Assembly (NCBI GenBank): GCA_017475605.1
Contig: JAFVFD010000002.1
Span: 11,769-75,768 of the forward strand
DNA: 64,000 bases
DNA from: Alphaproteobacteria bacterium
GTDB lineage: Bacteria > Pseudomonadota > Alphaproteobacteria > Rs-D84
Direction of reading: 5' to 3'
Within the stretch, counting starts at the first letter, position 1, and the number at the start of each line of letters is the position of its first letter. This document shows positions 1 through 64,000 of this stretch, piece by piece. Below the pieces are notes generated by a model that made no database searches, was not told the origin of the DNA, and saw only the letters and a list, made by a program, of their open reading frames with translations. A program made the translations under genes and the position numbers.

Positions 1-103
1 GTCGGTTTACCACATCTTCGGATTGTTATTACAGCACCAGTGCCGCGAATACATATTCAAATGTATGTCCAGCAAACTAGAAAGATAAATAGATGGGGGT
101 AAT

Positions 104-1063
104 GTGAAAAATTTGAAATTAATATTTGCTTTAATCGCGCTGGGTATTATGTATGCACCATGTGCAGCAGATGCAGTAGGTACCGCATATCATAGTGGAT
201 ACCCAATCTGTTTAGTAGATGATAACAATGTTTGTTGGCGGTGCGCTGGCACACCGGACCCAACAAATAACTGTACCGGGGGTTTCAATGGTGCCAGTTG
301 CACTAACAGTACATCGGGTGTAAAACCCATTGGAACGGTATATTACAAGACTGGGGGCAGGTTTGAATGTACCAGTTCCGGATGGCAAGAAATAAACACA
401 GAAATAGAAGAAGAGTGTGATGAAAAAGAAACATACCTTTGGACCCCCGCAACGGCCCTTGGAACAGAGCATTCCCCAGGTGCCCTGGTAAATGTTGCCT
501 GTGCCGATTGTGACTGTAACGGATATAATGTATCTGCATCACACAGTCCAGGATATGTCCATTATCAAGAAGTAGAGGTCGCGTGTTTGCCGGGATGGTA
601 TAACCCACGAATTGGTGGTGGGTTATCACAAGGGATTTACCTTTGTGATGAATGTCCAAAAGGGGCAATATGCCCAGGTGGTTATGAACCACCGGTTTGC
701 GGGCCTGGCGAATGTGGCGATCCGCTGACCGCTGAATGCACCCAATGCCCGAATACATCAATTTACAGCAACAGCAGTTTAACATCGTTTGCATCGGTTT
801 TTGTTTCATGGCCGGGCAGTTCCAATCCTAATAAATTCCTTTTGCGGAACCCCCTTAGTTCGCATGATGGCTTGGATATGGTATCTCTGCGGGTTGCTGT
901 AGATATGGGATTGCTTGTGGTTAGTTCTGATAATGATGCGTTTGTAACAACAAAATCTATTGCAGGTGGGACAACCGTTGATTCGTGTTATATAAAAGGT
1001 GAAACAATCTATTATGATGCGTCTGGGGCATTTAAATTTTCATCTGATTGTTACTATAAATAA
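104..1063 (+). CDS. Secreted cysteine-rich protein carrying ephrin-receptor-like CxxCPxGxxCPGG modules; small member of the Cys-rich surface protein family found in this window
   Basis: N-terminal signal peptide MKNLKLIFALIALGIMYAPCAADA. Many Cys residues. Module YLCDECPKGAICPGGYEPPVCGPGECG resembles the repeats in the 25487..28345 protein and in the giant proteins. A bidirectional terminator follows immediately. Confidence 0.6.
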   Translation: MKNLKLIFALIALGIMYAPCAADAVGTAYHSGYPICLVDDNNVCWRCAGTPDPTNNCTGGFNGASCTNSTSGVKPIGTVYYKTGGRFECTSSGWQEINTEIEEECDEKETYLWTPATALGTEHSPGALVNVACADCDCNGYNVSASHSPGYVHYQEVEVACLPGWYNPRIGGGLSQGIYLCDECPKGAICPGGYEPPVCGPGECGDPLTAECTQCPNTSIYSNSSLTSFASVFVSWPGSSNPNKFLLRNPLSSHDGLDMVSLRVAVDMGLLVVSSDNDAFVTTKSIAGGTTVDSCYIKGETIYYDASGAFKFSSDCYYK

Positions 1064-1095
1064 AAAACACCGCCCAAACGGGCGGTGTGTTTTTA
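1062..1095. terminator. Bidirectional rho-independent terminator between the Cys-rich ORF (+) and groEL (-)
   Basis: aaaaaacaCCGCCCaaacGGGCGGtgtgttttt: a GC-rich stem with an A-run on one side and a T-run on the other. Confidence 0.8.
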
Positions 1096-1108
1096 TGTCT
1101 TTAATGTT

Positions 1109-2725
1109 TTACATCATACCAGGCATACCGGCCGGCATTTGTGATGCGGGCTTTTCTTCTGGTATTTCAGCCATCACCGCCCCGGTGGTAAGCATTACGC
1201 CCGCCGTTGACGATGCCGCCATAATTGCGGTTTTAACGACTTTTGCCGGATCAATAATGCCAGATTTCATCATATCGACATATTCGCCGGTCTGGGCATT
1301 GTATCCAAAGTTATAGTCGGCGTTTTCCATAACCTTGCCAACAACGATTTCGCCCGATACCCCGGCATTGTCGGCAATTTGCGCAATTGGCGCAGTAAGG
1401 GCCCGGCGCACAATATCAATACCAACATTTTGATCGGTATTTGCACCAGACAATTTTTCCAATGCCGCCGTCGCACGCAACAGGGCGATTCCACCGCCCG
1501 CCACAATGCCATCGGCAACCGCGGCGCGTGTTGCCGCCAATGCGTCGTCAACGCGGTCTTTCTTTTCTTTAACCTCAACCTCGGTCATGCCACCAACCTT
1601 GATAACGGCGACCCCACCGACCAATTTAGCCAATCTTTCAGACAATTTTTCGCGTTCATAATCACTTGTTGTGTTCGAAAGAGCAACGCGAATTTCGTCG
1701 GCGCGTGCGGCAATCTGTTCCGGGTTGCCCCCGCCATGCGCCAACAATGTGTGGTCTTTGCTGACTATGACACGTTTGGCAGATCCCAACACATCCATTG
1801 TAATATTTTCAAATGTCATACCCATATCATCGGATATAACTGTTGCGCCGGTAACTGTCGCGATATCTTTTAACATCTCTTTGCGGCGATCGCCAAAGCC
1901 AGGGGCCTTGACCGCGCAAACCTTTAACCCGCCACGCAGACGGTTCAATACCAATGTTGCCAATGCTTCGGATTCGACATCTTCTGCAATAATCAACAAT
2001 GGACGGCCCGATTGTGCGATTGGTTCCAAAATTGGCAACAATGCCTGTAAACCTGTAATTTTCTTTTCAGAAACCAAGATTTGTGCGTTGTCCAATTCCG
2101 CCAACATCTTTTCGCTGTTTGTAACGAAATATGGCGACATAAAGCCCTGATCGAATTGCATACCTTCGACAACATCGATTTCTGTTTCCAGACCCTTGGC
2201 TTCTTCTACGGTGATAACACCTTCGCGGCCAACGCGTTCCATCGCATCAGCAATTTTTTTACCAATATCGGCATCGGAATTAGCAGAAATTGTCGCAACC
2301 TGGGCAATTTCAGATGAATCTTTGACCGGACGGGCATGTTTATCAATATCCGCAACGACCGCCTCAACCGCCATGTCAATTCCGCGTTTTACATCCATTG
2401 GATTCATGCCAGCGGCGATAACGCGGCGACCTTCGTGAATTAACTTCTGTGCCAATACTGTTGCGGTTGTTGTGCCGTCCCCGGCATCATCGCCGGCTTT
2501 TTTAGCAACTTCCTGGACCATGCGGGCACCAATGTTTTCCATTGGGTCTTTTAACGACACCGCCTTGGCGACTGTAACGCCGTCCTTGGTCGCAACAGGT
2601 GCGCCATATGATTTTTCAATGATAACTGTGCGGCCCTTGGGTCCCATAGTGATTTTAACTGCGTTGGCTAATTTATCAACGCCTGCTGATAATTTATCTG
2701 TATCAAATACAATATCTTTTGCCAT
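1109..2725 (-). CDS. groEL: Chaperonin GroEL (Hsp60)
   Basis: 538 aa beginning [10 protein letters not shown]. Motifs [11 protein letters not shown] and [13 protein letters not shown]-terminal GGM-type tail PAGMPGMM. Lies immediately downstream of groES. Confidence 0.97.
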
Positions 2726-2741
2726 AGTTTATTCCCCCAAT

Positions 2742-3029
2742 TTATTTCAAAATACCCAAAATGTCAGATTCGCGTATTAAAACATAGTCGGTACCATCAA
2801 TTTTGACTTCGTTTGCGCTTGATGCCCATTTAGCAAATAATACGGTATCGCCCACTGCGACAGTCATTGGTACGCGTGCACCGTTTTGAATTTCGCCATC
2901 GCCCACCGCGATAACGACACCACGAGACGGCTTTTCCCGCGCCGTATCTGGAATAATGATGCCACCGGCTGTTTTGGTTTCTTCTTCGATTCTTTGTAAT
3001 AAAACATAGTTATTTAATGGTTTAAACAT
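2742..3029 (-). CDS. groES: Co-chaperonin GroES (Hsp10)
   Basis: The ORF track gives 2742..3113, but the internal Met at MFKPLNNYVLLQRIEEE yields a ~95-aa GroES of typical length. Mobile-loop and GDTVLF motifs are present. A 16-nt gap separates it from groEL. Confidence 0.9.
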   Translation of the reverse strand: MFKPLNNYVLLQRIEEETKTAGGIIIPDTAREKPSRGVVIAVGDGEIQNGARVPMTVAVGDTVLFAKWASSANEVKIDGTDYVLIRESDILGILK

Positions 3030-3064
3030 ATTCTTAACCCCCTTGTATACCAATGTTATTCCAA

Positions 3065-3092
3065 ATATAGTGCGTAAAAACGCGATTTCAAG
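3065..3092 (-). promoter_or_regulatory. Sigma-32 (RpoH)-type heat-shock promoter upstream of groES
   Basis: On the minus strand: CTTGAAA (3092..3086), then a 13-nt spacer, then CACTATAT (3072..3065). The sigma-32 consensus is CTTGAAA-N13/14-CCCCATnT. It lies ~35 nt upstream of the groES ATG. No CIRCE inverted repeat is seen. Confidence 0.45.
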
Positions 3093-3136
3093 GCTTGATT
3101 TTATTCGTATCATACAATAATATGTATTAGTTAAAA

Positions 3137-3505
3137 ATGGGGGAAATTATGTACGATAAAAATAATGTTTTTGCGAAAATTATTCGTGGTGAAATACCAT
3201 CAAAACGTATTTATGAAAATGCCTATGCGCTGTCTTTCTATGATATAGACCCGGCGGCAACAATACACGCGCTGGTCATTCCGCGCGGGGAATATGAAAA
3301 TATGCTAGATTTTTCGGCGAACGCATCGGATGATGAAAAATTAGGCTTTTTTGATTGCTTGAATCAAACGGCGGCAAAATTGGGTGTGTCCGATTGTAAT
3401 ATCTTTGCCAACACTGGAAATGGTGTCTATATTCGTCAAAGTGTGCCACATTTTCATATGCACATTGTTGCGGGCGAAAAAATCAAGGAAATAACGACAC
3501 TGTAA
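3137..3505 (+). CDS. HIT-family (histidine triad) nucleotide hydrolase
   Basis: Histidine triad HFHMHIV near the C-terminus and the KIIRGEIP N-terminal motif. An alternative start at 3149 (MYDKNN) has a better-placed GGGGGA Shine-Dalgarno. Confidence 0.85.
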   Translation: MGEIMYDKNNVFAKIIRGEIPSKRIYENAYALSFYDIDPAATIHALVIPRGEYENMLDFSANASDDEKLGFFDCLNQTAAKLGVSDCNIFANTGNGVYIRQSVPHFHMHIVAGEKIKEITTL

Positions 3506-3723
3506 TGATTATAAATGTTCGTGTTATTCCACGCGCCCGCGTTCAAAAAATAGTTGCCGATGGCGACACCCTGCGCGTTTATACCAACGCGGCACCGTCC
3601 GATGGGGCGGCAAATGCCGCGGTGATAAAGATGCTGGCTAAACATATGGGGGTTCCAAAGTCAACAATTACCATTATTCGCGGGGCAACATCACACGATA
3701 AAGTAATTGAAATCAATAAATAA
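3505..3723 (+). CDS. DUF167/YggU-family small protein
   Basis: 72 aa. The motifs ARVQKIV...GDTLRVYTNAAPSDGAANAAVIKMLAKH are typical of UPF0235/YggU. The start overlaps the HIT stop (TAATG). Confidence 0.75.
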   Translation: MIINVRVIPRARVQKIVADGDTLRVYTNAAPSDGAANAAVIKMLAKHMGVPKSTITIIRGATSHDKVIEINK

Positions 3724-3746
3724 ACCGCCGTTTTGGCGGTTTTTTA
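3724..3746. terminator. Bidirectional terminator (YggU-like gene on +, LOG gene on -)
   Basis: aACCGCCgttttGGCGGTttttt. Confidence 0.7.
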
Positions 3747-4295
3747 ATAATTTAAAATATTGTTCATTATCTCTTCGGGGGTGTCGCCCATATATACGAT
3801 ATAGTCGTCCCAATCGTCAATAAAGCCATTGCGGCGCATACTTAACATAAGGACATTAAGTTGTTCCCAAAAATTAGATGTATTAAGTAAAAAGATTGGT
3901 TTTTTTGTTTCGCCAATCTGCTGCATCGTTAAAATATCGGTCGCCTCGTTCAAAGTGCCGATGCCGCCTGGCATAATGATAAATGCATCCGACAATTCAA
4001 ACATTTTCTGTTTTCGTTCGTTCACGCCATGCACAATTTGAACATCTATTTTTTCATGGGCGGGTTCCTGTTTTGCAATAACGTATTCGGTGGAAACACC
4101 AATAACATGCGCGCCGTTGTTAAGTGCCGCGGACGCAACAGTTCCCATTAAACCAACATCGCCACCACCAAATACCATATTTAACCCATTTTTGGCAATT
4201 AATTCACCCATAAGACCCGCATCGCGCACAAAGGCGGGGTTTATCCCAAATTCATGGCCGCAATAAACAGCAACGGTTTTGATTTTCCGTTTCAT
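3744..4295 (-). CDS. LOG-family cytokinin riboside 5'-monophosphate phosphoribohydrolase-like (TIGR00730)
   Basis: 183 aa. Motifs VYCGHEFG, VFGGGDVGLMG and PGGIGTLNEATD. Confidence 0.85.
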   Translation of the reverse strand: MKRKIKTVAVYCGHEFGINPAFVRDAGLMGELIAKNGLNMVFGGGDVGLMGTVASAALNNGAHVIGVSTEYVIAKQEPAHEKIDVQIVHGVNERKQKMFELSDAFIIMPGGIGTLNEATDILTMQQIGETKKPIFLLNTSNFWEQLNVLMLSMRRNGFIDDWDDYIVYMGDTPEEIMNNILNY

Positions 4296-4343
4296 TTCTT
4301 TTTCCCTTTATTTTTATAAATTATATCATAAAATGGCGATATT

Positions 4344-5318
4344 ATGAATCAAAAGTTTATTGATTTTATGCGGGCTTTCTATGGGAAAAAACTGGCTGTT
4401 GCGGTAAGTGGTGGTGTTGATTCCGTTGCGCTTTTACATTGGTTGGTGGAAATCGGGGCGGATATAGTGTGCTTACATGTGAATCATGGCCTGCGTGCCG
4501 CTGCGGACACAGAAAGCGAATATGTAAAAGAACTGTGCCAAAAATTGAAAGTGCCGGTCCAAATTTTTTATTGGACGGACGAAAAACCAACCGCAGGGAT
4601 CGAGGCCGCCGCCCGCGCCGCGCGCTATAAGATGATGACCGATTTTTGTGCCGATAATGGAATTGAATACCTGCTTACTGCGCACCAGGCGGACGATCAA
4701 ATTGAAACGTTTTTAATGAATTTGGGGCGGGGCAGTGGGGTTTTCGGCCTTGCCGCGATGCAGGCGGTATCGATGCGCGATGGAATTAAAATTGTGCGCC
4801 CGCTGTTAAATGTTTCACGCGAAGAATTACGTGAATATTGTGATTCGCGTGGTATTAAATATTTTATGGATGAAATGAACGACGATGCCCGATATACCCG
4901 CGTGCGTATTCGTCAAAACCGCCATGTTTTGCGCGATATGCTGGGGATAAGCGACGATCGTATTTTGTTGGCAATTGAAAATCTGGCGCGTGCGCGTGAT
5001 GCAATCGCAAACGATATTGATAAATTGGTGGCTGATGTCATGGGTGATGGATTTGCTATGTTTAGTGATTCTTTTCTGTTTGACCTTATGCCAGATTTTA
5101 GATTAAAGTTTATCGGAACATTGATTCAAAAAATTGGGGGGGACAAATATCCGCCGCGTTTGAATTCGCTGGAAAATGCCGAAAAGAAATTACATGCTGA
5201 TTGTAAGTTCACATTGGGGCATTGTACGGTGCGACGTTTAGGGGCGCGTATCTTAATTGTTCCCGAAGGGGCAAAAACAACATTCAGGAAAAGACATGGC
5301 AAAATTAGAAAAAATTAA
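4344..5318 (+). CDS. tilS: tRNA(Ile)-lysidine synthetase TilS
   Basis: PP-loop SGGVDS at the N-terminus. Conserved tilS-ftsH synteny. Confidence 0.85.
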   Translation: MNQKFIDFMRAFYGKKLAVAVSGGVDSVALLHWLVEIGADIVCLHVNHGLRAAADTESEYVKELCQKLKVPVQIFYWTDEKPTAGIEAAARAARYKMMTDFCADNGIEYLLTAHQADDQIETFLMNLGRGSGVFGLAAMQAVSMRDGIKIVRPLLNVSREELREYCDSRGIKYFMDEMNDDARYTRVRIRQNRHVLRDMLGISDDRILLAIENLARARDAIANDIDKLVADVMGDGFAMFSDSFLFDLMPDFRLKFIGTLIQKIGGDKYPPRLNSLENAEKKLHADCKFTLGHCTVRRLGARILIVPEGAKTTFRKRHGKIRKN

Positions 5319-7194
5319 AAATAAAATGAAACGCGATAAATCAATTTGGTATTTGATTGTGCCGGCATTCATTATGATATTGCTGGGGGCATTGGCATTT
5401 GGTGGGCGTGGCACATTGTTGCCGATATCGTCCAATGGGGCGGAACCTGCGCGTCCGGTGGAATTGTCTTTTTCAGATGTATTGCGTCGTGCCGATGAAA
5501 TCAAGACGATGAACATTCGTGGGTCTGATGCGACGGGGACATTGGACGATGGTACAAAATATACCGCAACAATTACATACGATCCTGAATTGTTGGAAAA
5601 AATTGCGGCGGGTGGCGCATCTATATCAATTGATTCATCAAAATCATTTTGGGACAAGACGGTGTATTGGTTCCCATTGTTTTTGTGGTTTGTATTTTTC
5701 TGGATGTTATTCCGCGGTCCGCGTGGTGGCATAAGTCGCAGTATCGCCGCACAAAACCCAACTAAAATAATGACCGGTAATTCCAAGAAAACGACATTCA
5801 AAGATGTCGCGGGAATTGATGCCGAAAAGCAGGAATTGATGGAAATAGTAGATTTCCTTAAAAACAAGGACAAGTTCCGCGCGTTGGGTGCGCGTGTGCC
5901 GCGTGGTGTGTTGTTGTCGGGTGAACCAGGCACCGGAAAAACATTACTTGCGCGCGCAATTGCGGGCGAAGCAAATGTTCCATTTTTTGCCGCATCGGGC
6001 AGTGATTTTTCCGGCATTATTGTCGGACTGGGGGTTGCTAAAATCAAAGAAATGTTTGAAATGGCAAAACGTAATGCGCCATGTATTTTGTTCATTGATG
6101 AAATAGATGCTATTGGCCAGAAACGCAGTACCCAGATTCATAACGACCAGGACCGCGAACAAACATTGAATCAGTTGTTGATTGAAATGGACGGGTTTGC
6201 GAATAATACAGGCATCATCGTTTTGGGGGCAACGAATCGTGTTGATATGTTGGATCCTGCGCTGTTGCGTCCAGGACGTTTTGACCGCCAGGTTTATATT
6301 GAATTACCGGACCTGACCGGGCGCAAACAGATTCTTGATTTATATGCGAACCGCGTGAAACTTGCCCCGGATGTTGATTTGATGGATGTTGCGCGTGGGA
6401 CAACGGGCTTTTCGGGGGCGGACCTTGAAAACCTGCTGAACGAGGCGGCTTTACATGCTGTACGCGTTGGGCATGTTGAAATCACAAATGCCGATATGGA
6501 CGAAGCGCGCGATAAAATCATGATGGGGCCACGCAAAGTGCGCAAGATTCGCGATGATGATAAAAAACTAACCGCTTTTCACGAAGCCGGCCACGCATTT
6601 GTCAGTCAACATTATGCGGATATTACAGACCCAATACACAAGGCGACGATTATTCCGCGTGGACGCGCGTTGGGCATGGTGCAACACCTGCCAATTGATG
6701 ACAAGGTTTCCATGACCATTGCCGAGGTTCGCGCCCAATTATCAATCGCGCTGGCTGGGCGTGCCGCCGAAGAAATATTCTTTGGTGCGAATAAAATTAC
6801 AACTGGCGCGGAAAGTGATATTGCCGGCGCAACACGTTTGGCACGTTATTCAATAACTACGGCGGGTTTGTCCGACAAAATAGGGCCGGTTGCGGTAAAT
6901 CAATCTAATACATGGGGCGGGCGCAGCGCGTTGGAAAACGCATCTGAAAAAACCGCTGAAATGGTTGATAACGAATTGCGTTCGTGGCTGGATGCGGCAC
7001 ATGGCGATGCGGTTAAAATATTAACCCAGAATAGAAAAACGGTGGAACGCCTGGCGGGCGAATTATTGAAACGCGAAACATTAACTGGTGATGAAATCCG
7101 CGAAATTATATTGGATAAAAAACCAGTGAAAAAGCAGCCCGCAAAATCAACCACCAAAACCACAACTAAAAAGAAAACAGTTGTGAAAAAATAA
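5296..7194 (+). CDS. ftsH: ATP-dependent zinc metalloprotease FtsH
   Basis: Two N-terminal TM segments, Walker A GEPGTGKT, SRH region and HEAGH zinc site. The start is taken at MAKLEKIKNK, internal to ORF 5257..7194. Confidence 0.95.
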   Translation: MAKLEKIKNKMKRDKSIWYLIVPAFIMILLGALAFGGRGTLLPISSNGAEPARPVELSFSDVLRRADEIKTMNIRGSDATGTLDDGTKYTATITYDPELLEKIAAGGASISIDSSKSFWDKTVYWFPLFLWFVFFWMLFRGPRGGISRSIAAQNPTKIMTGNSKKTTFKDVAGIDAEKQELMEIVDFLKNKDKFRALGARVPRGVLLSGEPGTGKTLLARAIAGEANVPFFAASGSDFSGIIVGLGVAKIKEMFEMAKRNAPCILFIDEIDAIGQKRSTQIHNDQDREQTLNQLLIEMDGFANNTGIIVLGATNRVDMLDPALLRPGRFDRQVYIELPDLTGRKQILDLYANRVKLAPDVDLMDVARGTTGFSGADLENLLNEAALHAVRVGHVEITNADMDEARDKIMMGPRKVRKIRDDDKKLTAFHEAGHAFVSQHYADITDPIHKATIIPRGRALGMVQHLPIDDKVSMTIAEVRAQLSIALAGRAAEEIFFGANKITTGAESDIAGATRLARYSITTAGLSDKIGPVAVNQSNTWGGRSALENASEKTAEMVDNELRSWLDAAHGDAVKILTQNRKTVERLAGELLKRETLTGDEIREIILDKKPVKKQPAKSTTKTTTKKKTVVKK

Positions 7195-7199
7195 TAAAT

Positions 7200-7226
7200 A
7201 AAAAGGGCATCATTTGATGCCTTTTT
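7200..7226. terminator. Bidirectional terminator after ftsH (+) and the methyltransferase gene (-)
   Basis: aaaaaGGGCATCAtttGATGCCtttttatt. Confidence 0.75.
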
Positions 7227-7794
7227 ATTTCCTTAAGTCATAAACAAATAGTTTGTGTGGATATTTATATCGACCATAACGTGTGGAACCATGGCCAACA
7301 TCAATTATGTGTGTCGGCTTTAATTCATCAATTGGCACATCAAGTGTGATAATCATATCAAATTGTTTTGTGTATTCCGCCAACCGATAATTAGTGTTCG
7401 GTCCCAGGTACGCAACCCCTATATCAAATCTTGGCGATGATTTTAAATATTCAAACGCATCGCATTTTATAATTTGAATATGCGTGCGTGCGAACCAATT
7501 GGCGATGCGTGAAACAGTTATGGTAAATGGCATGTTTTCCAATGCCACGACCGTCGCATTACAATTCCGCGCGATATATCGTGCCAGTCCGCCATATCCC
7601 GCACCAATATCAACAATCGATGTCGCGTTTGGGTAATATTTATTTATGGTACGTACCACTGCGCGACGCAAACGCTTTGCACTGGCCACAAATGGTATTT
7701 GATTGTGCGCAATGCACCAAATATATTCCGCGCCATATACGATGATATACAATTCGCCGATAAAAATTAAAAACGCAATTATGTACGCAATCAT
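7225..7794 (-). CDS. Class I SAM-dependent methyltransferase with an N-terminal TM helix
   Basis: Motif I VDIGAGYGG. 189 aa. Confidence 0.6.
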   Translation of the reverse strand: MIAYIIAFLIFIGELYIIVYGAEYIWCIAHNQIPFVASAKRLRRAVVRTINKYYPNATSIVDIGAGYGGLARYIARNCNATVVALENMPFTITVSRIANWFARTHIQIIKCDAFEYLKSSPRFDIGVAYLGPNTNYRLAEYTKQFDMIITLDVPIDELKPTHIIDVGHGSTRYGRYKYPHKLFVYDLRK

Positions 7795-7797
7795 ATT

Positions 7798-9093
7798 TTA
7801 TAACTGAATGAACCAATCTGGGTTCTTGGACAATTGTTCAATGCCATCGTCCAGTTTTTTACGGTATTCAATAAACTTCTTTTTATCTGCATCGCCCAGA
7901 TTGCTTATGGCCGGCAGTTTCGCGGTTAACGGATTTACATGTGTTCCGTTTTTAATTAATTCATAGTGTAAATGTGGACCTGTTGACATACCTGTGGAAC
8001 CGACATAACCAATCGTTTGTCCCTGTTTTACAGCGGTACCGACAACAACACCCTTGGCAAACTTGGACATGTGCGCATAAAGTGTTTCATATGTGCCGTT
8101 ATGGCGAATCTTTATATAGTTTCCATGTCCACGATTAAACCCGCGTGCAACGACACGTCCAGACCCCGCCGCCGGAATAGGTGTACCGGTTGATGCGCGG
8201 AAATCGACCCCCTTGTGTGCGCGGGTAAAGCCCAAGATTGGGTGTTTACGTCTTGATGAAAAGTTTGATGTAACCTTGGCATTATTAATAGGTGTGCGTT
8301 TTAATGATTTGATTGCGCCATTACCGTTTTCGTCATAATAACCCATTGTGCCATCAGATTTTTTGAATCGATACATTTTTACATTACCGCGCAGGGCTTC
8401 GAACTGAACGGCCAAAACATGCCCGTTATCAACCTTTTGTCCGTCTGAAAAGTTTTCTTCGTATAAAACAGAAAAGTGTTGTCCCGCACGAACATCGCGT
8501 TCAAAGTCCATTTCAAATGCCAATAAATCATACACATCAATCAAAATGCCCGCCGGAATACCCGCACGAACACCCGCCAGATAAAAACTGTCGCCGTTTT
8601 TGATTTCGCCCGATTTATATACCGCGCGTGTATCGCGTTCTATTTCAATTGTATTACAATTCCAACCGCCATTTTCGCCACATGTTAATTCAACCTGTTT
8701 CCATGGGGACGGTATAAGAACAATTTTAGACACCGGCGCATCGGTTGTGGCGCGCACGAATTCTATTTTATCGCTGTCTGCGCGCAGGGTGGAAATACCC
8801 GCACTTTTCTTTAATGCGTCCGAAATTGCGTTCACATCAGAATTATTCAACCCCTGGTCAATCAATAATTTCCCCAATGTATCGCCAGACGCGACAACAA
8901 CAACAGTTTTACATTCATCACTTGATGTGGGGGTAATTGTTCGTGTTCCTGGGTGTAATACAACGACAAAAATCGCGACAAGCGATAACACAATTGCCAA
9001 AACCATCACCAATCGGGACAGCATGGATGCATTTATAATATCTTTTGCTTTTTTCATAGGGGCAATTATAATAGTTTTATGAAAATAAATCAA
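7798..9093 (-). CDS. M23-family (LytM-domain) metallopeptidase, membrane-anchored
   Basis: HKGVDF...GxGRVV...GSTGMSTGPHLHYE near the C-terminus; N-terminal TM anchor. The start is probably the internal MKKAKD at ~9057, because the longest ORF overlaps the prmC start. Confidence 0.85.
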   Translation of the reverse strand: MIYFHKTIIIAPMKKAKDIINASMLSRLVMVLAIVLSLVAIFVVVLHPGTRTITPTSSDECKTVVVVASGDTLGKLLIDQGLNNSDVNAISDALKKSAGISTLRADSDKIEFVRATTDAPVSKIVLIPSPWKQVELTCGENGGWNCNTIEIERDTRAVYKSGEIKNGDSFYLAGVRAGIPAGILIDVYDLLAFEMDFERDVRAGQHFSVLYEENFSDGQKVDNGHVLAVQFEALRGNVKMYRFKKSDGTMGYYDENGNGAIKSLKRTPINNAKVTSNFSSRRKHPILGFTRAHKGVDFRASTGTPIPAAGSGRVVARGFNRGHGNYIKIRHNGTYETLYAHMSKFAKGVVVGTAVKQGQTIGYVGSTGMSTGPHLHYELIKNGTHVNPLTAKLPAISNLGDADKKKFIEYRKKLDDGIEQLSKNPDWFIQL

Positions 9094-9849
9094 GCGTTCG
9101 CAATTTTATCATCGGCATCTGATGCGCATACGGCGCGTATAATAACCGAACATTTCGGTAAAATGTCGCGGTTTGCCGTCTGGCGTGCGGCGCGTTGCCT
9201 GCGGCGTGGGGTGCCGGTTGCCAAAATAATACACGAAAAGTGGTTTTATGGCATACCATTTTATACCAATCGGCATACTTTGGACCCGCGGCCCGATACA
9301 GAAACCCTGGTGGAATCGGTGCTGGGTGATTGGCGCGGTGTGAACGGTGTGCGTATACTGGATATGGGAACCGGAACGGGTTGCATTATAATTTCTGTTT
9401 TGAAAAACATACCGAACGCATCTGGGGTTGCGATTGATGTGTCGCGCCGGGCATTGCGTGTTGCGCGCAAAAACGCGCAAAGGCATGAAATGGGGGCGCG
9501 CATGGATATTGTGCGGGGAACATTTTTAACCCCCAATATTCATCACGAACAATTTGATATAATTGTGTCTAATCCGCCATATATTGCGCCCGGGGATACA
9601 CGTGTAAATGCCGGTGCGACATTTGATCCAAAAATCGCACTTTACGCGGAAAATAATGGGTTGTGCGCATATGAACAAATTGCGGATACCGCGCGGTCGT
9701 ATATAAAGCCCGGCGGCTTAATCTATCTTGAAATTGGAAGCGGTATGTCGCGTGCGGTGCGTGGAATCTTTGCGCGAATGGGGTGGAAATTTGTGCGTGC
9801 CGATAAAGATTTAACTGGTAAAATACGCGTGTTAGTATTTAGTCTATAA
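9079..9849 (+). CDS. prmC: Release-factor glutamine N5-methyltransferase PrmC (HemK)
   Basis: DMGTGTGCI motif I and the NPPY motif. Confidence 0.85.
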   Translation: MKINQAFAILSSASDAHTARIITEHFGKMSRFAVWRAARCLRRGVPVAKIIHEKWFYGIPFYTNRHTLDPRPDTETLVESVLGDWRGVNGVRILDMGTGTGCIIISVLKNIPNASGVAIDVSRRALRVARKNAQRHEMGARMDIVRGTFLTPNIHHEQFDIIVSNPPYIAPGDTRVNAGATFDPKIALYAENNGLCAYEQIADTARSYIKPGGLIYLEIGSGMSRAVRGIFARMGWKFVRADKDLTGKIRVLVFSL

Positions 9850-10564
9850 AATCAAAATTGCGAATTTTTATGTTGCCATGCGTGGCATTCGGCACAACAA
9901 TAATCTTTTCCCCGCGTAACCATTTTTCCGATAGTGTTTTTGGCACTATTTTATCGCGTTCGGCAATATAATGTGTCGCCGACACACGCGGCAACCTGTA
10001 CATGTTAAGTGAATGTACAAGCGGTTCATCATTAAAATATTTGGTCCAGTCGGCATGATTTAATACGCCGGCAATTGTTATCCATTTTTTGACATTTATT
10101 TCGCTATGATTTTGTATAATTAACCCCGAAATCATCGCCCCACCGGAATAGCCGACAAGTATAACAGGGCGTGTGCCGGCGATGGTTTTTATTGCGTTTG
10201 CAACGGAATCTACCATCGCGGTTGAAAAGCGACCAGTGGTCCAATCACGCAAATTACATTTTTCATCCATCACAAATTGACATGGTCGCGCAACATAGGC
10301 AACATTTGGCGCATCGTCCGCCGCCGCCATATCGCGCACCAGGTGTGATTTTGGTGTTGGGTTGTTGGTCGGGTTTCCGGCCTTATCAAATGCGTGGCCG
10401 TCGCCTTCGATATAAATATGAAGTGGGGCGGTTTGGTCTGTGATTTTCTGTATCGTTGCGACAGCGTACAAATCGGGGCGATTGGGCGCAACAACAATCA
10501 TGTTATCGCCCGAACCGATGCCCGCACAGCCCGCCAATAAAAACGCAATAATCACCCGCCACAT
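9839..10564 (-). CDS. Lipoprotein with an alpha/beta-hydrolase (esterase/lipase-like) fold
   Basis: Lipobox LAGC after a signal peptide. Nucleophile elbow GYSGG. 241 aa. Confidence 0.5.
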   Translation of the reverse strand: MWRVIIAFLLAGCAGIGSGDNMIVVAPNRPDLYAVATIQKITDQTAPLHIYIEGDGHAFDKAGNPTNNPTPKSHLVRDMAAADDAPNVAYVARPCQFVMDEKCNLRDWTTGRFSTAMVDSVANAIKTIAGTRPVILVGYSGGAMISGLIIQNHSEINVKKWITIAGVLNHADWTKYFNDEPLVHSLNMYRLPRVSATHYIAERDKIVPKTLSEKWLRGEKIIVVPNATHGNIKIRNFDFID

Positions 10565-10604
10565 GATTTGATTGTAAAATGTGGTGCCGCAAAAGAAAAG
10601 AGTT

Positions 10605-11525
10605 TTATTTTTCGCTTAAATACTTTTTCTTTTGTGCGCTTATCATTGGTCGCATAAATACTGGTGATGAATATATCAACGTGTCCCAATCTTGTTCGCT
10701 AAATTGCGCCTTTAACTTCTGCATTTTTTCGGTGTTTTCCCGATCCCTTTTACCAGACATCGCCGAATCTCCGGCCTCCAATGCCAATTCGTGATATTGT
10801 TCCAGTAAAGATTTTTCCTTTGGCTCAATACGTTGTTTTAGTTCTTTTACACCCTGGGCGCGTTCCCATGGTGTTGTCCCATCACAATCGTAGTGGATTG
10901 GTTCAAAATCTTCGCGTTCTATACCGGCGCACATACTGCCAATTTTATGTTCTGCTTGTTCTTCCATTTGTTCGCAAAACTTATCGTGTTCCCACCAGTA
11001 ATTCAGCATAAGTGTTTTTAATGCATCGTCACATGGTTCGCTGGCTCTTTTTCGCGCGATTTTACATATTTCGCCATAATACCACATTTGGCTGCCCGGG
11101 TCGGTATTAAAGCGCATCCAGACAGTATCACTGTCAAGCCAATCGCGATGGATAGATTGCAAATTATGGGTCTTGTCTGCGAATATAACTGCCTGGACAT
11201 CTGCGTCTTGGCATTTACGCAATGCCGCAATAGTGTGTTTTTTACGTTCCATCCAAGATTGAGATTTGTCGGCTTCGGAACACGCGCGAACAATGTCGGC
11301 AACGCGTTTGCCAAAGTTTTTTACCAGTTCCGCGTATGTGGTGTTGGTGTCTTCCAATGTGTCGTGCAGTATGCCCGCAACGATTGCGTTTTCTGATGCC
11401 CCGGCGCGTATCAGCATTTCCATAACCCCCAATGGATGAACAAGGTATGGTATAATGGTTCCCTTGCGCACTTGTGTCGAGTGTTTTTTTGCCGCAAATA
11501 AAACGGCGCGTTGAATTTTATTCAT
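10605..11525 (-). CDS. Stand-alone HD-domain protein of the RelA/SpoT hydrolase type (small alarmone hydrolase-like) with an uncharacterised ~130-aa C-terminal extension
   Basis: AVLFAAKKH...YLVHPLGV...AGILHDTLEDT matches the (p)ppGpp-hydrolase HD signature. The start is taken at MNKIQRAV (11525), internal to ORF 10605..11570. The C-terminal half (WYYGEICK...EQMEEQ...) is not recognisable. Confidence 0.7.
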   Translation of the reverse strand: MNKIQRAVLFAAKKHSTQVRKGTIIPYLVHPLGVMEMLIRAGASENAIVAGILHDTLEDTNTTYAELVKNFGKRVADIVRACSEADKSQSWMERKKHTIAALRKCQDADVQAVIFADKTHNLQSIHRDWLDSDTVWMRFNTDPGSQMWYYGEICKIARKRASEPCDDALKTLMLNYWWEHDKFCEQMEEQAEHKIGSMCAGIEREDFEPIHYDCDGTTPWERAQGVKELKQRIEPKEKSLLEQYHELALEAGDSAMSGKRDRENTEKMQKLKAQFSEQDWDTLIYSSPVFMRPMISAQKKKYLSEK

Positions 11526-11727
11526 GTTTGTTTCCTTTTGGTTTAGATTTCGGAAACCACAACACGACACACCATCGGTGCCCCGCGTGGCAACCGAAAA
11601 GTTTGATGAGATTTTTTTGTTTGAGATTTTGTGGGATTATCAACCGGTGTCATATCACCACCCCACGCATACTATTATAGTGAAAATAATTTTGTTTTCA
11701 AGTGGGGGCGAAGTTGGAATATTTTTC

Positions 11728-11755
11728 TTGCAATCGGTATTTTTTAAGATAGAAT
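11728..11755 (+). promoter_or_regulatory. Candidate sigma-70 promoter for tRNA-Arg
   Basis: TTGCAA, then a 16-nt spacer, then TAGAAT, ending ~11 nt before the tRNA 5' end. Confidence 0.4.
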
Positions 11756-11766
11756 ATAACACCGTT

Positions 11767-11843
11767 GCGCCCATGGCTCAATTGGATAGAGCATCTGACT
11801 ACGGATCAGAAGGTTGAGGGTTCGAATCCTTCTGGGCGCGCCA
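11767..11843 (+). tRNA. tRNA-Arg (anticodon ACG)
   Basis: Folded by hand. Acceptor GCGCCCA/TGGGCGC. D-arm GCTC..GAGC. Anticodon stem TCTGA/TCAGA with loop CTACGGA. T-arm GAGGG-TTCGAAT-CCTTC. CCA is encoded. Confidence 0.9.
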
Positions 11844-11851
11844 GGTTTAAT

Positions 11852-11880
11852 AAAAAACACCACCTTGTGTGGTGTTTTTT
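11852..11880 (+). terminator. Terminator after tRNA-Arg
   Basis: aaaaaACACCACCttgtGTGGTGTttttt. Confidence 0.8.
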
Positions 11881-11897
11881 ATTAAATATTCTTGATG

Positions 11898-12045
11898 TCG
11901 CCCAGAAGGATGGGTCAGAGTGTCCAAAGGACACGCATGACCAATACGCAGATGAATAATTAAAAAAAATCTTAAAAAATCGACCGAGAGAGATTTTTTT
12001 GATTTTTATTATTATTCATCAAGGGGGAATGAATGGGCGCGCCAG
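11898..12045. repeat. Element B, copy 1. It is bounded on the left by an inverted copy of the tRNA-Arg 3' end and on the right by a direct copy of it. A second copy lies at 39436..39583
   Basis: Left flank CGCCCAGAAGGAT is the reverse complement of tRNA-Arg ATCCTTCTGGGCG. Conserved core GATGGGTCAGAG..GCATGACCAATACGCAGATGAA-AATTA. An AT-rich spacer follows, then ATCAAGGGGG plus GGGCGCGCCAG (the tRNA 3' terminus), then a terminator. Confidence 0.75.
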
Positions 12046-12046
12046 A

Positions 12047-12080
12047 ATAAAACAACACGGCTTTTGCCGTGTTTTTTTAT
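12047..12080. terminator. Terminator copy following element B
   Basis: aaaacaacACGGCttttGCCGTgttttttt. Confidence 0.6.
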
Positions 12081-12082
12081 TC

Positions 12083-12219
12083 TCTGGTCGCCCCAGGATT
12101 TGAACCCGGTCAAGTTGCGCAGCAACGCAGGGTTCGAAAACAAGTAGATTTGATAAACGCAGTGCAATCAAATCGTCACGGTTTGCGCGCAGGCATTTAT
12201 GCCGAGCGAATCCTTCTGG
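12083..12219. repeat. Element A, copy 1 (conserved ~135-nt structured element). A second copy lies at 39240..39385
   Basis: It starts with CTGGTCGCCC, an imperfect inverted copy of the tRNA-Arg 3' end. Next comes GGATTTGAACC (a reverse-complement T-arm), a hairpin, then GGGTTCGAAAACAAGTAGATTTG and a conserved core. It ends in the hairpin GGCATTTATGCC and GAGCGAATCCTTCTGG, which is the tRNA-Arg T-arm 3' half plus acceptor. Confidence 0.75.
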
Positions 12220-12225
12220 ACATGC

Positions 12226-12305
12226 TTTTATTTTTGTTTATCAAGGGGGAATGAATGGGCGCGCCAGGTTTAATAAAAAAACACCGTCTTTTGCGGTGTT
12301 TTTAT
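12226..12305. repeat. Third junction copy: TTTGTTTATCAAGGGGGAATGAAT, then the tRNA-Arg 3' end GGGCGCGCCAG, then a terminator copy
   Basis: It matches the right end of element B and the tRNA 3' end GGGCGCGCCAGGTTTAATAAAAAACACC. The terminator aaaaaaACACCGtcttttGCGGTGTtttt also serves the minus-strand OMP gene. Confidence 0.7.
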
Positions 12306-12310
12306 TTTTC

Positions 12311-12877
12311 CTAAAATCCCATATGTATTCCGCCGGTGGTAATAAGGTTGCCGTCCGATCCTGCGTCCGCAGTTGTCAAATAGCGCACGCCAAAATCGGC
12401 ATAGATTCCGGCAATTATATTCAAACTTATACCCGCCGATGCACCATATGTAAATGTGCTGTGGCTTTCGGTGGGGGCGGTCCATGGGCTTTTTAGTGTT
12501 GTGTCGTAATTGGTAACACCGGCACTTATACCGGCATAGATACTGGAACTAAAACCCGTTGGCTGAAACGAAGCGACAATGTTACCCATATAGATTTTTG
12601 TTTTTGTGTCGTATTCATATTTTATGCCGCCAACATCGTTTTTAAATGTATAGTCGCCCATCGCATATTCAATGCCGTTGCGCATTGAAATATTTGGTGT
12701 TAACGCGTATTGTATACCACCGTTTACAGTCCAGAGCATGTTATATGCCGTTGATGCGTGGCGACCGTTGTTCTGGATACCACTGGTCATGCCGGCGGAA
12801 AGATATGGGGTTAGTGCGCGTGCCATGGTTGGCATTGTCGCGCCAACAAGACATAGAAATAGTGTTATGTGTTTCAT
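12311..12877 (-). CDS. Outer-membrane beta-barrel protein (OmpA-like/OmpW-type small porin family)
   Basis: Signal peptide MKHITLFLCLVGATMPTMARA. Alternating amphipathic beta strands. C-terminal ...GGIHMGF with a terminal Phe. Confidence 0.7.
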   Translation of the reverse strand: MKHITLFLCLVGATMPTMARALTPYLSAGMTSGIQNNGRHASTAYNMLWTVNGGIQYALTPNISMRNGIEYAMGDYTFKNDVGGIKYEYDTKTKIYMGNIVASFQPTGFSSSIYAGISAGVTNYDTTLKSPWTAPTESHSTFTYGASAGISLNIIAGIYADFGVRYLTTADAGSDGNLITTGGIHMGF

Positions 12878-12879
12878 AC

Positions 12880-13461
12880 CTAGCGTCCCTTGGTTTTTTG
12901 ATTGTGATAAATCGCGTTAAAGTGCTGGCGACATACTGATTTATAATTACTGTCCCCAAGGGCGAATTGGTCGCCCGCACGAATTACACGCCCCGTCGAA
13001 TCAAAGCGCAGGTGGTGTGTTGCCAATTTTGTACACCCCGGCATTTGACAGCATGATTCCATACGGTGTAATTTTGCGCCAACTTCTATTAATCTTTTTG
13101 ATGCGGGAAATAATTGTTCGTTACTGTCCACCATTAAACCATAGCACATAACGATTATATTTTTCCCATCGGCAATCTGAACCAGTTTATCTATGTCCGA
13201 CGGGGTGAAAAACTGGACTTCGTCAACAAGAATGAATTTAGTTGATGGTTTTGGTGTATATGTATTCAGGTTTGGTAACGCAACCGCCGGTGTCTTGATG
13301 CCGATGCGCGAAACGATTTCAGAATTAGAAAATCGCGTATCAAAGGCCGGCTTTAAAACCTCGGTATCTGTGCCGTTTTGGTTAAAGTTGTATGCGGTAA
13401 TTACCAATTGTGCGGACTTTGAACTGCCCATGGTGCCATAATGAAAGTGCAGATTTGCCAT
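12880..13461 (-). CDS. tdk: Thymidine kinase
   Basis: P-loop GTMGSSKS and a C-terminal zinc ribbon with CxxC..C..C-type spacing. Confidence 0.9.
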   Translation of the reverse strand: MANLHFHYGTMGSSKSAQLVITAYNFNQNGTDTEVLKPAFDTRFSNSEIVSRIGIKTPAVALPNLNTYTPKPSTKFILVDEVQFFTPSDIDKLVQIADGKNIIVMCYGLMVDSNEQLFPASKRLIEVGAKLHRMESCCQMPGCTKLATHHLRFDSTGRVIRAGDQFALGDSNYKSVCRQHFNAIYHNQKTKGR

Positions 13462-14409
13462 TTATTTTCCCCCTTGACTTAATACCATAGATTCCAGGCG
13501 CGCTATGCGTTTTTGGGTATCGGGGTGGGTTGAAAAAACATCACCCATAAACCCACGCGCGCCGGGTTCGGCAATACATGCGATTGCCAACGAATGCATA
13601 TTGCCCAATTTTTTGCTTTCACTTTTCCCACTTATTTTCCGCAGGGCATTGGCAAGTCCCATTGGATTGCGCGTAATGTGTGCGCCGGTCGCATCGGCGG
13701 CATATTCGCGACTGCGTGAAATGGCCAGTTGTAACAACGGTGTAATAATCGTGTTGAATATGGTAAATGCCAGCCAAACCATCATCAATACTGCGCCCGA
13801 TTTGTTATCATTATCATCGCGCGAACCGCCACCATATAATGCCACCCGGTATATAAGGTCCGCCGCAAAAACCGTTACACCAATTCCGGTGATAATTAAC
13901 ATATCAAGTCGTATATCGCGGTTTCCAATATGTGCGCATTCGTGGGCGATAACACCTTCAAGTTCCATTCTGTCTAATTTTTTAACAATTCCGCGGGTAA
14001 GTGCGACAGATGCATCACGCGGGCTGCGCCCCGTTGCAAATGCGTTTAGTGAATCATCGTCAATGATATATACGCGCGGTGTGGGTAATCCGGCGGCCAG
14101 TGCGACATTTTCAACCGATTTGAATATATCACGATACTGGGTATCGGTATCATGTATTTCGTGCGCACCCGCTGCGGATAATATCATCGCATCCCCAAAT
14201 GCCCATGATATTATCATCCAGATTATACACCCGATAAATGTTGGAATTGCGACAGAAATTGTTGTGTTAATTGCGTCGTTCAATGGCACCACACACCATG
14301 TTAACAAAAATACCAGTGCAATAAAAACAACAGGGAACAGCAACACTAAAAATGCGGTTTTTATGTTGTTTTGCCGTATATGATCATAGACTGTTTTAAT
14401 TTTAGGCAT
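13462..14409 (-). CDS. htpX: M48-family zinc metalloprotease HtpX homolog
   Basis: Multiple TM helices and HEXXH as HECAH. The overall layout is typical of HtpX. Confidence 0.85.
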   Translation of the reverse strand: MPKIKTVYDHIRQNNIKTAFLVLLFPVVFIALVFLLTWCVVPLNDAINTTISVAIPTFIGCIIWMIISWAFGDAMILSAAGAHEIHDTDTQYRDIFKSVENVALAAGLPTPRVYIIDDDSLNAFATGRSPRDASVALTRGIVKKLDRMELEGVIAHECAHIGNRDIRLDMLIITGIGVTVFAADLIYRVALYGGGSRDDNDNKSGAVLMMVWLAFTIFNTIITPLLQLAISRSREYAADATGAHITRNPMGLANALRKISGKSESKKLGNMHSLAIACIAEPGARGFMGDVFSTHPDTQKRIARLESMVLSQGGK

Positions 14410-14491
14410 GACTTTCCTTTTCCATTGGATTCATTATTGAACAAATTGAAAACAATGTCATGAAAAATATTTTAAAATATGATATAATTTA

Positions 14492-15523
14492 GTGCGTATG
14501 AAAAAGGTGGTGTCTTATCTTGTCGTGATGGTGTGTATTGGCGGCTTTGTTTCTGCCAATGGGGAAAGTTTGCTTAAACCCGCATCGTTTCCAAAGGTTT
14601 TTAATGATGCACCATTCATTGCGCGGGTCCAAATTCTGGCCGAAGGTTACGATGATTATGAATCTGTATATGATGCAAACGGGCGGTGTATTTCCGGGTG
14701 TGCATATCCAGGCATCACCATGGAAAAAGAAACAGAAGCCATTGAACGCAACAGCCGCATGGCGCAATCTGCCGCCCAACAATACAATTATCCAAGTGGT
14801 AATATTGCCGCAAACAACGGGGTAATGCCGGAACAACAATCAAATACAAATGTTGTTATTCCAAATGTTTCGAACCAGCCAACAACAAATCTAAACGCAC
14901 CGGCAGCATCGACACCGCCCACACCCACACAACAAACATATAACTGTGCCACACATCGCGCGGCATATCGGACATTGGTGCCGGGTAATTCGCCAATTGA
15001 TGTCGATATTCATATATCATCTGATTTTGGACCACGAAAATCGCCAACCGCCGGTGCATCATCTTGGCACAAGGGGATAGATATTTCCATACCAACGGGA
15101 ACCCCGGTATATGCGACCGCGGATGGCACCGTCGAATATATACGGGACCAGGGAAACAAGGGTGGCGGTAAATACATCGTTATCAAACATGGCAATACCA
15201 ATTTTAGAACGGCATATTTTCATTTAAGTAATAACCAGGTGTTAAAGGTGGGTGATTTTGTGAATGCGGGGTGCCTTGTCGGAATAAGCGGGAATACAGG
15301 TGTTTCAACCGGACCGCATTTACACTATACGATTTATTACACCCAACCCGGAAAATCGTTTAATTTTGCGCTGGATCCGGTTGACCCATTGTGGACCGAA
15401 AACCAACTTAAAACGAATTATAGATTTAAAAGCCAGGCGGCAAAATCGTGTCTGCATACCGCACATAATTTTTGTGGAACGGGGGCTGTGCCGCCCGATA
15501 CATTACCAGGCGAAATAAAATAA
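14492..15523 (+). CDS. Secreted M23-family (LytM) peptidase
   Basis: Signal peptide. HKGIDISIPTGTPVYATADGTV...GNTGVSTGPHLHYTIY. Confidence 0.85.
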   Translation: MRMKKVVSYLVVMVCIGGFVSANGESLLKPASFPKVFNDAPFIARVQILAEGYDDYESVYDANGRCISGCAYPGITMEKETEAIERNSRMAQSAAQQYNYPSGNIAANNGVMPEQQSNTNVVIPNVSNQPTTNLNAPAASTPPTPTQQTYNCATHRAAYRTLVPGNSPIDVDIHISSDFGPRKSPTAGASSWHKGIDISIPTGTPVYATADGTVEYIRDQGNKGGGKYIVIKHGNTNFRTAYFHLSNNQVLKVGDFVNAGCLVGISGNTGVSTGPHLHYTIYYTQPGKSFNFALDPVDPLWTENQLKTNYRFKSQAAKSCLHTAHNFCGTGAVPPDTLPGEIK

Positions 15524-15919
15524 CTATTTTTTATGATGGAATCGAACCATAAAACTGCCGTTATTTATCGCATGAAAATCAACGATATATGGCGACAAAA
15601 TACTTTCGCGCGCCCATTGTGGAAAAAGTTCATGTAAGACACCGCTGGCCCCGGTAATAATATTTGCCGATTTCGCGCCCGATGTGGCCGCGTTCATTAT
15701 TTCAGACCATGCCTCTTCAACTGTTTTCATATGTAAATCAATAACGATATTGTCTGGGGTTGGGGCAACCGGTTTGGGTATGCGTTTTGATAATTGTAAT
15801 TCAGAACGCACCGCGCGCTTTGTCGTGGTGTCATCGGGTGTATATTCGGCCCCAATCATTTGTAATATATCGTTGTCTGATAATTGTTTCATGGTATTAA
15901 TGATACAATATATATTCAA
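15524..15919 (-). CDS. Smr-domain protein
   Basis: IVIDLHMKTVEEA is an Smr-type LDLHG-like motif. A probable alternative start lies at MKQLSD (15892). Confidence 0.6.
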   Translation of the reverse strand: MNIYCIINTMKQLSDNDILQMIGAEYTPDDTTTKRAVRSELQLSKRIPKPVAPTPDNIVIDLHMKTVEEAWSEIMNAATSGAKSANIITGASGVLHELFPQWARESILSPYIVDFHAINNGSFMVRFHHKK

Positions 15920-15935
15920 GATTTCAACGCAATAA

Positions 15936-15959
15936 AAAACGCCCGACGGGGCGTTTTTT
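15936..15959. terminator. Bidirectional terminator downstream of rlpA
   Basis: aaaaaaCGCCCgacgGGGCGtttttt. Confidence 0.75.
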
Positions 15960-15982
15960 AATGAATGTAAGTCGTATGCATA

Positions 15983-16855
15983 TTAAATGCTGTCCGCGTT
16001 TACCCAACGGCCATTCTTTAACAGACCCGGTGCCATACCTTCGCTGCTGCGCAGGGCATCAATTACACCACGTGCCTTTGGCGCATCAAGGTTTTCAATA
16101 CGAACCTTGTACATGTCGCCTTCGTGAACAACGGTTGCGTCGCCATATGCGCGCATACGTGCGGCCAGGGCATTAGCACTGTCTTCGGCATAGAACGCGG
16201 CAACCTGGACACTGTAATCGCCGGTTGTTGCGACCGGTGCCGGCTGTGCCGCCGGGGCAGGTTGTGCGGCAACCGTTTCTTCAACAACGGCTGCGCCTGT
16301 ATTACCAATAGTTGCGTTTTTAACAGCGATTGATTCATCGCCCAAAACTTGAATCTGAACCTTGGCAGAACCCTTCATACCGATACGTGCCGCGGCCGCC
16401 GGGGACAAATCCATAATACGAGTGTTCACAAATGGACCACGATTATTTACACGAACAACAACCGATTGTCCGTTATCCAAATTGGTAACGCGTGCGATTG
16501 TTGGTAATGGTAATGTTTTACTGGTTGCGGCCATTTGGTTAATGTCAAATGTTTCGCCGTTGCTGGTCTTGGTACCATTTAATTCAGCTGGAACGATACC
16601 TGCGATACCAGTTTGATTATATGTTAAATCTTCTGCTGGGATATATTGTACATCTTCGACCTTGTATGCGTTGCCGACATAATATCTTGGGGCGGCGGCC
16701 AATAAATAAGCATTATTCAGTGTTTGTTCGCCCGCGTCGGTCGTCAATGTTTCTTCGCCAAAGCCATCGGAACCATAGCCGGCATTATTTTGATTTGCGG
16801 TTGTACAACCCGCCAAAACAGCGGCCAATGCCGCCAATGAAATCAGTTTTTTCAT
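15983..16855 (-). CDS. rlpA: Septal ring lytic transglycosylase RlpA-family lipoprotein with a C-terminal SPOR domain
   Basis: Lipobox LAGC. DPBB region GETFDINQMAA..IARVTNLDNGQSVVVRVNNRGPF. The C-terminal SPOR-like segment is YSVQVAAF...MYKVRI. Confidence 0.85.
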   Translation of the reverse strand: MKKLISLAALAAVLAGCTTANQNNAGYGSDGFGEETLTTDAGEQTLNNAYLLAAAPRYYVGNAYKVEDVQYIPAEDLTYNQTGIAGIVPAELNGTKTSNGETFDINQMAATSKTLPLPTIARVTNLDNGQSVVVRVNNRGPFVNTRIMDLSPAAAARIGMKGSAKVQIQVLGDESIAVKNATIGNTGAAVVEETVAAQPAPAAQPAPVATTGDYSVQVAAFYAEDSANALAARMRAYGDATVVHEGDMYKVRIENLDAPKARGVIDALRSSEGMAPGLLKNGRWVNADSI

Positions 16856-16922
16856 GTGGAACTCCTTACATTCTTATGAATGTATTTTATCATATAATAT
16901 TTCCACTTTCAACTTTATTTTA

Positions 16923-18389
16923 TTACTTTATTTTTCGGTCAATCACATATGCCGCGGGCAGGTATATAATCGCATATCCGCCAATCGCGACACCCAACAT
17001 CCAAATAGATGTAATCGGAATCATCATCAGACCAACACCCAAGACCGCGGACAACACCGCAAAAGCAATAACTGCGCGAATTGTACGACCGTCTGTACTC
17101 CACAAACCACGTTTGCGACACGCGCGCCCCAACAAATAGTTTTTAAGATAACCACTTGCCACGACCCCAACTGGAATTGCCAAATATCCGATAAAGTGGA
17201 ACAGTCCCAAATAGATAGCCGATGCGGCACCCAATGAAATCATGCTGGTTCGCACAGGTGTTTTAACATCTTGGGTTGCGTAAAGTGTTTTACTGTAAAT
17301 CTGGCTGACCAACATAGCGGGCAAAACGAAAATCTGAATCATAATGGCAACGGCAACCGCATGTGTTGATTCCGCCGTCCACGCGCCATGTTGGAACAAA
17401 TATTTAATAATCGGTTCCGCCAACACGAAAAGCCCCACCAAACATGGCAAAATTAACATCAGCCCGCGGCGCATAGACGAATTTTGTTGGATATGAACAC
17501 TGCGCATATTATTGTCGGCCAACGCATTTGATATAGACGACATTAACACCGTTCCAACCGCCAGGCCAATCATCGCAAAAGGCAACTGAACAATGCGGTC
17601 CGCATAATAAAGCCACGATACCGCGCCACTTTGGAAACTGGCAACCAATGTCCCAAGGATAATCGTGATTTGATAAAAGCCGCTGCCCACGATGCTTATA
17701 CCGAAACGACCAAACATACTTTTAATTTGTTTGTTCCATTTTGGTATAACAAGGCGCAGACCGAAATGTTTTTGTCGAACGCGCATCCATAAAATACCAA
17801 ATTGAATAATTCCGGACAAGACGACCGTTGCCGCCATTATGAATAACGCGTTTGTCCCGGCCCCCAAAAACATTGCCAGTAATAACGCGCAAATTAACAT
17901 AATGTTTAACATTACAGGCATAAACGCAGCCAGCAAGAATCGCGAAAACGCGTTTAACACCGCGGATAAAAATGCCGCGCCACACACGAATATCACATAG
18001 ACGAACATAATACGCGAAATAATGACGGTTAATTCCATTTTGCCTGGGTCCGCATCAAACCCAGGGGCCAGCATCCAAATAACCAACGGCATAAATATCT
18101 CAAATACTATCGTTATGCCCAGCAACACAACCATCAGCCACGAAAACACATTTTTCGCAAAGTTTTCGTCCTTTTTTGAATCGGTGTACATTGGAATAAA
18201 GATAGCAGACAGGGCACCTTCGCCCAAAAGGTCGCGGAAAAGATTTGGCAACTTAAACGCAGCCAAGAAAATGTCGGACAGCCGACCCGCACCCAATACG
18301 CGCGCAATCAACATATCGCGCACAAAGCCGAAAATGCGGCTAATGCCAGTCATGGCACCAACCCCGAAAATATGTTTGCCTAGTTTCAT
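16923..18389 (-). CDS. murJ: Lipid II flippase MurJ (MviN)
   Basis: 488 aa and polytopic. The N-terminus GISRIFGFVRDMLIARVLGAG is typical of MurJ. Confidence 0.9.
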   Translation of the reverse strand: MKLGKHIFGVGAMTGISRIFGFVRDMLIARVLGAGRLSDIFLAAFKLPNLFRDLLGEGALSAIFIPMYTDSKKDENFAKNVFSWLMVVLLGITIVFEIFMPLVIWMLAPGFDADPGKMELTVIISRIMFVYVIFVCGAAFLSAVLNAFSRFLLAAFMPVMLNIMLICALLLAMFLGAGTNALFIMAATVVLSGIIQFGILWMRVRQKHFGLRLVIPKWNKQIKSMFGRFGISIVGSGFYQITIILGTLVASFQSGAVSWLYYADRIVQLPFAMIGLAVGTVLMSSISNALADNNMRSVHIQQNSSMRRGLMLILPCLVGLFVLAEPIIKYLFQHGAWTAESTHAVAVAIMIQIFVLPAMLVSQIYSKTLYATQDVKTPVRTSMISLGAASAIYLGLFHFIGYLAIPVGVVASGYLKNYLLGRACRKRGLWSTDGRTIRAVIAFAVLSAVLGVGLMMIPITSIWMLGVAIGGYAIIYLPAAYVIDRKIK

Positions 18390-18443
18390 AAGTTTTATTA
18401 TACTAACCTTCGAGACATAAAATCAAGACAGGAATAAAACGAA

Positions 18444-19166
18444 ATGAAAAGATTAATTTTTATGGTTTGTGCGCTGGGGATTCTGGCTGGATGTAATGGT
18501 TCATCGGTCAAGATTACGCCGGAACAACCATTAAACGACATTTATGACGAAGCCTATGCCCAGTTTAATAAAAAGCATTATGATACCGCTGCGGAAAAGT
18601 TTTTGTTGGTGGAAACCCAATACCCGACCAGTCCGTACGCGGCGGATGCGTTGATTATGGCGGCATATTCACACTATATGGACGATGATTTTGCCGGTGC
18701 GTTGTTGGTTGCCGATCGCTTTATGCGTTTTCACCCCGGGCATTCGGATGTACCATATATGTTATACCTGCGCGGAATGTGCTATTATCGCCAGGTAAGC
18801 GATGTGCGTCGTGAACCGGGCATGTCCGTTTACGCATTACAGCAATTTCAGCAATTGGTTGAACGTTTCCCAAACACCGAATATGCCAAGAATGCGAAAA
18901 ATAAAATTACAATCTTGAAAAACTATATTGCGGGCAAAATAATGTATGCCGCGCGCAACGATATGGCGGCGCAAAATTGGCCGTCCGCAATTACGCGTTT
19001 TCAATCGGTTGTGTCCGATGCCCAGGAAACCGTCATGACGGCCGAGGCTTTATACAGATTGACCGAATGTTATACCGCGATTGGTTTGCCGGAACAGGCC
19101 GCTGGATATGCGGAAATGTTGCGTAAAAACTTTCCAGATAACGAATGGACAAAAAAATTGAAATAA
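18444..19166 (+). CDS. bamD: Outer membrane protein assembly factor BamD (YfiO), TPR lipoprotein
   Basis: Lipobox LAGC. TPR-like repeats. The N-terminal region is BamD-like. Confidence 0.85.
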   Translation: MKRLIFMVCALGILAGCNGSSVKITPEQPLNDIYDEAYAQFNKKHYDTAAEKFLLVETQYPTSPYAADALIMAAYSHYMDDDFAGALLVADRFMRFHPGHSDVPYMLYLRGMCYYRQVSDVRREPGMSVYALQQFQQLVERFPNTEYAKNAKNKITILKNYIAGKIMYAARNDMAAQNWPSAITRFQSVVSDAQETVMTAEALYRLTECYTAIGLPEQAAGYAEMLRKNFPDNEWTKKLK

Positions 19167-19196
19167 AAAATCGCCCAAATGGGCGGTTTTATTTTT
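19165..19196. terminator. Bidirectional terminator (bamD on +, deaminase gene on -)
   Basis: aaaaaaTCGCCCaaatGGGCGGttttattttt. Confidence 0.8.
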
Positions 19197-19716
19197 GCTT
19201 TTCCATTAACGGTTTGAACTTTGCCACGATATTTGTGTTAACAAGTTCGCGTTTTAATTCGGCTGTTTTTACACCGGCTTCGCGGAACATTTCAAACGAA
19301 TTAACGACTGTATCGCGCCAATTTGCCGTTTGTGGTTTGGCGGCATCTATTTCAGGGGTCAAGAAATAAACCTGTTTTATCCCCGATTGAATAATTGCGC
19401 GTGCGCAATCGGCGCATGGTGGCATTGTTACATATAATGTGCACCCACGCAGCGATGCCCCGAACGAGCATGCGTTGTAAATAGCGTTGCGTTCGGCATG
19501 TTCATAGAACGCGTATTTTGTTGGGCGCAATTGGCGATATTCCACATCGTCATTTACACCACGCGGAAAACCATTGTATCCCTGGGAACGAATTTCTTTG
19601 TCTGGACCAACGACGATACAGCCCACCTTGGTGCTGGGGTCTTTGGACCACGTGGAAATGTGAAGTGCCAATTCCATAAAACGATAGTTCCATTTTTCCG
19701 AAAAGTTTTCAGTCAT
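19189..19716 (-). CDS. dCMP/deoxycytidylate deaminase (CMP/dCMP deaminase zinc-binding family)
   Basis: HAERNAI...PCADCA zinc motifs. Confidence 0.85.
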   Translation of the reverse strand: MTENFSEKWNYRFMELALHISTWSKDPSTKVGCIVVGPDKEIRSQGYNGFPRGVNDDVEYRQLRPTKYAFYEHAERNAIYNACSFGASLRGCTLYVTMPPCADCARAIIQSGIKQVYFLTPEIDAAKPQTANWRDTVVNSFEMFREAGVKTAELKRELVNTNIVAKFKPLMEKQK

Positions 19717-19819
19717 ACTGGTACCTTTTGTCTGTATTTATTTGTACAGAATATTATATTTGTACAAATTTTCAAGGTTTTTTGTTGCCTTTCCCAAATG
19801 GTGTGCTAACCTTTTTGGT

Positions 19820-20710
19820 ATGAACAAGACATATTCGGGTTTTATTGCGATAATTGGGCCGACAAATGCCGGCAAAAGTACTTTGCTTAACCAAATTATG
19901 GGGCGCAAAGTATCTATTGTTTCGCACAAGGTTCAAACAACGCGTACGCGCCTGCGGGCCGTTAAAATGGTGGGCGACAAACAATTGATATTTGTTGATA
20001 CCCCCGGTGTTTTCAAGCCAAAACGCAGACTTGATCGGGCCATGGTCGGCGCGGCGATGGATGCGATATCTGATGCCGATGCGGTGTTGTTGGTTGTTGA
20101 TGCAACGCATGGAATAACGGATACAATTCGCGATTTGGTTTCGCGTGTGCGCGAACACAAAAACCTTTTTGTCGCATTGAACAAGGTTGATGCGATTGCA
20201 AAACTGGACCTTTTGCCGATTGTTGATGAATTATCAAAAATGGCTGATTTTCGGGAAATCTTTATGATTTCGGCATTGAAGAACGATGGTGTTAATCAGA
20301 TGTTGTCTGCGTTGGCATCTGTTATGCCGGAATCGCCATATTTGTTTGATGCGCATGACGCAACCGATGTGCCAGATTTGCTGTATTTATCGGAATTGAC
20401 CCGCGAAAAGATTTATAAATATGTACATGCCGAATTGCCGTACCATATCAATGTGGTAACAGAACGGGTTGAAACGGCGGACGATGGTGTCTTGGAAATA
20501 TATCAAAAGATTGCCGTTCAAAACGAGGCACATAAAAAGATTGTTATTGGTCGGGGTGGGGCGCAATTAAAACAAATTGGTACCGCCGCGCGACATGATA
20601 TCCAGGACCAATGGGGTGTTAATGCGCGCCTGCATTTATTTGTGCGCGTGGAACCAAATTGGGAAGAAACCGCCGAAAACTACGCGGACCAGGGATTAGA
20701 GTTTAAATAA
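19820..20710 (+). CDS. era: GTPase Era
   Basis: G1 motif GPTNAGKSTLLN, G-domain motifs DTPG/NKVD, and a C-terminal KH domain. The start is taken at MNKTYSGFIAIIG, internal to ORF 19742..20710. Confidence 0.92.
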   Translation: MNKTYSGFIAIIGPTNAGKSTLLNQIMGRKVSIVSHKVQTTRTRLRAVKMVGDKQLIFVDTPGVFKPKRRLDRAMVGAAMDAISDADAVLLVVDATHGITDTIRDLVSRVREHKNLFVALNKVDAIAKLDLLPIVDELSKMADFREIFMISALKNDGVNQMLSALASVMPESPYLFDAHDATDVPDLLYLSELTREKIYKYVHAELPYHINVVTERVETADDGVLEIYQKIAVQNEAHKKIVIGRGGAQLKQIGTAARHDIQDQWGVNARLHLFVRVEPNWEETAENYADQGLEFK

Positions 20711-20721
20711 GCAGGATTAAA

Positions 20722-21117
20722 ATGAAAACGGAAACATTGACTAAATTGGCAATTGCATCGGTGCTTTGTGCGCCATCATGTGCGACCGAACGCGGTGTCG
20801 TTATTGACCGCCAAGATTTGCCTGACGAACGGGCTTTATATGTAAATCTTATACGAAAAAACAAAGCAAAACAAAAACCGCTTGCTGTACAACCGGATGG
20901 TATGTATGAAGCGGACCGCAAATTATTCTTTATGGATTCTACATATCAGGAACCGTTTTTGTATGTGTTACCGGGCGATACCGTATATATAAATAACCCA
21001 TTGAAAAAAACATATTTGGAAATGGGACGCGGTAAAAAACACATTATTCGTATCAACGGTGTACGTGAAAAACAAATCGTAAAAACGGTTCGTTTGTGGA
21101 AAGATAAGCAAAAATAA
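20722..21117 (+). CDS. Hypothetical protein (possible lipoprotein), translationally coupled to queA
   Basis: 131 aa with no recognised motifs. Its stop overlaps the queA start (TAATG). Confidence 0.4.
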   Translation: MKTETLTKLAIASVLCAPSCATERGVVIDRQDLPDERALYVNLIRKNKAKQKPLAVQPDGMYEADRKLFFMDSTYQEPFLYVLPGDTVYINNPLKKTYLEMGRGKKHIIRINGVREKQIVKTVRLWKDKQK

Positions 21118-22166
21118 TGTTACACACATCTGATTTCGATTTTGATTTACCGGCCGAACTTATTGCGTCGCACCCATTGGCACAACGCGATGCGTCGCGT
21201 ATGTTGGTTGTTAATGGCAATAATGTCGCCGATAAACACATTCGTGATTTCCTGGACTTTTTACAGCCCGGCGATGTTGTCGTTTTTAATAATTCGCGGG
21301 TTATTCCGGCGCGATTTGATGCGGTTGACAAAGATGGTAATTCACACGAAATCACATTACACACCGCAACAGATGATTCAAAAACATGGTGGGGGTTGTG
21401 TAAGAAATTCAATAAAATTGCAATTGGCGAACGATTGACTATTGTGGACGGTACGGAAATAGAAATCGTTGCCCATGATGACGAAAGTGGACTTAAAATA
21501 AGATTCCATTGTGATAATGTTTTTGATGTGTTAAATGCGGTTGGTAAAATGCCGTTGCCACCATATATGAAACGCGAAGAAGAAGAAGCGGACCGCGAAC
21601 GGTACCAAACTGTCTATGCCGACCCAATTGGGTCAATGGCGGCACCAACGGCGGGACTGCATTTCACAGATGAATTGATGCGCGAAATTGAAACGCGTGG
21701 TGCGACAATTGTGAAGGTAACATTACATGTTGGTGCGGGAACGTGGATGCCGGTAAAAACCGAAAATATTTCAGAACACAAAATGCATTCTGAATGGTGC
21801 CAAATTACCCCCGAACAAGCCGACATAATCAACAACGCAAAACGCGTTATTGCGGTTGGTACAACATCAATGCGCACATTGGAAAGTGCGGCAATTGATA
21901 ACCGTAAATTGCCGGCGGACAAGCAGAATAAAAGAATTGTACCAATTTGTCGTGCGACGGATATTTTTATTACACCGGGTTATCGTTTTGGGGCGGTTGA
22001 TGTGTTGCTTACCAACTTTCATTTGCCGAAAAGCACACTGTTTATGTTGGTATCTGCGTTTGCTGGGTTGGACGAAATGAAGGCGGCATATGCCCACGCG
22101 GTTGCCGAAAAATATCGTTTCTTTTCATATGGCGATTGCTGTTTGTTGTTCAAAAAGGAATCATAA
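21117..22166 (+). CDS. queA: S-adenosylmethionine:tRNA ribosyltransferase-isomerase QueA
   Basis: N-terminus FDFDLPAELIASHP is typical of QueA. Sits directly upstream of tgt. Confidence 0.92.
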   Translation: MLHTSDFDFDLPAELIASHPLAQRDASRMLVVNGNNVADKHIRDFLDFLQPGDVVVFNNSRVIPARFDAVDKDGNSHEITLHTATDDSKTWWGLCKKFNKIAIGERLTIVDGTEIEIVAHDDESGLKIRFHCDNVFDVLNAVGKMPLPPYMKREEEEADRERYQTVYADPIGSMAAPTAGLHFTDELMREIETRGATIVKVTLHVGAGTWMPVKTENISEHKMHSEWCQITPEQADIINNAKRVIAVGTTSMRTLESAAIDNRKLPADKQNKRIVPICRATDIFITPGYRFGAVDVLLTNFHLPKSTLFMLVSAFAGLDEMKAAYAHAVAEKYRFFSYGDCCLLFKKES

Positions 22167-23279
<1,113 letters not shown>

Positions 23280-23280
23280 T

Positions 23281-23637
23281 ATGCCCGATAAAAAACCAGA
23301 AAACATTGATATGAATAAAATGCCCGCGTTGACAATGAATATAAATGATAAACTGTTTTTCGCATTGGCGCGTCGTGATACCGACACTTTGTCGTATGTA
23401 TATTCACTGGTAATAAATCGAGAACAAGGCAGTTATCCCGCCGAAATGAAAACAGAAATATCCGCGTTCAAGGATACAGCCAGCGCAAATTTATATTATG
23501 AAACCGCAACACTTGTTATGGAACAGCAACAAAGCGGTATATTAAATAAAATACATGAATTATTCCGCGGAATGTTTGAATCACAAATAACTGCATTTAA
23601 CAAAAGTGCGTCAGGTTTTAAAACACGCACAAAGTAA
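23281..23637 (+). CDS. Hypothetical protein
   Basis: 118 aa with no recognisable motifs. Coupled to the tgt stop. Confidence 0.4.
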   Translation: MPDKKPENIDMNKMPALTMNINDKLFFALARRDTDTLSYVYSLVINREQGSYPAEMKTEISAFKDTASANLYYETATLVMEQQQSGILNKIHELFRGMFESQITAFNKSASGFKTRTK

Positions 23638-23682
23638 TTATAAAAAACACATCATAAGAATTAAACATAAAAGAGAAGCAAA

Positions 23683-24036
23683 ATGACACAATATAAACAA
23701 GTAACCAAATACGTAATTGATCGTAAAATAAATATCAATATAGACCCCAAATGGAAAGAAATATATCTTGGGGTTGCGGAACCGATACGGTATAAACAAG
23801 AATATCGTGTTTTGACATATTATATTCCGGTAACGGATAAATCTGACGACTCGTTCTTTTATATCCCCAAGGTTTCTGGTGCCAGATTTTCAACCAAAAA
23901 TGCTGCGATGAAATACTATAACGAAAAACAGTCATTAAAGGCAATGCAGTGGAAAATCAACACTGACGAGAAAAACAACACACCGTTTGATTTTATGGAC
24001 AAACAAATAGCAAATTTTTATTCCTTTGCGCGGTGA
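23683..24036 (+). CDS. Hypothetical protein
   Basis: 117 aa with no recognisable motifs. Confidence 0.4.
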   Translation: MTQYKQVTKYVIDRKININIDPKWKEIYLGVAEPIRYKQEYRVLTYYIPVTDKSDDSFFYIPKVSGARFSTKNAAMKYYNEKQSLKAMQWKINTDEKNNTPFDFMDKQIANFYSFAR

Positions 24037-24104
24037 TATGAATTATCGCTTGCATGAAAGCAATAAAATAATTATCTTTCATAAATATAAACAAGGGGGA
24101 CCAG

Positions 24105-25079
24105 ATGGCCAAAAAGAAAGAAGTTGAAGTAATTGATATGGGTGGCGCAAAAACCGTTGCTAAAAAGAAATCTTTTATTACACGTGTAAATGTTATATTT
24201 GCGATTTTTTCGGTCGTATGGTTGGCATTTGTTGTGTGGTATCCATTACACATTCGCGATAAATACGCATCTTCAATAAAGCAATCGACAGTAGTTGCGA
24301 TTTTCTATGATTTACAACGTAATATTGCGGATCAATATGAAAAAATGTTGTTGGGAATTAAAAAGTCTATCAATCTGGAAAAGCCAATAGCACAGGTTAT
24401 AGACAAGGTTAAAATGGCCGAAGGTGCGATTAACAAAGTAACCGATACAACTGCGCGCGCGACCGAGGCAACCAATAAAGCCAAGGACACAACGTCCGGG
24501 GTTCGTGCTTTAAGTGGTATCGCGGGCAAATTTGGTGTCAACACATCTGGGGTTGATAAAGCAGTTGGCAAGGTTGATAACACAATTAACAAGGCGGACA
24601 AGGCAATAGCAAAGGTTGACGATACCGCCGCATTGGTAAACCAGAAATTAACAAGTGTTGAAAATGAATTGACCAAGGTTGCAAAAACCGAAGTGGACAA
24701 GGTTATTGATGATGCAATCAAAAATAACATAGATCCTGCGGCTGCAATGTTATTAACACAATACGATATCAAACATGTATATCCATGGGACCCATCGTCG
24801 TGGCCGACCGCACGCAAGATTTATGCGGAATTGGTAAAATCTGACCTGGGGTTTGTACAAACTATTATCAAAACAGTGAACAAGTATTTCGGATATGTAA
24901 TGTGGGGTTATTTGATTTTGATGTGGGGTGTTGGCCTTTATATCTGGTTGACCGTCCGCAAGTATGTCAAGGGATTGACCGCGCCATTCTTGGTCTGTCC
25001 ACGATGCGGACACACATATGCCGACAAGCGTACAGCGGTAAGTTTGCTGAAAGTTGTACAACCATGGAAATGGTTTTAA
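24105..25079 (+). CDS. Hypothetical membrane protein with a coiled-coil/repetitive central region and a C-terminal TM helix plus zinc-ribbon (CPRCGH)
   Basis: N-terminal TM segment. The central region has an Ala/Lys/Thr-rich heptad-like repeat (KVDNTINKADKAIAKVDDTAAL). C-terminal CPRCGHTYADK. Confidence 0.5.
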   Translation: MAKKKEVEVIDMGGAKTVAKKKSFITRVNVIFAIFSVVWLAFVVWYPLHIRDKYASSIKQSTVVAIFYDLQRNIADQYEKMLLGIKKSINLEKPIAQVIDKVKMAEGAINKVTDTTARATEATNKAKDTTSGVRALSGIAGKFGVNTSGVDKAVGKVDNTINKADKAIAKVDDTAALVNQKLTSVENELTKVAKTEVDKVIDDAIKNNIDPAAAMLLTQYDIKHVYPWDPSSWPTARKIYAELVKSDLGFVQTIIKTVNKYFGYVMWGYLILMWGVGLYIWLTVRKYVKGLTAPFLVCPRCGHTYADKRTAVSLLKVVQPWKWF

Positions 25080-25130
25080 CGATAAACAAGAACCGCCATT
25101 GTGGCGGCTCTTTCTTTGAAAAAACAGGAA

Positions 25131-25283
25131 TCAAAAAACCACCTAAACAGGTGGTTTTTAAAATTTTGGTGCGAGCAAAGTACTTCGGCAATTTCATTGC
25201 CTTGCCTCGCAACTCGCCCCTTTGCCGACAAAATCAAAAAACCACCCAAACAGGTGGTTTTTAAAATTTTGGTGCGAGCAAAG
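25131..25283. repeat. Two direct copies (~47 nt each, ~105 nt apart) of the tRNA-Gly 3' end plus its terminator hairpin. The segment between them carries an inverted fragment of the same tRNA
   Basis: AAAAACCACC[T/C]AAACAGGTGGTTTTTAAAATTTTGGTGCGAGCAAAG occurs at 25131..25180 and again at 25237..25283. GCCCCTTTGC in the intervening segment at 25214..25223 is in the sense orientation of the minus-strand tRNA, so it is inverted relative to the gene. Confidence 0.8.
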
Positions 25284-25346
25284 GGGCTCGAACCCTCGAC
25301 CTCAACCTTGGCAAGGTTGCGCTCTAGCCAACTGAGCTACGCTCGC
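25270..25346 (-). tRNA. tRNA-Gly (anticodon GCC)
   Basis: Reverse complement: GCGAGCG-TA-GCTC-AGTTGGCTA-GAGC-G-CAACC-TTGCCAA-GGTTG-AGGTC-GAGGG-TTCGAGC-CCCTT-TGCTCGC-A-CCA. This is a perfect cloverleaf with CCA encoded. Confidence 0.88.
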
Positions 25347-25486
25347 ACTGCGTGGGGTATTCTGACATAACTTTTTTATGATTGCAAGTATTTTTTATGC
25401 GATATACGTAAAAAATACTTGATAGAGATTGTAATTTTTTTGTACGATTTTGTTGAAGTATTTATGGAAAGGGGGATAATCTGGTC

Positions 25487-28345
25487 TTGAAACGCATGGT
25501 TTTAGGGCTTTTTGCGTGTTTGTTTGGTGTGTTCGTCGTGAACGTGGCGATGGCTGCGTGTACAGAAAATGAAATTGATGTAACCGGTACCGGCAGTCAA
25601 TGTGAAACAGTAAAATTTACCCTGACAACAACGGAATTGGCGGCAAACGGATCATTAAATATATGGATGTCTGCCAAGGGAACATTCTATATTGATTGTG
25701 GGAAAAATGGTACGTTGTCTGGTGCCGGAACATCTGGTAAAACGCTTACAAAAACAACCAATTTGGTTTCAGAAGTGCAATGTAAATGGTCGTCCGCCGG
25801 TGTACACACGATTCGATTTGGTGGAACCGCGACGGAATATGCCAGTGTTGGTCTTGATGCATCTTCAACCAATGCGGCGATACAATTTGGTACCAGCACA
25901 AATCAGTCAAAAATAGCATCTGTGTCAGGTTCGTTGGGCGCAATGTTCCCGCAATTGGGATCGGCATCGAACCAAGTTCCAAGTTTTGCATCATTATTTG
26001 ATGGGGCCAGCAATTTAACATCTATACCATCGACATTGTTCAGTGGTTTAACCGGCAGTGCCAACGCAAGGTATATGTTTCATGAAACTTTTTCTGGTTG
26101 TACCAGTTTAACATCAATACCGGCGGGATTGTTTGCGGATATTACCACACCTGCCGAGCATATGTTTAATAAAACGTTTAATGGGGATACTAATTTATCT
26201 GGCTTTATACCATGGACTACATTTTCTGGATTGGTTGCAAATAACAGTCCAACCGTTTCAAATATGTGGGTTAATACATTCCAGGGCACCAATTTGGCTA
26301 CGGCTTGTCCAACGGGGTCAACCCAATATACAACCCAATACGAATCCAGTTGGAACAGCAAAATTTCATGTATTTGTGCCGGCGCATACTTTTTTGATGA
26401 TGCGCTGAACACATGCACCCCATGTCCAAATGGCTATGATTATGATACAACCAACGGCAAAACGGATGTAAGCCAGTGCCAAATACAGTGCGCAGCAGGA
26501 ACATATGTCGAAACCCCTGGTGTATATGGTTTTACAGTTCTGGAATATTTGGAAAGCCCCGGTGATGCGTACATTGATACGGGGTTCGTGCACAATTCAG
26601 ACAATATTCGGGGCGAAATTCGTGTTGGGGTATCTGAAAATATCGCGTCAAGCAAGAATTTTAATATAATTGGAAACCAAACAGCCAATGAGGGATATTC
26701 TGTGGGGTGGGCAGACAATCAGTTTAAAGTATGGGTTGTTACCACAGGTCAACGCTTAAGAGGTCCCGATCATCCATTGGTGGCAAATGGCGTGTATGAT
26801 ATTGCGTATGAATTTAAAAATGGTCGGCAATACCTGACAGATGGCAGTGATACAAGAGACATGGCACACGATGGTGGAATTGTGACAGACAAGCCTATAC
26901 ACTTGTTCGATAACGGTGTCCAAGAAATGTCTTATAATTTCAAGGGGCGTGTGTATTGGATACGGTTATATGAAAACAATGTGTTGGTGCATAATTTCCT
27001 GCCGGTGCGTCAAGATGGTACAGATCTGATAGGTATATTTGATACAGTAACAGGAAGCTTCTTTACCAACAGTAATGCCAATAGTCAAAGTGGATTTACA
27101 TATGGTGGCGATTTAAGCAACACATGTGTTGATTCTGGGCGTGGGTATTATGTTGGGCAATCTATAACCAATTTTGGTGATGTCGGCGAACGGATCCCGT
27201 GTCCGATTGGTAAGTATTCCAATAGTCTGCGAGGCACCAGTATCGCATCGTGCCAGAACTGTCAGGGCGCAACATACAACGATGTTACGGGTGCCGCCGA
27301 ATGTGCCGCATGTCCGGCCGGATATACCGATAATATAGACCCAGGTAAAATATCAAAAACACAATGCGAAACCACATGTCCAGGCGGAACGTATATGAGG
27401 TCTGATATGATTAATGGACATACAAAGTTAGAATATATTGTAGCGGAAGGCAAACAATGGATAAATACTAATATTAATGCATCATCATTGGTAAATCCAA
27501 TTATGAAATTGACAACGCAATATACCGCTGTTGAAAAAGGAAAACAAACCGGTGCGAAGAAAAACAATCTTGATTTCAAGGTGGGTATTTCTAATGGCAA
27601 TGTGTTCTTGTGCCAGGCCGGTGGGGCAAATACAGAAACAAAATTTGGTGCCGCTGACACCGCAAAACATACGTTTATATTGGATGCGGGTGCGGGAAAA
27701 TGTTCCCTGGACGACGAAATCAAAGACTTGGCTGTTGGCAATTTAACCGATGGACCCATTTCTATCGGGACGGTGAATAATCAATCTGGCAATGCTGGAA
27801 AACAAAAAATCTTTGCTTTTACTTTGATAAGCAACGGCGTAAAGTTACTGGACTTGATTCCAGTGCTTGATGCAAATGGCGTTGCAGGAATGTATGATGA
27901 GGCCCACGATCGATTTTACGCCAGTGCCGGATCCCAGCCGTTTGTTCAAGGGCCGCGATCAAATTCTAGTGGTTGTATTGATGTTGAACCGGGATATTGG
28001 GCGCCAGAAACTGTGTTAGGATATGGGGAAACAAGCGATCGTAATGAATGTCCGCTGGGAACAACAACGGTTGGATATGGCCATGGCGCAGACGAGGCAT
28101 CTGACTGTGGGCGTGTGTTATATATTGCCAATGGAAAGTTTTATGCGAAAACAATAAAGCCAACAACACCGGCACTAAACCTTATGACCAATGGGGGCGG
28201 TATATTTTACATCTGGGCCAGCCCAACAGACCATACATTATCCAACTTGCACCTGGGATCAATGGAAAATCAATATACGGTATATGATGACAGTTTGTTC
28301 TATGGTGAACGCGATTTTACGACGGACAATCGTATAAACAATTAA
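25487..28345 (+). CDS. Secreted cysteine-rich repeat protein (952 aa), member of the Cys-rich surface protein family
   Basis: Signal peptide LFACLFGVFVVNVAMA. Leucine-rich-repeat-like segment FSGLTGSANARYMF..FSGCTSLTSIPAGLF. Ephrin-receptor-like CxxCP.G.Y modules (CTPCPNGYDY, CQNCQGATYNDVTGAAECAACPAGY). The start may be TTG at 25487 or ATG at 25496. Confidence 0.7.
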   Translation: MKRMVLGLFACLFGVFVVNVAMAACTENEIDVTGTGSQCETVKFTLTTTELAANGSLNIWMSAKGTFYIDCGKNGTLSGAGTSGKTLTKTTNLVSEVQCKWSSAGVHTIRFGGTATEYASVGLDASSTNAAIQFGTSTNQSKIASVSGSLGAMFPQLGSASNQVPSFASLFDGASNLTSIPSTLFSGLTGSANARYMFHETFSGCTSLTSIPAGLFADITTPAEHMFNKTFNGDTNLSGFIPWTTFSGLVANNSPTVSNMWVNTFQGTNLATACPTGSTQYTTQYESSWNSKISCICAGAYFFDDALNTCTPCPNGYDYDTTNGKTDVSQCQIQCAAGTYVETPGVYGFTVLEYLESPGDAYIDTGFVHNSDNIRGEIRVGVSENIASSKNFNIIGNQTANEGYSVGWADNQFKVWVVTTGQRLRGPDHPLVANGVYDIAYEFKNGRQYLTDGSDTRDMAHDGGIVTDKPIHLFDNGVQEMSYNFKGRVYWIRLYENNVLVHNFLPVRQDGTDLIGIFDTVTGSFFTNSNANSQSGFTYGGDLSNTCVDSGRGYYVGQSITNFGDVGERIPCPIGKYSNSLRGTSIASCQNCQGATYNDVTGAAECAACPAGYTDNIDPGKISKTQCETTCPGGTYMRSDMINGHTKLEYIVAEGKQWINTNINASSLVNPIMKLTTQYTAVEKGKQTGAKKNNLDFKVGISNGNVFLCQAGGANTETKFGAADTAKHTFILDAGAGKCSLDDEIKDLAVGNLTDGPISIGTVNNQSGNAGKQKIFAFTLISNGVKLLDLIPVLDANGVAGMYDEAHDRFYASAGSQPFVQGPRSNSSGCIDVEPGYWAPETVLGYGETSDRNECPLGTTTVGYGHGADEASDCGRVLYIANGKFYAKTIKPTTPALNLMTNGGGIFYIWASPTDHTLSNLHLGSMENQYTVYDDSLFYGERDFTTDNRINN

Positions 28346-28369
28346 ATGATGGCACCTGTCAATTATTTC

Positions 28370-28398
28370 TTTACATTCCGATAATTTTCGTTAATAAT
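28370..28398 (+). promoter_or_regulatory. Candidate sigma-70 promoter for the lysS leader
   Basis: TTTACA, then a 17-nt spacer, then AATAAT. Lies ~35 nt upstream of the leader ORF. Confidence 0.35.
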
Positions 28399-28433
28399 CG
28401 GGACTGTGAAACACCAAAAGGCGATAAATAATT

Positions 28434-28517
28434 ATGAAATTAAACATAAAAAAATCTTTGTAATTGATGGTGCGACCAGAATAATGACGGACGCACCGCT
28501 TTGTGCGTCCGTTTTTT
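28434..28517 (+). promoter_or_regulatory. Putative leader-peptide transcription attenuator of lysS. It has a 9-codon Lys-rich leader ORF (MKLNIKKSL), then alternative antiterminator and terminator structures
   Basis: Leader ORF at 28434..28463 has 3 of 9 codons as AAA. GGTGCG (28469..28474) can pair with CGCACC (28492..28497). That pairing competes with the terminator stem GGACGCAC/GTGCGTCC (28489..28510), which is followed by GTTTTTT. Only ~30 nt separate the terminator from the lysS ATG, leaving no room for a separate promoter. Confidence 0.4.
28489..28517 (+). terminator. Intrinsic terminator 30 nt upstream of the lysS start (attenuator terminator)
   Basis: 8-bp GC-rich stem GGACGCAC-cgcttt-GTGCGTCC followed by GTTTTTT. 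Confidence 0.7.
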
Positions 28518-28547
28518 AATAACTAATCACAACCAGAAGGAACAACG

Positions 28548-30014
28548 ATGTCAGAAAACGCAACAATATCGACGAATGAATTACAGGCCCGTTTACAAAA
28601 GGCTGAAAATATCCGCGCGCGTGATGGTGTTGTATGGAAAGATACATTTGATCGTTCACATACAATTGCGGACGCGCGTAATTTGCCGGATGGAACCGCC
28701 GTTAAATTATGTGGACGTGTTACTGCGTTGCGTTGGTTGGGCAAATTGATGTTTGGCCGTATTTACGATATAAATGGCGAAATTCAGTTTTCTATGTCGC
28801 GTGAAGAAATTGGCGAAGAAGATTACAAGTTTATGAAGGCCAATGTTGATATGGGCGATTTTATTGGTGTTACCGGTGAATTATACCACACAACTGCGGG
28901 CGAATTGACTGTCAAGGTTTCGCACTATGATATTCTGTCCAAGGCATTGCGTCCGTTGCCGGAAAAGTTCCATGGCCTTACCGATACCGAGGCACGCTAT
29001 CGTCAACGTTATTTGGACGTAATTTCGAATCCTGAATCCCGTAACGCGTTGTTGGGCCGTTTCAAAATGACACAAAACTGGCGGCAATTTATGATTGATA
29101 ACGGCTTTTTGGAAATTGAAACACCAATTTTACAAAATGTTGCGTCTGGGGCGGCGGCAAAGCCTTTTACCACACACCATAACGCGTTGGACGCAGATTT
29201 TCAGTTGCGTATTTCGCCGGAATTGTTCTTGAAAATGGCAATTGGCGCGGGTTTTGACCGCGTGTTCGAAGTTGCAAAAGATTTCCGCAACGAAGGTATG
29301 GATGCGATGCACCTGCAAGAATTCACAATGGTTGAATGGTATGCGGCATATTGGGATTACAAGAAGAATATTGATTTTACATGGCGATTGATTCAACACC
29401 TGATTAAATCTGCACGTGGTACATTACAGATTTCATACCAGGGAACAGAATTAGATTTTTCAAAGTATGAAATGATGGATTACACCGCGAAAATGAATGA
29501 ATTGTTCGGATGTAATATTTTGGACTTTGATGATTTAGATGCGTTAAAGAAGCAACTGGTTGATTCCGGTATGTTCCCGGCCGAAGATTTGGAAAATCTT
29601 AATTCTATACCTGTATTGGTGGACTGGGTTTACAAACGCAAAATCCGCGACAGTATTGTTAAGCCAACATTCCTGTATAACTATCCAACATATATGGTAC
29701 CATTGGCGCGACACAGTGATGCCGATGACAGATGCCTTGATATGTTCCAATTGTTGGTATGCGGTGCCGAATTGTGCAAGGGGTATTCAGAATTGGTTAA
29801 CCCAATTCAGCAATTGGCGGCATTTGAACAACAGGCCAAAAACATTGCCAACGGCGATGAAGAAGCATTTAACCCAGATAACGACTTTGTGCGCGCGATG
29901 GAACATGGTTTCCCACCGATTTCCGGGGTTGGCCTTGGGGTTGACAGATTGGCCAGCATTATATTTGACCAGCCGACATTACGTGATGTCATATTGTTCC
30001 CAATGATGAAATAG
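28548..30014 (+). CDS. lysS: Lysyl-tRNA synthetase (class II)
   Basis: N-terminal OB anticodon-binding domain. Class II motifs: FRNEGMDAMHLQEFTMVEWY (motif 2) and GVGLGVDRL (motif 3). Confidence 0.95.
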   Translation: MSENATISTNELQARLQKAENIRARDGVVWKDTFDRSHTIADARNLPDGTAVKLCGRVTALRWLGKLMFGRIYDINGEIQFSMSREEIGEEDYKFMKANVDMGDFIGVTGELYHTTAGELTVKVSHYDILSKALRPLPEKFHGLTDTEARYRQRYLDVISNPESRNALLGRFKMTQNWRQFMIDNGFLEIETPILQNVASGAAAKPFTTHHNALDADFQLRISPELFLKMAIGAGFDRVFEVAKDFRNEGMDAMHLQEFTMVEWYAAYWDYKKNIDFTWRLIQHLIKSARGTLQISYQGTELDFSKYEMMDYTAKMNELFGCNILDFDDLDALKKQLVDSGMFPAEDLENLNSIPVLVDWVYKRKIRDSIVKPTFLYNYPTYMVPLARHSDADDRCLDMFQLLVCGAELCKGYSELVNPIQQLAAFEQQAKNIANGDEEAFNPDNDFVRAMEHGFPPISGVGLGVDRLASIIFDQPTLRDVILFPMMK

Positions 30015-30024
30015 GGCAATCAAG

Positions 30025-31422
30025 ATGATTTCTAAATCTGATACTTTTGCGGTTGATTTAACCGCAGATCACGACAGGAAAAACCTGGCCGATATTGAAC
30101 ACGCACTGGCCGAACACCGTATTAACGAAGAAGCGGCCGAATACCTGCGGTCCCTGTATTCCGACGGGATGGATTGGTTCCGTGAAGTGTTTCATGTCCT
30201 GGGTAAATGCCTTGGCGCGCCCAAGGCACCCGTTGTGCGTTATGATTATGAAAACGATTGTGGTGTTGATGAACAGATTAAAATATCTGATATTAACCCA
30301 TTGTCGCCATATCTTGTCCAGCATCGTTTGGACATGGACCCAATGCGTAATCAGTTCTTTACGGTTACCGCCGGACACCAGGTTGATTTGTCGGTGTCGT
30401 CTATTGTTACGGTTATTGTTGCTGCACAAAAACGCACAGAACGCGCACTGGAAAAAATTACGGGAAAATATTATCGGGACTATGTTAACGATGTTGCAAC
30501 AACCGCTGAACGCGTTATAACTGCGCACGAACGCGCGGCATCTGGGCGCGCAATCGCCGAAAAAATACGTGAAGAGTTTTCTGATAAGTTTATAACATCT
30601 GCACCAGAAACTGTATTAAAGATTATCGGTCGCGGCCACGAACAAATTGCCGTAGATTTAGTGCGCGAATTGGATAAAATTGAAAAGCCGCATTTAAGAT
30701 TGCAAGATGTTTGGCGCGTGAAGTGTTTGTTTGATTTGGTGCCCCAGGCGCGTACATTCATAGAACGCATCCGCGAAGCGATGCCGGAACGCATTATTTC
30801 CATGCGGGACAAGTTTTATGATATGGACAACCCACGTAATTATCGTGATGCCAAAATTATTTTGAATATTGGGCATGACGGCGGGCCGGTTATACCAATG
30901 GAAATTATATGCCAGGTGCGTACGTTCTTTGAATTTGAACGCATGACGCACATTCAATATGAACGCGCGCGCAAACGCAAAAACGCGGCCAGTGATAACA
31001 TAGAACGCAAATTGGCAGATTATATGGAAGATGGCATCAAAGAATACAACCTTATGATTTGTCGCTGTGTCGAGGCTTTGTTTGACCGCGTTGGGTGGAA
31101 TATTTTGTATGAACGCGGAATCGGCATGTCGCTTTTCGAAGGGTTCCCAAAGAATTGCACCTTGTATTATCCGCAAAAGATGTTGGATATCATTACCGAT
31201 AAATTGGATAACGCGATTGAAAACGAAGTGTTTCGCCTTACCACTTCGCCCGCGAAATTAACCCAGGCCCAAACAAGCGAAATCTTTCACTTTATGGCGC
31301 GGTTTATTTTGGTTGCGGCGATGCCATATCGTAAATCGGCATGGTCTGCGCCGACGAATACACCGGCGGGCAAATTATTTAATTTCGTTATGAAGGAAGT
31401 TCAACGTTATTACAAACAATAA
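30025..31422 (+). CDS. Orphan 465-aa protein whose central region carries a divergent RelA/SpoT-like (pol-beta-fold) nucleotidyltransferase signature. Possible alarmone-synthetase-like or toxSAS-like enzyme
   Basis: WRVKCLFDLVPQAR matches RVKS..yDllGiR. DKFYDMDNPRNYRDAKIIL matches DYIa.PK.nGYqSlH. GGPVIPMEIICQVRT matches E[IV]QIRT. FEFERMTHIQYE matches AE...H..YK. The N-terminal ~220 aa and C-terminal ~130 aa are unrecognised. A 10-nt gap follows lysS. Confidence 0.45.
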   Translation: MISKSDTFAVDLTADHDRKNLADIEHALAEHRINEEAAEYLRSLYSDGMDWFREVFHVLGKCLGAPKAPVVRYDYENDCGVDEQIKISDINPLSPYLVQHRLDMDPMRNQFFTVTAGHQVDLSVSSIVTVIVAAQKRTERALEKITGKYYRDYVNDVATTAERVITAHERAASGRAIAEKIREEFSDKFITSAPETVLKIIGRGHEQIAVDLVRELDKIEKPHLRLQDVWRVKCLFDLVPQARTFIERIREAMPERIISMRDKFYDMDNPRNYRDAKIILNIGHDGGPVIPMEIICQVRTFFEFERMTHIQYERARKRKNAASDNIERKLADYMEDGIKEYNLMICRCVEALFDRVGWNILYERGIGMSLFEGFPKNCTLYYPQKMLDIITDKLDNAIENEVFRLTTSPAKLTQAQTSEIFHFMARFILVAAMPYRKSAWSAPTNTPAGKLFNFVMKEVQRYYKQ

Positions 31423-31581
31423 TGTGTTGAAAATACTTAAAATATACAATCGCCCCATGGGAAATAAATCGTACAGGGGCGATTGTTTTTTTCTTGTGTT
31501 AGTTTTAATATTGCGCAACAATGAAATCAGGTTCATGGACAGTTACCCAGAACCATAACAAGCATAAGAAAGGAAACGATT

Positions 31582-31923
31582 ATGCGTCAAGGGAAAGTAA
31601 AATGGTATAATGGCAAAAAATGTTTCGGCTTTATTACGCCGGACGCGCCAAATGAAAACGGAAACACAGATGATGTATTTGTTCATTCCAGTGCATTAAA
31701 AGCAGCGGGTATCAGATTCTTGAATGAAAACGATATCGTTGAATTCGAAGAAGAAGTCCGTAATGACAAATTGTCGGTAACAACATTGAAATTGATTCAG
31801 CGTGACGAAGAATCGGCACGTCTGTTCCACGAACGTCGCGCGGAACGTCGCCGCGCCGCCGAAGACCGAAAACAGCGCGAAGAAAAATCAACGCGCCATG
31901 GATTCGCGTTCTGGAAAAAATAA
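31582..31923 (+). CDS. Cold-shock-domain protein (CspA family) with a C-terminal basic extension
   Basis: GKVKWYNGKKCFGFI...DVFVHSSAL, with RNP1/RNP2-like motifs. Arg/Glu-rich tail. Confidence 0.9.
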   Translation: MRQGKVKWYNGKKCFGFITPDAPNENGNTDDVFVHSSALKAAGIRFLNENDIVEFEEEVRNDKLSVTTLKLIQRDEESARLFHERRAERRRAAEDRKQREEKSTRHGFAFWKK

Positions 31924-31926
31924 TCA

Positions 31927-31949
31927 AAAACGCCCGGTTGGGCGTTTTT
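31927..31949 (+). terminator. Terminator after the csp gene
   Basis: aaaaaCGCCCggttGGGCGttttt. Confidence 0.8.
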
Positions 31950-32051
31950 AATTGAAAAAATTACGCTGTTGAATTATAATAAAAACAGGCAAAGGATAAA
32001 TAAATGATTATGAAAGAAGTTGATGAATAATTTTTAACAAAAGGATTTATT

Positions 32052-32594
32052 ATGTGGACAGCAATTGCGATTGTTGCAGTGATTTTGTTGTATTTTGTTG
32101 GTGTTTATAATGGTCTGATTTCTCGTCGAAACCAGGTACGTGAAGCGTGGGCGACAATTGATACCCAATTAAAACGTCGTTATGATTTGATACCTAATTT
32201 AATGGAAACAGTGTCGGGTGCGGCAAAACACGAAAAAGAAACATTGAATGCGGTAATTTCTGCGCGTAATGTGGCGATGAAGGCAACGGATGCCGGTGCG
32301 CGCGGTATGGCGGAAAATGCGCTTTCTGGGGCATTAAAGAATATTTTTGCGTTGGCGGAAAATTACCCTGATTTAAAGGCAAATGAGAACTTTTTGGAAT
32401 TACAACGCGAATTGGCGGATACAGAAACCAAGATTCAGGCGGCGCGCCAGTTTTATAATACCGTTGTAATGGGGCTTAATAACGCGGTTGAACAATTCCC
32501 ATCGAACATTATTGCGCGTATGTTTGGAATCGGAACCGAAAAGTTATTTGAAGCGGATGCATCCGAACGCGTTGCCCCGCGGGTAAAGTTTTAA
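32052..32594 (+). CDS. lemA: LemA-family membrane protein
   Basis: N-terminal TM helix. YNGLISRRNQVREAWATIDTQLKRRYDLIPNL is typical of LemA. Confidence 0.85.
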   Translation: MWTAIAIVAVILLYFVGVYNGLISRRNQVREAWATIDTQLKRRYDLIPNLMETVSGAAKHEKETLNAVISARNVAMKATDAGARGMAENALSGALKNIFALAENYPDLKANENFLELQRELADTETKIQAARQFYNTVVMGLNNAVEQFPSNIIARMFGIGTEKLFEADASERVAPRVKF

Positions 32595-32756
32595 TAGAAA
32601 ATACGCAGATTTTCCTTGATTTTACATAAAAAACAGTATAAACTGCGTTCCGCTGAGTAATCAGAACTGATTAAGTCATGGTGTCTTTTGGTCCCATGTA
32701 TGATAAGGATTCTGTTAAAATATTCGGCACCGAAAAACCAAAAAAAAGGATAAATT

Positions 32757-33389
32757 ATGGCAAGAATGGGCGCAAAACGTAATACGCGCAAATTGAAAAT
32801 CGGACGTTCGCTGGGTGTCAATCTGTGGGGCCAGGCGAAATCTCCATTTAACAAACGTAAATATAAACCGGGCCAGCATGGTCCAACATCCCGCGGTGGT
32901 AATTCGTCTGATTACGCAAAGCAGATGCGCGCGAAACAGACATTAAAGGGTTACTATGGCAACATCGGTGAAAAGAAGTTCCACGCATACTATGCCGAAG
33001 CGGACAATATGCGCGGCGACACACCGGATAATTTGATTGGCTTGCTGGAACGCCGTTTGGACGCAGTTGTATATCGTGCGAAATTGGCACCAACTGTTTT
33101 CTCGGCACGTCAATTGGTCAGCCATGGTCATATTTATGTCAATGGCAAACGCGTTAAAATCGCTTCATATCAGGTAAAACCAGGCGATGTTATCACAGTA
33201 AGTGAAAAAGCAAAACAGATGCCGTTGGTCGTTTTGGCATTGGAAGCAGGGGATCGCGAATTCCCAGAATACATCAATGTTGACAGTGCGAATTTCACTG
33301 CGACATACGTTCGTGTTCCGGCATTTGCAGATGTTCCATATCCTGTACAAATGTTTCCAGAACTGGTCGTCGAATTCTATTCTCGTTAA
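32757..33389 (+). CDS. rpsD: 30S ribosomal protein S4
   Basis: [14 protein letters not shown]...PGQHG, and the S4 domain RRLDAVVYR. Confidence 0.95.
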
Positions 33390-33408
33390 TAGAACGGGAG
33401 AAGAACAG

Positions 33409-33437
33409 AAAAATCACCGCATTTGCGGTGATTTTTT
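33409..33437. terminator. Bidirectional terminator between rpsD (+) and smpB (-)
   Basis: aaaaaTCACCGCatttGCGGTGAtttttt. Confidence 0.8.
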
Positions 33438-33455
33438 GTTTACAATGGAAAATAT

Positions 33456-33926
33456 TTATTTTCCCTTTAATATGCGTGATTTATTGCGTTCCCATTCGCG
33501 CTGTTTAATTGTTTCGCGTTTGTCGGCGCGTTGCTTACCATGACCGATACCCAGCAAAACCTTTAATTTTCCGCGATTATTAAAGTATAACTTTAACGGA
33601 ACAATTGTCGCGCCTTTTTCCTGTAATTGCCCAATCATGCGGTTTATTTGACTGCGGTGTAATAATAACTGGCGCGGGCGACGTTCATCAAAGTTCACAA
33701 TACGTGCGGCGGTTGGTAATTTCTGGATTTCAACACCCGCCATAAAAAGATTATCGCCACGACGTTGAACAAAACCATCAACAATCGTTACCAGCCCATA
33801 ACGCACAGATTTGATTTCCGCCCCGGTCATGGCAAGGCCAGCCTCTATCGTGTCTTCAATAGAGTAATTAAACCGCGCCTTGCGGTTTTCGGAAACTTGG
33901 CCAAACTTTATCAAACTGCGTGTCAT
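33456..33926 (-). CDS. smpB: SsrA-binding protein SmpB
   Basis: NRKARFNYSIEDTIEAGLAMTGAEIKS..., with a Lys/Arg-rich C-terminal tail. Confidence 0.9.
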   Translation of the reverse strand: MTRSLIKFGQVSENRKARFNYSIEDTIEAGLAMTGAEIKSVRYGLVTIVDGFVQRRGDNLFMAGVEIQKLPTAARIVNFDERRPRQLLLHRSQINRMIGQLQEKGATIVPLKLYFNNRGKLKVLLGIGHGKQRADKRETIKQREWERNKSRILKGK

Positions 33927-33927
33927 T

Positions 33928-34683
33928 TTATTGCCGTATTTTTTGATACAGGTTCAATGTATTTTGTTCCAGTATAGATTCCAATTCATCCATTTGCAAA
34001 TGTTTAATTTCCGCCAAAACTTTTGCCGTTTCACGCACCATGAATGGTTCACATGTTTTTCCACGATATGGCACCGGTGCACAATAGGGGGAATCTGTTT
34101 CAATAACAATGTGGTCAATTGGTATTTTTTCAAATGTTTCACGAATATCAGCCGCGTTCTTAAATGTCAAAATGCCCGATGCGGAAAAGTAAAAACCCCG
34201 ATCCAGCATCACATGTGCCAATTCCCAACCGGACGTAAAACAATGCATAACACCGCGTATGTTTTTCAATATGTCCGCCGTATCAGATACGGCATCACGT
34301 GTATGTATTGCCACAGGTAAATCGGCGTTGCGCGCAATTTCCAACTGTTCTTCAAACAGTTTTATTTGCGCTTTTCGGTCGTTGTCGCCCCCATGATAGT
34401 CCAAACCAATTTCGCCAATTCCGATAACGCATGGGTGCGACAAAACATCTGGTGTTAAAAAATTATGTGGGTCTGTTCCGGCGTATTCAGGGTGTATGCC
34501 CGTTGTTACAAAAATATTGTCATGGGTTTCTGCGATTTTTATTGCGGGCAAAATATCATGCGGTTCGGCGGTTGCGCATATCAATCGGCCAACACCAGCC
34601 GCCGCCGCACGCGTGATAACATCATCCAGGTTTTCACCCGCACAATAATCGTCTGTTAAATGGCAGTGTGTGTCTGTAAGCAT
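33928..34683 (-). CDS. tatD: TatD-family metal-dependent DNase/hydrolase
   Basis: HCHL at the N-terminus and GEIGLDYH. Confidence 0.88.
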   Translation of the reverse strand: MLTDTHCHLTDDYCAGENLDDVITRAAAAGVGRLICATAEPHDILPAIKIAETHDNIFVTTGIHPEYAGTDPHNFLTPDVLSHPCVIGIGEIGLDYHGGDNDRKAQIKLFEEQLEIARNADLPVAIHTRDAVSDTADILKNIRGVMHCFTSGWELAHVMLDRGFYFSASGILTFKNAADIRETFEKIPIDHIVIETDSPYCAPVPYRGKTCEPFMVRETAKVLAEIKHLQMDELESILEQNTLNLYQKIRQ

Positions 34684-35579
34684 TTTTTTATATCACTTAT
34701 AATAGAAAATATGGCGGTTTCAGGTTCCAAATTGATGCGGGTAATGTTCGCAATTTGTTGTGTTGCCGTTGGGTACAGTTCCGCCAACCCATACCGCGCA
34801 ATCACATCCAATAAAATACCATAAAGGGCATTGTCCGGCGCAATCTTGCGTGCGATTGCCAACAGGTCAGACGCACTTGCGTTCGGATTTTCAAGTGTCG
34901 CAATCAGTTCTTCATATATTTCATCGCCACCCAGGCTTTTCAGGTTCGCAACGCGACCAAAACTGCCGTTTGCCAGTTTTAGTGTCTCGTTACTTATTTC
35001 TGCATCGCCCATAAATCGTGCGCACAATTCACGCAATTCGGAAATGGTCAGTGGGCGCATCTTTTCCACGCGGGCGCGCGAACGTACGGTGGGTAAAACA
35101 TTGGCCAACTGGTGTACAATCAATAAAAACAGTGTTTGCGCCGGTGGTTCTTCCAACAATTTAAGCAGGGCATTTGATGCCGCGGTTGATAATTCGTCCA
35201 CAGAATCAATCACAATCACGCGCCACCGCCCCGACATAGACGATAACTGCATTCGTTCAATAACACCACGCACCGTATGTACCGAAATAAGTTTGGCATC
35301 GGTTTTTGGTTTGCCTTTGTCGTCAATATTGTGTGCCATGTCAATTATGAAAAAGTCGCCAACATTACCATAAACAGTTTTTGCTATTTTATATGCCAGT
35401 GTTGCTTTGCCGATGCCCCGCGGCCCGGTTAACATCCATACCGGGTGAATCGGGTGAACATCGCGCGCATTCCACGCATCCATAAACGCGCGCCAAACAT
35501 CGCCATGCCCGACCAGTTCATCGTTGTCAATCGGGTTCGGAAAAGAATAGGGCGATTTTGCCGATTTTCGTGGTGCCAT
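34656..35579 (-). CDS. holB: DNA polymerase III subunit delta' (HolB)
   Basis: P-loop-like GPRGIGK. VIVIDSVDEL...ASNALLKLLEEPP. Overlaps the tatD start. Confidence 0.8.
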   Translation of the reverse strand: MAPRKSAKSPYSFPNPIDNDELVGHGDVWRAFMDAWNARDVHPIHPVWMLTGPRGIGKATLAYKIAKTVYGNVGDFFIIDMAHNIDDKGKPKTDAKLISVHTVRGVIERMQLSSMSGRWRVIVIDSVDELSTAASNALLKLLEEPPAQTLFLLIVHQLANVLPTVRSRARVEKMRPLTISELRELCARFMGDAEISNETLKLANGSFGRVANLKSLGGDEIYEELIATLENPNASASDLLAIARKIAPDNALYGILLDVIARYGLAELYPTATQQIANITRINLEPETAIFSIISDIKKCLQTHTAI

Positions 35580-35580
35580 G

Positions 35581-36162
35581 TTATTTCTCGTATTCTGATT
35601 TTAATTTTGACCAACCCATATTGTTCGCATATCTGCCATCGGAAAATTTATATGCGCATCTGGATATTCCATCCAAAAAGAACCCCGCCTTGCGTATAGA
35701 TTTTTCAGAACGCGTGTTTTCTGTTGCGCACTGAACTGTTATTCGGTTTGCGTGTAATATATCAAATGCTATTTGATCGTATTTACGGTATATTTCGCGG
35801 GCAAAACCGTTGCCCCATGCCGAACGCACAAACCACATTTCGCCGATTTGTAATGTTTCGTTATCGGGGTGATAATATGCGCGTGTAAAGCCAATAATTT
35901 GATTATTATGGAATATATAATATGTTACACCGATATTCGCGGTCCATTTTTCGCTACGGCGCATTATCTGTAAAACTTCGTCTGCGTTTGCGGGTAGTAT
36001 GTCTTTCTCGTCCATGGCAATGGGCGTATATGGGAAATCGGATTTTTGTTCATTTTTTATCGCATCAAAAAACAGTTTAGCATTAGGTTCCGTTGCGTCC
36101 ATTTGGCGCAATACCAGACGTTCTGTTTTTATTTCGCGGGCAAGATTTTTAATCGGATTCAT
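35581..36162 (-). CDS. GNAT-family N-acetyltransferase (RimJ/RimL-like)
   Basis: RLVLRQ N-terminal motif and Q/R-x-x-G-x-G/A-like acetyl-CoA region WGNGFAREI. Confidence 0.7.
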   Translation of the reverse strand: MNPIKNLAREIKTERLVLRQMDATEPNAKLFFDAIKNEQKSDFPYTPIAMDEKDILPANADEVLQIMRRSEKWTANIGVTYYIFHNNQIIGFTRAYYHPDNETLQIGEMWFVRSAWGNGFAREIYRKYDQIAFDILHANRITVQCATENTRSEKSIRKAGFFLDGISRCAYKFSDGRYANNMGWSKLKSEYEK

Positions 36163-37359
36163 TTATTTGCCCTTTATCATTACGGAAATATTGCGCATTA
36201 TGCGGCCCAGGAAGCGCACCTTTTTAACATTGTCGGCGGCAACCAGTGGTGCACGCGCAATTATACGACCGTCCAATTCCGCAATAATTTCGCCCAGTGT
36301 GTCGCCCGCCGCAATTGGTGCCGGCGCGGGATCATTAAATCGTGCCAACACGCGCACAGAAGATACGGGTGTCGGTTTTGTCAACGTGATTGCGAACGGT
36401 TGCGCGACCGTTGCGTTGACCTTATCGGCGCGACCGTACCATACCGGTATTTCAACGACTGTATCACCAGGCTGATAATAAACCTTGTGTGTGGTGGTGG
36501 TAAAACCATAGTTTAATAATTTCTTCATTTCCGCCGCCAACGCATCGTGTCCACGACCGTTGAATCCGTTTATAATGCCAATTAAACGACGGCCCCCCAC
36601 GCGCGCAGATGCGACCATTCCATAACCACCGCTGTCGGTGTGGCCGGTTTTAAGACCATCCGCCCCCGGCATAGTGAACAATAATTTGTTGTAATTTACG
36701 GTATGTGTACGCCCCCAGTCGCGACACCAATCTGACTTATAATCATTAAATTCAAAACGTTTTGTCGCGAACAACGGGTAAATATCCGGATAATCACGAA
36801 TAATGTGTGTCGCCAATATTGCTAATTCGCGACTTGTCATCAAATTATTCGGATCCGGCAGGCCACTTGCGTTGCCAAACGTTGATTGTTCCATGCCGAT
36901 TGCACGCGCCTTGGCGGTCATTTGTGCGGTAAATGCGTTTTCAGACCCAGCCAGTTTTTCCGCCACAACAACCGATGCATCACCGCCCGACAGGACAATA
37001 AGTCCCAAAATCGCATCACGAACGGTTATTTCCTGGCCGGAAACAAGGCAAATCTTACTTGCCGGGTACCACAGTGGGTTTTTGTAATCTGCGTTGTCTG
37101 ATACGGGCAGTTTGCTGTCCATGTTAAGACGGCCGGCCTTGATTTCATCAAAAAGTACCGCCAGGGTCATCAATTTAATCATTGATGATGGCGGCATTAA
37201 AACATCCGCGTTTTTGGCATATATTTCAGTACCTGAATCGTAGTCTAATAAAAATGCGGAACGTGCCTTGGTCGTAAAATCTGTTTCCGCCTGTTTTGCG
37301 GCATTTGCGGTTACGGAAATCAATAACAATAAAGTGGTAATAAATATCTTTGTCTTCAT
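36163..37359 (-). CDS. D-alanyl-D-alanine carboxypeptidase (S11, PBP5/6-like)
   Basis: Signal peptide. SxxK as SSMIKLMT. SGN-like and KTG motifs. A C-terminal domain is present. The start is taken at MKTKIF, internal to ORF ..37395. Confidence 0.85.
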   Translation of the reverse strand: MKTKIFITTLLLLISVTANAAKQAETDFTTKARSAFLLDYDSGTEIYAKNADVLMPPSSMIKLMTLAVLFDEIKAGRLNMDSKLPVSDNADYKNPLWYPASKICLVSGQEITVRDAILGLIVLSGGDASVVVAEKLAGSENAFTAQMTAKARAIGMEQSTFGNASGLPDPNNLMTSRELAILATHIIRDYPDIYPLFATKRFEFNDYKSDWCRDWGRTHTVNYNKLLFTMPGADGLKTGHTDSGGYGMVASARVGGRRLIGIINGFNGRGHDALAAEMKKLLNYGFTTTTHKVYYQPGDTVVEIPVWYGRADKVNATVAQPFAITLTKPTPVSSVRVLARFNDPAPAPIAAGDTLGEIIAELDGRIIARAPLVAADNVKKVRFLGRIMRNISVMIKGK

Positions 37360-37412
37360 GCCCAAATCATAGCAATATTGATGGCAAAATGGCAACGATT
37401 TTTTACAATTTT

Positions 37413-38654
37413 TTATTTCATTGTAACAACGAAATTTTCCCCATCTATACCAATAATTTTACAATCACAAATCGTGCGATTTGGTATCGATTCCCCCATA
37501 ATTCGAACGGAAATATCGTGCGCAGTGCGCCCAAGGTTGTCATTTTCGACCAAAACAGTTACAAATTGTCCCAAATGTGCGTTCATAAAGTCTTTACGAT
37601 TACAGGTTGCCGCGTTTGTAATGGCTTTTACACGTTGTTTTGATGTGTTTTTAGGCACCTGGTTCGGCATGGTGGCGGCCGGTGTCCCCGGACGTGGCGA
37701 ATATGGAAATGCGTGAATCTTAATTGGTTTTGTATCGGCGACCAGATTAAGTGTTTCGGCGAATAATTCGTCTGTTTCACCGGGAAAGCCACAAATAATA
37801 TCCCAACTGAATGTGATGCCATCGGCATATGCCACAATGTCGCGCACCATTTGCGCTGTGTGCCGACGACGCATTGTGCGCAATATTTCGTCCGACCCTG
37901 ACTGCATAGAAAGGTGCATGTGTGGCATCATGCGTTCGTTTTCGTGTATAAGGTCTATTATTTTATAAATTTCGGGCGATGCCGGGTCCGTTGATGAAAG
38001 GCGCAGTCGCCGTATTTCCGGGACATCAGCCAACAATTTACGGCACAAGTCGGATATAAGGAACGGCTTGCCATCGTAAATTCGGTGATAAGATGCGCTG
38101 TCCACTCCGGTAAGGACGATTTCCGCATATCCGTTTTGAACGGCAAGGCGAACATCTGCCAGAATATCGGCGTATTCCAGTGATATTGACGGCCCACGCA
38201 AAAGGCGCGTTATACAATACGTGCATTCGTGATTACAGCCGTTTTGAATCTGGATAAACTGCTTGGACATTGGTGTGTCGGGGTTTGAAACATGTATTTC
38301 GTCCGGCTGGGTGGCAAAATCAAAGTCCGCCGCCGCGCGCACATAGGCATCTTGATTTAATTTTTCAGAATTATGAACAACGCGGGCATTTGGTATTTTG
38401 TCATAGGCGCGTGTGTCATGTGTGGCGGCACAACCAGTTATGAAAATAGGGGTTGTGGGGTTTTCGCGTGCGACGCGTCGTACATATTGCGCAGATTGAC
38501 GTTCGGCTTCGCCGGTTACCGCACAGGTGTTAACGACAATCGCCCGCGGCAGTGCCCCACGCAGCATTTCCGCAATCTTTTCAGATTCCACCGCATTAAG
38601 CCGGCAACCGAAAGTAACTGTCCTTATATAATTTTTATTATTTTCTGCTTGCAT
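37413..38654 (-). CDS. mtaB: Radical-SAM methylthiotransferase, MtaB-like (tRNA t6A37 methylthiotransferase) / MiaB family
   Basis: The N-terminal MTTase domain TFGCRLNAVESE has 3 Cys. Radical SAM motif GCNHECTYC. Confidence 0.8.
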   Translation of the reverse strand: MQAENNKNYIRTVTFGCRLNAVESEKIAEMLRGALPRAIVVNTCAVTGEAERQSAQYVRRVARENPTTPIFITGCAATHDTRAYDKIPNARVVHNSEKLNQDAYVRAAADFDFATQPDEIHVSNPDTPMSKQFIQIQNGCNHECTYCITRLLRGPSISLEYADILADVRLAVQNGYAEIVLTGVDSASYHRIYDGKPFLISDLCRKLLADVPEIRRLRLSSTDPASPEIYKIIDLIHENERMMPHMHLSMQSGSDEILRTMRRRHTAQMVRDIVAYADGITFSWDIICGFPGETDELFAETLNLVADTKPIKIHAFPYSPRPGTPAATMPNQVPKNTSKQRVKAITNAATCNRKDFMNAHLGQFVTVLVENDNLGRTAHDISVRIMGESIPNRTICDCKIIGIDGENFVVTMK

Positions 38655-38713
38655 TTTTACTGTCCTTGGGGCATTATAACCTGACTTAAAATGATTTCAA
38701 CAAAGGATTTAAA

Positions 38714-39097
38714 ATGGCCCGTACAACAAATTCAGATACTTTGCCATATGTAGAAAGCCGCTATGAACTGGGAATGCTGGCATCTCAACGTGTTCGCGAC
38801 CTTAACGGTGGGGCAGAGGCGGTTGTTGATAAAAACGATGATAAATTGACGGTTGTTGCGTTGCGCGAAATCGCCAGTGGTAAATTAGACGTTCAAAATG
38901 TTCGCCATGAATTTATCCAGTCTTACAAGGAAGCACCGATTTCCGAAACAGCCGAAGAAACCCTGGAAGTTGGCAGTGAAGATCCAATGTTGCGTGAAAT
39001 TGATGCGGAATTGGAAAACACATTGGTTGATACGACCACGGATGCCGGCGAAGATGTTGCCGACGATGTCGCGGTTGATTCACCAGATGCCGAATAA
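38714..39097 (+). CDS. rpoZ: DNA-directed RNA polymerase subunit omega
   Basis: SRYELGMLASQRVRDLNGG matches the RpoZ core. Acidic C-terminal tail. Confidence 0.85.
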   Translation: MARTTNSDTLPYVESRYELGMLASQRVRDLNGGAEAVVDKNDDKLTVVALREIASGKLDVQNVRHEFIQSYKEAPISETAEETLEVGSEDPMLREIDAELENTLVDTTTDAGEDVADDVAVDSPDAE

Positions 39098-39115
39098 TTC
39101 AGCATATTGATATCC

Positions 39116-39206
39116 GGAGACGTCGCATAGTTGGTCTAGTGCGCCACATTGGAAATGTGGTATACTCGCAAGGGTATCAAGGGTTCGAATCCCTTCGTCT
39201 CCGCCA
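39116..39206 (+). tRNA. tRNA-Ser (anticodon GGA)
   Basis: Acceptor GGAGACG/CGTCTCC. Anticodon stem CCACA/TGTGG with loop TTGGAAA. Long variable arm. T-arm AAGGG-TTCGAAT-CCCTT. CCA is encoded. Confidence 0.88.
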
Positions 39207-39239
39207 GAAAATTACCCCGCATTTGCGGGGTTAATTTTT

Positions 39240-39385
39240 GGCGGATATGTGAGGCAGATTTGAACCATTAGCAACGAATGTTGCTGGGTTCGAAAACAAG
39301 TAGATTTTGCAAGCGCAGCGTGGCGAAATCGTTACGGTTTGCCCGCAGGCACATTGTGCCGAGGGAATCCCTTCGTCTCCGCCAG
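39240..39385. repeat. Element A, copy 2
   Basis: It starts with TGGCGGA, an inverted tRNA-Ser 3' terminus. Then ..CAGATTTGAACC, the hairpin AGCAAC-gaat-GTTGCT, GGGTTCGAAAACAAGTAGATTTTG, a core, and the hairpin GGCACA-tt-GTGCC. It ends with GAGGGAATCCCTTCGTCTCCGCCAG, the tRNA-Ser 3' end. Both hairpins carry compensatory changes relative to copy 1. Confidence 0.75.
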
Positions 39386-39435
39386 AAAATTAAAATCTTA
39401 AAACGCCCCGTTCGGGGTGTTTTTGATTTTAACTG

Positions 39436-39583
39436 GCGTGGACGAAGGGATGGGTCAGAGCGAAGCGCATGACCAATACGCAGATGAACAATTACAAAAC
39501 CTGCAAAAACGGATATTTTTAATAGAGTTTTTGCGTTTAGGTTTTGTTTTTGTTTATCAAGGGGGGGGTATCGTCTCCGCCAG
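39436..39583. repeat. Element B, copy 2
   Basis: GGCGTGGACGAAGGGAT is the reverse complement of the tRNA-Ser 3' end, with 15 of 17 bases matching. Core GATGGGTCAGAGCGAAGCGCATGACCAATACGCAGATGAACAATTA. An AT-rich spacer follows, then TTGTTTATCAAGGGGGGG plus CGTCTCCGCCAG. Terminator copies lie at 39398..39426 and 39598..39625. Confidence 0.75.
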
Positions 39584-39688
39584 AAAATTAAAATCTTAAA
39601 ACACCCGTTCGGGGTGTTTTTTATTTAGGAGGGGGAGGAATTGATTGATTTTTTTATGGTTTTGTGATATAATATGTGCAACTAAACG

Positions 39689-39713
39689 GACGGCATTTGC
39701 CGTCTTTTTTTAT
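39689..39713 (+). terminator. Terminator-like hairpin between the repeat array and the toxin gene
   Basis: GACGGCAtttGCCGTC followed by a T-run. Confidence 0.55.
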
Positions 39714-39758
39714 TTCCACCGCTACGTGCGGGTTTTTTATTTAACAAAAGGAGTTATA

Positions 39759-40910
39759 ATGCAAACACCAAAATTTTTACGCAATTTATTACAATCTAAT
39801 AACTATTGGAATAAAAATAGTACTGAATTCGCAAAAGCAAATGAATATCTGGAAAAGTTATATCCAGTGCAACTGTCCGCTGATTTATCAGGAAGATTTG
39901 TTGAACCGCCATACGATATGACCCTGGAACAATTTGAAAGCGCACAACGGCAATTCGACAAAGATTTGGAAGATGCGATTCATGAAGCAGAAGATTCAGT
40001 AGATGATGCAAATGGAACAGCAGAGCCAATTGACTATGACCAATATGTAGATATTGAAGAAACGATAGATGTTCGTGTTTTGATGCCAGGTGGAAATATA
40101 GAATATATGCAACTTGTCGTATATATGTTGAATTTGCCTGATGATGACACTGATGTGGAACTGGAACCAGATAAAACACAAAGGATTTGGATATGGCACA
40201 GCGAAGAAGACGAAAATGTTTGCGATGATTGTGTATCACACGATGACGAAGTATTCGAAGACAAAGACGATATTCCAGAAATTCCCGTGCATCCTAACTG
40301 TCGTTGTTGGGTTGAAGAAGTAAAGTTAGATGACAACGGTAAACCTATTTCAAGTAAAGCATACAAAGGGCAAAAGCCAGAAATACCGAAAAATGACAAA
40401 GAACCTCAGTCAGAAAAAACGCCAACTTTTGATAAACCTGTTGATATAAAAGAAGGTCAATATGCCACATTTGACGGGAAAAATCTGACTATATTTCAAG
40501 ACGGCAAAGTTGTTGCTTCGTGGAATGCGGTATCAGGTCGTCCAGAGTATCAAAGTCCAGAATATCAAAATCTAAAATCCACAGGTCCAATTCCAGAAGG
40601 TGCATATGTAGCAAGACAAGAAAAATTACAACATATGTCACCAGCAGATTGGGCAATTGGATGGTCCAGAGTTCTGGGAAATAAATTTGGTGGGAAATGG
40701 CCGGGTTCATCTGTTTCTTGGGGAAATTCTCGCGTATGGCTGGAACCTTCAAAAGAAACAAACACTTTTGGACGTGACAAATTCAGTATTCACGGAGGCT
40801 TGTTTCCTGGTTCTGCAGGTTGTATAGATTTGACGGACCAAATAAACTCTTTTACATCTTGGTTGGAAAGTACTGGAAAAGATTTACTGATATATGTAAA
40901 ATATAAATAA
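39759..40910 (+). CDS. Fusion protein with polymorphic-toxin architecture: a MuF-like C-terminal motif (CxxC...HPNCRC) plus a C-terminal L,D-transpeptidase/YkuD-like domain
   Basis: Start taken at MQTPKF with an AAGGAG Shine-Dalgarno (the ORF track starts earlier, at 39645). VCDDCVSHDDEVF...IPVHPNCRCWV resembles the phage Mu F / SPP1 gp7 C-terminal signature. The C-terminus FSIHGGLFPGSAGCIDL resembles the L,D-transpeptidase His...Cys active-site motif. No signal peptide. Confidence 0.5.
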   Translation: MQTPKFLRNLLQSNNYWNKNSTEFAKANEYLEKLYPVQLSADLSGRFVEPPYDMTLEQFESAQRQFDKDLEDAIHEAEDSVDDANGTAEPIDYDQYVDIEETIDVRVLMPGGNIEYMQLVVYMLNLPDDDTDVELEPDKTQRIWIWHSEEDENVCDDCVSHDDEVFEDKDDIPEIPVHPNCRCWVEEVKLDDNGKPISSKAYKGQKPEIPKNDKEPQSEKTPTFDKPVDIKEGQYATFDGKNLTIFQDGKVVASWNAVSGRPEYQSPEYQNLKSTGPIPEGAYVARQEKLQHMSPADWAIGWSRVLGNKFGGKWPGSSVSWGNSRVWLEPSKETNTFGRDKFSIHGGLFPGSAGCIDLTDQINSFTSWLESTGKDLLIYVKYK

Positions 40911-40925
40911 GTCAAAGGACATTTT

Positions 40926-41273
40926 ATGAAATATTGGAAACGCGCAGCAATAATTTTTGTTGGAATTGATTTTTTTCTACTTTTTGCGTTGATTGATGAA
41001 TATTATGAATTTTTTATCAAGGATTGTCGTGATGCGTTTCCATTCCATTATTGTCCATGGGGTGGCGAAAGTATGGGTTGGGGATGGAGAAATGCCGATG
41101 TATATTTGAATGGCATAGCATCATCTGGTGCTGTTTTATTATTGTTTATTCCATTGGCAATATATCATTTGTACAATCAAAATTATAAATATGCATTTTG
41201 GACTGCTTTAGCCCCAATCATAATATCTTGGAGTAGTGAATTTTTAGAACGTATTTTATATTATTGTGCTTAA
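40926..41273 (+). CDS. Small polytopic membrane protein; candidate immunity protein for the upstream toxin
   Basis: 115 aa with 3 predicted TM helices. Starts 15 nt after the toxin stop. Confidence 0.4.
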   Translation: MKYWKRAAIIFVGIDFFLLFALIDEYYEFFIKDCRDAFPFHYCPWGGESMGWGWRNADVYLNGIASSGAVLLLFIPLAIYHLYNQNYKYAFWTALAPIIISWSSEFLERILYYCA

Positions 41274-41280
41274 CTTGTTG

Positions 41281-41335
41281 ACATTTGAAAATAATGGACA
41301 TGATTTAATTGTTAATGTAAAATACAAATGATGAG
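41281..41335. repeat. Direct repeat, left copy, flanking the 41328..41630 cassette
   Basis: TTGAAAATAATGGACATGATTTAATTGTTAATGTAAAATAC compared with the copy at 41632..41690, TTGAAAACAATGAACATGATCTAATTATCAATATAAAGAAATAC. Confidence 0.6.
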
Positions 41336-41630
41336 TTTTATAGGCAGTTTTTTATCTATGACCCTTGCATTATTCTTTCTGAATGATTTGTCGGGGCTTT
41401 TAAGTAACGGTAAATGGGACGGCTTACTGCATTTTATATGCGAACATGATTGCCTTATGCTTGTTGATAAAATAGCCCTAGTATTATTTAGTACGATGTT
41501 TGTATTTTTTTCTATACAGGCAATAAAACTATACAAATGGAAATTTTTATTTGTCCCTTTATTATCTTGCCTTGCATGGTTATTGTTGATGATGTTACAT
41601 TTATTGACAGTATATTTGTTTTTTGTATGA
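41328..41630 (+). CDS. Small hydrophobic membrane protein; second immunity-like cassette
   Basis: 100 aa with 3 TM helices. Flanked by ~55-nt direct repeats. Confidence 0.35.
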   Translation: MMSFIGSFLSMTLALFFLNDLSGLLSNGKWDGLLHFICEHDCLMLVDKIALVLFSTMFVFFSIQAIKLYKWKFLFVPLLSCLAWLLLMMLHLLTVYLFFV

Positions 41631-41631
41631 T

Positions 41632-41690
41632 TTGAAAACAATGAACATGATCTAATTATCAATATAAAGAAATACTTTGTCCTGCATCAT
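41632..41690. repeat. Direct repeat, right copy
   Basis: See the left copy at 41281..41335. Confidence 0.6.
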
Positions 41691-41719
41691 TTGGTGCAGG
41701 TTTTTTTATAAAAAAAGAG

Positions 41720-42238
41720 ATGAAAGATATGAAAATGAGTGACAATGGCATAAATATGTTAAAAAAATTTGAAGGTTCTGTAACAAAAGGCGATAAACAC
41801 ATTATATATGATGATAAAACCGGGAAACCCGTGGATGTGAACAAACCTTTACCAAGTGGTGCAACTATCGGTTATGGTCATTTAATCAAACCGAACGAAG
41901 ATTTTAGAAACGGAATTTCAGAATCTAAAGCCACCGAATTATTACGCGCCGACATTGCAACTGCAGAACGTGCCGTACGAGATAACATAACTGTACCATT
42001 ATCACAGAATCAATTTGATGCTCTGACTTCTTTGGCTTATAATATCGGCTCAAAAAATTTCGCAAATTCAACCGTTGTTAAATATGTAAACAATCCGAAT
42101 TTTCATAGTTCTGTGTATCCAAATCTGGAATCTGCATGGAAGACATGGAATCGTTCCCAGGGCAACGTATTAAAGGGTCTTGTAAACCGCAGACAAAACG
42201 AATGGGTTATGTATAATCGTGGTATATATTTAATTTAG
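41720..42238 (+). CDS. Phage-type lysozyme (GH24, lambda/T4-like endolysin fold)
   Basis: LKKFEGSVTKGD..YDD..GKPV....TIGYGH matches the GH24 catalytic region. QFDALTSLAYNIG. Confidence 0.85.
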   Translation: MKDMKMSDNGINMLKKFEGSVTKGDKHIIYDDKTGKPVDVNKPLPSGATIGYGHLIKPNEDFRNGISESKATELLRADIATAERAVRDNITVPLSQNQFDALTSLAYNIGSKNFANSTVVKYVNNPNFHSSVYPNLESAWKTWNRSQGNVLKGLVNRRQNEWVMYNRGIYLI

Positions 42239-42307
42239 ATAATAACAGTAAGGTTCTGCTGTTTTTTAGCGTTTTTAATTGGCAATATTGGGGTAATATG
42301 ACATAAT

Positions 42308-43528
42308 TTGCCCATGGGTCAAATAATAATACATGTTGATATGGATGCCTTTTATGCCGCGGTTGAAATGCGCGACAATCCGTCGTTGCGTGGGAAACCC
42401 CTGATAATAGGTTCTTTGCCACACGAACGCGGGGTTGTGTCAACCTGTAACTATGCCGCACGCAAATATGGTGTGCATTCTGGTATGAATATCAAGGATG
42501 CGTACAGACTGTGCCCAAATGGGGTATATATGCACCCAAATTTTGATAAATATAAATCTGTGTCGCACCAGTTACATGAAATATGGGATGGGTATGCAAC
42601 GGCATCAGAATCGGTTGCCTTTGACGAGGCTTATTTAGACGTAACAAAACAGGCCGGCGATTTTGCCGGTGCGCGTAAAATCGCACATGAAATCAAGCAG
42701 CGTGTCCGCGATGAATTGCAATTAAGTTGCTCGGTTGGTGTTGCGTATTCTAAAACCGCGGCGAAAATCGCCAGCGAAGAGAAAAAACCAGATGGCTATT
42801 TTGAAATAGAAACCCCCGACGATTTTGTAAACCTTATAATAGATCGTGATGTCGGGGTGCTTTATACTGTTGGTGCGCGAACCGCACAAAAATTGTCGTC
42901 TGTCGGTATAAAAACGGTGCGTGATATACGCGATAACAGCGCGCGCGTAATTGAATTGTTGGGCAAACATGGTCGCTGGTTAACAAATATTGCGTTTGGG
43001 GTGGATAATCGGAGTGTAACACCATATGACCCGCATAATGCGAAAACAATCGGACGCGAAATTACATTTCAACAAGATGTAAATAACACTGATTTATTGC
43101 GTGATATCCTGTTGTTGTTGTCGCTTTGTGTGGAACATCGGGTGAATCGTGTTGGATTGGTGGGCGGTGGGGTTACTTTAAAAATTACATATTCCAATAT
43201 GCGCAAAATCACGCGCAGCGAGTTGTGTTCATGTGCCAATGCCGTTGATATATATAATACAACGGTGCGTTTGCTGGGGAATATTGAACGGCGGCCTGTG
43301 CGATTGATTGGTGTTGGGGTATATAACTTGACGCATACCGGTGTTGCGCAATTGTCATTAGGTGAAATGTTAAAACCAAACGCTTCTGAAACTGAATTGC
43401 ACGATTTGTTAACTATGCTGGGGAATAAATATAATTTGGACTTTGCTGGTAATTTGAATAAACTTTTTGAAATGGAAACACTTTACAAAACAATTGAATA
43501 TATGCGAAAGCATGCAGTGCATGTTTAA
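42308..43528 (+). CDS. dinB: DNA polymerase IV (Y-family)
   Basis: IIHVDMDAFYAAVEMRDNPSLRGKPLIIG and SCSVGVAYSK. Confidence 0.9.
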   Translation: MPMGQIIIHVDMDAFYAAVEMRDNPSLRGKPLIIGSLPHERGVVSTCNYAARKYGVHSGMNIKDAYRLCPNGVYMHPNFDKYKSVSHQLHEIWDGYATASESVAFDEAYLDVTKQAGDFAGARKIAHEIKQRVRDELQLSCSVGVAYSKTAAKIASEEKKPDGYFEIETPDDFVNLIIDRDVGVLYTVGARTAQKLSSVGIKTVRDIRDNSARVIELLGKHGRWLTNIAFGVDNRSVTPYDPHNAKTIGREITFQQDVNNTDLLRDILLLLSLCVEHRVNRVGLVGGGVTLKITYSNMRKITRSELCSCANAVDIYNTTVRLLGNIERRPVRLIGVGVYNLTHTGVAQLSLGEMLKPNASETELHDLLTMLGNKYNLDFAGNLNKLFEMETLYKTIEYMRKHAVHV

Positions 43529-43565
43529 TCAAAAATGATTTGTTTATAGTGTTTTTTATGGTATA

Positions 43566-43880
43566 ATGTACACTATGAAAAAGAATATTTTATTTTTATT
43601 AATTGCGGCGGTCGCTTTCGCGGGCTGTCGTTCAGATGATGCGCCGGTTGACAATGGCGATTATGTTGATTGTATTGACTGTGGAACGGTGAATATGGTT
43701 GAATATTCGATGCCACATGGCAATGATTTAAAACTGGAAACCGCGCACCATGTGATTCAGATTGATGCCGTACCTGGCAAAACATACGATTATTATGTTT
43801 GGACCGGTAACAAAGATTATGCGGACGATCCTGATATCATTGTGAACGAAGGGACGGCTGCGGTTCTGGTGTCTGAATAA
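43566..43880 (+). CDS. Small lipoprotein, hypothetical
   Basis: Signal plus lipobox FAGC. 104 aa. Coupled to ybaK. Confidence 0.5.
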   Translation: MYTMKKNILFLLIAAVAFAGCRSDDAPVDNGDYVDCIDCGTVNMVEYSMPHGNDLKLETAHHVIQIDAVPGKTYDYYVWTGNKDYADDPDIIVNEGTAAVLVSE

Positions 43881-44350
43881 TGGAATATAAAACAAATGTT
43901 ATGCGCGTTTTGGACGCGCATAAAATATTTTATCAACATTTTGAATATGTTGTTAACCCCACAATGAATGGGGTTGATATTGCGCACGCGCAAAATCAAA
44001 ATCCAGATATGGTATTCAAAACATTGTTAACAATGGCACGTCCGGGGCGTTATTATGTGTTTTTGGTTCCTGTGGCGCATGAATTGGACCTTAAACGTGC
44101 AGCGGTTGCCGTAAATGAAAAGTCCTTGAATATGGTTCATCAGCGCGATTTGTTGGGTATATGTGGCTATGTTCATGGTGGATGCAGTCCGATTGGTATG
44201 AAAAAACAATTCCCAACGGTTATTGATGCGTGTGCTAAACGGTTATCTGAAATAATAGTAAGTGCCGGTCGCCCCGGTCATCAAATACAAATCGCATTGT
44301 CGGATATTCAGAAAATCATACCGTTGTCATTTGCGGAAATATTGGAATGA
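43880..44350 (+). CDS. ybaK: Cys-tRNA(Pro)/Cys-tRNA(Cys) deacylase YbaK
   Basis: YbaK/ProX editing-domain motifs. GYVHGGCSPIGMKK. Confidence 0.85.
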   Translation: MEYKTNVMRVLDAHKIFYQHFEYVVNPTMNGVDIAHAQNQNPDMVFKTLLTMARPGRYYVFLVPVAHELDLKRAAVAVNEKSLNMVHQRDLLGICGYVHGGCSPIGMKKQFPTVIDACAKRLSEIIVSAGRPGHQIQIALSDIQKIIPLSFAEILE

Positions 44351-45147
44351 TACATTGTATTTGTATCGTTAAAGAAAGATAAAATATCATCGCCAATCGC
44401 CCCGCAATTTATTTCCATAAGCATTCTGTCCCGGACATCAGGATACATAAGTAACATTGTGTGTGTTAAATCGTTGTTGGCATAAGAATTATACAATGCG
44501 CGACTTAAACGCACACTGGGGGTGCCATAATCGTTCGGACCGCATATAATTAAAATAGGGTTTTCATAGTTACTTTTTTTATCTAATTTTATTAGTCCGT
44601 CCAACAAAGAAGCATAAAAACCATAGGTTCCGATGGGGGCCTTTTGGGTGTGTCCACAATGGCGGCGGGTAAAAAAGTTTACTATTCGTGCCGTTGCATC
44701 GGCCCCATAAATACGCATACCAATATGCGCGATTAATTGGGCCATTTTTAGTTTCCACCGCGCATGCCGTCCTGATTTTATAAGGCATACACCCGCAGAT
44801 TCTGTATCAATATTTTGTAACATAGACTGAACAATAAAACCACCATACCCGTATCCAATTAAAAACAATGGTAAATCGTATTTGATATTAAGGTGGCGCA
44901 TAATGTCAATCTCTTGATTAACTGCGGATTCAAATGTGCGTGGCTTTTTTGACAACGATATATCTGTGCTGAAAACGATATAACCATTTTGATTCAAAAA
45001 GTGCGCAAATTTATCATATGTCGCGGCGCAATCAAAGACACCATGAACAATTTGAATAACACCAATCGGATTTGAAACATTATCCCAGGTCGCACACATA
45101 AGGCGTGCATTATCAGATGTTGTAAAAATTTTATTTTTCATATACAC
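44308..45147 (-). CDS. Alpha/beta-hydrolase-fold protein
   Basis: The HGVFDC...LIGYGYGGF elbow region has an atypical nucleophile. The 3' end overlaps ybaK convergently by 43 nt. Confidence 0.55.
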   Translation of the reverse strand: MYMKNKIFTTSDNARLMCATWDNVSNPIGVIQIVHGVFDCAATYDKFAHFLNQNGYIVFSTDISLSKKPRTFESAVNQEIDIMRHLNIKYDLPLFLIGYGYGGFIVQSMLQNIDTESAGVCLIKSGRHARWKLKMAQLIAHIGMRIYGADATARIVNFFTRRHCGHTQKAPIGTYGFYASLLDGLIKLDKKSNYENPILIICGPNDYGTPSVRLSRALYNSYANNDLTHTMLLMYPDVRDRMLMEINCGAIGDDILSFFNDTNTMYHSNISANDNGMIF

Positions 45148-45199
45148 ATGGACAATGATATATGTATATCAAATCTTATGCGATAGGTTCATTTTCCGA

Positions 45200-46357
45200 T
45201 TATATCGCGTTTCCGGCAACAAAACCGCTGGACCATGCCCATTGTAAATTAAAACCGCCCAAATCGCCCGCTATGTCCAATACTTCGCCAATGAAATACA
45301 GGCCCGAACATAATTTTGATTCCATTGTTTTTGATGAAACATCCGCGGTATCAACGCCACCACGAACAACCTCGGCAGACGAAAGCGAATGATATTTAAT
45401 ATCGGTGGCTGGTATTTCTGTGTGTGATATAGATTTTGCGATGTTTTTTAGGTCTGTGTCGCGTAAATCGGCAATTCTGGTGTCAATGCCGCCACAAAAC
45501 CATTTAGCAACGCGTGTGGGCAATTTTTGCGCCAATACGGACGAAAGAGTTTTTTTCCCATCATTATGTTTTGCCATGCGTAAATATTCGTAAATATCAA
45601 TACCCGGGCACAGGTTTATTATTATGTTATCTTCTATATCACGAACAGATGCGCGATATGCCGCCGGCCCTCCAATTCCAAAATGCGTGAACAGCATATC
45701 GTCATAAATGGTTTGCCGTCCGATAGTTATTGATACGGGTAATGATATCCCCATAAAATCTGATGGGAAAACCTTTGTCGCAATTGCACACAGGGCGGGG
45801 CGTATTGGTACGATTTTATGCCCAAAACTTTTTGCGATTTTGTGCCCTATATCCGATACCCCCATCGAATCAAATGATGTGCCGCCGGTTGCAACAATAA
45901 GATTGTGTGCGGTAAAATTGCCGTTCGTTGTTTGTATGTTGAAAATATTATTCTGTTTTGTTGCACCAATAACCGCGGTGTCATAAAAAATATCGGCATC
46001 ATGTGCATCGGAAACCAATGCCATAACGACTGCTTTTGCGCCGTCCGCACAGAAGTATTGTCCAGCCGCTTTTTCTGTTATCTTTATTTTGTGGTCTTTT
46101 GCCCAGGTCAACATATCGGTTGGGGAAAATCGTGCCAGTGCTCCACGAATGAAGTTGGGATTTTTACCAAAGTAATGTGTTGCATCGGCGGACAGGTTTG
46201 TGAAATTACAACGTCCACCGCCAGATACGGCGACCTTGCGTGCCGGGGCATTCCCCATGTCAATAATGGCGACAGACCGATTGTTTTTCAGCGCATTTGC
46301 CGCCGCAAACAATCCAGACGCACCACAGCCTAATATAATCACATCATAAGTTTTCAT
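45200..46357 (-). CDS. HI0933/BaiN-family NAD(P)/FAD-dependent flavoprotein
   Basis: Rossmann motif VIILGCGASGLFAA. 385 aa, which is typical for this family. Confidence 0.85.
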   Translation of the reverse strand: MKTYDVIILGCGASGLFAAANALKNNRSVAIIDMGNAPARKVAVSGGGRCNFTNLSADATHYFGKNPNFIRGALARFSPTDMLTWAKDHKIKITEKAAGQYFCADGAKAVVMALVSDAHDADIFYDTAVIGATKQNNIFNIQTTNGNFTAHNLIVATGGTSFDSMGVSDIGHKIAKSFGHKIVPIRPALCAIATKVFPSDFMGISLPVSITIGRQTIYDDMLFTHFGIGGPAAYRASVRDIEDNIIINLCPGIDIYEYLRMAKHNDGKKTLSSVLAQKLPTRVAKWFCGGIDTRIADLRDTDLKNIAKSISHTEIPATDIKYHSLSSAEVVRGGVDTADVSSKTMESKLCSGLYFIGEVLDIAGDLGGFNLQWAWSSGFVAGNAI

Positions 46358-46387
46358 GGTTATATTTATAATACAACGATTTGTTTA

Positions 46388-46415
46388 TTTCAATAAAAAG
46401 CCCCATCTTGCGATG
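46388..46415 (-). terminator. Terminator of giant gene 1 (minus strand)
   Basis: Reverse complement: GCCCCATCgcaaGATGGGGCttttt. Confidence 0.75.
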
Positions 46416-46431
46416 GGGCAGGCGGTTAGTG

Positions 46432-49400
46432 CTACCACGATATATATCCTGGATTACACGTCCGTTCGCACTTTTTGGTGGCATTGTTCCACCGCAGCGA
46501 ACCTGTTTCGTCTGAATATGGGCGATCACAAATTGGGACACATTCGTTGTTGTCCAAATTGTACTTTTCGCCTTGATACAGACATGATGCTATTTCGCAA
46601 CCGGTGCTGTAACTGGCCGCGGCAACTTCGCCCAGAACACTGAACTTGTTGCGACATGCGCTGCACTGTTCGGATGCGTTATTCTTTTCGTATGGGTCGT
46701 TCGTATAGCCCGGTACGCACGATGTCGCAATACATTCGTTCCATGAACCCGTTGCGGTGTTCCATGTCTTTGTACCAACACCGTTCGGGACGTTACACAC
46801 CTGTTCATTTTCAACACACGCGTTTGATGCCAGGTGGAACCCATCTTCACACGATTTTATCGTACAGATGCCGAATGCGCCATGTGCTGCATCCCACTTC
46901 TGTGTGGCAACTGTTGCGTTTGGTGCCACGTCTGTACAATCTTTGACATCTTCCTCACAAACACTGTTGTATGGATGGTAACCAATCACGCAGCTTTCAA
47001 TTATACAGTTTCCATCAGGTTTATAGGACAATGCGTTTTCACGATTGCATGGCTTACATGACCCATTGACCATTTCGTAGTTACTGATACACGCTGTTTC
47101 TATACAATGCCCGTCAACAACTTCTGCCGGGTTACCAGTCGCAGATGTACCAGTGTACTGACAATTGTTTGGCCAATAGGCGGTGGTTTCAACTGGGCTA
47201 AGGGTACAATTATCCTCAACATATCCAGTACACTTGCGGTAACAATCGCTTGCCTTGGTGGCCCCAGGGGCTGAATACATCCAACTGCCATCACCCAGGT
47301 CCGCGCAAGATTTCGCGCCGTTGCCACCTTCGCCGCCCGGTGTTCCATCACAGAAACTGCCCGCTGGACAAGTTACACATTGGCCATTGGACAGTGTATA
47401 ACCTGATGCACAAGATGTAATCGCACATGTGTCTGTGGCAGTATAATAATCATGGCCCGACATCGCATTTGCGTTTTCGCCCATTGTACAGTCGCGATAG
47501 CAATATGCCTTATCTATTGTTCCTGCTTCTGACTTTGGATACAACCCACCAGTCAGATATTCGCAGGTTTCTACTTCCTGTCCAGGTTCACATACACTGT
47601 TTTCTGGACATACGAAGCAGGCACGTTCGCTTTCGCTGGTTGCTGTACGTGTTGTTGTCCCCGCCGGACACGCATACCGCGCCAAATCGCGATCTGGGCT
47701 GTAATACGCATAGTCCGCCACAGAACATTCTATATCGGTCGCATTTGCCAACCAATAACCCGCATCGCAGTACAGCATAGTTGGGGTTCCGCAACCGGCC
47801 AGGTACGCATCATCCGCAACACTCCATTTACATGTGCGTTCGCCACCACCATGTTCCGCAACATACGGTTGTCCATTCTTCCAGCATTCAGATATCGTAC
47901 TGGTGTTGTTGTATGATGTCTTACCTTCGTTCGGACACGCATGACGTTCCAGTTCGTCTTCAATGCTGTAATAGTTGAAGTCTACGACAGTACATGCGAT
48001 ATCTGTTTGTGCCGCCAAATAATACCCACCACGACACTTTGTAATAACCTTGTCAAAGCAATCGCGTCCATAAACCGCACTATTTCCTGTGCCATTTGAA
48101 TACCAGCAACTTTGTGTCCCAGTACCCGACCCATCGGTCGCCGCATAGGCCAAATTCGCCTTGAAGCATTCCTGGACCGTTTCCGCGGTTGTGTTATCAG
48201 ACTTCGTTGTACCGCCATTCGGGCACGCATCACGTGTTAATATATTGTTCGCACTGTAATACCCGACACCGGCCGCTGAACAATCGGTGCCTGTTGTGGT
48301 TGCCAACCAATGACCCGCATCACAGGATGTTATTACAAAGTCTTTACATCTGTCGGAATAGGCCAGGGCTGTTTCGTTGTAATAACATGTTTGTGTACCG
48401 CGTCCATGTGTTGCAACATATGTTGGCAACAATTCTTTATAACATGCCGCACTGCTTTCCGAATTGGCAGGCGATTTACCATCGTCCGGACAGGGTTCAA
48501 TACCTGCCTGGCCAGAATTTGTAACGACGGTTACACCAGGGCAATAGTTGTTTGCCGTACATGGTAAACAGTCTGTTGTCGGATTTTCGCCGGCACCGCG
48601 ATAATATTTACCCACTGGACATGTAATAGGTGCATCGGTCCATTGTGCAGAAACCGTAGCATTGGATGTTGTAAATGTCAGTGCGGCCGTTGTTGTTACA
48701 AATTTGCCGTCCGCATCAACAACAGATACATTATTCCCTGTGTATCCAGCGAATGTCAACACACCCTTGACCGGTTTTGTGGTCAGTGTGGTAATTGCCG
48801 TTGTGGCGGCTGCATTTGAATACCAGCCGGTCGCATACTTCAAATACACCTTGGCCGGTGAACCAGCGGTTGTCGCACCATTGTGATTCAATGTGATTTC
48901 ATACACATTCGGTGTCCACTGGGCAAACAATTCAATATCAGATGCATCAGACGATATATTTGTCGTAACCGTAGTACCCGCGTTATAGCATGTGCCACCA
49001 CCATTCGCCGCGGTGCACCATTTGTTCGCGGTGCTGTACCCGGTGCGTGTATCCACAATCGCCGGTAATGCGCATGCGCCACTGTCGAATGTGCACTTTA
49101 CACTTGGTGCGGTTGAACCCGTACCACCATTTTTGTTAAGGGTAATGGTGTATTCGTGTGCATCGCATGTTGGTGCGGCGGTGTTGTTGTTTTTGACATC
49201 ATAACCGGTCTTGCACACTACATTGTATGAACAAGCATTATATGTTGTCGCGCTGTTACCATACACGATATTTTCCGCGGCGGATACAGTCTTGGAATTT
49301 GCGAAATCCGCAGGTGTTTTATCGCATTCGGTATAGCATGCGGTGTAACTTGCCGCGAATTCTGTTGAACCCGCCCAGCCCGCCGGACATTCCGTTTGGG

Positions 49401-52400
49401 TTGTTGCACCATCACCACTGTAATAACCGCTTGTTGTGCCGGAACACGCGAACGAACCGGCGACCCTGTAAAAGTATCCCGCGTTACAGGTCAAAGCATC
49501 GGCATCCATACAGTTATTATAATCACCACTAACTTCTGTGCCGTTGTAATAGCATGTGGCGAAACCTGTACCATTTGCCCAATTGTGATTTGGATAGCCG
49601 GTTGTTGCGGTATATGGATTATATGTTACATAACAAGTCTCAATACCACGATATTTTTGACCTTCAACCAGGGCGGCCTTGCCCGGGGTGCCATCTTTGT
49701 CGGTCGGACAGTCGTGGAATCCATCTGTATCGCACCACATATCTTCTGGGCAAACATTGGAACTATAGATACATTTGTTATAAGCATTTGTCGTTGTGTT
49801 ATAGGAAACATGTTGGCTTACCACATTAACGGTAGTTCCGTTCAGATTCTTGGTTGCTTTACATGTCAAATAACAATCTGTAATCGCTTTACCATTTGTC
49901 GCACTGCCAGTATTTGGTGTGTTGCTGACCACATCGCCAGATGTATCTGTACCCGCGGGGCACACATTTAATTTAGTAGATGTGGTATCTGTTATATTTG
50001 TTTCGTTCCAATTAGTCGGGGCAGGACTCCAATTGCCATCGCCAACCGCAACACAGTCCAGATTTTCATTTGTACTTGTTGCGCCGTCTAATTCATCATA
50101 GTATCCAGCATCACACTTGCGCATTGTATAACTGTTGCCGCAATTGATTGAATAGGTGTTGTTAACAGTGCTCCAATGGCAACGTTTTGTGCGACCACCA
50201 TGAGTTGTCTTTTCCCAAATGCCTTCGCGGACACAACCTTCTATCGAGCCACTTTCATCACCATCTGTGGATATCGTATTACGGGAATCATCAACATCGT
50301 ACACAGCTTCTGGACAGCGTGTGCGTGCGGTAAAGTTGGTCGCACTGTAATATTGATAACCAACCAAAGAACAGTCAGTTGTTGTTTTGGTTGTATCCAA
50401 CCACCAACCACTGTTACATGTCAATATTTCAATTGTATTACAGTCGGAATTATACTTGCCCGCACTGTAATGGCAAACCTGCTTACCCTTACCATGATCT
50501 GCGCTGTATTGTACTGTGGCAAAGCAGTCTGATTCTTCGTCTCTGCCATTGTCAGAACCAACACTTGGGGCAACATTGGAAAGCGCGGTGCCGTTCCAGG
50601 TTTGTGCCGGGGTATATGTTGTCCCCGCAACCGCAGTTGGACAGGCGTTTATAAAGTGATTCTGGCCATCGCGGTCTTCGTCGCTGTATGCGACACCACC
50701 CGGACACCATGACCCATTCGGACAAGACTTACATGCGTTGTCTGCATCATCAAAATATTGTCCCGCATTACATGTCTTGGTCTTTTTAGCAACCCAACTT
50801 GCTGTCAGGGTTGTTGTAGTTGTGGTATCGGTATAATTTACCAGTTTATTGGTCGCCACGATTTGACCGGTGCCATTTATCACAGCAACCTGGGTTCCGC
50901 CAATCGTTGCATCATAGCCAGAACAATTCTGTGAGCCCTTGGTTGGCAGCACGATGCTTGTTATCGCGTTTGTCGCGGCGGCATTTGAATACCAGCCTTT
51001 GCCATATTTCATATAGATTGGACCATCTGTACCACCGGTACCACCATCTTTTGCTAATATGAATGTATAGATGTTTGGTTCACATGTTGTACCAGATGTA
51101 TGATAGCCGGCAACGCATACTGGGTTTTGCCAGGTGCATGTTCCAAATGTACCACTTGTTGTAACGGTTTTGTTCGTTGGGTTGTATGCCGTTATGGTCC
51201 CGGCAAAACTGACCGTTTCCGCAACCGGCGCACGTGTACCAATTACTTCGCCATTGTCGGTAACATTCACCGATGAACAAGAGTTATAACATGCTGTCGG
51301 CAAAGCACTCTTTTCGCCTTCTGTTGTGGAATTGATGTGTCCAGGCAAAGCACTACATGGATAGCGCGCCATACTTACAGCGTCTTCTGTGTTATTTGTC
51401 GGGGCGGGGCTCCAATTGCCTTTACCCGCTGGTTCACAGGTAGAAGAATCTTCTGCAACGCGATAATAACCACCACTGCAGTATTTAATTTTTATAGATT
51501 CACAGTTCTTATACCCGGCACTTGAATCATCAACATAATTGCAAACCTGGTCGCCACCACCGGTTCCATTGGCCAAGGCCACACCTGTTCTTGTCGTTTT
51601 ACATGCGGTAACAGCAGAACTGCCCGCCGGTGATGTTACGGCCCCGCCAGATGTGTCTGTTGGGCAAGTCTTATGGCACCCGTCATCTGCCTTGTCTTTG
51701 TCTTCGTAGTCAACCTGGCCACCTGGGCAATAGAAGCCAGCAGGGCATTCTGCGTCAGAACCAGTTAACCCAGCGGTACATGTGAACAAGTTTGTTGACC
51801 AACGGGCATACAACGTGTCAAATACACCCGCGGTTGATGCGGTGCCGCCTTCGGCTGTGTCGGCAATACCAATGGTTGTTGCTACCGACAGATTACCAGA
51901 GGCATCGATTACTTGAACCCCACCTGTTTTTTCAGATACGGTATAGTAGCCCATAAATGTGTGATTTTCCCATGTCGGCGGTGTAATCTTGGTTACCGTT
52001 GTGCCAAAGTTAGTCAAAGACCACCCAATTGAATATTTTTCATATATGGTCTTGTTTGTGCCCGGCGCACCGTTAAGGTCAAGTGTTATTGTGTACACCT
52101 TGGGATCACATGTACCCGCTGTTGCGTTTTTATCATAATTGCCCATGCAGGTATATGTCATGGCACAACTTGACGGCATCGCGGTACATCCGCATAACAC
52201 ACCGTCTATATTATTACAAGTGCCATCGCAATAATAGTCTGCACCACTTGTTTTTGCGTTTTCATTTTGGGTGCATGTCTTATTGTTGGCTGGGCATACT
52301 TGCGGTGTACAATACAAAGAGCATGTTGTATAGCATGTTCCACACGCACCACCTGTGTTGCCAAGTATCGACTGATTGTAGCCGGTTGTACTACAAGATT

Positions 52401-54987
52401 CGCATGTTCTTGTTTCTGTATTTTCGAAATATCTGTTCTTACACCAAACTTGTTTAAGTTGGCATGCAGTATTGTTTACATTAGTACATGCAGAACTTCC
52501 ATAATCTGAAATACCAGCAACCTTGTTTTCTGTATCATAAGAACAATTTGTTGAGTTTGTTGGGCATGTGCTTGGTTCAACACAAGTTGCGGTGTTACAT
52601 GTTTTATAGCAGCCCGCAGATGTTGTCGATGCCGCATCAGACTTGGTATATTCCGATCCCAATGTTGTACAGGCAACAAAGCATCCCGCGCTACCTTCAA
52701 TAGCAGTTCCGGTGCCCGGACAGTATTTACCGTCGGTTGGGCAATCTACGTGTTGTTCGCCATCGTAGTATTTACCAGCCTGACATTGAACGGTATTTTG
52801 AGACCAATGTGCATATAGTGTTGTATTGGTGGTCTTATCCCAAAGACGCAAAGAAACACCACTTGCGGAATAATATTGTGTTCCGCCTGTTTGTGCATCA
52901 AAATACCCGGCAAAAGACCATGTGGCGCGTGTCGGCAATTCAGAAGCAGACAAGGCCGGCAGATGCGCATCGTATGTCGCCGTAACTGATGATTTACAGC
53001 CCGTTCCACACGTGCCTTCATTTGCGTTCAGTGTAACTTGATATTCTAATGGTTCGCAATATGTGCCATCATCACTTACTTTATATCCTTCTGTACAAGA
53101 GAATGGTTCGTCATCGCCCGGACAGGTGGCATGTGGAACGCATGCGTTACAACCGTTGCCGGACAGATAATAATTTTCAGCACACGCAGTTGCCGCGCAA
53201 TTGTTTTCCCCATTTTTATGATAAATGCCAGATACCGTCTTTGAACCCGCAACATCGGATACCTTACATTCACGATAACAATAATTCGAATCGGTTGTTC
53301 CCTGGACTGAATAAGGGAATGTCGAATTAGATGCCGAACATAATGTACAATTTGTCGCGGTCGTAGATGCAAAGTAATTAGCGGCAGCCACAACCGGCGC
53401 AACAACCGTTTTGTTACATGTGTTTGTGTTTGTTTCACAGCCGCTCTTTATGGTGCCATCGGCGGTACCTGTCGCGTTCGAATATGCGACATAATCGCAT
53501 GTCGCCGGTGTACAATCTTGGAATGTGGCAGAAACGCAACCGTTTGGTAATGTTTCAATATGTGCGCCACTTGATGTACGCTGTTTGGTCTCGCTGAAAC
53601 ATTGGGTGATGGCGGTCGATGTCGTGCTTTCTGTGTGTGGGTATGCCGTAGGGCATGTTTCGCATGCCGCATTCGCCTTGGCGGATGATGCCTTGTACTT
53701 GTTGTATCCGCATGCAGTCCACACCGCATAAACCGTTTTGTCAGTTGTTATTGTTATTGTATACGAACCAGTCGTCGCAGATGCAGATGTTGCCCAGCCA
53801 CCAAATACATAGCCCGCACGATAGAACGAGTTTGTATCACCACTGGCCAGTGTACATTCAACCCCGGATGCACATTGTTTGTTTGCTGGTTTTGTCCCAT
53901 CACCACCATTCAGGTTATATGTTACAGTGAACGTATCTTGGGAATAATTGCCGGTAAATGTAACTGTGCCGGAATACACCCCAAGGTTTTCATAGGTACA
54001 CGCAATACCGGTTTGTCCACTGCCGAATGATTTAGTAACCAAAGTACTTGGAACCCATGATCCAAATGACCAATTGTCAACAGTTGGTGCGGTTGCCGCA
54101 TTAAATGTTTCGCCATATGTACATGACGCAGGGGTTGTTGGTGCAGTACCTTTTGTTGGTGCCCAAACAAAGTTAATCGTGTTTGGTGTCGCGGTACATG
54201 TATATGATGTCGCACCTGCGGTTGAATTGGTTTGTGTGGTATTTGTGGTATAGCCTTGGTCGGCTTCTACACTATACACACACTTGTTGTCGTTTGAAGT
54301 TGTGGATGCGGTACAGGTCTTTACCCCCGTACCCTTGGTGGCAAGACACGCACTACATGCATACGGTGCAGACCCTGTGCGAACATATTTTGAACTACAT
54401 GTTTTAATCGTACAAAGGTTAGTTATAATATTGTTGTTCCAGGCCGTTGTTTCCCAGTTTGCGACATTAGACGCATTGGCGCAGTTTGCATCGCAACTGG
54501 TCTTGCCGGTACCACTGGTGGTTTTGCCTGCGGCACACGCGGTACAGGATGTGTTGCCGGTACCGGTATTGTATGAACCTGTGGCACACGCAATACACGC
54601 ACTTTCGGCACTGCTGCCGGTGCTGGCATTGTATGTTCCGGCGGAACATGCTGTGCGACCACCAACATCATCATAATGTACAGTAACTCCGCCCGGACAA
54701 TATCCGCCGGCGGTACAGGTCGTTTCGCCCGCACCAGCGGTTGCTACATACTTACCGGCCGTTGTTGTTAAATAACAGTTGTTTATGCCACCTGTGGTAT
54801 TATCAGATGCACTGTTTGGATAGTTTGTTGGGCATTTTGCGCACTGACTGGACCCATCAAGGTAATAACCGGCATTACAGCTGATGTATGTTTTTTCGCA
54901 TGAATAGCCCTCGGCAAAAGAATTCGCCGAAAATGCGAACAGAAACAAACCAACGAAAAACCCGAGAAAACAGCGCTTTCTTCCCAT
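46432..54987 (-). CDS. Giant secreted cysteine-rich repeat protein 1 (~2850 aa). It has Listeria-Bacteroides (Flg_new) repeats, ephrin-receptor-like CxxCPxGxYC modules, a reiterated ~70-aa Cys module, and a ~500-aa C-terminal region shared with gene 2
   Basis: Signal peptide MGRKRCFLGFFVGLFLFAFSANSFA, with the start at 54987 preceded by AGAGAGGAAG. YTITLNKNGGTG...TGYSTANKWCT and YEITLNHNGATTAG...FAGY are Flg_new-like. Many modules of the type CLPCTANNYCPG and CKSCPNGSWCPGG. Repeated module CDAGYWL..C...YYS..R..CP.G. Confidence 0.85.
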   Translation of the reverse strand: MGRKRCFLGFFVGLFLFAFSANSFAEGYSCEKTYISCNAGYYLDGSSQCAKCPTNYPNSASDNTTGGINNCYLTTTAGKYVATAGAGETTCTAGGYCPGGVTVHYDDVGGRTACSAGTYNASTGSSAESACIACATGSYNTGTGNTSCTACAAGKTTSGTGKTSCDANCANASNVANWETTAWNNNIITNLCTIKTCSSKYVRTGSAPYACSACLATKGTGVKTCTASTTSNDNKCVYSVEADQGYTTNTTQTNSTAGATSYTCTATPNTINFVWAPTKGTAPTTPASCTYGETFNAATAPTVDNWSFGSWVPSTLVTKSFGSGQTGIACTYENLGVYSGTVTFTGNYSQDTFTVTYNLNGGDGTKPANKQCASGVECTLASGDTNSFYRAGYVFGGWATSASATTGSYTITITTDKTVYAVWTACGYNKYKASSAKANAACETCPTAYPHTESTTSTAITQCFSETKQRTSSGAHIETLPNGCVSATFQDCTPATCDYVAYSNATGTADGTIKSGCETNTNTCNKTVVAPVVAAANYFASTTATNCTLCSASNSTFPYSVQGTTDSNYCYRECKVSDVAGSKTVSGIYHKNGENNCAATACAENYYLSGNGCNACVPHATCPGDDEPFSCTEGYKVSDDGTYCEPLEYQVTLNANEGTCGTGCKSSVTATYDAHLPALSASELPTRATWSFAGYFDAQTGGTQYYSASGVSLRLWDKTTNTTLYAHWSQNTVQCQAGKYYDGEQHVDCPTDGKYCPGTGTAIEGSAGCFVACTTLGSEYTKSDAASTTSAGCYKTCNTATCVEPSTCPTNSTNCSYDTENKVAGISDYGSSACTNVNNTACQLKQVWCKNRYFENTETRTCESCSTTGYNQSILGNTGGACGTCYTTCSLYCTPQVCPANNKTCTQNENAKTSGADYYCDGTCNNIDGVLCGCTAMPSSCAMTYTCMGNYDKNATAGTCDPKVYTITLDLNGAPGTNKTIYEKYSIGWSLTNFGTTVTKITPPTWENHTFMGYYTVSEKTGGVQVIDASGNLSVATTIGIADTAEGGTASTAGVFDTLYARWSTNLFTCTAGLTGSDAECPAGFYCPGGQVDYEDKDKADDGCHKTCPTDTSGGAVTSPAGSSAVTACKTTRTGVALANGTGGGDQVCNYVDDSSAGYKNCESIKIKYCSGGYYRVAEDSSTCEPAGKGNWSPAPTNNTEDAVSMARYPCSALPGHINSTTEGEKSALPTACYNSCSSVNVTDNGEVIGTRAPVAETVSFAGTITAYNPTNKTVTTSGTFGTCTWQNPVCVAGYHTSGTTCEPNIYTFILAKDGGTGGTDGPIYMKYGKGWYSNAAATNAITSIVLPTKGSQNCSGYDATIGGTQVAVINGTGQIVATNKLVNYTDTTTTTTLTASWVAKKTKTCNAGQYFDDADNACKSCPNGSWCPGGVAYSDEDRDGQNHFINACPTAVAGTTYTPAQTWNGTALSNVAPSVGSDNGRDEESDCFATVQYSADHGKGKQVCHYSAGKYNSDCNTIEILTCNSGWWLDTTKTTTDCSLVGYQYYSATNFTARTRCPEAVYDVDDSRNTISTDGDESGSIEGCVREGIWEKTTHGGRTKRCHWSTVNNTYSINCGNSYTMRKCDAGYYDELDGATSTNENLDCVAVGDGNWSPAPTNWNETNITDTTSTKLNVCPAGTDTSGDVVSNTPNTGSATNGKAITDCYLTCKATKNLNGTTVNVVSQHVSYNTTTNAYNKCIYSSNVCPEDMWCDTDGFHDCPTDKDGTPGKAALVEGQKYRGIETCYVTYNPYTATTGYPNHNWANGTGFATCYYNGTEVSGDYNNCMDADALTCNAGYFYRVAGSFACSGTTSGYYSGDGATTQTECPAGWAGSTEFAASYTACYTECDKTPADFANSKTVSAAENIVYGNSATTYNACSYNVVCKTGYDVKNNNTAAPTCDAHEYTITLNKNGGTGSTAPSVKCTFDSGACALPAIVDTRTGYSTANKWCTAANGGGTCYNAGTTVTTNISSDASDIELFAQWTPNVYEITLNHNGATTAGSPAKVYLKYATGWYSNAAATTAITTLTTKPVKGVLTFAGYTGNNVSVVDADGKFVTTTAALTFTTSNATVSAQWTDAPITCPVGKYYRGAGENPTTDCLPCTANNYCPGVTVVTNSGQAGIEPCPDDGKSPANSESSAACYKELLPTYVATHGRGTQTCYYNETALAYSDRCKDFVITSCDAGHWLATTTGTDCSAAGVGYYSANNILTRDACPNGGTTKSDNTTAETVQECFKANLAYAATDGSGTGTQSCWYSNGTGNSAVYGRDCFDKVITKCRGGYYLAAQTDIACTVVDFNYYSIEDELERHACPNEGKTSYNNTSTISECWKNGQPYVAEHGGGERTCKWSVADDAYLAGCGTPTMLYCDAGYWLANATDIECSVADYAYYSPDRDLARYACPAGTTTRTATSESERACFVCPENSVCEPGQEVETCEYLTGGLYPKSEAGTIDKAYCYRDCTMGENANAMSGHDYYTATDTCAITSCASGYTLSNGQCVTCPAGSFCDGTPGGEGGNGAKSCADLGDGSWMYSAPGATKASDCYRKCTGYVEDNCTLSPVETTAYWPNNCQYTGTSATGNPAEVVDGHCIETACISNYEMVNGSCKPCNRENALSYKPDGNCIIESCVIGYHPYNSVCEEDVKDCTDVAPNATVATQKWDAAHGAFGICTIKSCEDGFHLASNACVENEQVCNVPNGVGTKTWNTATGSWNECIATSCVPGYTNDPYEKNNASEQCSACRNKFSVLGEVAAASYSTGCEIASCLYQGEKYNLDNNECVPICDRPYSDETGSLRWNNATKKCERTCNPGYISW
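48660..49290. repeat. Near-identical intragenic repeat, copy 1 of 3 (Flg_new pair unit). The other copies are at ~57320..57960 and ~59700..60250
   Basis: The ORF track shows identical spurious peptides (MPPPFAAVHHLFAVLYPVRVSTIAGNAH..., MIQCDFIHIRCPLGKQF...) at all three places. A DNA comparison by eye shows only scattered mismatches over ~500 bp. Boundaries are approximate. Confidence 0.8.
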
Positions 54988-55061
54988 AACTTCCTCTCTT
55001 TTATATTTCATGGTAGAAAAAATATATGGGGTAGTGCAAGAATAAAATTAACAAAATATAA

Positions 55062-55092
55062 AGATTAACAATACTCCCCGCGGTAAAGGCGG
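55062..55092 (-). terminator. Terminator of giant gene 2 (minus strand), in the 92-nt gap between the paralogs
   Basis: Reverse complement: TCCCCGCctttaccGCGGGGAgtattgtt. Confidence 0.65.
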
Positions 55093-55103
55093 GGAATATT
55101 TTA

Positions 55104-58100
55104 TTACCACGATATATATCCTGGATTACATGTCCGTTCACACTTTTTGGTGGCATTGTTCCACCGCAGCGAACCTGTTTCGTCTGAATATGGTTTGGCA
55201 CAAATTGGGACACATTCATTATTTTCCAAATTGTACTTTTCGCCTTGATACAGACATGATGCTATTTCGCAACCGGTGCTGTAACTGGCCGCGGCAACTT
55301 CGCCCAGAACACTGAACTTGTTGCGGCATGCGCTGCACTGTTCGGATGCGTTGTTCTTTTCATACGGGTCGTTCGTATAGCCCGGCACGCACGATGTCGC
55401 GACGCATTCGTTCCATGAATTTGTTGTGGCATTCCATGTCTTTGTACCAACACCATGTTCAATGTCGCATGCTTGTTCGTTTTCAACACATGCGTTTGAC
55501 GCCAGGTGGAACCCATCTTCACACGATTTTATCGTACAGATGCCGAATGCGCCATGGGTCGCATCCCATTTCTGAGTCGCCGCGGTTGCGTGTGGTGCGG
55601 CGCAGCCTTTGACATCTTGTTCACAAGTGTTGTTGTATGGGTGATATCCGATTGTACAACTTTCAATCACGCAATTTCCGTCTGATTTATAGGACAGGGC
55701 ATTTTCACGATTACATGGCTTACACGACCCATTAATCATTTCATAATGGCTGTTACATGATGTTTCAACGCAACGTCCGTCAACAACTTCCGCTGGGTTA
55801 CCGGTTGCAGATGCACCAGTGTACTGACAATTGTTCGGCCAATAAGCAGTATTTTCAACCGGTGTTAATGTACATGTGTCTTCAATATATTCTGTACACA
55901 TACGGTAACAATCGCTTGCCTTATTAGCACCTGGGGCTGAATACATCCAACTGCCATCACCCAGGTCCGCGCAAGATTTTGCGCCGTTGCCACCATCGCC
56001 ACCCGGTGTTCCATCACAGAAACTGCCCGCGGGACAGGTTACACATTGACCGTTGGATAAACTGTAACCCGGTGCGCACGATGCAATTTGGCATGTGTCC
56101 GCGGCGGTATAGAAATCGCGTCCAGACATGGTGTTTGCGTTTTCGCCCATTGTACAGTCGCGATAGCAATATGCGGCATCAGTTGTTCCGGCATCTGATT
56201 TTGTAAATTGTCCACCGGTTAGACTATCACACGTTGCCACCTCTAATCCTGGTTCACATACACTGTTTTCTGGGCAAATAAAGCATGCGCGTTCATTTTC
56301 ACTGGTTTGTGTGCGTGTTGTAGAACCCGCCGGACACGCATACCGCGCCAAATCGCGATCTGGACTGTAATACGCATAGTCCGCCACAGAACATTCTGTA
56401 TCTGTTCCGTTCGCCAACCAATAACCGCCGTTACAATATGTCATTGTCGGAACACCGCAACCGGCCAGATAGGCATTATCCGCAACACTCCACTTACATG
56501 TGCGTTCACCACCACCATGTTCCGCAACATACGGCTGACCGTTCTTCCAGCATTCAGATATCGTACTTGTGTTATTGTATGATGTCTTACCTTCGTTCGG
56601 ACACGCATGACGTTCAAGTTCGTCTTCAATGCTGTAATAGTTGAAGTCTACGACAGTACACGCGATATCTGTTTGTGCCGCTAAATAATACCCACCACGA
56701 CACTTCGTAATAACCTTGTCAAAGCATTCGTGTTTATAGACGGCATCGTTTCCGGTACCACTTGAATACCAGCAACTTTGTGTCCCGGTACCCGAAGAAT
56801 CTGTTGCGGTATAATCAAGGTTTGTCTTAAAGCATTCGTCAACGGTTTCCGCGGTTGTGTTATCAGACTTTGTTGTACCGCCATTCGGGCACGCATCACG
56901 TGTTAATATGTTATTCGCGCTGTAATACCCGACACCGGCCTCCGAACAATCGGTGTCTGTTGTGGTTGCCAACCAATGACCCGCATCACAGGATGTTATT
57001 ACAAAGTCTTTACATCTGTCGGAATAGGTCAGGGCATTTTCATTGTAATAGCATGTTTGTGTACCACGACCATGTGTCGCAACATATGTTGGCAACAATT
57101 CTTGGAAACACATTGTCGCACTTGCGGTACCAACCAAAGACTTACCGTTGTCTGGGCATTCATCGATACCTGCCTGACCAGAGTTAGTCATTACGGTTAC
57201 ACCAGAACAATAGTTGTTTTCCGTACATGGCAGGCAGTCCGTTTCGGGCATTTCACCGGTGCCACGATAATATTTACCCGCCGGACATGTAATAGGCGCA
57301 TCGGACCATTGTGCCGTCAATGTGGCATCGGCCGTCGTAAATGTTAATATCGCGGATGTTGTGGCGAATTTACCATCAGAATCGATTACAAAAACATTGC
57401 TTGTATTCTTGTATCCGTCAAATTTTAATACACCCTTGACCGGTTTTGTGGCAAGTGCTGTAATTGCCGTTGTGGCGGCTGCATTAGAATACCAGCCGGT
57501 CGCATACTTCAAATACACCTTGGCCGGTGAACCAGCGGTTGTCGCACCATTGTGATTCAATGTGATTTCATACACATTCGGTGTCCACTGGGCAAACAAT
57601 TCAATATCAGATGCATCAGACGAAATATTCGTCGTAACCGTAGTACCCGCGTTATAACATGTACCACCACCATTCGCCGCGGTGCACCATTTGTTCGCGG
57701 TGCTGTACCCGGTGCGTGTATCAACAATCGCAGGTAATGCGCATGCGCCACTGTCGAATGTACATTTTACACTTGATGCGGTTGAACCCGTACCACCATT
57801 TTTGTTAAGGGTAATGGTGTATTCATGTGCATCGCATGTTGGTGCGGCGGTGTTGTTGTTTTTGACATCATAACCGGTCTTGCACACAACATTGTACGAA
57901 CATGCGTTATATGTTGTTGCACTGTTACCATATACGATGTTTTCTGCGGCGGATACAGTCTTGGAATTCGCGAAATCCGCGGTTGTTTTGTCGCATTCGG
58001 TATAGCATGCGGTGTAACTGCCGGCGTTAGCCGTTGAACCAGCGCAACCGGCCGGACAGGCAATTTGATAAGTAGAAGAGCCTGCCTGCGCGACGGTCGG

Positions 58101-61100
58101 TTTGGTTTCGCCCGCAAAATAGGATTGTTCAGGGCTGTAATAACAAGTATCAACAGACGAACATTCCATGCCGGTCTTGTAGTAATAACCAGCATCGCAC
58201 GTCAATGCGCCCATATCTGTATAATTAGAGTATGTATTGGTTGATTTTTTATAGAATGCCTTTACCCAACCTGTACCCTTGGTCCACAAATTGTTATCTA
58301 TAGATTTGAACGGATTGTACAGAATGTAACATGTATCAATATCGCGATACTTCATGTTGTCAACCAAGACAGCCTTGCCGGTTGTGCCATATTCGTCGAC
58401 TGGACAATCATGGAATCCATTTGTGTCGCACCACATATCTTCTGGGCATGTATCTGAATCATACATACATGTGTTATATGCGGACTTGCTAGTGTTGTAA
58501 GAAACATATTCATTAACAACTTCGGCTATTGTTCCATTAAGATTCTTGGTTGGGTTACATTTCAACCGACAGTCTGTGATAAATTCTGCTGTTTCCGTTG
58601 GTGTACCGGGGTTAGTGCTTGTTACATCTGTCGCGCCTGTGCCGGCTGGACATGCGTAACGAACAAGTGCAGCATCTGGACTGTAATATGCATTACCCGC
58701 CACAGAACATTCTATATCGGTCGCATTTGCCAACCAATAACCAGCATCGCAGTATAACATGGTTGGTGTTCCGCACCCGGCCAGGTACGCATTATCTGCA
58801 ACACTCCATTTGCATGTGCGTTCGCCACCACCATGTTCCGCAACATATGGTTGACCGTTCTTCCAGCACTCTGATATTGTACTGGTGTTGTCGTACGTGG
58901 TTTTACCTTCGTTCGGACACACGTGGCGTTCCAGTTCGTCTTCCGCACTGTAATAATTATAGTCGGCCACAGAACAAGTCTTGTCGGAAGCATTTTTCAA
59001 ATAATATCCGCCACGACATTTTGTAATGACTTCATCAAAGCAATTGCGTCCATAAACCGCATTATTCCCGGTACCACTTGAATACCAGCAACTTTGTGTC
59101 CCAGTACCCGACCCATTAGATGCCGCGTAATCCAGATTTATCTTGAAACATTCCTGGACTGTTTCCGCGGTTGTATTATCAGACTTTGTTGTACCGCCAT
59201 TCGGGCACGCATCACGTGTTAATATATTGTTCGCACTGTAATACCCGACACCCACCGCCGAACAATCTGTATCGTTTGTATTTTTCAGATAATAACCTGC
59301 ATCGCAAGATGTCATAACAAAATCTTTACAGTTCGCAGAATAGGTCAGGGCATTTTCATTGTAATAACATGTTTGTGTACCGCGTCCATGTGTCGCAACA
59401 TAGGTTGGCAACAGTTCCTTGTAACATGCGGCACTGCTTTCCGAATTGGCCGGCGATTTTCCACCGTCCGGACATGCGTTTAATCCACGTACACCGTCAT
59501 CGGTCGCAAACGAGCCGCCCGGGCAATAATGGTTTTCGGTACATGGCAAGCATGTTGAACCAGAACCACTGTAATATGTTTTTGCCGCGCATGTTGTGTT
59601 CCCGGCCGGCCATTTTGCCGTAATTTCCGTATTTGTTGATGTAAATGTCAGTGCCACCGCAGATGTGCTAAACTTGCCATTTGTGCCAATGATTTCGTTG
59701 TCGTTCGTATCATAATAGCCCGCAAATTCATAACCTGTTTTCTGGGGTTTGGTGACAAGTGTGGTAATCGCCGTTGTGGCGGTCGCGTTTGAATACCAGC
59801 CGGTCGCATACTTCAAATACACCTTGGCCGGTGAACCAGCGGTTGTCGCACCGTTGTGATTCAATGTGATTTCATACACATTTGGTGTCCATTGGGCAAA
59901 CAATTCTATATTTGATGCATCAGACGATATATTTGTCGTAACCGTAGTACCCGCATTATAGCATGTGCCACCACCATTCGCCGCGGTGCACCATTTGTTC
60001 GCGGTGCTGTACCCGGTGCGTGTATCAACAATCGCCGGTAATGCGCACACACCACTGTCAAATGTACACTTTACACTTGGTGCGGTTGAACCCGTACCAC
60101 CATTTTTGTTAAGGGTAATGGTGTATTCATGTGCATCGCATGTTGGTGCGGCGGTGTTGTTGTTTTTGACATCATAACCGGTTTTGCACACAACATTATA
60201 TGAACAAGCATTATATGTTGTCGCGCTGTTACCATACACAAAGTTTTCCGCGGCGGATACAGTCTTGGAATTGCTGATGCTTGCGGGGGTCTTGTTACAT
60301 TCGGTATAGCATGCGGTGTAACTGCCGGCGAATTCTGTTGAACCCGCCCAGCCGGCCGGACACTCTGTCTGGGCTGTTGCACCGTTTCCGCTGTAATAAC
60401 CGGTTTCTGTGCCGGAACACGCGAACGAACCAGCAATTTTATAATAGTATCCAGCATTACATGTTTTTGCATCAACATCCATACAGTTAGAATAATCGTT
60501 TGTTGAATTGGTATAGAAACACTTTGCCCAACCAGTACCATTTTCCCAATTGTGATTTGGATAGCCGGTTGTTGCGGTATATGGATCATATTTTACATAA
60601 CATGTATCAATACCACGATATTTTTGACCTTCAACCAATGTTGCTTTACCTGGTGTGCCATCTTTGTCGGTCGGACAGTCGTGGAATCCATCTGTGTCGC
60701 ACCACATATCTTCTGGGCAAACATTGGAATCATAAACACAAGTGTTATATTTATTCGTACCATAAGACACAGTCGGTGTTTTTACTTCGACGGTTGTACC
60801 ATTCAGATTCTTGGTTGGATTACATGTCAAATAGCAGTCCGAAATAGAACCAGATGTTGTGGTCGCTGTGTCTGGGGTTGTGCTTACCACATCAACCGCG
60901 CCTGTGCCAACCGGACAATCATAACGTTGTGTCGAAGAGCCCGGGTTTTGCATGCTTGGTTGTAATTCTTCGCCCGAGAATGCTGACTGTGCAGGGCTGT
61001 AACGTCCTTTGCCAACAGGTACACAATCGCGGTCGCCATCAGAATTAGTATACGAACCATCGTCATAATAACCCGCATCACAAGTTACAATCACAGATAC

Positions 61101-64000
61101 ATTACAGTTGTATGAATACCCGGTTGATATATTCGTGTCAGATTCATCAGATTTGTGATAGCAATTACGTCTGTGGCCACTGTGTCCGCCCGTTGGTTCA
61201 TACCAGATATTACCACGATAACATTGTGATACCTTTTCAGAAACATCGGTTTCGGTTGTAATAGTTGGGTCTTGGTCTGTATTTGGACACTTTGTCCTTG
61301 TTGTAACAAGATTCGGACTGTAATACTGATAACCAACATTAGAACAGTCTTTTGTCGTTTTTGTTGTATCCAACCAGTGTCCAATTGTACAGGTCAAAAT
61401 CTGTTCGTCTTTACAATTATCAACATACTTGTTCGTTGCGGTATTGAAATAGCATGTTTGGCTTCCTGCGCCCTGGGTTGCGGAATATTTCACATTTGAT
61501 GCAAAACAGTCTGACTTTTTGGTCGAACCCTTGGCCGACGAAACCGATACCGTCAATGTTTGGTTGTTGGCATTGGTCGCGGCGGTATATGTGCTGGCGT
61601 CTGCCGGGCATGTGTCAAGTCCGGACACACTGCCGTTGTCCTGGTATGGTGTCGTGCCGGTACAATATGACCCAGCGGGACATTCAGTACATGTTGTGCC
61701 ATACCCTGTGTAATATGTTCCCGCGGCGCAATTTACGATTGGTATTTCGTCCCAATTTGCAGTGATAAGGGTTGGTGCCGTAAATACAGTATAGTTGGTC
61801 GTTAATTTACCTGTCCCATCAATTATTTGTTGGCCGGCCGCAAAATACCCACCGAATGTATTTCCAATGGATACAGGTTTTGTAACACTTGTAATAGGTC
61901 CAGAAACCGCCTTGGTTGTGGAATTATAATTTGAATACCAGCCTGTATTATATTTCAAATAAATATCGTATGTAGCGGTATTGCCATTAACACTGCCACC
62001 GTTATGATTTAATGTTATCTTGTATACATTTGGTTCGCAGGTTTCGCCAGATGGTATATATCCAGTATCGCAATCTGGGGTTTTATAAGTACAGGCCGGT
62101 ATCGTTGTTCCGTTAAAGGAAACTGTATCTGATGTTGGAACACGTGAACCATGGTCAATATTTATCGTTGAACACGTATTATAGCAATCACTTGCGGAAT
62201 CGCTGTCTGAATCTGTTGTTGTAACCGTTGAATTCGCGCCACTCAGATTGCTACATAAAAATCTATCTGTATCGCCCGCTGGACTGTATGCGCCCTTGCC
62301 AACGACAGCACATGTTGTTGATGCGGTTGATACACGATAGTGTCCGCCAACACAACTTGTAATCTTGATTGTACAATCTTTATCATAAGATGTTCCACCA
62401 AAGAAGCAGGTTTGATCGCCCGCGCCGGTTACAGGTGTTTCGTCCAATTCAACATTTGCGCGTGTTGTTTGGCATTGATTGATGCGTGTACTACCGGTGT
62501 CGGCTGTGGCGACATCGCCGTTTTTAATGTCGGTTGGACACTTGCGGGCGCACCCGATTTCTTCATCATCTTTGTCTAATTCTGAAACGATTTCACCCGG
62601 ACAATAATAGCCAATCGGACAGGCGGTTGTTTTGTCTGATTTTTTGCCGGCTTCGCATTGGAATGGTGTTGCATCACCACAGTTTGGACTTGTTTTGTTT
62701 GCAACACCGGCGGAACCGCTGAATGTGCCACTGGCATTGCCGGCATTATTATATCCGTATTCGCATGTATAGGTATACTTGCAAACATTGTTTGATACAC
62801 CGGTTACAGTACATGAATCGACTTTATCGCCAGGTGTACATGTGCAGCCCGCAAATTGAGCATACCATTTGGTTGTGTTGTTTGCGACGACCTTGGCGGC
62901 GGTAATACCATCACTTGTTATATAACCACTGGCATCAATATATTTGGTTCCGTTGCTTGATGCGCTGAAATAACCCAAGAATACGGCATTGGTTTTTGTT
63001 GGTATGGTAACGTTGTTTGCGCTTGCTGTCATCGCCTTGGAACGCGCACTGTCTTTGTAAACATTAGTGGCATAAGTGGTGTAAATCGTGCCGGAACCGT
63101 TCGCGCCACCGTTGGTGCTGTCGTCCAGGCTGATACTGTAATTGTTTGGGGTCCATGTTGCCGTAAGTGTTATCGTTGCACCCGCAACCGTTGTCGCGGT
63201 GCTGATTGACGCATCGGCGGCATATGTTGGGCTTGTGCAATTACCAGTGCTGGCGGAACATGCCCAACCCGCAAACGAATAACCCGTTCTAGTATAGGTG
63301 TTTGCTGGGGCCTTGCATGTGCCATTATATGTACACGATGTTGGACTTGTTGGTGCGTTGCCAAAACCGCCTGTACCGGCATTATATGCAACATTAAATG
63401 TGTTCGCGGTCCAAGTTGCCGTCAAAGTGATTGTTGCGCCCGCCACAGTTGTGGCCGTATTGATTGCTGCACCCGCGGCATATGTTGCACTTGCGCAACT
63501 GCCACTGCTGGCGGAACATGCCCATCCGGCAAATGTATATCCTGGTTTAGTATATGTGTTCGATGGGGCCTTGCAGTTGGTGTCATCATATGCGCACCAT
63601 GTTGGACTTGATGGGGCGGTGCCAGATGCACCAGTTCCCGCATTATAGGAAACATTAAATGTGTTTGCGGTCCAGGTGGCTGTAAATGTTACAGTACCCT
63701 TGTTATAGTGCAGGTTTTTGAATTTGGTTGCCTTGACACCAGCAAGCGATGTGTCCGTTGTTGAATTATCACCGTAATAGTGGGCAACCTTGTTATCCAT
63801 GCCGGCGATGTTCCAACCAGTAAATGTATAGCCTGTTTTGGTCGGATTGCTTATAGTTATTTCTGTGTCGAATGTTGCACTTGTTGGGTGCGATGCGCCG
63901 TGTGTCCCGCCGTTAAGTGTATATGATATGGTATAAGAAGTGGCCTTGCATGTTTCGCCGTTTGCTTCATATCCATTGACACATGTCGTTGTATACGTAC
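55104..64000 (-). CDS. Giant secreted cysteine-rich repeat protein 2 (>2960 aa). It is a paralog of gene 1, and its 5' end runs beyond the window's right edge
   Basis: The reading frame stays open from the annotated Met at 63800 up to position 64000 and reads as further Flg_new repeats (..GYTFTGW..). It ends in the same C-terminal ~500 aa as gene 1 (..CNPGYISW). It contains two of the three near-identical repeat copies. Confidence 0.85.
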   Translation of the reverse strand, partial: TYTTTCVNGYEANGETCKATSYTISYTLNGGTHGASHPTSATFDTEITISNPTKTGYTFTGWNIAGMDNKVAHYYGDNSTTDTSLAGVKATKFKNLHYNKGTVTFTATWTANTFNVSYNAGTGASGTAPSSPTWCAYDDTNCKAPSNTYTKPGYTFAGWACSASSGSCASATYAAGAAINTATTVAGATITLTATWTANTFNVAYNAGTGGFGNAPTSPTSCTYNGTCKAPANTYTRTGYSFAGWACSASTGNCTSPTYAADASISTATTVAGATITLTATWTPNNYSISLDDSTNGGANGSGTIYTTYATNVYKDSARSKAMTASANNVTIPTKTNAVFLGYFSASSNGTKYIDASGYITSDGITAAKVVANNTTKWYAQFAGCTCTPGDKVDSCTVTGVSNNVCKYTYTCEYGYNNAGNASGTFSGSAGVANKTSPNCGDATPFQCEAGKKSDKTTACPIGYYCPGEIVSELDKDDEEIGCARKCPTDIKNGDVATADTGSTRINQCQTTRANVELDETPVTGAGDQTCFFGGTSYDKDCTIKITSCVGGHYRVSTASTTCAVVGKGAYSPAGDTDRFLCSNLSGANSTVTTTDSDSDSASDCYNTCSTINIDHGSRVPTSDTVSFNGTTIPACTYKTPDCDTGYIPSGETCEPNVYKITLNHNGGSVNGNTATYDIYLKYNTGWYSNYNSTTKAVSGPITSVTKPVSIGNTFGGYFAAGQQIIDGTGKLTTNYTVFTAPTLITANWDEIPIVNCAAGTYYTGYGTTCTECPAGSYCTGTTPYQDNGSVSGLDTCPADASTYTAATNANNQTLTVSVSSAKGSTKKSDCFASNVKYSATQGAGSQTCYFNTATNKYVDNCKDEQILTCTIGHWLDTTKTTKDCSNVGYQYYSPNLVTTRTKCPNTDQDPTITTETDVSEKVSQCYRGNIWYEPTGGHSGHRRNCYHKSDESDTNISTGYSYNCNVSVIVTCDAGYYDDGSYTNSDGDRDCVPVGKGRYSPAQSAFSGEELQPSMQNPGSSTQRYDCPVGTGAVDVVSTTPDTATTTSGSISDCYLTCNPTKNLNGTTVEVKTPTVSYGTNKYNTCVYDSNVCPEDMWCDTDGFHDCPTDKDGTPGKATLVEGQKYRGIDTCYVKYDPYTATTGYPNHNWENGTGWAKCFYTNSTNDYSNCMDVDAKTCNAGYYYKIAGSFACSGTETGYYSGNGATAQTECPAGWAGSTEFAGSYTACYTECNKTPASISNSKTVSAAENFVYGNSATTYNACSYNVVCKTGYDVKNNNTAAPTCDAHEYTITLNKNGGTGSTAPSVKCTFDSGVCALPAIVDTRTGYSTANKWCTAANGGGTCYNAGTTVTTNISSDASNIELFAQWTPNVYEITLNHNGATTAGSPAKVYLKYATGWYSNATATTAITTLVTKPQKTGYEFAGYYDTNDNEIIGTNGKFSTSAVALTFTSTNTEITAKWPAGNTTCAAKTYYSGSGSTCLPCTENHYCPGGSFATDDGVRGLNACPDGGKSPANSESSAACYKELLPTYVATHGRGTQTCYYNENALTYSANCKDFVMTSCDAGYYLKNTNDTDCSAVGVGYYSANNILTRDACPNGGTTKSDNTTAETVQECFKINLDYAASNGSGTGTQSCWYSSGTGNNAVYGRNCFDEVITKCRGGYYLKNASDKTCSVADYNYYSAEDELERHVCPNEGKTTYDNTSTISECWKNGQPYVAEHGGGERTCKWSVADNAYLAGCGTPTMLYCDAGYWLANATDIECSVAGNAYYSPDAALVRYACPAGTGATDVTSTNPGTPTETAEFITDCRLKCNPTKNLNGTIAEVVNEYVSYNTSKSAYNTCMYDSDTCPEDMWCDTNGFHDCPVDEYGTTGKAVLVDNMKYRDIDTCYILYNPFKSIDNNLWTKGTGWVKAFYKKSTNTYSNYTDMGALTCDAGYYYKTGMECSSVDTCYYSPEQSYFAGETKPTVAQAGSSTYQIACPAGCAGSTANAGSYTACYTECDKTTADFANSKTVSAAENIVYGNSATTYNACSYNVVCKTGYDVKNNNTAAPTCDAHEYTITLNKNGGTGSTASSVKCTFDSGACALPAIVDTRTGYSTANKWCTAANGGGTCYNAGTTVTTNISSDASDIELFAQWTPNVYEITLNHNGATTAGSPAKVYLKYATGWYSNAAATTAITALATKPVKGVLKFDGYKNTSNVFVIDSDGKFATTSAILTFTTADATLTAQWSDAPITCPAGKYYRGTGEMPETDCLPCTENNYCSGVTVMTNSGQAGIDECPDNGKSLVGTASATMCFQELLPTYVATHGRGTQTCYYNENALTYSDRCKDFVITSCDAGHWLATTTDTDCSEAGVGYYSANNILTRDACPNGGTTKSDNTTAETVDECFKTNLDYTATDSSGTGTQSCWYSSGTGNDAVYKHECFDKVITKCRGGYYLAAQTDIACTVVDFNYYSIEDELERHACPNEGKTSYNNTSTISECWKNGQPYVAEHGGGERTCKWSVADNAYLAGCGVPTMTYCNGGYWLANGTDTECSVADYAYYSPDRDLARYACPAGSTTRTQTSENERACFICPENSVCEPGLEVATCDSLTGGQFTKSDAGTTDAAYCYRDCTMGENANTMSGRDFYTAADTCQIASCAPGYSLSNGQCVTCPAGSFCDGTPGGDGGNGAKSCADLGDGSWMYSAPGANKASDCYRMCTEYIEDTCTLTPVENTAYWPNNCQYTGASATGNPAEVVDGRCVETSCNSHYEMINGSCKPCNRENALSYKSDGNCVIESCTIGYHPYNNTCEQDVKGCAAPHATAATQKWDATHGAFGICTIKSCEDGFHLASNACVENEQACDIEHGVGTKTWNATTNSWNECVATSCVPGYTNDPYEKNNASEQCSACRNKFSVLGEVAAASYSTGCEIASCLYQGEKYNLENNECVPICAKPYSDETGSLRWNNATKKCERTCNPGYISW
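57320..57960. repeat. Near-identical intragenic repeat, copy 2
   Basis: See copy 1. Confidence 0.8.
59700..60250. repeat. Near-identical intragenic repeat, copy 3
   Basis: See copy 1. Confidence 0.8.

Follow-up and report, generated by a model that had tools for sequence, protein, structure and literature searches.

A family of gene-less hairpin cassettes of about 200 bases behind tRNA genes of uncultured gut Alphaproteobacteria

The 3' ends of tRNA genes are classic landing pads of genomic islands, and the specificity of insertion is normally credited to dedicated integrases. Small repeated units are also known from such a position. The distal repeats of the E. coli tyrT locus have a length of 178 bp, lie downstream of the tRNA gene, and each of them starts with the last ~19 nt of the tRNA; they occur at a single locus of one species. 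To our knowledge, they contain neither an inverted copy of the tRNA end nor a conserved hairpin core that is common to different tRNAs. Mechanistic precedents for the element described here are the guide and hairpin of IS608 (PMC3201880, PMC5027513) and the folded bottom strand of attC (PMC3458562). The element, termed B, is one copy of an undescribed family of gene-less hairpin cassettes of ~200 bases, which are located behind tRNA genes in uncultured gut Alphaproteobacteria. A description of this family was not found in the literature on tRNA-linked hairpin or miniature elements. The host clade consists of uncultured gut and rumen Alphaproteobacteria with small genomes, in which the cassettes form tandem arrays at tRNA 3' ends.

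The whole stretch of DNA that was analyzed, here called the window, comprises 64,000 nt. An earlier note had placed two copies of B at 11898..12045 and 39436..39583, and these positions hold on inspection. The two associated tRNA genes, tRNA-Arg(ACG) at 11767-11843 and tRNA-Ser(GGA) at 39116-39206, are both encoded on the plus strand and were identified with ARAGORN and Rfam. The core sequence GCATGACCAATACGCAGATGAA has exactly two occurrences in the window, and 100 shuffles yielded 0 matches with up to 3 mismatches permitted. In addition, the Arg and the Ser copy have an exact 22-mer in common, for which the chance expectation is 0. The copies are thus real, but the functional unit is larger than had been proposed, because it begins directly after the CCA of the tRNA and includes a terminator of its own (11844-12044 at the Arg locus, about 39385-39582 at the Ser locus). 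The conservation of a right-end motif between the loci was only partly confirmed: TTTGTTTATCAAGGGGG is present in the Ser copy (39549-39565), but the copy at 11898-12045 has ATTATTCATCAAGGGGG instead, and TTTGTTTATCAAGGGGG recurs in a second tail of the Arg locus (12233-12249).

All features of the Arg locus are on the plus strand. The last 11 nt of tRNA-Arg are the left copy of a direct repeat, and nt 59-76 are the 5' arm of a predicted hairpin, H0. They are followed by the terminator and spacer of the B cassette (11844..11898), with a 19-bp stem at 11845-11887 that was detected in a terminator scan. The inverted flank CGCCCAGAAGGAT (11899..11911) matches nt 59-71 of tRNA-Arg in reverse complement at 13/13 positions, ends with GGAT, and pairs in the predicted fold with 11826-11838 inside H0. 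The conserved core (11912..12027) was delimited by folds, alignment and covariation, and reaches 125.5 bits with the covariance model; it is composed of a short hairpin P2 (11913-11942), the junction AATACGCA (11943-11950), a long AT-rich hairpin P3 (11951-12020), and the tail AAGGGGG. The direct flank TGGGCGCGCCA (12034..12044) is identical to tRNA-Arg nt 66-76 (11/11). The terminator after this flank (12054-12083) is found directly 3' of the tRNA in strain L030. A second cassette (12046..12266), which is missing from L030, contains a terminator, a degenerate inverted tRNA-like segment (12087-12112), a core of a sister family, A (12130-12215), a B-type tail (12233-12249), and a direct flank (12256-12266). 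The native terminator of the locus lies 3' of this second cassette (12277-12303) and has been kept in L050.

The array at the Ser locus, also on the plus strand, is anchored by tRNA-Ser. A family-A cassette (39207..39384) comes first, with a terminator (39214-39231), an inverted segment that starts with TGGCGGA, the A core, and a direct copy of tRNA-Ser nt 58-76 (39366-39384). The terminator and spacer of the B cassette follow (39385..39433), and the terminator stem (39400-39423) is the tip of an 85-nt hairpin. The inverted flank TGGCGTGGACGAAGGGAT (39434..39451) matches nt 59-76 of tRNA-Ser in reverse complement at 16/18 positions; the 15 of 17 counted before reflect the identical pair of mismatches. 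The core (39452..39562; folds, 157.9 bits with the covariance model) comprises P2 (39453-39474), the junction (39475-39482), P3 (39483-39558), and the tail AAGG. The direct flank TCGTCTCCGCCA (39571..39582) matches tRNA-Ser nt 65-76 at 12/12 positions, and a terminator is located at 39598-39620. Sequence and fold also point to a minimal cassette of similar layout on the minus strand, which together with tRNA-Gly(GCC) (25270-25346) occupies 25167..25346. It is composed of a terminator, a degenerate inverted flank (25213-25229), a 32-nt insert, and a direct copy of the 3' end of tRNA-Gly (25167-25180), and the tRNA end, the terminator and the inverted flank form a long hairpin (z -6.3).

A coding function of B is not indicated. 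The short peptide ..HDQYADE had been judged as probably not the product of a real gene, and this agrees with a reading frame that is not conserved and with P2 inserts whose lengths vary by non-multiples of 3; in the Arg copy another frame starts at an ATG of the left flank (11910-11912) and meets a stop ~17 codons on. No promoter was predicted inside the units, which have terminators on both sides. With Rfam 15 at the gathering score only the 3 tRNAs pass and nothing was obtained for B, and a scan of 39100-39700 with E<=10 gave nothing credible over B or A. B is also not the end of a known element, as judged from Rfam, from blastn against phages and plasmids, and from the absence of the exact core from viral contigs. 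Eight exact-core matches elsewhere were discarded as coincidences within coding sequences that are unrelated to B; seven are in contigs of Betaproteobacteria or of MAGs labelled 'Bifidobacterium' (all with the same ..TNTQMK.. gene) and one is L046.

Public scans revealed ~45 further copies of B, all from uncultured rumen or gut Alphaproteobacteria, and nearly all of them were retrieved via an exact 20- or 22-mer, so that the diversity is under-sampled. Nearly all copies are located directly 3' of a tRNA gene and on its strand, and the orientation of the core relative to the tRNA is identical in about 45/45. Nine tRNA species host B, i.e., Arg-ACG, Ser-GGA/CGA/TGA, Gln-TTG/CTG, Tyr, Pro, and Glu, and the ~45 copies bear out the proposal that the flanks are locus-specific and derived from the local tRNA. 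On the left, the flank represents tRNA nt 59 to 71-76 (10-18 nt) in reverse complement and invariably ends with GGAT, and the right flank corresponds to nt 62/66-76 (11-15 nt) and terminates in CCA. Most inverted flanks have only 13 nt (59-71) and lack TGG, and the longest ones (17-18 nt, starting with TGG) are found at Ser, Glu, and Tyr. Their inner boundary is always in the T-loop between nt 58 and 59. In the sister families A and C the inverted part extends across the T-loop, and the direct flanks begin with AATCC (nt 58). The tail TTTATCAAGG of B resembles nt 44-53 of tRNA-Ser and tRNA-Gln, and a purine-rich tract AAGG(G)n directly precedes the direct flank. Each unit has a tRNA-end copy of 11-15 nt on both sides, and the tRNA genes are intact. 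Core copies elsewhere without tRNA-derived flanks would have spoken against the association; none of the full-length copies in the public scans lacks them. B occurs at three tRNAs in one UBA3760 MAG (L008, L024, L026) and at two in the window, and therefore a single sequence-specific double-strand integrase is unlikely.

The core of ~125 nt has a conserved three-way fold of P2, junction, and P3. Both helices are conserved with compensatory changes, and the alignment contains 9 covarying pairs, a number that overstates independence because the copies are related, and whole-module hairpin swaps (e.g., in L050) can mimic compensatory change. Diverged copies (B') retain both helices despite a different sequence. 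The junction nucleotides are invariant and the peripheral hairpins are variable; a conserved G.T pair is present in 14/20 copies and is G-C in the remaining 6. The plus (tRNA) strand has the more stable fold in 30/31 copies, with a mean of 6.1 kcal/mol, and here too the relatedness of the copies inflates the statistics. The GC skew weakly suggests that the plus strand is the lagging-strand template at these loci.

A stem between the left and the right flank had been postulated, and it forms in the predicted folds of both window copies (z about -6). However, the inverted flank pairs most strongly with the tRNA 3' end upstream of it, over 13-18 bp versus 6-13 bp with the element's own right flank, and the helix P1 of inverted and direct flank comprises only 6-7 bp in most copies. 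In 29/35 copies one hairpin of 57-92 nt, the H0 mentioned above, is predicted to extend from nt 59-76 of the tRNA via the terminator to the inverted flank, and z-scores of -8.6 and -10.2 were calculated for it with DNA parameters.

The comparison of loci defines the moving unit as terminator, inverted flank, core, TTTATCAAGG tail, and direct flank. The left terminator accompanies the unit, and the native terminator remains at the far right across species; the B units at tRNA-Arg in L050 and L011 carry a homologous terminator. Insertion downstream of the terminator, accompanied by a long duplication of the target, was therefore rejected. The terminators on the two sides of the unit differ at the Arg locus of the window and in L053. 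The array content varies among related strains and species (L030, L050, L011, and L051 versus the window), which could reflect homologous recombination or deletion and not active transposition. L030 does not represent a clean empty site, as it has retained the terminator of a lost cassette, and neither a pristine empty site nor a circular junction was seen among the loci examined. In L050 a B unit of the Arg type is joined to a paralogue of a lipoprotein gene exactly after a shared CGCGCCACGATTTA of 14 nt, a non-tRNA site; this junction is one-sided, and only its left side is interpretable. Gene-carrying units are present in the same arrays as B cassettes, and the intervals from tRNA-Gln to tRNA-Glu are hypervariable islands that contain additional copies of tRNA ends.

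The genes next to the Arg and Ser arrays are housekeeping genes. Motifs of tyrosine recombinases, Y1-HUH transposases, and reverse transcriptases were absent from the ~0.5 Mb examined (window and 60 loci), and Pfam detected no tyrosine-recombinase, Y1-HUH or RT domain in 10 neighbouring ORFs. Likewise, motif searches yielded no IntI-type tyrosine recombinase beside an array in the window or the 60 loci, and no reverse transcriptase directly downstream of B, where a terminator and unrelated genes are found. Screens near B for motifs of tyrosine and serine recombinases, DEDD, Y1-HUH, and RT retrieved only one protein among the loci examined, a Pin-like serine recombinase of 199 aa that is present throughout the clade. 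In L041 it is encoded ~150 nt upstream of a tRNA-Tyr end copy and B, and in L058-L060 upstream of a partial tRNA-Gln. It adjoins B in only 1 of ~45 loci, has variable flanks everywhere, and may simply reside in the island. A large serine recombinase of 519 aa abuts tRNA-Gln(CTG) in L062-L064. The recombinase cassettes end in tRNA-Gln or tRNA-Tyr copies and do not contain a B-like sequence of their own.

Three element types were considered and discarded. A MITE does not fit inverted repeats that are target-derived and vary between loci, with no short duplication outside them. A miniature LTR element is at variance with a primer-like site that has full length in a minority of copies and with terminal repeats that differ (Arg locus, L053). 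An invertible DNA switch operated by the Pin-like recombinase would have left signs of inversion, which are missing, and about 45/45 cores have one orientation.

Our preferred reading, to which we assign a probability of about 40%, is that B is a non-autonomous mobile cassette that is mobilized in trans in the form of folded single-stranded DNA and whose inverted flank pairs with the tRNA end. The recombination by which the cassette enters and leaves would take place within the terminal 11-15 nt of the tRNA gene, on a tRNA-sense strand that would be single-stranded and folded. The inverted flank would pair with the tRNA 3' end, i.e., with the target copy and with the element's own right end, and through this pairing an enzyme provided in trans would gain access to the site of cleavage or crossover. 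The action may be akin to that of the hairpins of integron attC and CTX-phage attP(+), or of the ends of IS200/IS605 with their guide and hairpin, except that the guide of B is long and would be re-matched to different tRNAs. The cassette's own terminator would keep the interrupted tRNA gene properly terminated. The earlier note had regarded the flanks as hard to explain by attL/attR duplication; this applies to the inverted flank, which is indeed unusual, but the direct flank and the tRNA end are an ordinary attL/attR repeat of 11-15 nt. Its proposal of a crossover in the T-loop or a hairpin-type element is in agreement with the boundary in the T-loop and the strand-specific hairpins; no recombinase or transposase was linked to B in the loci examined. 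It is doubtful, yet worth stating, that B and the sister families A and C represent a new class of non-autonomous single-strand elements that are targeted by base-pairing and not by protein-DNA recognition. In such a class a segment of 13-18 nt beside a conserved hairpin would pair with the 3' end of the tRNA gene, and a change of this segment together with the matching right end would retarget one core to at least nine tRNAs, sometimes within one genome.

The main rival, which we regard as rather unlikely, is that B is the gene of a structured non-coding RNA that travels as cargo and is co-transcribed with, or read through from, the tRNA gene. P1 would then copy acceptor pairs 2-7 (in some copies also T-stem pairs) and leave a free NCCA end, so that tRNA-processing enzymes could cut out and stabilize the RNA, and the position at tRNAs would reflect only the integration mode of the cassette. 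The left flank does correspond to the acceptor 5' strand (nt 2-7) and the T-stem 5' strand, and the right flank has a CCA end with a terminator behind it. However, no unit has a promoter-like site, and a strong intrinsic terminator separates it from the tRNA promoter. The fold on the tRNA strand, with its lower energy and conserved G.U pair, the constant orientation relative to the tRNA, and a three-way junction whose nucleotides are invariant while its peripheral hairpins vary, a pattern of many RNAs, would suit an RNA; the missing Rfam relative and a P1 of mostly only 6-7 bp would not, and the upstream pairing of 13-18 bp would, at the RNA level, unfold the tRNA. An RNA function alone also leaves unexplained why the flanks track the local tRNA. 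It is unlikely that B, A, and C are inert, CIME-like att remnants of islands that integrate at tRNA 3' ends with ordinary double-strand recombinases, because inert scars would not retain a 125-nt core, invariant junctions, and compensated helices in 9 tRNA contexts and many MAGs. Candidate enzymes would be the large serine recombinase at tRNA-Gln(CTG) (519 aa, L062-L064) or the clade-wide Pin-like protein (199 aa), which is found near B in L041 and near the partial tRNA-Gln in L058-L060, but is adjacent to B in just 1 of ~45 loci and has variable flanks everywhere. The inverted flank would be the quasi-palindromic second half of attP or a by-product of a crossover in the palindromic T-loop TTCGAA. 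Its invariable stop at nt 58|59, the start of the A and C direct flanks with AATCC (nt 58), and the TTTATCAAGG tail that mimics nt 44-53 of tRNA-Ser and tRNA-Gln are in line with this origin, but the half-sites of a serine-integrase attP abut, and in B they would be 125 nt apart. The hypervariable islands between tRNA-Gln and tRNA-Glu contain additional internal tRNA-end copies, and tandem arrays of tRNA-anchored elements are known from tycheposons (10.1101/2020.12.28.424599). Conversely, one core at 3 tRNAs of a single genome and the strand asymmetry of the fold would be unexpected for a double-strand site.

It is very improbable that the cassettes are products of reverse transcription, generated either by a pre-tRNA that snapped back on its terminator and was copied to nt 59 or by a tRNA that primed on an 18-nt site, with a cDNA that was fused to the B sequence and inserted through its homology to the tRNA end. 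Comparable cases would be the retroplasmid-tRNA hybrids of Neurospora, or an LTR element in miniature with primer-binding site and polypurine tract. The longest inverted flanks (17-18 nt, TGG start; Ser, Glu, Tyr) are the exact complement of nt 59-76, and presumably match a retroviral primer-binding site in length and boundary, but most copies have 13 nt (59-71) without TGG. The palindrome includes trailer and terminator, as a snap-back copy would, the direct flank is preceded by the purine-rich AAGG(G)n, and the layout of an end-pairing stem, short hairpins, and one long hairpin recalls retron msr-msd RNA. However, none of the loci examined has a reverse transcriptase motif, the predicted identity of the terminal repeats fails at the Arg locus of the window and in L053, where the terminators differ, and the inverted part of A and C crosses the T-loop, so that nt 58 is not a general stop.

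The presence of one 125-nt core at nine tRNAs, in each case between an inverted and a direct copy of the respective tRNA end, implies that the flanks are either matched to the target by complementarity or regenerated from it. Either of these, if true, would amount to a novel mode of generating or targeting a mobile element. B could lead to an enzyme that uses DNA or RNA as its guide, and if the base-pairing reading is true, a natural programmable DNA-insertion system would exist. The cassettes are located at the edges of hypervariable islands in gut symbionts with small genomes, and thus may help to explain gene exchange in these genomes. If B is an RNA instead, it would belong to a new, widespread, tRNA-mimicking class that is missing from Rfam.

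In comparison with known systems, B resembles integron attC and CTX attP(+) sites in that long imperfect hairpins alternate with cargo in arrays at one fixed chromosomal site, the units are promoter-less, diverse sites have one architecture, and the crossover is near the hairpin base (PMC3458562, PMC5027507). Folding is strand-specific in both cases, which for B is evident from the plus-strand preference in 30/31 copies and the G.T pair (PMC3458562, PMC5027507). In contrast to integrons, no IntI or Xer-type recombinase was found near B, the arrays are anchored at tRNA genes, with cassettes that match the respective tRNA, and the cargo is a conserved, structured 125-nt core without an ORF. B also lacks the R''/R' boxes of attC (RYYYAAC/GTTRRRY); its boundaries read ATCC..CCA and ..GGAT, and the arms of its hairpin reproduce the 3' end of the local tRNA.

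With IS200/IS605 elements, PATEs, and REP/BIME sequences served by RAYT, B shares two subterminal imperfect hairpins on one strand (P2 left, P3 right), and, like the IS608 guide, a single-stranded segment that adjoins the left hairpin on its 5' side complements the flanking target (PMC3201880, PMC5027513, PMC3333891). Further similarities are insertion 3' of a defined sequence, the lagging-strand template as the likely target strand, and small non-autonomous copies that are served in trans (PMC3201880, PMC5027513, PMC3333891). However, the B guide is a Watson-Crick complement of 10-18 nt compared to 4 nt with non-canonical pairing, the units are flanked by direct repeats of 11-15 nt where IS200/IS605 leave none, a terminator hairpin lies between target and guide, and a Y1-HUH gene for B was not detected in the ~0.5 Mb examined.

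Similarities to the msr-msd region of retrons presumably include a closing stem from terminal inverted repeats, 1-3 short hairpins followed by one long hairpin, guanosines after the 5' arm, and a length of about 150 nt. Unlike a retron, B has no adjacent reverse transcriptase, occurs in many copies per genome, and has a closing stem derived from a tRNA; a retron-type Rfam match was not obtained in the E<=10 scan of 39100-39700. Tycheposons, CIMEs, and satellite islands have in common with B that successive insertions at a tRNA 3' end push older ones outward, that a partial tRNA copy follows each element, and that the genomes are streamlined (10.1101/2020.12.28.424599). Also as in CIMEs and tycheposon satellites, direct repeats of the tRNA 3' end flank the B unit and the tRNA is restored. 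However, tycheposons and CIMEs are kilobase-sized, carry genes, use tyrosine or large serine integrases, and have no inverted tRNA copy, whereas B has a size of 200 bp, is structured and gene-less, and contains an obligatory inverted tRNA segment.

Element B, a structured element linked to tRNA genes, is present in two copies on the plus strand, at 11898-12045 downstream of tRNA-Arg(ACG) (11767-11843, +) and at 39436-39583 downstream of tRNA-Ser(GGA) (39116-39206, +), exactly where the earlier note had placed them. The source is an uncultured alphaproteobacterium (NCBI protein MBR2285866.1), and the contig belongs to an ENA metagenome assembly. The 22-mer GCATGACCAATACGCAGATGAA common to both copies occurs exactly twice in the window, and shuffled window sequence yielded no match to it, even when up to three mismatches were allowed. 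Element A, a structured element of a sister family with the core GGGTTCGAAAACAAGTAGATTT, is also found 3' of both tRNA genes (12087-12232 and 39239-39384). The order at the Ser locus is tRNA, terminator-A, terminator-B, terminator, and at the Arg locus it is tRNA, terminator-B, terminator-A with a second B-type tail, terminator. The gene for tRNA-Gly(GCC) (25270-25346, -) is followed by a minimal unit of this layout with an insert of only 32 nt, and all three tRNA genes of the window carry units of the B/A type. The region 25167-25269 (-) contains a near-exact repeat of the last 14 nt of tRNA-Gly together with its terminator; the copies of the tRNA end are separated by a 49-nt insert, whose tRNA-proximal end is a degenerate inverted form of the 3' part of tRNA-Gly, and the unit is the smallest instance of the cassette layout.

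The flanks of B obey a simple rule. The left flank is the reverse complement of the tRNA and always begins at nt 59; therefore, its junction with the core is constant, the flank ending in ..GGAT and the core starting with (C/G)GGTCAGAG. Its outward length is 10-18 nt, with 13 nt (nt 59-71) the commonest, and in the Ser, the Glu, and some of the Tyr copies it extends as far as the CCA. On the right side, tRNA nt 62 or 66 to nt 76 are repeated in direct orientation; this flank ends with CCA and is followed by a terminator. Both flanks overlap by 6-13 nt and are able to pair (helix P1). Because the left flank corresponds to nt 2-7 of the acceptor 5' strand plus the 5' strand of the T-stem, P1 is a predicted mimic of the acceptor stem with a free NCCA end. 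No full-length B copy without tRNA-derived flanks, which would have refuted the earlier note, was found, and the inverted and direct tRNA copies that the note described for the window recur at the other full-length copies.

Pairing of the inverted flank with the tRNA end, which comprises 13-18 bp plus the terminator stem, is far stronger than P1. Folding of the 110 nt up to and including ..GGAT resulted in a single hairpin of 57-92 nt in 29 of 35 cases; it starts at ATCC (tRNA nt 59), takes in the CCA and the trailer, has the terminator as its tip, and closes with the inverted flank. The z values with DNA parameters are -8.6 (Ser) and -10.2 (Arg) in the window. Two partners are therefore possible for the inverted flank: the end of the preceding tRNA and the right flank of the same unit.

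The core structure was derived from the alignment of the copies and RNAalifold. Helix P2 (GGUCA/UGACC) closes a variable hairpin, and two or three hairpins are present at this site in some copies. The junction AAUACGCA is invariant across the aligned copies, the base of helix P3 is formed by GAUGAACAAU/AUUGUUUAUC, its AT-rich extension exists in at least four interchangeable versions, and the core finishes with the tail AAGG. Double compensatory changes at nine predicted pairs represent, like the following counts for the fold, a consistent pattern rather than independent events; the copies are related, and entire hairpin modules have been exchanged between lineages (e.g. L050). In diverged copies (B') the base sequences of P2 and P3 are replaced and the pairing is kept. 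Of 20 copies, 14 have a G.T pair at one position of P3 and the other six have G-C there, and the fold of the plus strand is more stable than that of the minus strand in 30 of 31 copies (mean difference 6.1 kcal/mol). Therefore, the folded strand is the tRNA-sense strand.

A search of 185,579 species genomes with an exact B 20-mer identified 23 loci, and each of the 16 true B copies among them belongs to a MAG of uncultured Alphaproteobacteria from rumen or gut (such as Ca. Enterousia and the RUG, RGIG, and UBA series). In a metagenome scan, 24 further copies were identified in samples of rumen and gut, and one additional match was a coincidence within coding sequence. The other seven species-genome loci were rejected, as they represent a single unrelated coding gene on Betaproteobacteria-type contigs. 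Non-B matches within coding sequence are found at L009, L010, L012, L014, L019, L023, L025, and L046; the latter has a different coding sequence, and the other seven have one conserved Betaproteobacteria-type gene (..TNTQMK..), two of their contigs being labeled Bifidobacterium and apparently mis-binned. These matches are chance identities unrelated to B. Viral contigs, phage genomes, and plasmids contained no match, and B is absent from Rfam and from descriptions in the literature searched. A covariance model built on 20 copies recovered the two known B copies and no others in the window, and a few B' copies elsewhere. Nearly all B copies share their strand with a tRNA gene and lie 3' of it, at distances from a few tens up to a few hundred bases, and the host tRNAs are Arg-ACG, Ser-GGA/CGA/TGA, Gln-TTG/CTG, Tyr, Pro, and Glu; in the MAG UBA3760 B is found behind three different tRNAs.

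Family A also occurs at L007, L008, L026, L036, L042, L053, and L057, its host tRNAs are Arg, Ser, Gln, and Pro, and its consensus is GGTTCGA(A/C)AA..AGTAGATTTT..AAATCGT(C/T)ACGGTT..CCGCAG..GAGGGAATCC. On the right, family A ends in tRNA nt 58-76, copied in direct orientation, and on the left it has a degenerate inverted form of the tRNA 3' third with a T-loop. A B-type tail stands between A and the final tRNA copy at four loci. A third type, family C (L018 ~6930-7100; L024 ~7230-7360; L021 ~2240-2330; L056), has the layout ..CGAAAGGGGCCCA..hairpin..TGGGAAT..ACAATCC plus the tRNA end (Tyr, Glu, Arg), and it likewise starts with the tRNA end in inverted form (TGGTGGGAGTGG..).

The left-side terminators of the B(Arg) units of the window, L011, L050, and L051 are related, the terminator conserved beside the downstream chromosomal gene is at the far right of the array, and L011 contains two successive units with very different cores and an identical 49-nt terminator-spacer before each, the final unit running straight into unique DNA. 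The related left terminators, the distal native terminator, and the repeated terminator-spacer define the putative unit as terminator, spacer, inverted flank, core, tail, and direct flank. It would insert at the tRNA 3' end, with a crossover within the last 11-15 nt. Array content varies among related strains and species. B and A are present in the window, L050 has only B, L011 and L051 have B and B', and L030 has neither B nor A, yet it retains the terminator of a lost A unit. L050 has a second B(Arg) unit away from any tRNA; its partner is the 5' portion of a paralogue of a lipoprotein gene, and the joint falls exactly past a shared 14-nt sequence, CGCGCCACGATTTA, which comprises the tRNA-Arg end and the start of the unit's terminator. 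This sole interpretable junction suggests recombination guided by short identity.

Each unit is bracketed by intrinsic terminators, and no sigma-70-like promoter was predicted inside the units. Housekeeping genes surround both the Arg and the Ser array. The Ser array is followed by genes for a Tlde1-domain protein, a small ORF, a phage-type lysozyme, and a Y-family polymerase (39645-40910 and downstream); in strain L002 the gene content just past this array is slightly different, and the stretch may be an islet. The last 18 kb of the window contain two adjoining giant ORFs of 2859 and 2898 aa (46432-55011 and 55104-63800, -). No recombinase was found within 10 kb of the Arg and Ser arrays, and no recombinase or RT domain among 10 ORFs adjoining B in other MAGs. 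Motif screens over the window and the compared loci gave one real match, a 199-aa Pin-like serine recombinase (Resolvase + HTH_38) at L041 6944-7543 (-), ~150 nt upstream of a tRNA-Tyr end copy and a B unit. It is highly conserved in the clade (more than 120 protein clusters, 83-100% identity). At L058-L060 it is followed by a partial tRNA-Gln and a terminator, at L062-L064 by a 64-aa ORF and a 519-aa large serine recombinase abutting tRNA-Gln(CTG) (L062 6731-8497; L063; L064; also L061 9615-10600), and at L065 it lies within the tRNA-Gln to tRNA-Glu island. Both recombinases are candidate enzymes, linked to B by no more than one adjacency. The ~230-nt region upstream of the 199-aa recombinase gene (L041, L058-L067) is conserved and contains GTTGAT..N33..TTTATCAACC, similar to the B tail TTTATCAAGG; the DNA on both sides of the recombinase is variable. 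The 64-aa ORF and the 519-aa recombinase, at the tRNA-Gln(CTG) 3' end, together resemble an integrated element.

From one MAG to another, the island between tRNA-Gln and tRNA-Glu is hypervariable; B lies at its tRNA-proximal edge, and more tRNA-end copies are present inside. The tRNA-Gln(TTG)-tRNA-Glu(CTC) interval of 3.7-5 kb has wholly different genes in each MAG (L004, L006, L007, L013, L036, L058, L065), including HD/ART-PolyVal, Peptidase_S51, an RNase_T exonuclease, and a sigma70_r4-like protein, and is a gene-exchange hotspot. An inverted-repeat motif, GAGTTCGAAAGT..(~30 nt)..ACTTTCGAAC, recurs at variable-cargo edges by the tRNA-Gln arrays and the large serine recombinase (L004, L007, L013, L038, L047, L049, L055, L058-L060, L062, e.g. 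L062 8330-8400), and may be an attachment or operator site with the TTCGAA palindrome of the T-loop.

A direct repeat of the tRNA end is the usual trace of any tRNA-integrating element. Unusual in B are the obligatory inverted copy, whose inner boundary is fixed within the T-loop, a conserved fold specific to one strand, the lack of genes and promoters, and the presence of one core at many tRNAs, even within a single genome. A tRNA-like non-coding RNA would have such a fold and strand bias, but the lack of promoters and the stronger pairing with the upstream tRNA argue against it. If B copies were inert att-site scars of serine-recombinase islands, this would explain where they lie, the boundary in the T-loop, and the tail TTTATCAAGG, which is tRNA-like and mimics nt 44-53 of tRNA-Ser and tRNA-Gln; however, scars fail to account for a conserved, compensated, and strand-biased core. 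An origin by reverse transcription, either by snap-back on the terminator or with the flank spanning nt 59-76 resembling a primer site, is attractive and suits the palindrome and its boundary, but its prediction of terminal repeats fails, and the motif screens of the window and the compared loci revealed no RT.

We file B as a new form of tRNA-anchored integrative element. That it is a new kind of single-strand mobile element, targeted by base-pairing, is a tentative reading, to which we assign a probability of about one in four. The observation in the earlier note holds and extends beyond the window; its interpretation, a crossover in a palindromic att core or a hairpin-type mobile element, is partly supported. 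In the single-strand reading, a folded single strand would be read, and the inverted flank would pair with the tRNA end. A double-strand sequence-specific integrase would need a new specificity for each tRNA, whereas a reader of folded single strands would need none, because the inverted flank would supply the recognition. The GC skew, mildly positive on the plus strand across both arrays, weakly suggests that the folded strand is the lagging-strand template.

Folded single strands are recognized at integron attC sites and the attP(+) hairpin of the CTX phage (PMC3458562), and also at IS608 ends, which consist of a guide and a hairpin (PMC3201880, PMC5027513). B shares with IS608 the order of guide, left hairpin (P2), linker, right hairpin (P3), and right end complementary to the guide. 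However, unlike the IS608 family B has flanking direct repeats, its hallmark Y1 transposase was not found in the motif screens of the window and the compared loci, and unlike integron attC sites B is devoid of attC boxes. Therefore, a likeness in working is claimed rather than membership: by analogy, B may work like attC, attP(+), and IS608 elements.

Follow-up and report, generated by a model that had tools for sequence, protein, structure and literature searches.

The window analysed here, a stretch of 64,000 nt of alphaproteobacterial DNA, carries a compact islet directly downstream of a tRNA-Ser gene. The islet holds a gene for a predicted 383-aa toxin, two genes for small membrane proteins and a free-standing GH24 lysozyme gene, and all the features that a sequence-only reading had described in it were found in the places it had given. 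The features are as follows.

39116..39206, plus strand: tRNA-Ser(gga), directly upstream of the islet (ARAGORN; Rfam tRNA, 59 bits)
39187..39214, plus strand: 28-nt direct repeat, copy 1, the genuine tRNA 3' end (repeat family D2)
39365..39392, plus strand: tRNA 3'-end repeat, copy 2, 100% identical, then a terminator hairpin (39400-39423)
39563..39590, plus strand: tRNA 3'-end repeat, copy 3, last 19 nt identical, then a terminator hairpin (39598-39620)
39645..39673, plus strand: toxin operon promoter (TTGATT, 17 nt, TG-extended TATAAT)
39688..39738, plus strand: 5' leader with two terminator-like hairpins (39688-39705 and 39719-39731), each with a U-run
39759..40910, plus strand: predicted toxin gene, 383 aa, comprising N-domain, MuF-C-like motif, linker and Tlde1 domain
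aa 1-135 of the toxin: N-domain, no known relative
40173-40334 (aa 139-192), plus strand: MuF-C-like Zn-type motif
aa 193-222 of the toxin: variable linker, in which the cargo junction falls
40425-40907 (aa ~223-383), plus strand: Tlde1 domain
40926..41273, plus strand: predicted cognate immunity gene, 115-aa membrane protein of the ORF family that follows every '...WLESTGKDL..VKY' tail
41284..41331, plus strand: 3'-end fragment left from another toxin allele, FENNGHDLIVNVKYK followed by a stop (repeat D1)
41328..41630, plus strand: predicted orphan immunity gene, 100 aa, three TM segments, cognate allele '...FENNGHDLI(V/I)N(V/I)KY'
41631..41676, plus strand: second, more eroded toxin 3'-end remnant, FENNEHDLIINIKKY... 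(repeat D1, 61% identical)
41681..41707, plus strand: terminator-like hairpin with a T-run, ahead of the GH24 gene
41720..42238, plus strand: free-standing GH24 lysozyme gene, 172 aa (PF00959, E 1e-31)

The toxin gene starts at the ATG at 39759, with AAGGAG 6 nt upstream, inside a mechanical ORF of 39645..40910. An identical 383-aa protein is present in NCBI, where it is labelled 'DUF2778 domain-containing protein'. The C-terminal region had been read as a YkuD or L,D-transpeptidase-like domain directed at peptidoglycan, and profile and structure comparisons both agree. The Pfam YkuD profile scored 21.8 bits against a cutoff of 23.4, while Tlde1_dom (PF10908) passed its cutoff (31.6 against 30.1 bits, aa 257-366), and homologs carry precomputed PF10908 matches. 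The AF2 model of the domain has a pLDDT of mostly 83-94, and its top three PDB matches in Foldseek were Tlde1a (7uo8/7uma; E 4.5e-7, probability 1.00, target TM-score 0.60). A profile alignment to Tlde1a, for which the roles of the catalytic and substrate-cleft residues have been described (PMC9638812), pairs H345 with H121, C355 with C131, R325 with R99 and W321 with W93. These four toxin residues were invariant in 44 homologs; residues 342-358, FSIHGGLFPGSAGCIDL, include the His and the Cys. The spacing between these two had been thought shorter than usual, a hint that the domain might be novel, but it is not new: Tlde1a has the same 10 residues. On these comparisons, the C-terminal cargo is a predicted Tlde1-type L,D-carboxypeptidase/transpeptidase-like domain with His345 and Cys355 as its putative active site.

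Among the closest characterized systems is the Tlde1a/Tldi1a pair of the Salmonella Typhimurium T6SS (PF10908; 7uma, 7uo3, 7uo8), which shares the fold and family of the C-terminal domain, the conserved substrate-cleft Trp and Arg, the expected target (the periplasmic peptidoglycan stem peptide) and an immunity gene directly downstream. However, the two domains are only ~25% identical, and Tlde1a stands alone and is T6SS-encoded, whereas the islet domain is fused behind a 222-aa N-terminal region and the annotated parts of the window hold no T6SS genes. Tldi1 is periplasmic, whereas the predicted immunity proteins of the islet family cross the membrane several times and fall into many families. 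Because the second catalytic-pocket histidine of Tlde1a, H129 in S-H-G-C, is replaced by Ala353 in the S-A-G-C motif of the toxin (relatives have A, N, W, E or K there), the chemistry of the cargo may differ from that of Tlde1a. Among the Tlde1 alleles of the islet family, most of the variability falls in two segments, aa 291-312 and aa 361-383; their capping-loop region and C-terminal helix are hypervariable.

The two small ORFs downstream have two to three hydrophobic segments each and matched no Pfam family; by hydropathy, the 115-aa protein has a ~39-aa loop with two Cys between TM1 and TM2. Tails of the '...WLESTGKDL..VKY' type, whether of an intact toxin or a remnant, always precede the 115-aa ORF family. 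The family of the 100-aa ORF follows intact toxins of its own allele in L011, L014, L024, L036, L051 and L055, an allele that this locus does not carry. Each extra small ORF has ~46 nt of another toxin allele's 3' end before it. The remnant at 41284..41331 is 76% identical to 40863-40908. It still overlaps the following gene through the native ATGA, and its tail matches the intact toxin of L011 exactly. The remnant at 41631..41676 is comparable to the L014 tail, ...FENNGHDLIINIKYQ. Across the family such remnants comprise the last ~46-200 nt only, and arrays of orphan cassettes occur in L019, L022, L038, L040, L077 and L085.

We quantified the pairing of toxin and small ORF in 80 related loci by taking, for each of 96 tail/next-ORF pairs, the nearest tail in another locus. 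The C-terminal allele of the toxin predicted the family of the next ORF in 89 of the 96 pairs, against 9.7 expected (shuffle mean 9.7, maximum 21). The AMI between toxin tail and downstream ORF family was 0.80. The shared ancestry of related genomes partly inflates this covariation test. The pairing held for remnants as well as across different N-terminal classes, and the small ORFs, split among more than 20 families, follow the C-terminal allele of the toxin. Because of this covariation and the toxin remnants, we take the small ORFs to be immunity genes, the 100-aa one being an orphan, which upholds the function first suggested for them. The dN/dS is 0.13 for 40926..41273, 0.12 for 41328..41630 and 0.11-0.25 over all parts of the islet.

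The lysozyme at the end of the islet has phage lysozymes (6et6, 2anv) as its closest solved relatives, and neither a signal peptide nor a TM segment was found in it. It had been called a GH24 endolysin; the family assignment stands, but the endolysin role is not supported. The locus has no holin, and the same domain is fused to the toxin N-domain in sister loci. These N-domain–GH24 fusions (L004, L043, L045, L053, L061, L081) sit at the same chromosomal site and always have the same junction. Behind them come ORFs with a signal peptide or of lipoprotein type, candidates for immunity to the lysozyme. Nucleotides 642-1070 of the fusion align with 41722-42150 of the window at 81% identity, and a clean 1316-bp indel separates the two (blastn), the window holding the Tlde1/immunity insert. 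The alignment points to the GH24 gene as an alternative cargo of the same N-domain that was displaced downstream of the 1316-bp insert. The top promoter-like site of the region (41604-41631, 11/12 matches) lies upstream of the hairpin at 41681..41707. With purifying selection acting on it (dN/dS 0.12-0.25) and a promoter and hairpin of its own, the gene is no orphan in decay; it may act as a release enzyme or a second effector. The double-hairpin part of the leader also precedes free-standing GH24 genes in L014, L030, L035, L036, L067 and L068, with a recognisable promoter too in L030 and L035.

The features described for the islet lie far beyond chance. The toxin architecture is shared by 437 protein clusters and by 242 stretches from species-representative genomes. 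Among relatives of the N-domain the cargo is GH24, GH108, Tlde1, M23, M15, pesticin-like or lipase, and the same N-domain was found with Tlde1, GH24 or GH108. In 12 sequence pairs the N-domains were at least 85% identical while the C-terminal domains were at most 65% identical. This decoupling and the alternative cargo support the polymorphic-toxin architecture that had been proposed. Genomes in the family carry several loci each, and some relatives carry PG_binding_1, including Magnetospirillum proteins of 731-755 aa with a similar membrane ORF downstream. By its conserved N-domain, swapped cargo, covarying immunity and orphan cassettes, the islet is a polymorphic toxin-immunity locus.

A constant N-terminus, a C-terminal toxin that varies and, downstream, its cognate immunity gene are likewise features of CDI (CdiA-CT/CdiI) and Rhs systems, in which orphan immunity genes also form arrays, each with a fragment of a former toxin in front, and modules move between loci as they do in the islet family. 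However, the N-terminal region of the islet toxin is unrelated to theirs, small and without a known secretion domain. No VENN-type demarcation was seen in the islet family, where the junction falls in the variable linker. The family is large and undescribed, and its hosts are Ca. Enterousia-like gut and rumen Alphaproteobacteria, a lineage whose genomes are reported to be small (PMC12306168), below 1 Mb in the genus.

The toxin promoter is kept in most of 35 related loci. The layout of the leader behind it recurs as well, with two perfect-stem hairpins in 24 of the 35, and in ~0.9 Mb searched the leader pattern stood almost exclusively ahead of toxin-family genes. Because the conserved promoter runs into a double-terminator leader, transcription through it is probably under antitermination control.

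We consider it probable that the islet encodes a polymorphic toxin with Tlde1 cargo, cognate and orphan membrane immunity proteins and a displaced GH24 cargo. The toxin would most likely attack the cell wall of rival bacteria. The N-terminal 135-aa domain and the 54-aa MuF-C-like Cys/His motif would form a constant trafficking region, and the Tlde1 cargo would reach the periplasm of competing relatives and act there on the stem peptides of peptidoglycan. Its predicted antidote, the 115-aa protein of the inner membrane, would neutralise it at the periplasmic face, and the 100-aa orphan may guard against another allele that neighbours carry.

Inside this reading falls a more specific model of delivery, in which the toxin is a released bacteriocin of the pesticin/colicin M type whose N-domain binds an outer-membrane receptor and drives periplasmic import. 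We regard this as possible but rather doubtful. Like pesticin and colicin M, the toxin is proposed to combine a non-enzymatic N-terminal region with a periplasm-acting C-terminal enzyme, and nearly all cargo types identified in the family are periplasm-acting cell-wall enzymes. The pesticin enzyme is a T4-lysozyme-like muramidase, and one N-motif relative matches PF16754 (Pesticin). Immunity to these bacteriocins acts in the periplasm, which the predicted islet-family immunity proteins would also face (membrane proteins for Tlde1, signal-peptide or lipoprotein ORFs for GH24). The order of toxin, immunity and possible release enzyme resembles that of a colicin operon, and in the checked parts of the window no genes for a secretion machinery go with the locus. 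However, no TonB-box-like, receptor-binding or translocation similarity was detected in the N-domain, for which no fold match was found either, and pesticin and colicin M are plasmid-borne, whereas the islets are chromosomal and tRNA-linked.

A further suggestion, which we put forward only tentatively, is that the MuF-C motif and the N-domain together form a portable delivery tag that takes cell-wall-degrading enzymes (Tlde1, GH24, GH108, M23) out of the cell by a route distinct both from known secretion systems and from a resident prophage. Tag and route would be kept in several copies in small genomes and switched on through an antitermination leader dedicated to them. If so, interbacterial weapons would gain a new trafficking class, which might also be the means by which symbionts, thought to live off other cells, breach the walls of their partners.

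The motif in this region links the toxin to phage head proteins. CDS 39759..40910 contains the CxxC...HPNCRC pattern noted before (C155-D-D-C158 ... H178-P-N-C181-R-C183), with 8 residues (E167-E174) between ...DDEVF and IPVHPNCRC, not 18 as had been counted. Phage_Mu_F (PF04233) scored 24.1 bits against a Pfam cutoff of 29.6 (E 6.6e-5) and aligned over profile positions 61-111 of 112 only, and TIGR01641 scored 19 against 39.65. In hhalign the toxin motif matched MuF with a probability of 99.5% over 54 columns only; PHROG minor-head-protein profiles also match it, and BFVD matches span 51-64 columns. These alignments indicate that the likeness to MuF reflects true homology, but homology confined to a 54-residue C-terminal motif (aa 139-192), so that the MuF identity given earlier is kept for this segment and dropped for a full domain. 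Of a phage head protein, the family appears to have borrowed this motif alone. A search of 2.9 million viral contigs gave a single, motif-only match, and the N-domain was absent both from these contigs and from 50,697 phage records.

The MuF toxins of temperate phages, as presented in the main text of Jamet et al. 2017 (PMC5576092), resemble the islet toxin in carrying their cargo directly after the CxxC...HPNCRC end, in having a downstream immunity ORF of <150 aa (115 and 100 aa in the islet) and in their exchangeable C-terminus. They have a whole MuF domain (PF04233, PF06152, MuF3 or MuF4) and adjoin portal/terminase genes in a (pro)phage, whereas the islet toxin has the last ~54 residues only and no such neighbours. 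The cargo named in that main text is nuclease, metallopeptidase, ADP-ribosyltransferase and RelA-like, whereas the islet toxin carries a cell-wall enzyme. That text uses none of the terms peptidoglycan, lysozyme, DUF2778, YkuD and transpeptidase. We found no paper with 'Tlde1' and 'MuF' together in the literature searched. Membership among the MuF phage toxins was considered and is not supported, given the partial domain, the non-phage neighbours and the absence of the N-domain from the viral collections searched.

The surroundings of the islet bear on the same question. The islet, with neighbours rpoZ, tRNA-Ser, dinB and ybaK, has a GC content of 32-38% over 39500-42500 against 45-49% in the flanks. 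A 19-mer search recovered the tRNA 3' end three times (0 expected). All three copies in the window lie upstream of the toxin gene and none past the GH24 gene; copy 3 is the final att-like site in the gap between the tRNA end (39206) and the start of the toxin promoter (39645). The tRNA 3' end is also duplicated upstream in 21 of 38 loci, and among the 38 tRNA-linked loci a repeat copy after the immunity array was present in L022 only (at 8854). A same-strand tRNA lies at most 1.3 kb upstream in 38 of 67 evaluable loci, involving six tRNA species, in keeping with the tRNA integration site recognised earlier. No integrase gene was found within ±10 kb of the islet. Phage structural genes were missing from the same interval and from the checked stretch at ~7-28 kb, as the sequence-only reading had remarked, and the annotated parts of the window contain no portal, terminase, GTA or secretion-system genes. 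That reading had inferred a decayed prophage or a domesticated toxin-delivery module; a decayed prophage is not indicated, and the islet belongs to an integrase-less toxin islet family at tRNA hot spots, with its own conserved promoter and leader.

A decayed prophage, with a MuF capsid-internal toxin packaged in phage or GTA heads via the portal and GH24 as the endolysin, would account for the homology of CxxC...HPNCRC to the C-terminal end of PF04233, a profile that 66 of 97 distant relatives match, and for a low-GC islet at a tRNA with att-like repeats; a promoter followed immediately by terminators also resembles phage late-operon control. We nevertheless judge it unlikely. The homology covers 54 columns at profile positions 61-111, below the Pfam cutoff, the checked window parts hold no portal, terminase or other phage gene, and the viral collections yielded one motif-only match and no N-domain. 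MuF toxins are defined, in the main text cited, as exclusively (pro)phage-encoded beside a portal gene (PMC5576092). Nearly all the cargo types are periplasm-acting, but injection of a capsid protein together with DNA would be expected to place it in the cytoplasm.

Slightly less probable again is a lysis cassette, in which a holin, an antiholin and a GH24 endolysin release the leaderless toxin by lysing some of the producers, a strategy like that of colicins, pyocins or type 10 secretion. Small multi-TM ORFs do lie directly upstream of the GH24 gene, and no signal peptide was found in the toxin, so that both it and the lysozyme are without export signals. The purifying selection on GH24 and its toxin-like promoter/hairpin leader suggest co-induction. 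However, the small ORFs were ruled out as holins by their >20 families tracking the toxin allele (89 of 96) and by the toxin 3' remnant before each, for which a holin would have no reason. Furthermore, ~60 of 75 related loci have toxin and small ORFs without a lysozyme, and in some loci the toxin N-domain is itself joined to GH24 in one protein. A phage lysis cassette as such was dismissed on the allele-specific immunity ORFs, the lack of phage context and the lysozyme-less sister loci. Taken alone, the proposal that GH24 is a release enzyme may hold.

Least probable, and by our estimate very improbable, is a housekeeping or self-acting wall-remodelling L,D-carboxypeptidase with a positioning or regulating membrane partner: the YkuD/Tlde1 fold includes normal peptidoglycan enzymes, PG_binding_1 occurs in some relatives (the 731-755-aa Magnetospirillum proteins among them) and small host genomes keep few dispensable genes (PMC12306168), but the swapped alleles, the orphan partner arrays with remnants, the multiple loci per genome, the low GC and placement at six tRNAs, unlike housekeeping genes, and the lack of a signal peptide to reach the cell's own periplasm all argue for a weapon. 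Elsewhere in the window, the 46-64 kb portion consists of two giant ORFs.

The islet downstream of tRNA-Ser(gga) consists of a toxin gene, two small ORFs and a GH24 lysozyme gene. It lies among housekeeping genes (rpoZ, dinB, ybaK, murJ and tgt), and the GC content is 32-38% at about 39500-42500 vs 45-49% in the flanks. The sequence-only reading had described a MuF-like motif joined to an L,D-transpeptidase-like domain, followed by two small membrane immunity-like proteins and an endolysin; this description of the locus was correct, except that the spacer within the motif is 8 residues rather than 18. The features, in window coordinates, are:

39116..39206, tRNA-Ser(gga)
39187-39214, 39365-39392 and 39563-39590, three direct copies of the tRNA 3'-end repeat (last 28 nt of the tRNA; third copy partial)
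39433-39451, inverted copy of the tRNA 3'-end repeat
39645-39673, toxin promoter (TTGATT, 17 nt, TG-TATAAT)
39759..40910, toxin CDS, 383 aa; an identical database protein is named only "DUF2778 domain-containing protein"
40926..41273, hydrophobic ORF, 115 aa, predicted cognate immunity gene
41328..41630, hydrophobic ORF, 100 aa, predicted orphan immunity gene (its toxin is missing from the locus)
41720..42238, GH24 lysozyme

The C-terminal ~150 residues of the toxin are a Tlde1 domain, on three concordant lines of evidence. This region scores above the cutoff of Pfam PF10908, and the three best PDB matches to the AlphaFold model are Salmonella Tlde1a (E 4.5e-7, target TM-score 0.60), with YkuD and further L,D-transpeptidases ranking next. 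A profile built from the family finds Tlde1a and aligns H345, C355, R325 and W321 with H121, C131, R99 and W93, which are catalytic or substrate-cleft residues of that enzyme (PMC9638812). The His-Cys spacing, initially thought short enough to suggest a novel domain, is exactly that of Tlde1a; in contrast, H129 of Tlde1a is an alanine in the window toxin. Variation within the Tlde1 domain is concentrated in the last 25 residues and in aa 291-312, the region matching the capping subdomain of Tlde1a. Proteins of 731-755 aa with PG_binding_1 and Tlde1 domains are also present in the cultured Magnetospirillum aberrantis and M. molischianum (L079 4243-6438 and L080). Their Tlde1 domains are 51-52% identical to that of the window, and each gene is followed by a membrane ORF of 104-127 aa. 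These proteins might offer an experimentally tractable relative.

Neither the 115-aa nor the 100-aa ORF matches a known family, and they are not paralogs, as they have no similarity to each other. Both are under purifying selection (dN/dS 0.12-0.13). Behind each of them lies a repeat of the final 46 nt of the toxin gene, at 41284 and 41631, and the translated remnants are tails of other toxin alleles (FENNGHDLIVNVKYK at 41284 and FENNEHDLIINIKKY at 41631). The remnant at 41284 still overlaps the 100-aa ORF through the native ATGA, which is precisely the arrangement of the intact related locus L011. We compared 96 pairs of a toxin tail and the next ORF from 80 loci. The nearest tail from a different locus was followed by the same ORF family in 89 of the 96, a figure inflated by shared ancestry, vs 9.7 expected and a maximum of 21 in 1000 shuffles (AMI 0.80 for tail allele vs next-ORF family). 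About 20 remnant pairs show this pairing too, as do loci whose N-terminal class differs while the C-terminal/immunity unit stays the same (L040-L042 and L077). The 115-aa ORF is therefore read as the cognate immunity gene, and the 100-aa ORF as an orphan that counters a foreign allele. Covariation with the toxin allele, together with the toxin remnants, led us to reject the alternative that the small ORFs are holins. Immunity of this kind, with numerous families of small multi-pass membrane proteins set against a soluble Tlde1 enzyme, would be an unusual solution.

At L004, a related locus with the same rpoZ–tRNA-Ser ... ybaK site, the N-domain is joined directly to GH24. This fusion aligns at 81% identity in two blocks, its nucleotides 1-641 with window 39759-40405 and its nucleotides 642-1070 with window 41722-42150. 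What sets the window apart is thus a clean segment of 1316 bp carrying the Tlde1 domain, the pair of immunity genes and the remnants. N-domain–GH24 fusions with the same junction were found at five further divergent loci, and GH108 likewise occurs both fused to the N-domain and as free-standing genes. We read GH24 as an alternative cargo module that was pushed downstream by insertion of a Tlde1/immunity cassette and is still in use. The free-standing GH24 has its own promoter and hairpin leader and a dN/dS of 0.12-0.25, and it is absent from most sister loci. In the window it has neither an export signal nor a holin, and its role might be that of a release enzyme or of a second effector. In L003, a metagenome variant whose contig is otherwise near-identical to the window, a frameshift splits GH24 (2085-2557; called product 105 aa), which is either an assembly error or a natural loss of the lysozyme.

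The N-domain–GH24 fusions are followed by ORFs with a signal peptide or a lipoprotein box. These ORFs, which are conserved among loci, form two unrelated families without a Pfam match:

L004 11150-11566 (-), with homologs in L043 and L061
L053 5590-5961 (+)
L081 7020-7481 (+)

These are candidate periplasmic lysozyme immunity proteins; no homolog of them was found in the window.

A protein search identified 437 clusters that share the ~375-aa architecture, and a scan of species-representative genomes gave 242 stretches. From these 79 loci were kept, almost all from 'Candidatus Enterousia' or other gut/rumen Alphaproteobacteria. Using the N-terminal 240 residues as the query, we found relatives of the N-domain and motif attached to GH24, GH108, M23, Tlde1, M15, a pesticin-like domain and lipase; nearly all identified cargo types are therefore cell-wall enzymes. 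The identities of the N- and C-domains are decoupled, with 12 pairs having N-domains at least 85% identical and C-domains at most 65% identical. The locus thus belongs to the known polymorphic toxin-immunity systems, and what is new is the N-terminal class, the cell-wall cargo, the membrane immunity proteins, the orphan arrays, the tRNA-linked islets and the antitermination-like leader. If so, polymorphic toxins gain an N-terminal class with cell-wall-only cargo. Further architectures occur in the same clade behind the same leader (L047 5437-6513, L077 5548-6555, L019 8268-8873 and L067 757-1614). In one, a short N-terminus bearing a CGGDCGGC...HRNCNC motif precedes PG_binding_1 and Tlde1; another is a third N-terminal class starting MSIKEYTS...; another is a 201-aa protein with a C-terminal MuF-C motif (PF04233, 36 bits, above cutoff); and in another, GH108 and PG_binding_3 follow a short N-domain that carries the motif.

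We considered whether the N-domain is a whole MuF domain and rejected this, as the hhalign alignment ends at 54 columns; hits chosen by the motif had gone into the MuF-like profile, so that only this lack of extension is informative. No relatives of the N-domain were found in a viral contig scan or by phage tblastn, and no sign of a prophage was seen at these islets. MuF toxins are by definition (pro)phage-encoded, with an adjacent portal gene and mainly nuclease cargo, and the main text of the paper that defines them mentions neither peptidoglycan nor lysozyme (PMC5576092). Our literature search found no paper combining Tlde1 with MuF. The N-terminal class is new, and only the MuF-C motif is borrowed. 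This places the MuF-C motif at work outside phages and bears on how MuF toxins are delivered.

All four copies of the tRNA-Ser 3' end in the window sit between the tRNA and the toxin promoter (a search with a 19-mer of this end gave 3 matches vs 0 expected), and a terminator hairpin follows each extra copy (39365 and 39563). ORFs called within this stretch at 39278..39472 and 39417..39599 are probably spurious. A same-strand tRNA ends at most 1.3 kb upstream (median about 275 nt) at 38 of 67 evaluable loci, vs about 4%, roughly estimated, for a gene placed at random in a genome of this kind. The tRNAs belong to six species (Ser-gga, Ser-tga, Ser-cga, His, Glu and Lys). In 21 of the 38 loci, spread over five different tRNAs, one or two further copies of the tRNA 3' end lie between the tRNA and the toxin gene. 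L022, another tRNA-associated relative, has an additional copy after its array; downstream of the window GH24 none was found with a 13-mer allowing one mismatch. There is no integrase nearby. These loci are integrase-less islets at tRNA hot spots, and the upstream copies are most simply read as relics of repeated site-specific integration.

In the window, the toxin promoter leads into two terminator-like hairpins, after which an AAGGAG ribosome-binding site precedes the ATG at 39759. The layout of this leader (39645-39758) recurs upstream of toxin genes in L004 and L007-L068, with a consensus promoter (TTGATT, 17 nt, TGnTATAAT), two hairpins with U-runs and a ribosome-binding site. It is conserved among loci at different tRNAs, and its stems show compensatory changes; stems were taken from per-sequence hairpin detection, as RNAalifold on a MAFFT alignment gave 3 pairs only, with hairpin 2 misaligned. 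A search over about 0.9 Mb gave 67 occurrences of the pattern, nearly all of them ahead of toxin-family genes; the genes behind it comprise three N-terminal classes, free-standing lysozymes and one further ORF family. This layout and placement suggest antitermination control. Apart from the tRNA, Rfam has no family for the leader or att region. The further ORF family has a weak, sub-threshold DuOB match (e.g. L056 7691-8341).

The hosts are uncultured gut/rumen Alphaproteobacteria related to Ca. Enterousia (order Rs-D84). Genomes of that lineage are mostly under 1 Mb and lack the TCA cycle and respiratory chains, and an obligate life as symbiont or parasite, dependent on other cells, has been proposed for it (PMC12306168). 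The presence of several such loci in one genome suggests that attack on cell walls or kin discrimination is under strong selection. Both the pairing of toxin alleles with immunity genes and the leader lend themselves to direct tests in E. coli.

Outside the islet, a 952-aa ORF amid housekeeping genes (25487..28345, +; corresponding to L088 45-2903) has no recorded Pfam family. Next to each other on the - strand lie two giant ORFs (46432..55011, 2859 aa, and 55104..63800, 2898 aa), which presumably encode surface proteins. In the related stretch L001, the copy of the first bears Flg_new (Listeria-Bacteroides repeat) domains; L004 has a counterpart of 3291 aa at the same place. Such ORFs are notable for a lineage with reported genomes under 1 Mb.

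Follow-up and report, generated by a model that had tools for sequence, protein, structure and literature searches.

A tandem pair of giant cysteine-rich, Flg_new repeat-containing proteins with a Sec signal in an Rs-D84 alphaproteobacterium: architecture, family and recombination history

Genes at the locus

The last part of the window, i.e. of the whole 64,000-nt stretch of DNA analysed here, carries two very long genes in tandem on the minus strand, referred to below as gene 1 and gene 2. Their positions and those of the elements that delimit them are as follows:

46432..54987, minus strand: gene 1, 2,851 aa plus stop, about 305 kDa as a mature protein, 191 Cys
54913..54987, minus strand: Sec-type signal peptide of gene 1, MGRKRCFLGFFVGLFLFAFSANSFA followed by EGYSC, read from the sequence
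55104..64000, minus strand: 3' two-thirds of gene 2, codons 1467-4430 of a 4,430-aa protein
55070..55100, minus strand: terminator-like hairpin with a 12-bp stem and a weak T tail, directly 3' of the gene 2 stop
46400..46419, minus strand: terminator-like hairpin with a T run, 3' of the gene 1 stop

Both reading frames are intact, open over 8.6 kb in gene 1 and 13.3 kb in gene 2, and the products are identical to the NCBI MAG proteins MBR2285904.1 (gene 1) and MBR2285905.1 (gene 2). As the preliminary description of this DNA had stated, they are tandem giant secreted Cys-rich paralogs, each with a Sec signal and with a Cys content of 6.7% (gene 1) or 5.6% (gene 2). The start of gene 2 had been placed beyond the end of the window, and indeed the ORF runs from 55104 off the end with no upstream stop inside the window; in three public assemblies the gene encodes 4,430 aa, so that its first 1,466 codons lie outside the window and its start is about 4.4 kb past the window end. 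The full ORF of gene 1 (46432-55011, minus strand) comprises 2,859 codons, of which ATG 54987 (MGRKRCF) is most likely the actual start, since this codon is preceded by a ribosome-binding site (RBS), an ATG at the upstream position is missing from the paralog, and the protein is 2,851 aa long in every public gene call. With this start the spacer between the two genes is 116 nt long and not 92 nt as reported before. The terminator described within it corresponds to the terminator-like hairpin at 55100-55070.

Domain composition and predicted fold

Analysis of the domain content reveals in both proteins an alternation of Flg_new domains (PF09479, InlB B-repeat) with cysteine-rich modules, and no transmembrane segments in either of them. 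In gene 1 the following elements were delimited:

53722..53931, minus strand: best-scoring Flg_new (InlB B-repeat) domain
52804-53043, 51799-52095, 50794-51069, 48916-49152 and 48640-48903, minus strand: further Flg_new domains, by motif
47638..48639, minus strand: three ~92-aa six-cysteine modules, C.AGY[YW]L ... YYS ... CP.G
46435..47637, minus strand: Cys-rich C-terminal domain, conserved in the family, ending ..GY.SW (in gene 2: 55107-56309)

The Flg_new repeats attributed earlier to both genes are confirmed by the Pfam profile, which scores 67.4 bits on gene 1 and 82.4 bits on the window part of gene 2 (gathering cut-off 27 bits), over 3-8 stretches; the NCBIfam model TIGR02543 matches gene 1 with 21.2 against a cut-off of 20.95. 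The individual copies, too divergent for single-sequence phmmer iteration, were located by motif positions: six in gene 1 and at least ten in gene 2, nine of which are in the window part, within 57306-63935. The Flg_new domains nevertheless make up less than 20% of both proteins, and beyond them more than 80% of either protein has no match in Pfam, NCBIfam and PDB sequence searches.

The block of three six-cysteine modules is present also at two positions of gene 2 (56304-57305 and 58617-59609). The AF2 model of the module triplet (pLDDT 91.8) forms an elongated rod with a regular disulfide ladder, for which Foldseek retrieved Elapor1 (E = 9e-6 to 4e-5) and the Chlamydomonas mastigoneme protein MST1 (probability 0.99-1.0), followed by EphB2 (E = 0.018) and receptors of the TNFR family, all at 13-19% sequence identity and with low TM-scores (0.14-0.28), a consequence of the elongated shape of the models. 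The predicted fold of the triplet thus resembles the ephrin-receptor-like disulfide ladder, an assignment that rests on local 3Di similarity. At the sequence level the Ephrin_rec_like profile PF07699, formerly called GCC2_GCC3, reaches 17.8 and 17.6 bits in the two proteins, below the gathering cut-off of 23.1 bits, and some family members have a precomputed PF07699 match. The earlier designation of the modules as ephrin-receptor/GCC2_GCC3-like is therefore upheld by the comparison of predicted structures and not by the sequence score.

The C-terminal domain contains 34 invariant Cys residues in its 300-aa core, and in the AF2 model (pLDDT 90) it appears as a string of beta-hairpins, for which structure comparison found no solved homolog. 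We considered that the terminal ..GY.SW might be a BAM beta-signal, and discarded this reading: the fit to the motif is poor and the model places these residues in a disulfide hairpin.

A lineage-restricted family

In gene 1 the signal peptide is followed by a family-conserved head, 'GY(S/T)C..Y.SC.AGYY'. The combination of a signal peptide, this head and the conserved C-terminal domain is used here to define the Enterousia/Rs-D84 family of giant proteins, and both genes belong to it, each possessing a signal peptide, the head in the form 'AGY(T/S)C..Y.SC.AGYY' and a Cys-rich C-terminal domain ending GY..W. Judging from the homologs collected, the family is restricted to the lineage of Candidatus Enterousia and related Rs-D84. 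We found 292 giant homologs, of which the named ones are annotated as 'InlB B-repeat-containing protein [Alphaproteobacteria bacterium]', and 168 family loci in GTDB species representatives, mostly of Ca. Enterousia or uncultured Alphaproteobacteria, the sources being mostly ruminant, bird, human and mouse guts. A profile search with the conserved ~300-aa C-terminal domain yielded 748 cluster representatives among 1.84 billion, and in the matches listed the domain is almost always located at the extreme C-terminus. The shared signal peptide and head are combined within the family with at least three alternative conserved C-termini, the second class of which is represented in the same window:

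25487-28345: 952-aa ORF, second C-terminal class

A polymorphic-toxin reading of these alternative C-termini was rejected, as no enzymatic domain was detected and the C-terminal model is a cysteine-knotted string of hairpins.

The closest relatives of the organism from which the window derives are Candidatus Enterousia (Rs-D84). Candidatus Enterousia and the order Rs-D84 occur widely in the guts of animals and humans, and they are missing the TCA cycle, the respiratory chains and three enzymes of glycolysis, along with the standard transporters for sugars, for amino acids and for peptides. Their genomes are smaller than 1 Mb, their metabolism is deficient and a partner-dependent lifestyle is suspected (PMC12306168). 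Searches of the literature on Enterousia, Rs-D84, InlB B-repeats and giant Cys-rich proteins of reduced-genome bacteria turned up no account of the family. BamD, MurJ and PBP5 are also encoded in the window and are indicative of a diderm envelope. We also considered the conserved neighbours as a possible dedicated exporter, and dismissed them: the pair recurring downstream in other species is SecA and DnaE, a housekeeping synteny that is not specific.

Shared tracts and recombination between the two genes

Comparison of the two genes with each other and with themselves delimited the following paralogous tracts and repeat units:

48773..49389, minus strand: repeat copy 1, gene 1, tandem Flg_new pair (YTITLNKNGGTG.. 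/ YEITLNHNGATTAG..)
57442..58058, minus strand: repeat copy 2, gene 2 (unit U2)
59746..60362, minus strand: repeat copy 3, gene 2 (unit U1)
58674..60845, minus strand: super-repeat unit U1 of gene 2, an extra ~2.2 kb in which a spacer is combined with two Flg_new domains and with three ~92-aa Cys modules
46433..49389, minus strand: 3' block of gene 1 that is collinear with 55105-58058 of gene 2 and paralogous to it
54464..55022, minus strand: 5' paralogous tract, 35 nt of leader/RBS and the first ~175 codons

The segment noted earlier as occurring three times corresponds to copies 1 to 3, which share 93-96% identity over 300 nt and about 90% over 617 nt; between the core of copy 1 (roughly 48,830-49,350) and the other two copies the identity is 93-99%. 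Unit U1 is duplicated in gene 2 as U2 (56358-58580) and has a single counterpart in gene 1. The C-terminal parts had been described as differing by a few substitutions over ~500 aa; a shared collinear block does exist, and it is both longer (~983 aa) and more divergent (87.3% amino acid and 85.6% nucleotide identity), the last 500 aa alone being 86.5% identical, with 67 substitutions. At the other end, the 5' tract of gene 1 and the 5' end of gene 2 share 88.7% identity (seen in L001).

The divergence of the collinear block is patchy: dS is 0.57 overall and ranges from 0.12 to 1.4 in a mosaic manner, and from one block to another the proportion of differing 4-fold sites varies between 10% and 47% (chi-square p = 1.6e-4, runs test p = 3e-4). 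The repeat unit of gene 1 is nearest to U1 over its first ~500 nt and nearest to U2 thereafter. Furthermore, the N-terminal 180 aa and the C-terminal 1,000 aa of the two proteins are 84-92% identical, whereas in the syntenic pair of a sister species (P0004/P0028) the identity is 38% in the N-terminal 180 aa and likewise in the segment 600-1,000 aa from the C-terminus, rising to 47-71% in the last 600 aa. The mosaic dS, the switch of the nearest copy and the homogenisation of the gene ends here and not in the sister species make past sequence exchange between gene 1 and gene 2 well supported at the sequence level, in line with the earlier view of recombined paralogs. Internal near-identical repeats were found in 11 of 81 related loci.

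A very recent duplication, which had also been suggested, does not hold in general given the overall dS of 0.57: young sequence is confined to the Flg_new pair and the very 3' end, and with dS of 0.4-1.4 most of the shared block has not been exchanged recently. The dN/dS of this block is 0.13 overall and 0.00-0.23 in 100-codon windows, so that no window shows a sign of diversifying selection and the block is, to judge from its substitutions, under purifying selection. We propose that the two genes are an old tandem pair, with a syntenic pair in the sister species, and that in the present lineage repeated gene conversion or unequal recombination between repeat units homogenised the Flg_new pair as well as both ends, and gave rise to the duplication of the 2.2-kb unit in gene 2.

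Differences between assemblies and the question of variation

Public assemblies of the locus disagree in a patch of the C-terminal region:

46654..46828, minus strand: discordant patch with 29 sites, gene-1-specific in the window

In assembly ERZ28654170 and in contig L006 this patch is identical to gene 2, and similar discordant patches are located at 49054-49156, 57624-57776 and 59853-59955. In ERZ28654170 all three repeat cores, as well as the 3' patch of both genes, are identical, which is most likely the result of collapse by the assembler. The warning in the preliminary description that assemblies of this region are at risk of collapse was thus justified, as nearly all differences among the three assemblies of one clone fall within the paralogous tracts.

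These disagreements, together with the breaks of assemblies L005, L007 and L087 at these genes, raise the question whether the near-identity of the copies and the variation between assemblies are largely a short-read artefact, with copies collapsed or mis-threaded and a true locus that differs in copy number or sequence. We regard this as unlikely, because three assemblies that differ in naming and assembler style reproduce the two genes, their exact lengths, the three repeat copies and the flanks; every repeat in the window carries copy-specific variants, which an assembler could not invent; the very long frames remain open; and both a syntenic pair and internal repeats of a similar kind occur in related species. 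An artefact probably accounts for the homogenised version and not for the locus itself. Since the public assemblies disagree exactly in the paralogous tracts, strain-level and variation analyses of these genes need long reads.

The same differences bear on the earlier suggestion of phase or antigenic variation. Were the locus an active variation system, frequent gene conversion or unequal crossing-over would generate antigenic and size variants in the population, possibly with on/off expression. Such a system would fit the ~52 clustered changes in four tracts, as against three isolated SNPs in ~27.5 kb, that distinguish the three assemblies of one clone; each of these tracts falls within a paralogous segment and has one version that equals a paralogous copy, the converted version of the 3' patch recurs in a second sample (L006), and the mosaic dS and nearest-copy switching show repeated conversion in the past. 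However, the homogenised version comes from one assembly pipeline only (in two samples) and the non-homogenised one from two other assemblies; as the version tracks the pipeline, this is the pattern expected of short-read bubble collapse. The lengths of the two proteins (2,851 and 4,430 aa) are constant in all three assemblies, and both the low dN/dS in all windows and the high dS over most of the shared block speak against ongoing diversification by exchange. Machinery of the kind was not detected either: there are no simple-sequence tracts and no tandem or homopolymer run beyond 6-7 T at the locus, no invertible element or promoter at the locus, no recombinase or invertase within 10 kb on either side, no silent donor cassettes within 10 kb, and no truncated copies in the window or its flanks. 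The locus consists of two full-length genes, and both have an RBS and a leader of their own. The suggestion of phase or antigenic variation is therefore not sustained, and an active system of this type seems to us a doubtful explanation.

Proposed function and comparison with known systems

With a probability of about 0.6, we interpret the locus as encoding a lineage-specific pair of secreted disulfide rods, displayed on the cell or released from it for attachment, the genes being an old tandem pair with repeated exchange. Each protein would be exported by Sec, as its signal peptide suggests, and, once in the oxidising periplasm, would fold into a long and acidic rod with a disulfide ladder, in which ephrin-receptor/TNFR-like Cys modules alternate with Flg_new (InlB B-repeat) domains and which ends with the conserved cysteine-knotted domain of 300-400 aa. 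The rods may be shown on the cell or shed from it as protease-resistant fibrils or a coat, and these may mediate attachment to a partner cell, a host surface or a particle. A role in attachment would justify devoting ~2% of the genome to one locus, given the sparse metabolism of the organism itself. The architecture, the membership of the family, the likeness in fold and the history of recombination are shown by the comparisons above; export beyond Sec, surface display and the attachment role are what we infer here; the proteins could also stay in the periplasm or be released.

The two proteins might also not be adhesins at all, and act either as structural components of the envelope or periplasm, for instance a disulfide-cross-linked layer for which the chlamydial cysteine-rich outer-membrane complex provides a model, or as secreted effectors with class-specific C-terminal activities. 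Their very high Cys content would agree with this, as would the alternative C-termini of the family, including that of the 952-aa ORF in the same window, and the fact that we recognised no outer-membrane translocator, anchor, lipobox or sorting signal in the two proteins. We consider this quite improbable, though: surface proteins are where Flg_new domains typically occur; the size of 305-476 kDa, the rod-like models and the likeness to a filament protein that is extracellular agree better with display outside the cell than with a role in the periplasm; and Pfam, NCBIfam and PDB sequence searches detected no enzymatic or toxin domain.

The proposed rods share features with several known systems. 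Multiple Flg_new domains above the Pfam threshold relate them to the surface proteins with Flg_new/InlB B-repeats (PF09479, TIGR02543) of Listeria, Bacteroides and Treponema, among others, and NCBI lists them under the name 'InlB B-repeat-containing protein'. They differ from the classical members in consisting mostly of cysteine-rich modules and in having the conserved C-terminal domain, which is not seen in those members; moreover, they have no LRR, LPXTG, GW or T9SS C-terminal sorting domains, and their host is a diderm alphaproteobacterium. With the giant adhesins (the RTX proteins LapA, SiiE and MpIBP, Bap, FHA-type TpsA proteins and autotransporters) they have in common a size of 300-480 kDa, a beads-on-a-string build, acidity, recombination-prone near-identical internal repeats and a presumed role in attachment. 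Unlike those adhesins, they carry an N-terminal Sec signal and some 95-120 disulfides instead of calcium-binding Ig-like repeats; Pfam and NCBIfam searches (E up to 5) revealed no RTX/T1SS C-terminal signal, TPS domain or beta-barrel translocator, and no transporter gene adjoins the locus.

The exchange of paralogous sequence by conversion recalls the msp2/p44 genes of Anaplasma, pilE/pilS of Neisseria and vlsE of Borrelia, the variant-specific surface proteins (VSPs) of Giardia are likewise cysteine-rich secreted proteins of a gut organism, and conserved ends with a variable middle are a further shared feature. In contrast to the conversion systems, both genes described here are full-length with their own leader, there are no silent cassettes within 10 kb and there is no expression-site structure, the shared block is under apparent purifying selection, and neither length nor arrangement varies among the assemblies.

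The disulfide ladder of the predicted rod is the feature shared with the ephrin-receptor-like repeats of MST1, Elapor1, EphB2 and the TNFR family. MST1 forms an extracellular filament, and the disulfide ladder of its cysteine domains has been credited with its robustness (PMC10602792). In contrast to MST1, the proteins described here are bacterial and predicted to be Sec-exported, and they have no polyproline or Ig segments; neither filament assembly nor horizontal transfer from eukaryotes finds support here. As a speculative extension, which as a whole we think unlikely, private giant disulfide-ladder rods may be the partner-attachment apparatus of Ca. Enterousia (Rs-D84), counterparts of the MST1 filaments and of the Cys-rich coats of protists, and conversion in the tandem pair may be far faster than point mutation (the ~52 sites would then be converted ones, against three SNPs, in near-clonal populations), generating surface variation in real time without switching machinery. 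A conserved family of secreted, disulfide-laddered proteins of 300-480 kDa that takes up ~2% of the genome at one locus is the obvious candidate for the partner interface, and it provides targets for metaproteomics, for localisation by antibodies or FISH, and for cryo-ET. The ephrin-receptor-like Cys ladder, known mainly from eukaryotes, would here be taken to an extreme in a bacterium.

Gene models and annotation

The smaller of the two giant genes, gene 1, is represented by a long open reading frame:

46432-55011, minus strand, open reading frame of gene 1

The upstream start position of this frame has no ATG at the matching place in the leader of its paralog, gene 2, and in all public gene calls gene 1 (MGRKRCF..., 2,851 aa) starts at ATG 54987, which is preceded by the RBS agagaggaag. 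Because gene 1 most likely starts there, the spacer between the genes is 116 nt long; it holds a terminator-like hairpin (12-bp stem, immediately past the gene 2 stop), as the preliminary description had it, but that description was wrong about its length. As had been stated, gene 2 starts outside the window: its frame is open to the edge, with no in-frame upstream stop, and the full-length product in near-identical public assemblies has 4,430 aa. The window proteins match the NCBI MAG proteins MBR2285904.1 and MBR2285905.1 exactly, residue for residue; the genes are already deposited with a generic annotation, the sole one being 'InlB B-repeat-containing protein [Alphaproteobacteria bacterium]'; a literature search found no published description of the giant family. 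The gene 2 leader and RBS (..ttctaccat.a.atataaaagagaggaagttATGGG) are present again before gene 1, and a tRNA gene with a hairpin (9812-9888 of contig L001, outside the window) lies closely upstream of the gene 2 leader.

Domain architecture and predicted structure

Both giant proteins are acidic and carry a classical Sec signal peptide, beyond which neither contains further hydrophobic segments; the mature forms have ~305 kDa with 191 cysteines (gene 1) and ~476 kDa with 246 cysteines (gene 2). In both, Flg_new (PF09479) alone passes the Pfam threshold, with 6 copies by motif in gene 1 and at least 10 in gene 2. Between the Flg_new domains encoded by the first half of gene 1 lie cysteine-rich stretches of 226-243 aa. 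Three ~92-aa six-cysteine modules form a block followed by a C-terminal domain of ~400 aa. AlphaFold2, run with family alignments, models both the module triplet (pLDDT 92) and the last 300 aa (pLDDT 90) as strings of beta-hairpins. For the triplet model, the leading structural matches are Elapor1 (E = 9e-6) and MST1, a mastigoneme protein of Chlamydomonas (probability up to 1.0), with EphB2 and TNFR-family receptors next; no solved structure matched the model of the C-terminal domain. The cysteine domains of MST1 are similar to the ephrin-receptor cysteine-rich domain and build a disulfide ladder, to which the robustness of its filament is attributed (PMC10602792). Thus, the "ephrin-receptor/GCC2_GCC3-like" label proposed earlier agrees with the predicted fold and fails as a statement of sequence membership, since Ephrin_rec_like (PF07699) scores 17.8 bits, below the cut-off of 23.1.

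Family distribution and host lineage

A homology search retrieved 292 proteins, 1.6-4.8 thousand residues long, the named ones all from uncultured Alphaproteobacteria. Among 1.84 billion cluster representatives, a search with the profile picked out 748 proteins, 281 of them with E at or below 1e-30, and the C-terminal domain is the extreme C-terminus in nearly all of the matches listed. Family members have in common their signal peptide and the motif AGYTC..Y.SC.AGYY at the head; the C-termini comprise at least three conserved alternatives, with genes 1 and 2 in the ..GY..W class and 42 of 120 homologs in a second class (..YSVHDDSM). The C-terminal profile is carried by 168 loci in a scan of GTDB species representatives, mostly from Candidatus Enterousia or 'uncultured Alphaproteobacteria/Rickettsiales' MAGs of ruminant, horse, chicken, mouse and human guts, and one of these loci, coding for a 2,265-aa member, is in a circular long-read MAG of 958,618 bp (OZ007020.1). 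Tandem giant genes are also seen in other Enterousia-like genomes (loci L026, L075, L081, L058 and L078), and a frequent order in related tandem loci is a ..GY..W-class gene followed by a ..DDSM-class gene.

Genomes of Enterousia and the Rs-D84 order span ~0.75-1.0 Mb. Missing from them are the TCA cycle and respiratory chains, three enzymes of glycolysis and the standard transporters for sugars, amino acids and peptides; partner dependence is suspected (PMC12306168). The locus, at 21.9 kb, exceeds 2% of a sub-megabase Enterousia-type genome. Envelope genes in the window include:

18444-19166, plus strand, BamD (YfiO)
16923-18389, 15983-16855 and 36163-37395, genes for MurJ, an RlpA-like DPBB+SPOR protein and PBP5

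As BamD, MurJ, PBP5 and M23 peptidases are encoded in the window, the host is a diderm with peptidoglycan. This reduced-genome host retains an outer-membrane assembly machine and peptidoglycan, which is relevant to the exit of a folded 300-480-kDa protein from the periplasm.

The best-supported reading is that the products of genes 1 and 2 belong to a family of giant proteins that is specific to their lineage and exported by Sec, predicted to be disulfide-laddered rods bearing Flg_new domains. Most plausibly, the rods would travel on beyond the inner membrane and form protease-resistant fibrils or a coat on display, with which a gut bacterium that depends on partners would attach. The data establish the architecture, the family, the resemblance in fold and the past recombination; the route beyond the inner membrane, the display at the surface and the function are inferences. 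They may instead be periplasmic or released, because we recognised no transporter, anchor or sorting signal for them. If displayed, they would belong to the familiar giant repetitive bacterial surface proteins, among which they are unusual in having about a hundred disulfides in ephrin-receptor-like modules and in the share of a sub-megabase genome that they occupy.

Repeats and recombination history

The paralogs are collinear towards the 3' end, where nt 5623-8579 of gene 1 align in blastn with nt 5941-8894 of gene 2 (numbered within its window part) at 85.9% identity; blastn also reveals a ~2.2-kb unit duplicated within gene 2 (copies U1, 58674-60845, and U2, 56358-58580). The three near-identical repeats reported previously were seen again as copies of a ~617-nt segment coding for a tandem Flg_new domain pair, 93-99% identical in a ~500-nt core:

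48773-49389, copy in gene 1
57442-58058, copy in gene 2
59746-60362, copy in gene 2

The common C-terminal block comprises 983 aa with 87.3% identity; in the last 500 aa identity is 86.5%, so that "only a few substitutions" was an overstatement. At the 5' side the first ~175 codons and a 35 nt leader are 88.7% identical, and the middles of the genes show no relation at the DNA level.

Synonymous divergence between the genes is heterogeneous (chi-square p = 1.6e-4, runs test p = 3e-4, longest identical run p = 0.007): 27% of 4-fold sites differ overall and 10-47% per block, and dS by the Nei-Gojobori method runs from 0.12 (the Flg_new pair) to 1.4. The gene 1 repeat unit is nearest to U1 over ~500 nt and thereafter to U2. 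A related species has a tandem pair (3,170 and 2,170 aa) at the matching site, flanked by a PIF1 helicase and an HI0933-like gene. There, the two genes share 38% identity in the N-terminal 180 aa and in the stretch lying 600-1,000 aa before the C-terminus, and 47-71% in the last 600 aa, compared with 84-92% in the corresponding segments of genes 1 and 2. The pair is therefore old, and in the window lineage either both ends were homogenised or most of one gene was replaced by sequence of the other. Internal near-identical repeats occur in 11 of 81 related loci, and ortholog lengths vary by hundreds of residues. Tandem copies with a history of conversion and unit duplication are the best-supported reading, and "recombination-prone" is justified on the evolutionary timescale.

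Sequence variation among assemblies

Phase or antigenic variation, the claim behind the notability of the locus, is unsupported: a search for simple-sequence tracts, invertible elements, recombinases and silent cassettes at the locus came back empty, the shared block is under purifying selection (dN/dS 0.13 overall, at most 0.23 in each window), and the lengths are exactly 2,851 and 4,430 aa in all three assemblies (the present one, ERZ27256838 and ERZ28654170). These show zero differences across 11 kb of flank and essentially represent one clone. Outside clustered repeat patches, only three single-base differences separate the window from ERZ27256838:

47975, N/I at aa 2338 of gene 1
52506, D/Y at aa 828 of gene 1
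56941, E/A at aa 3819 of gene 2

The assemblies are thus near-clonal, not identical. The remaining differences comprise ~52 clustered sites in four tracts, every one inside paralogous segments. In ERZ28654170 the copies are identical in all four (the three repeat cores are the same, and the gene 1 3' patch equals that of gene 2), and the window and ERZ27256838 retain copy-specific variants. These homogenised tracts could reflect real conversion at a rate far above mutation; bubble collapse in one assembler is the likelier explanation, as the pattern tracks the assembly pipeline (the homogenised 3' patch recurs on a contig from another sample processed by the same pipeline as ERZ28654170) and of the two versions the homogenised one is in every case the simpler route through the graph. 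The earlier warning of assembly fragility was borne out by this disagreement and by other assemblies that break at the giant genes. Independent assemblies stop at or within them: Logan contig L005 begins 66 nt within the gene 1 3' end, L087 begins 265 nt upstream of an ortholog and L007 within one, which fits repeat-induced assembly breaks.

Other secreted and mobile-looking genes

An ORF of 952 aa (25487-28345, plus strand) has a Sec-like signal and no Pfam match. At its C-terminal end (..TTPALNLMTNGGG..NQYTVYDDSL..) it is similar to giant-family proteins of the second conserved class (..TTPSLNVKVGDTTYYGNMT..YSVHDDSM), and it is probably a smaller relative with the terminal module of that class. 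Another ORF (104-1063, plus strand, 319 aa) encodes a small secreted protein rich in cysteine (6.6%), which has a signal peptide and matches no Pfam family. A patch of low GC (39116-42238; 0.35 vs ~0.44) adjoins tRNA-Ser, encodes a Mu-F-like/Tlde1/YkuD-domain protein and a phage lysozyme, and has the appearance of either a toxin/effector cassette or an integrated element; its gene calls vary among assemblies.
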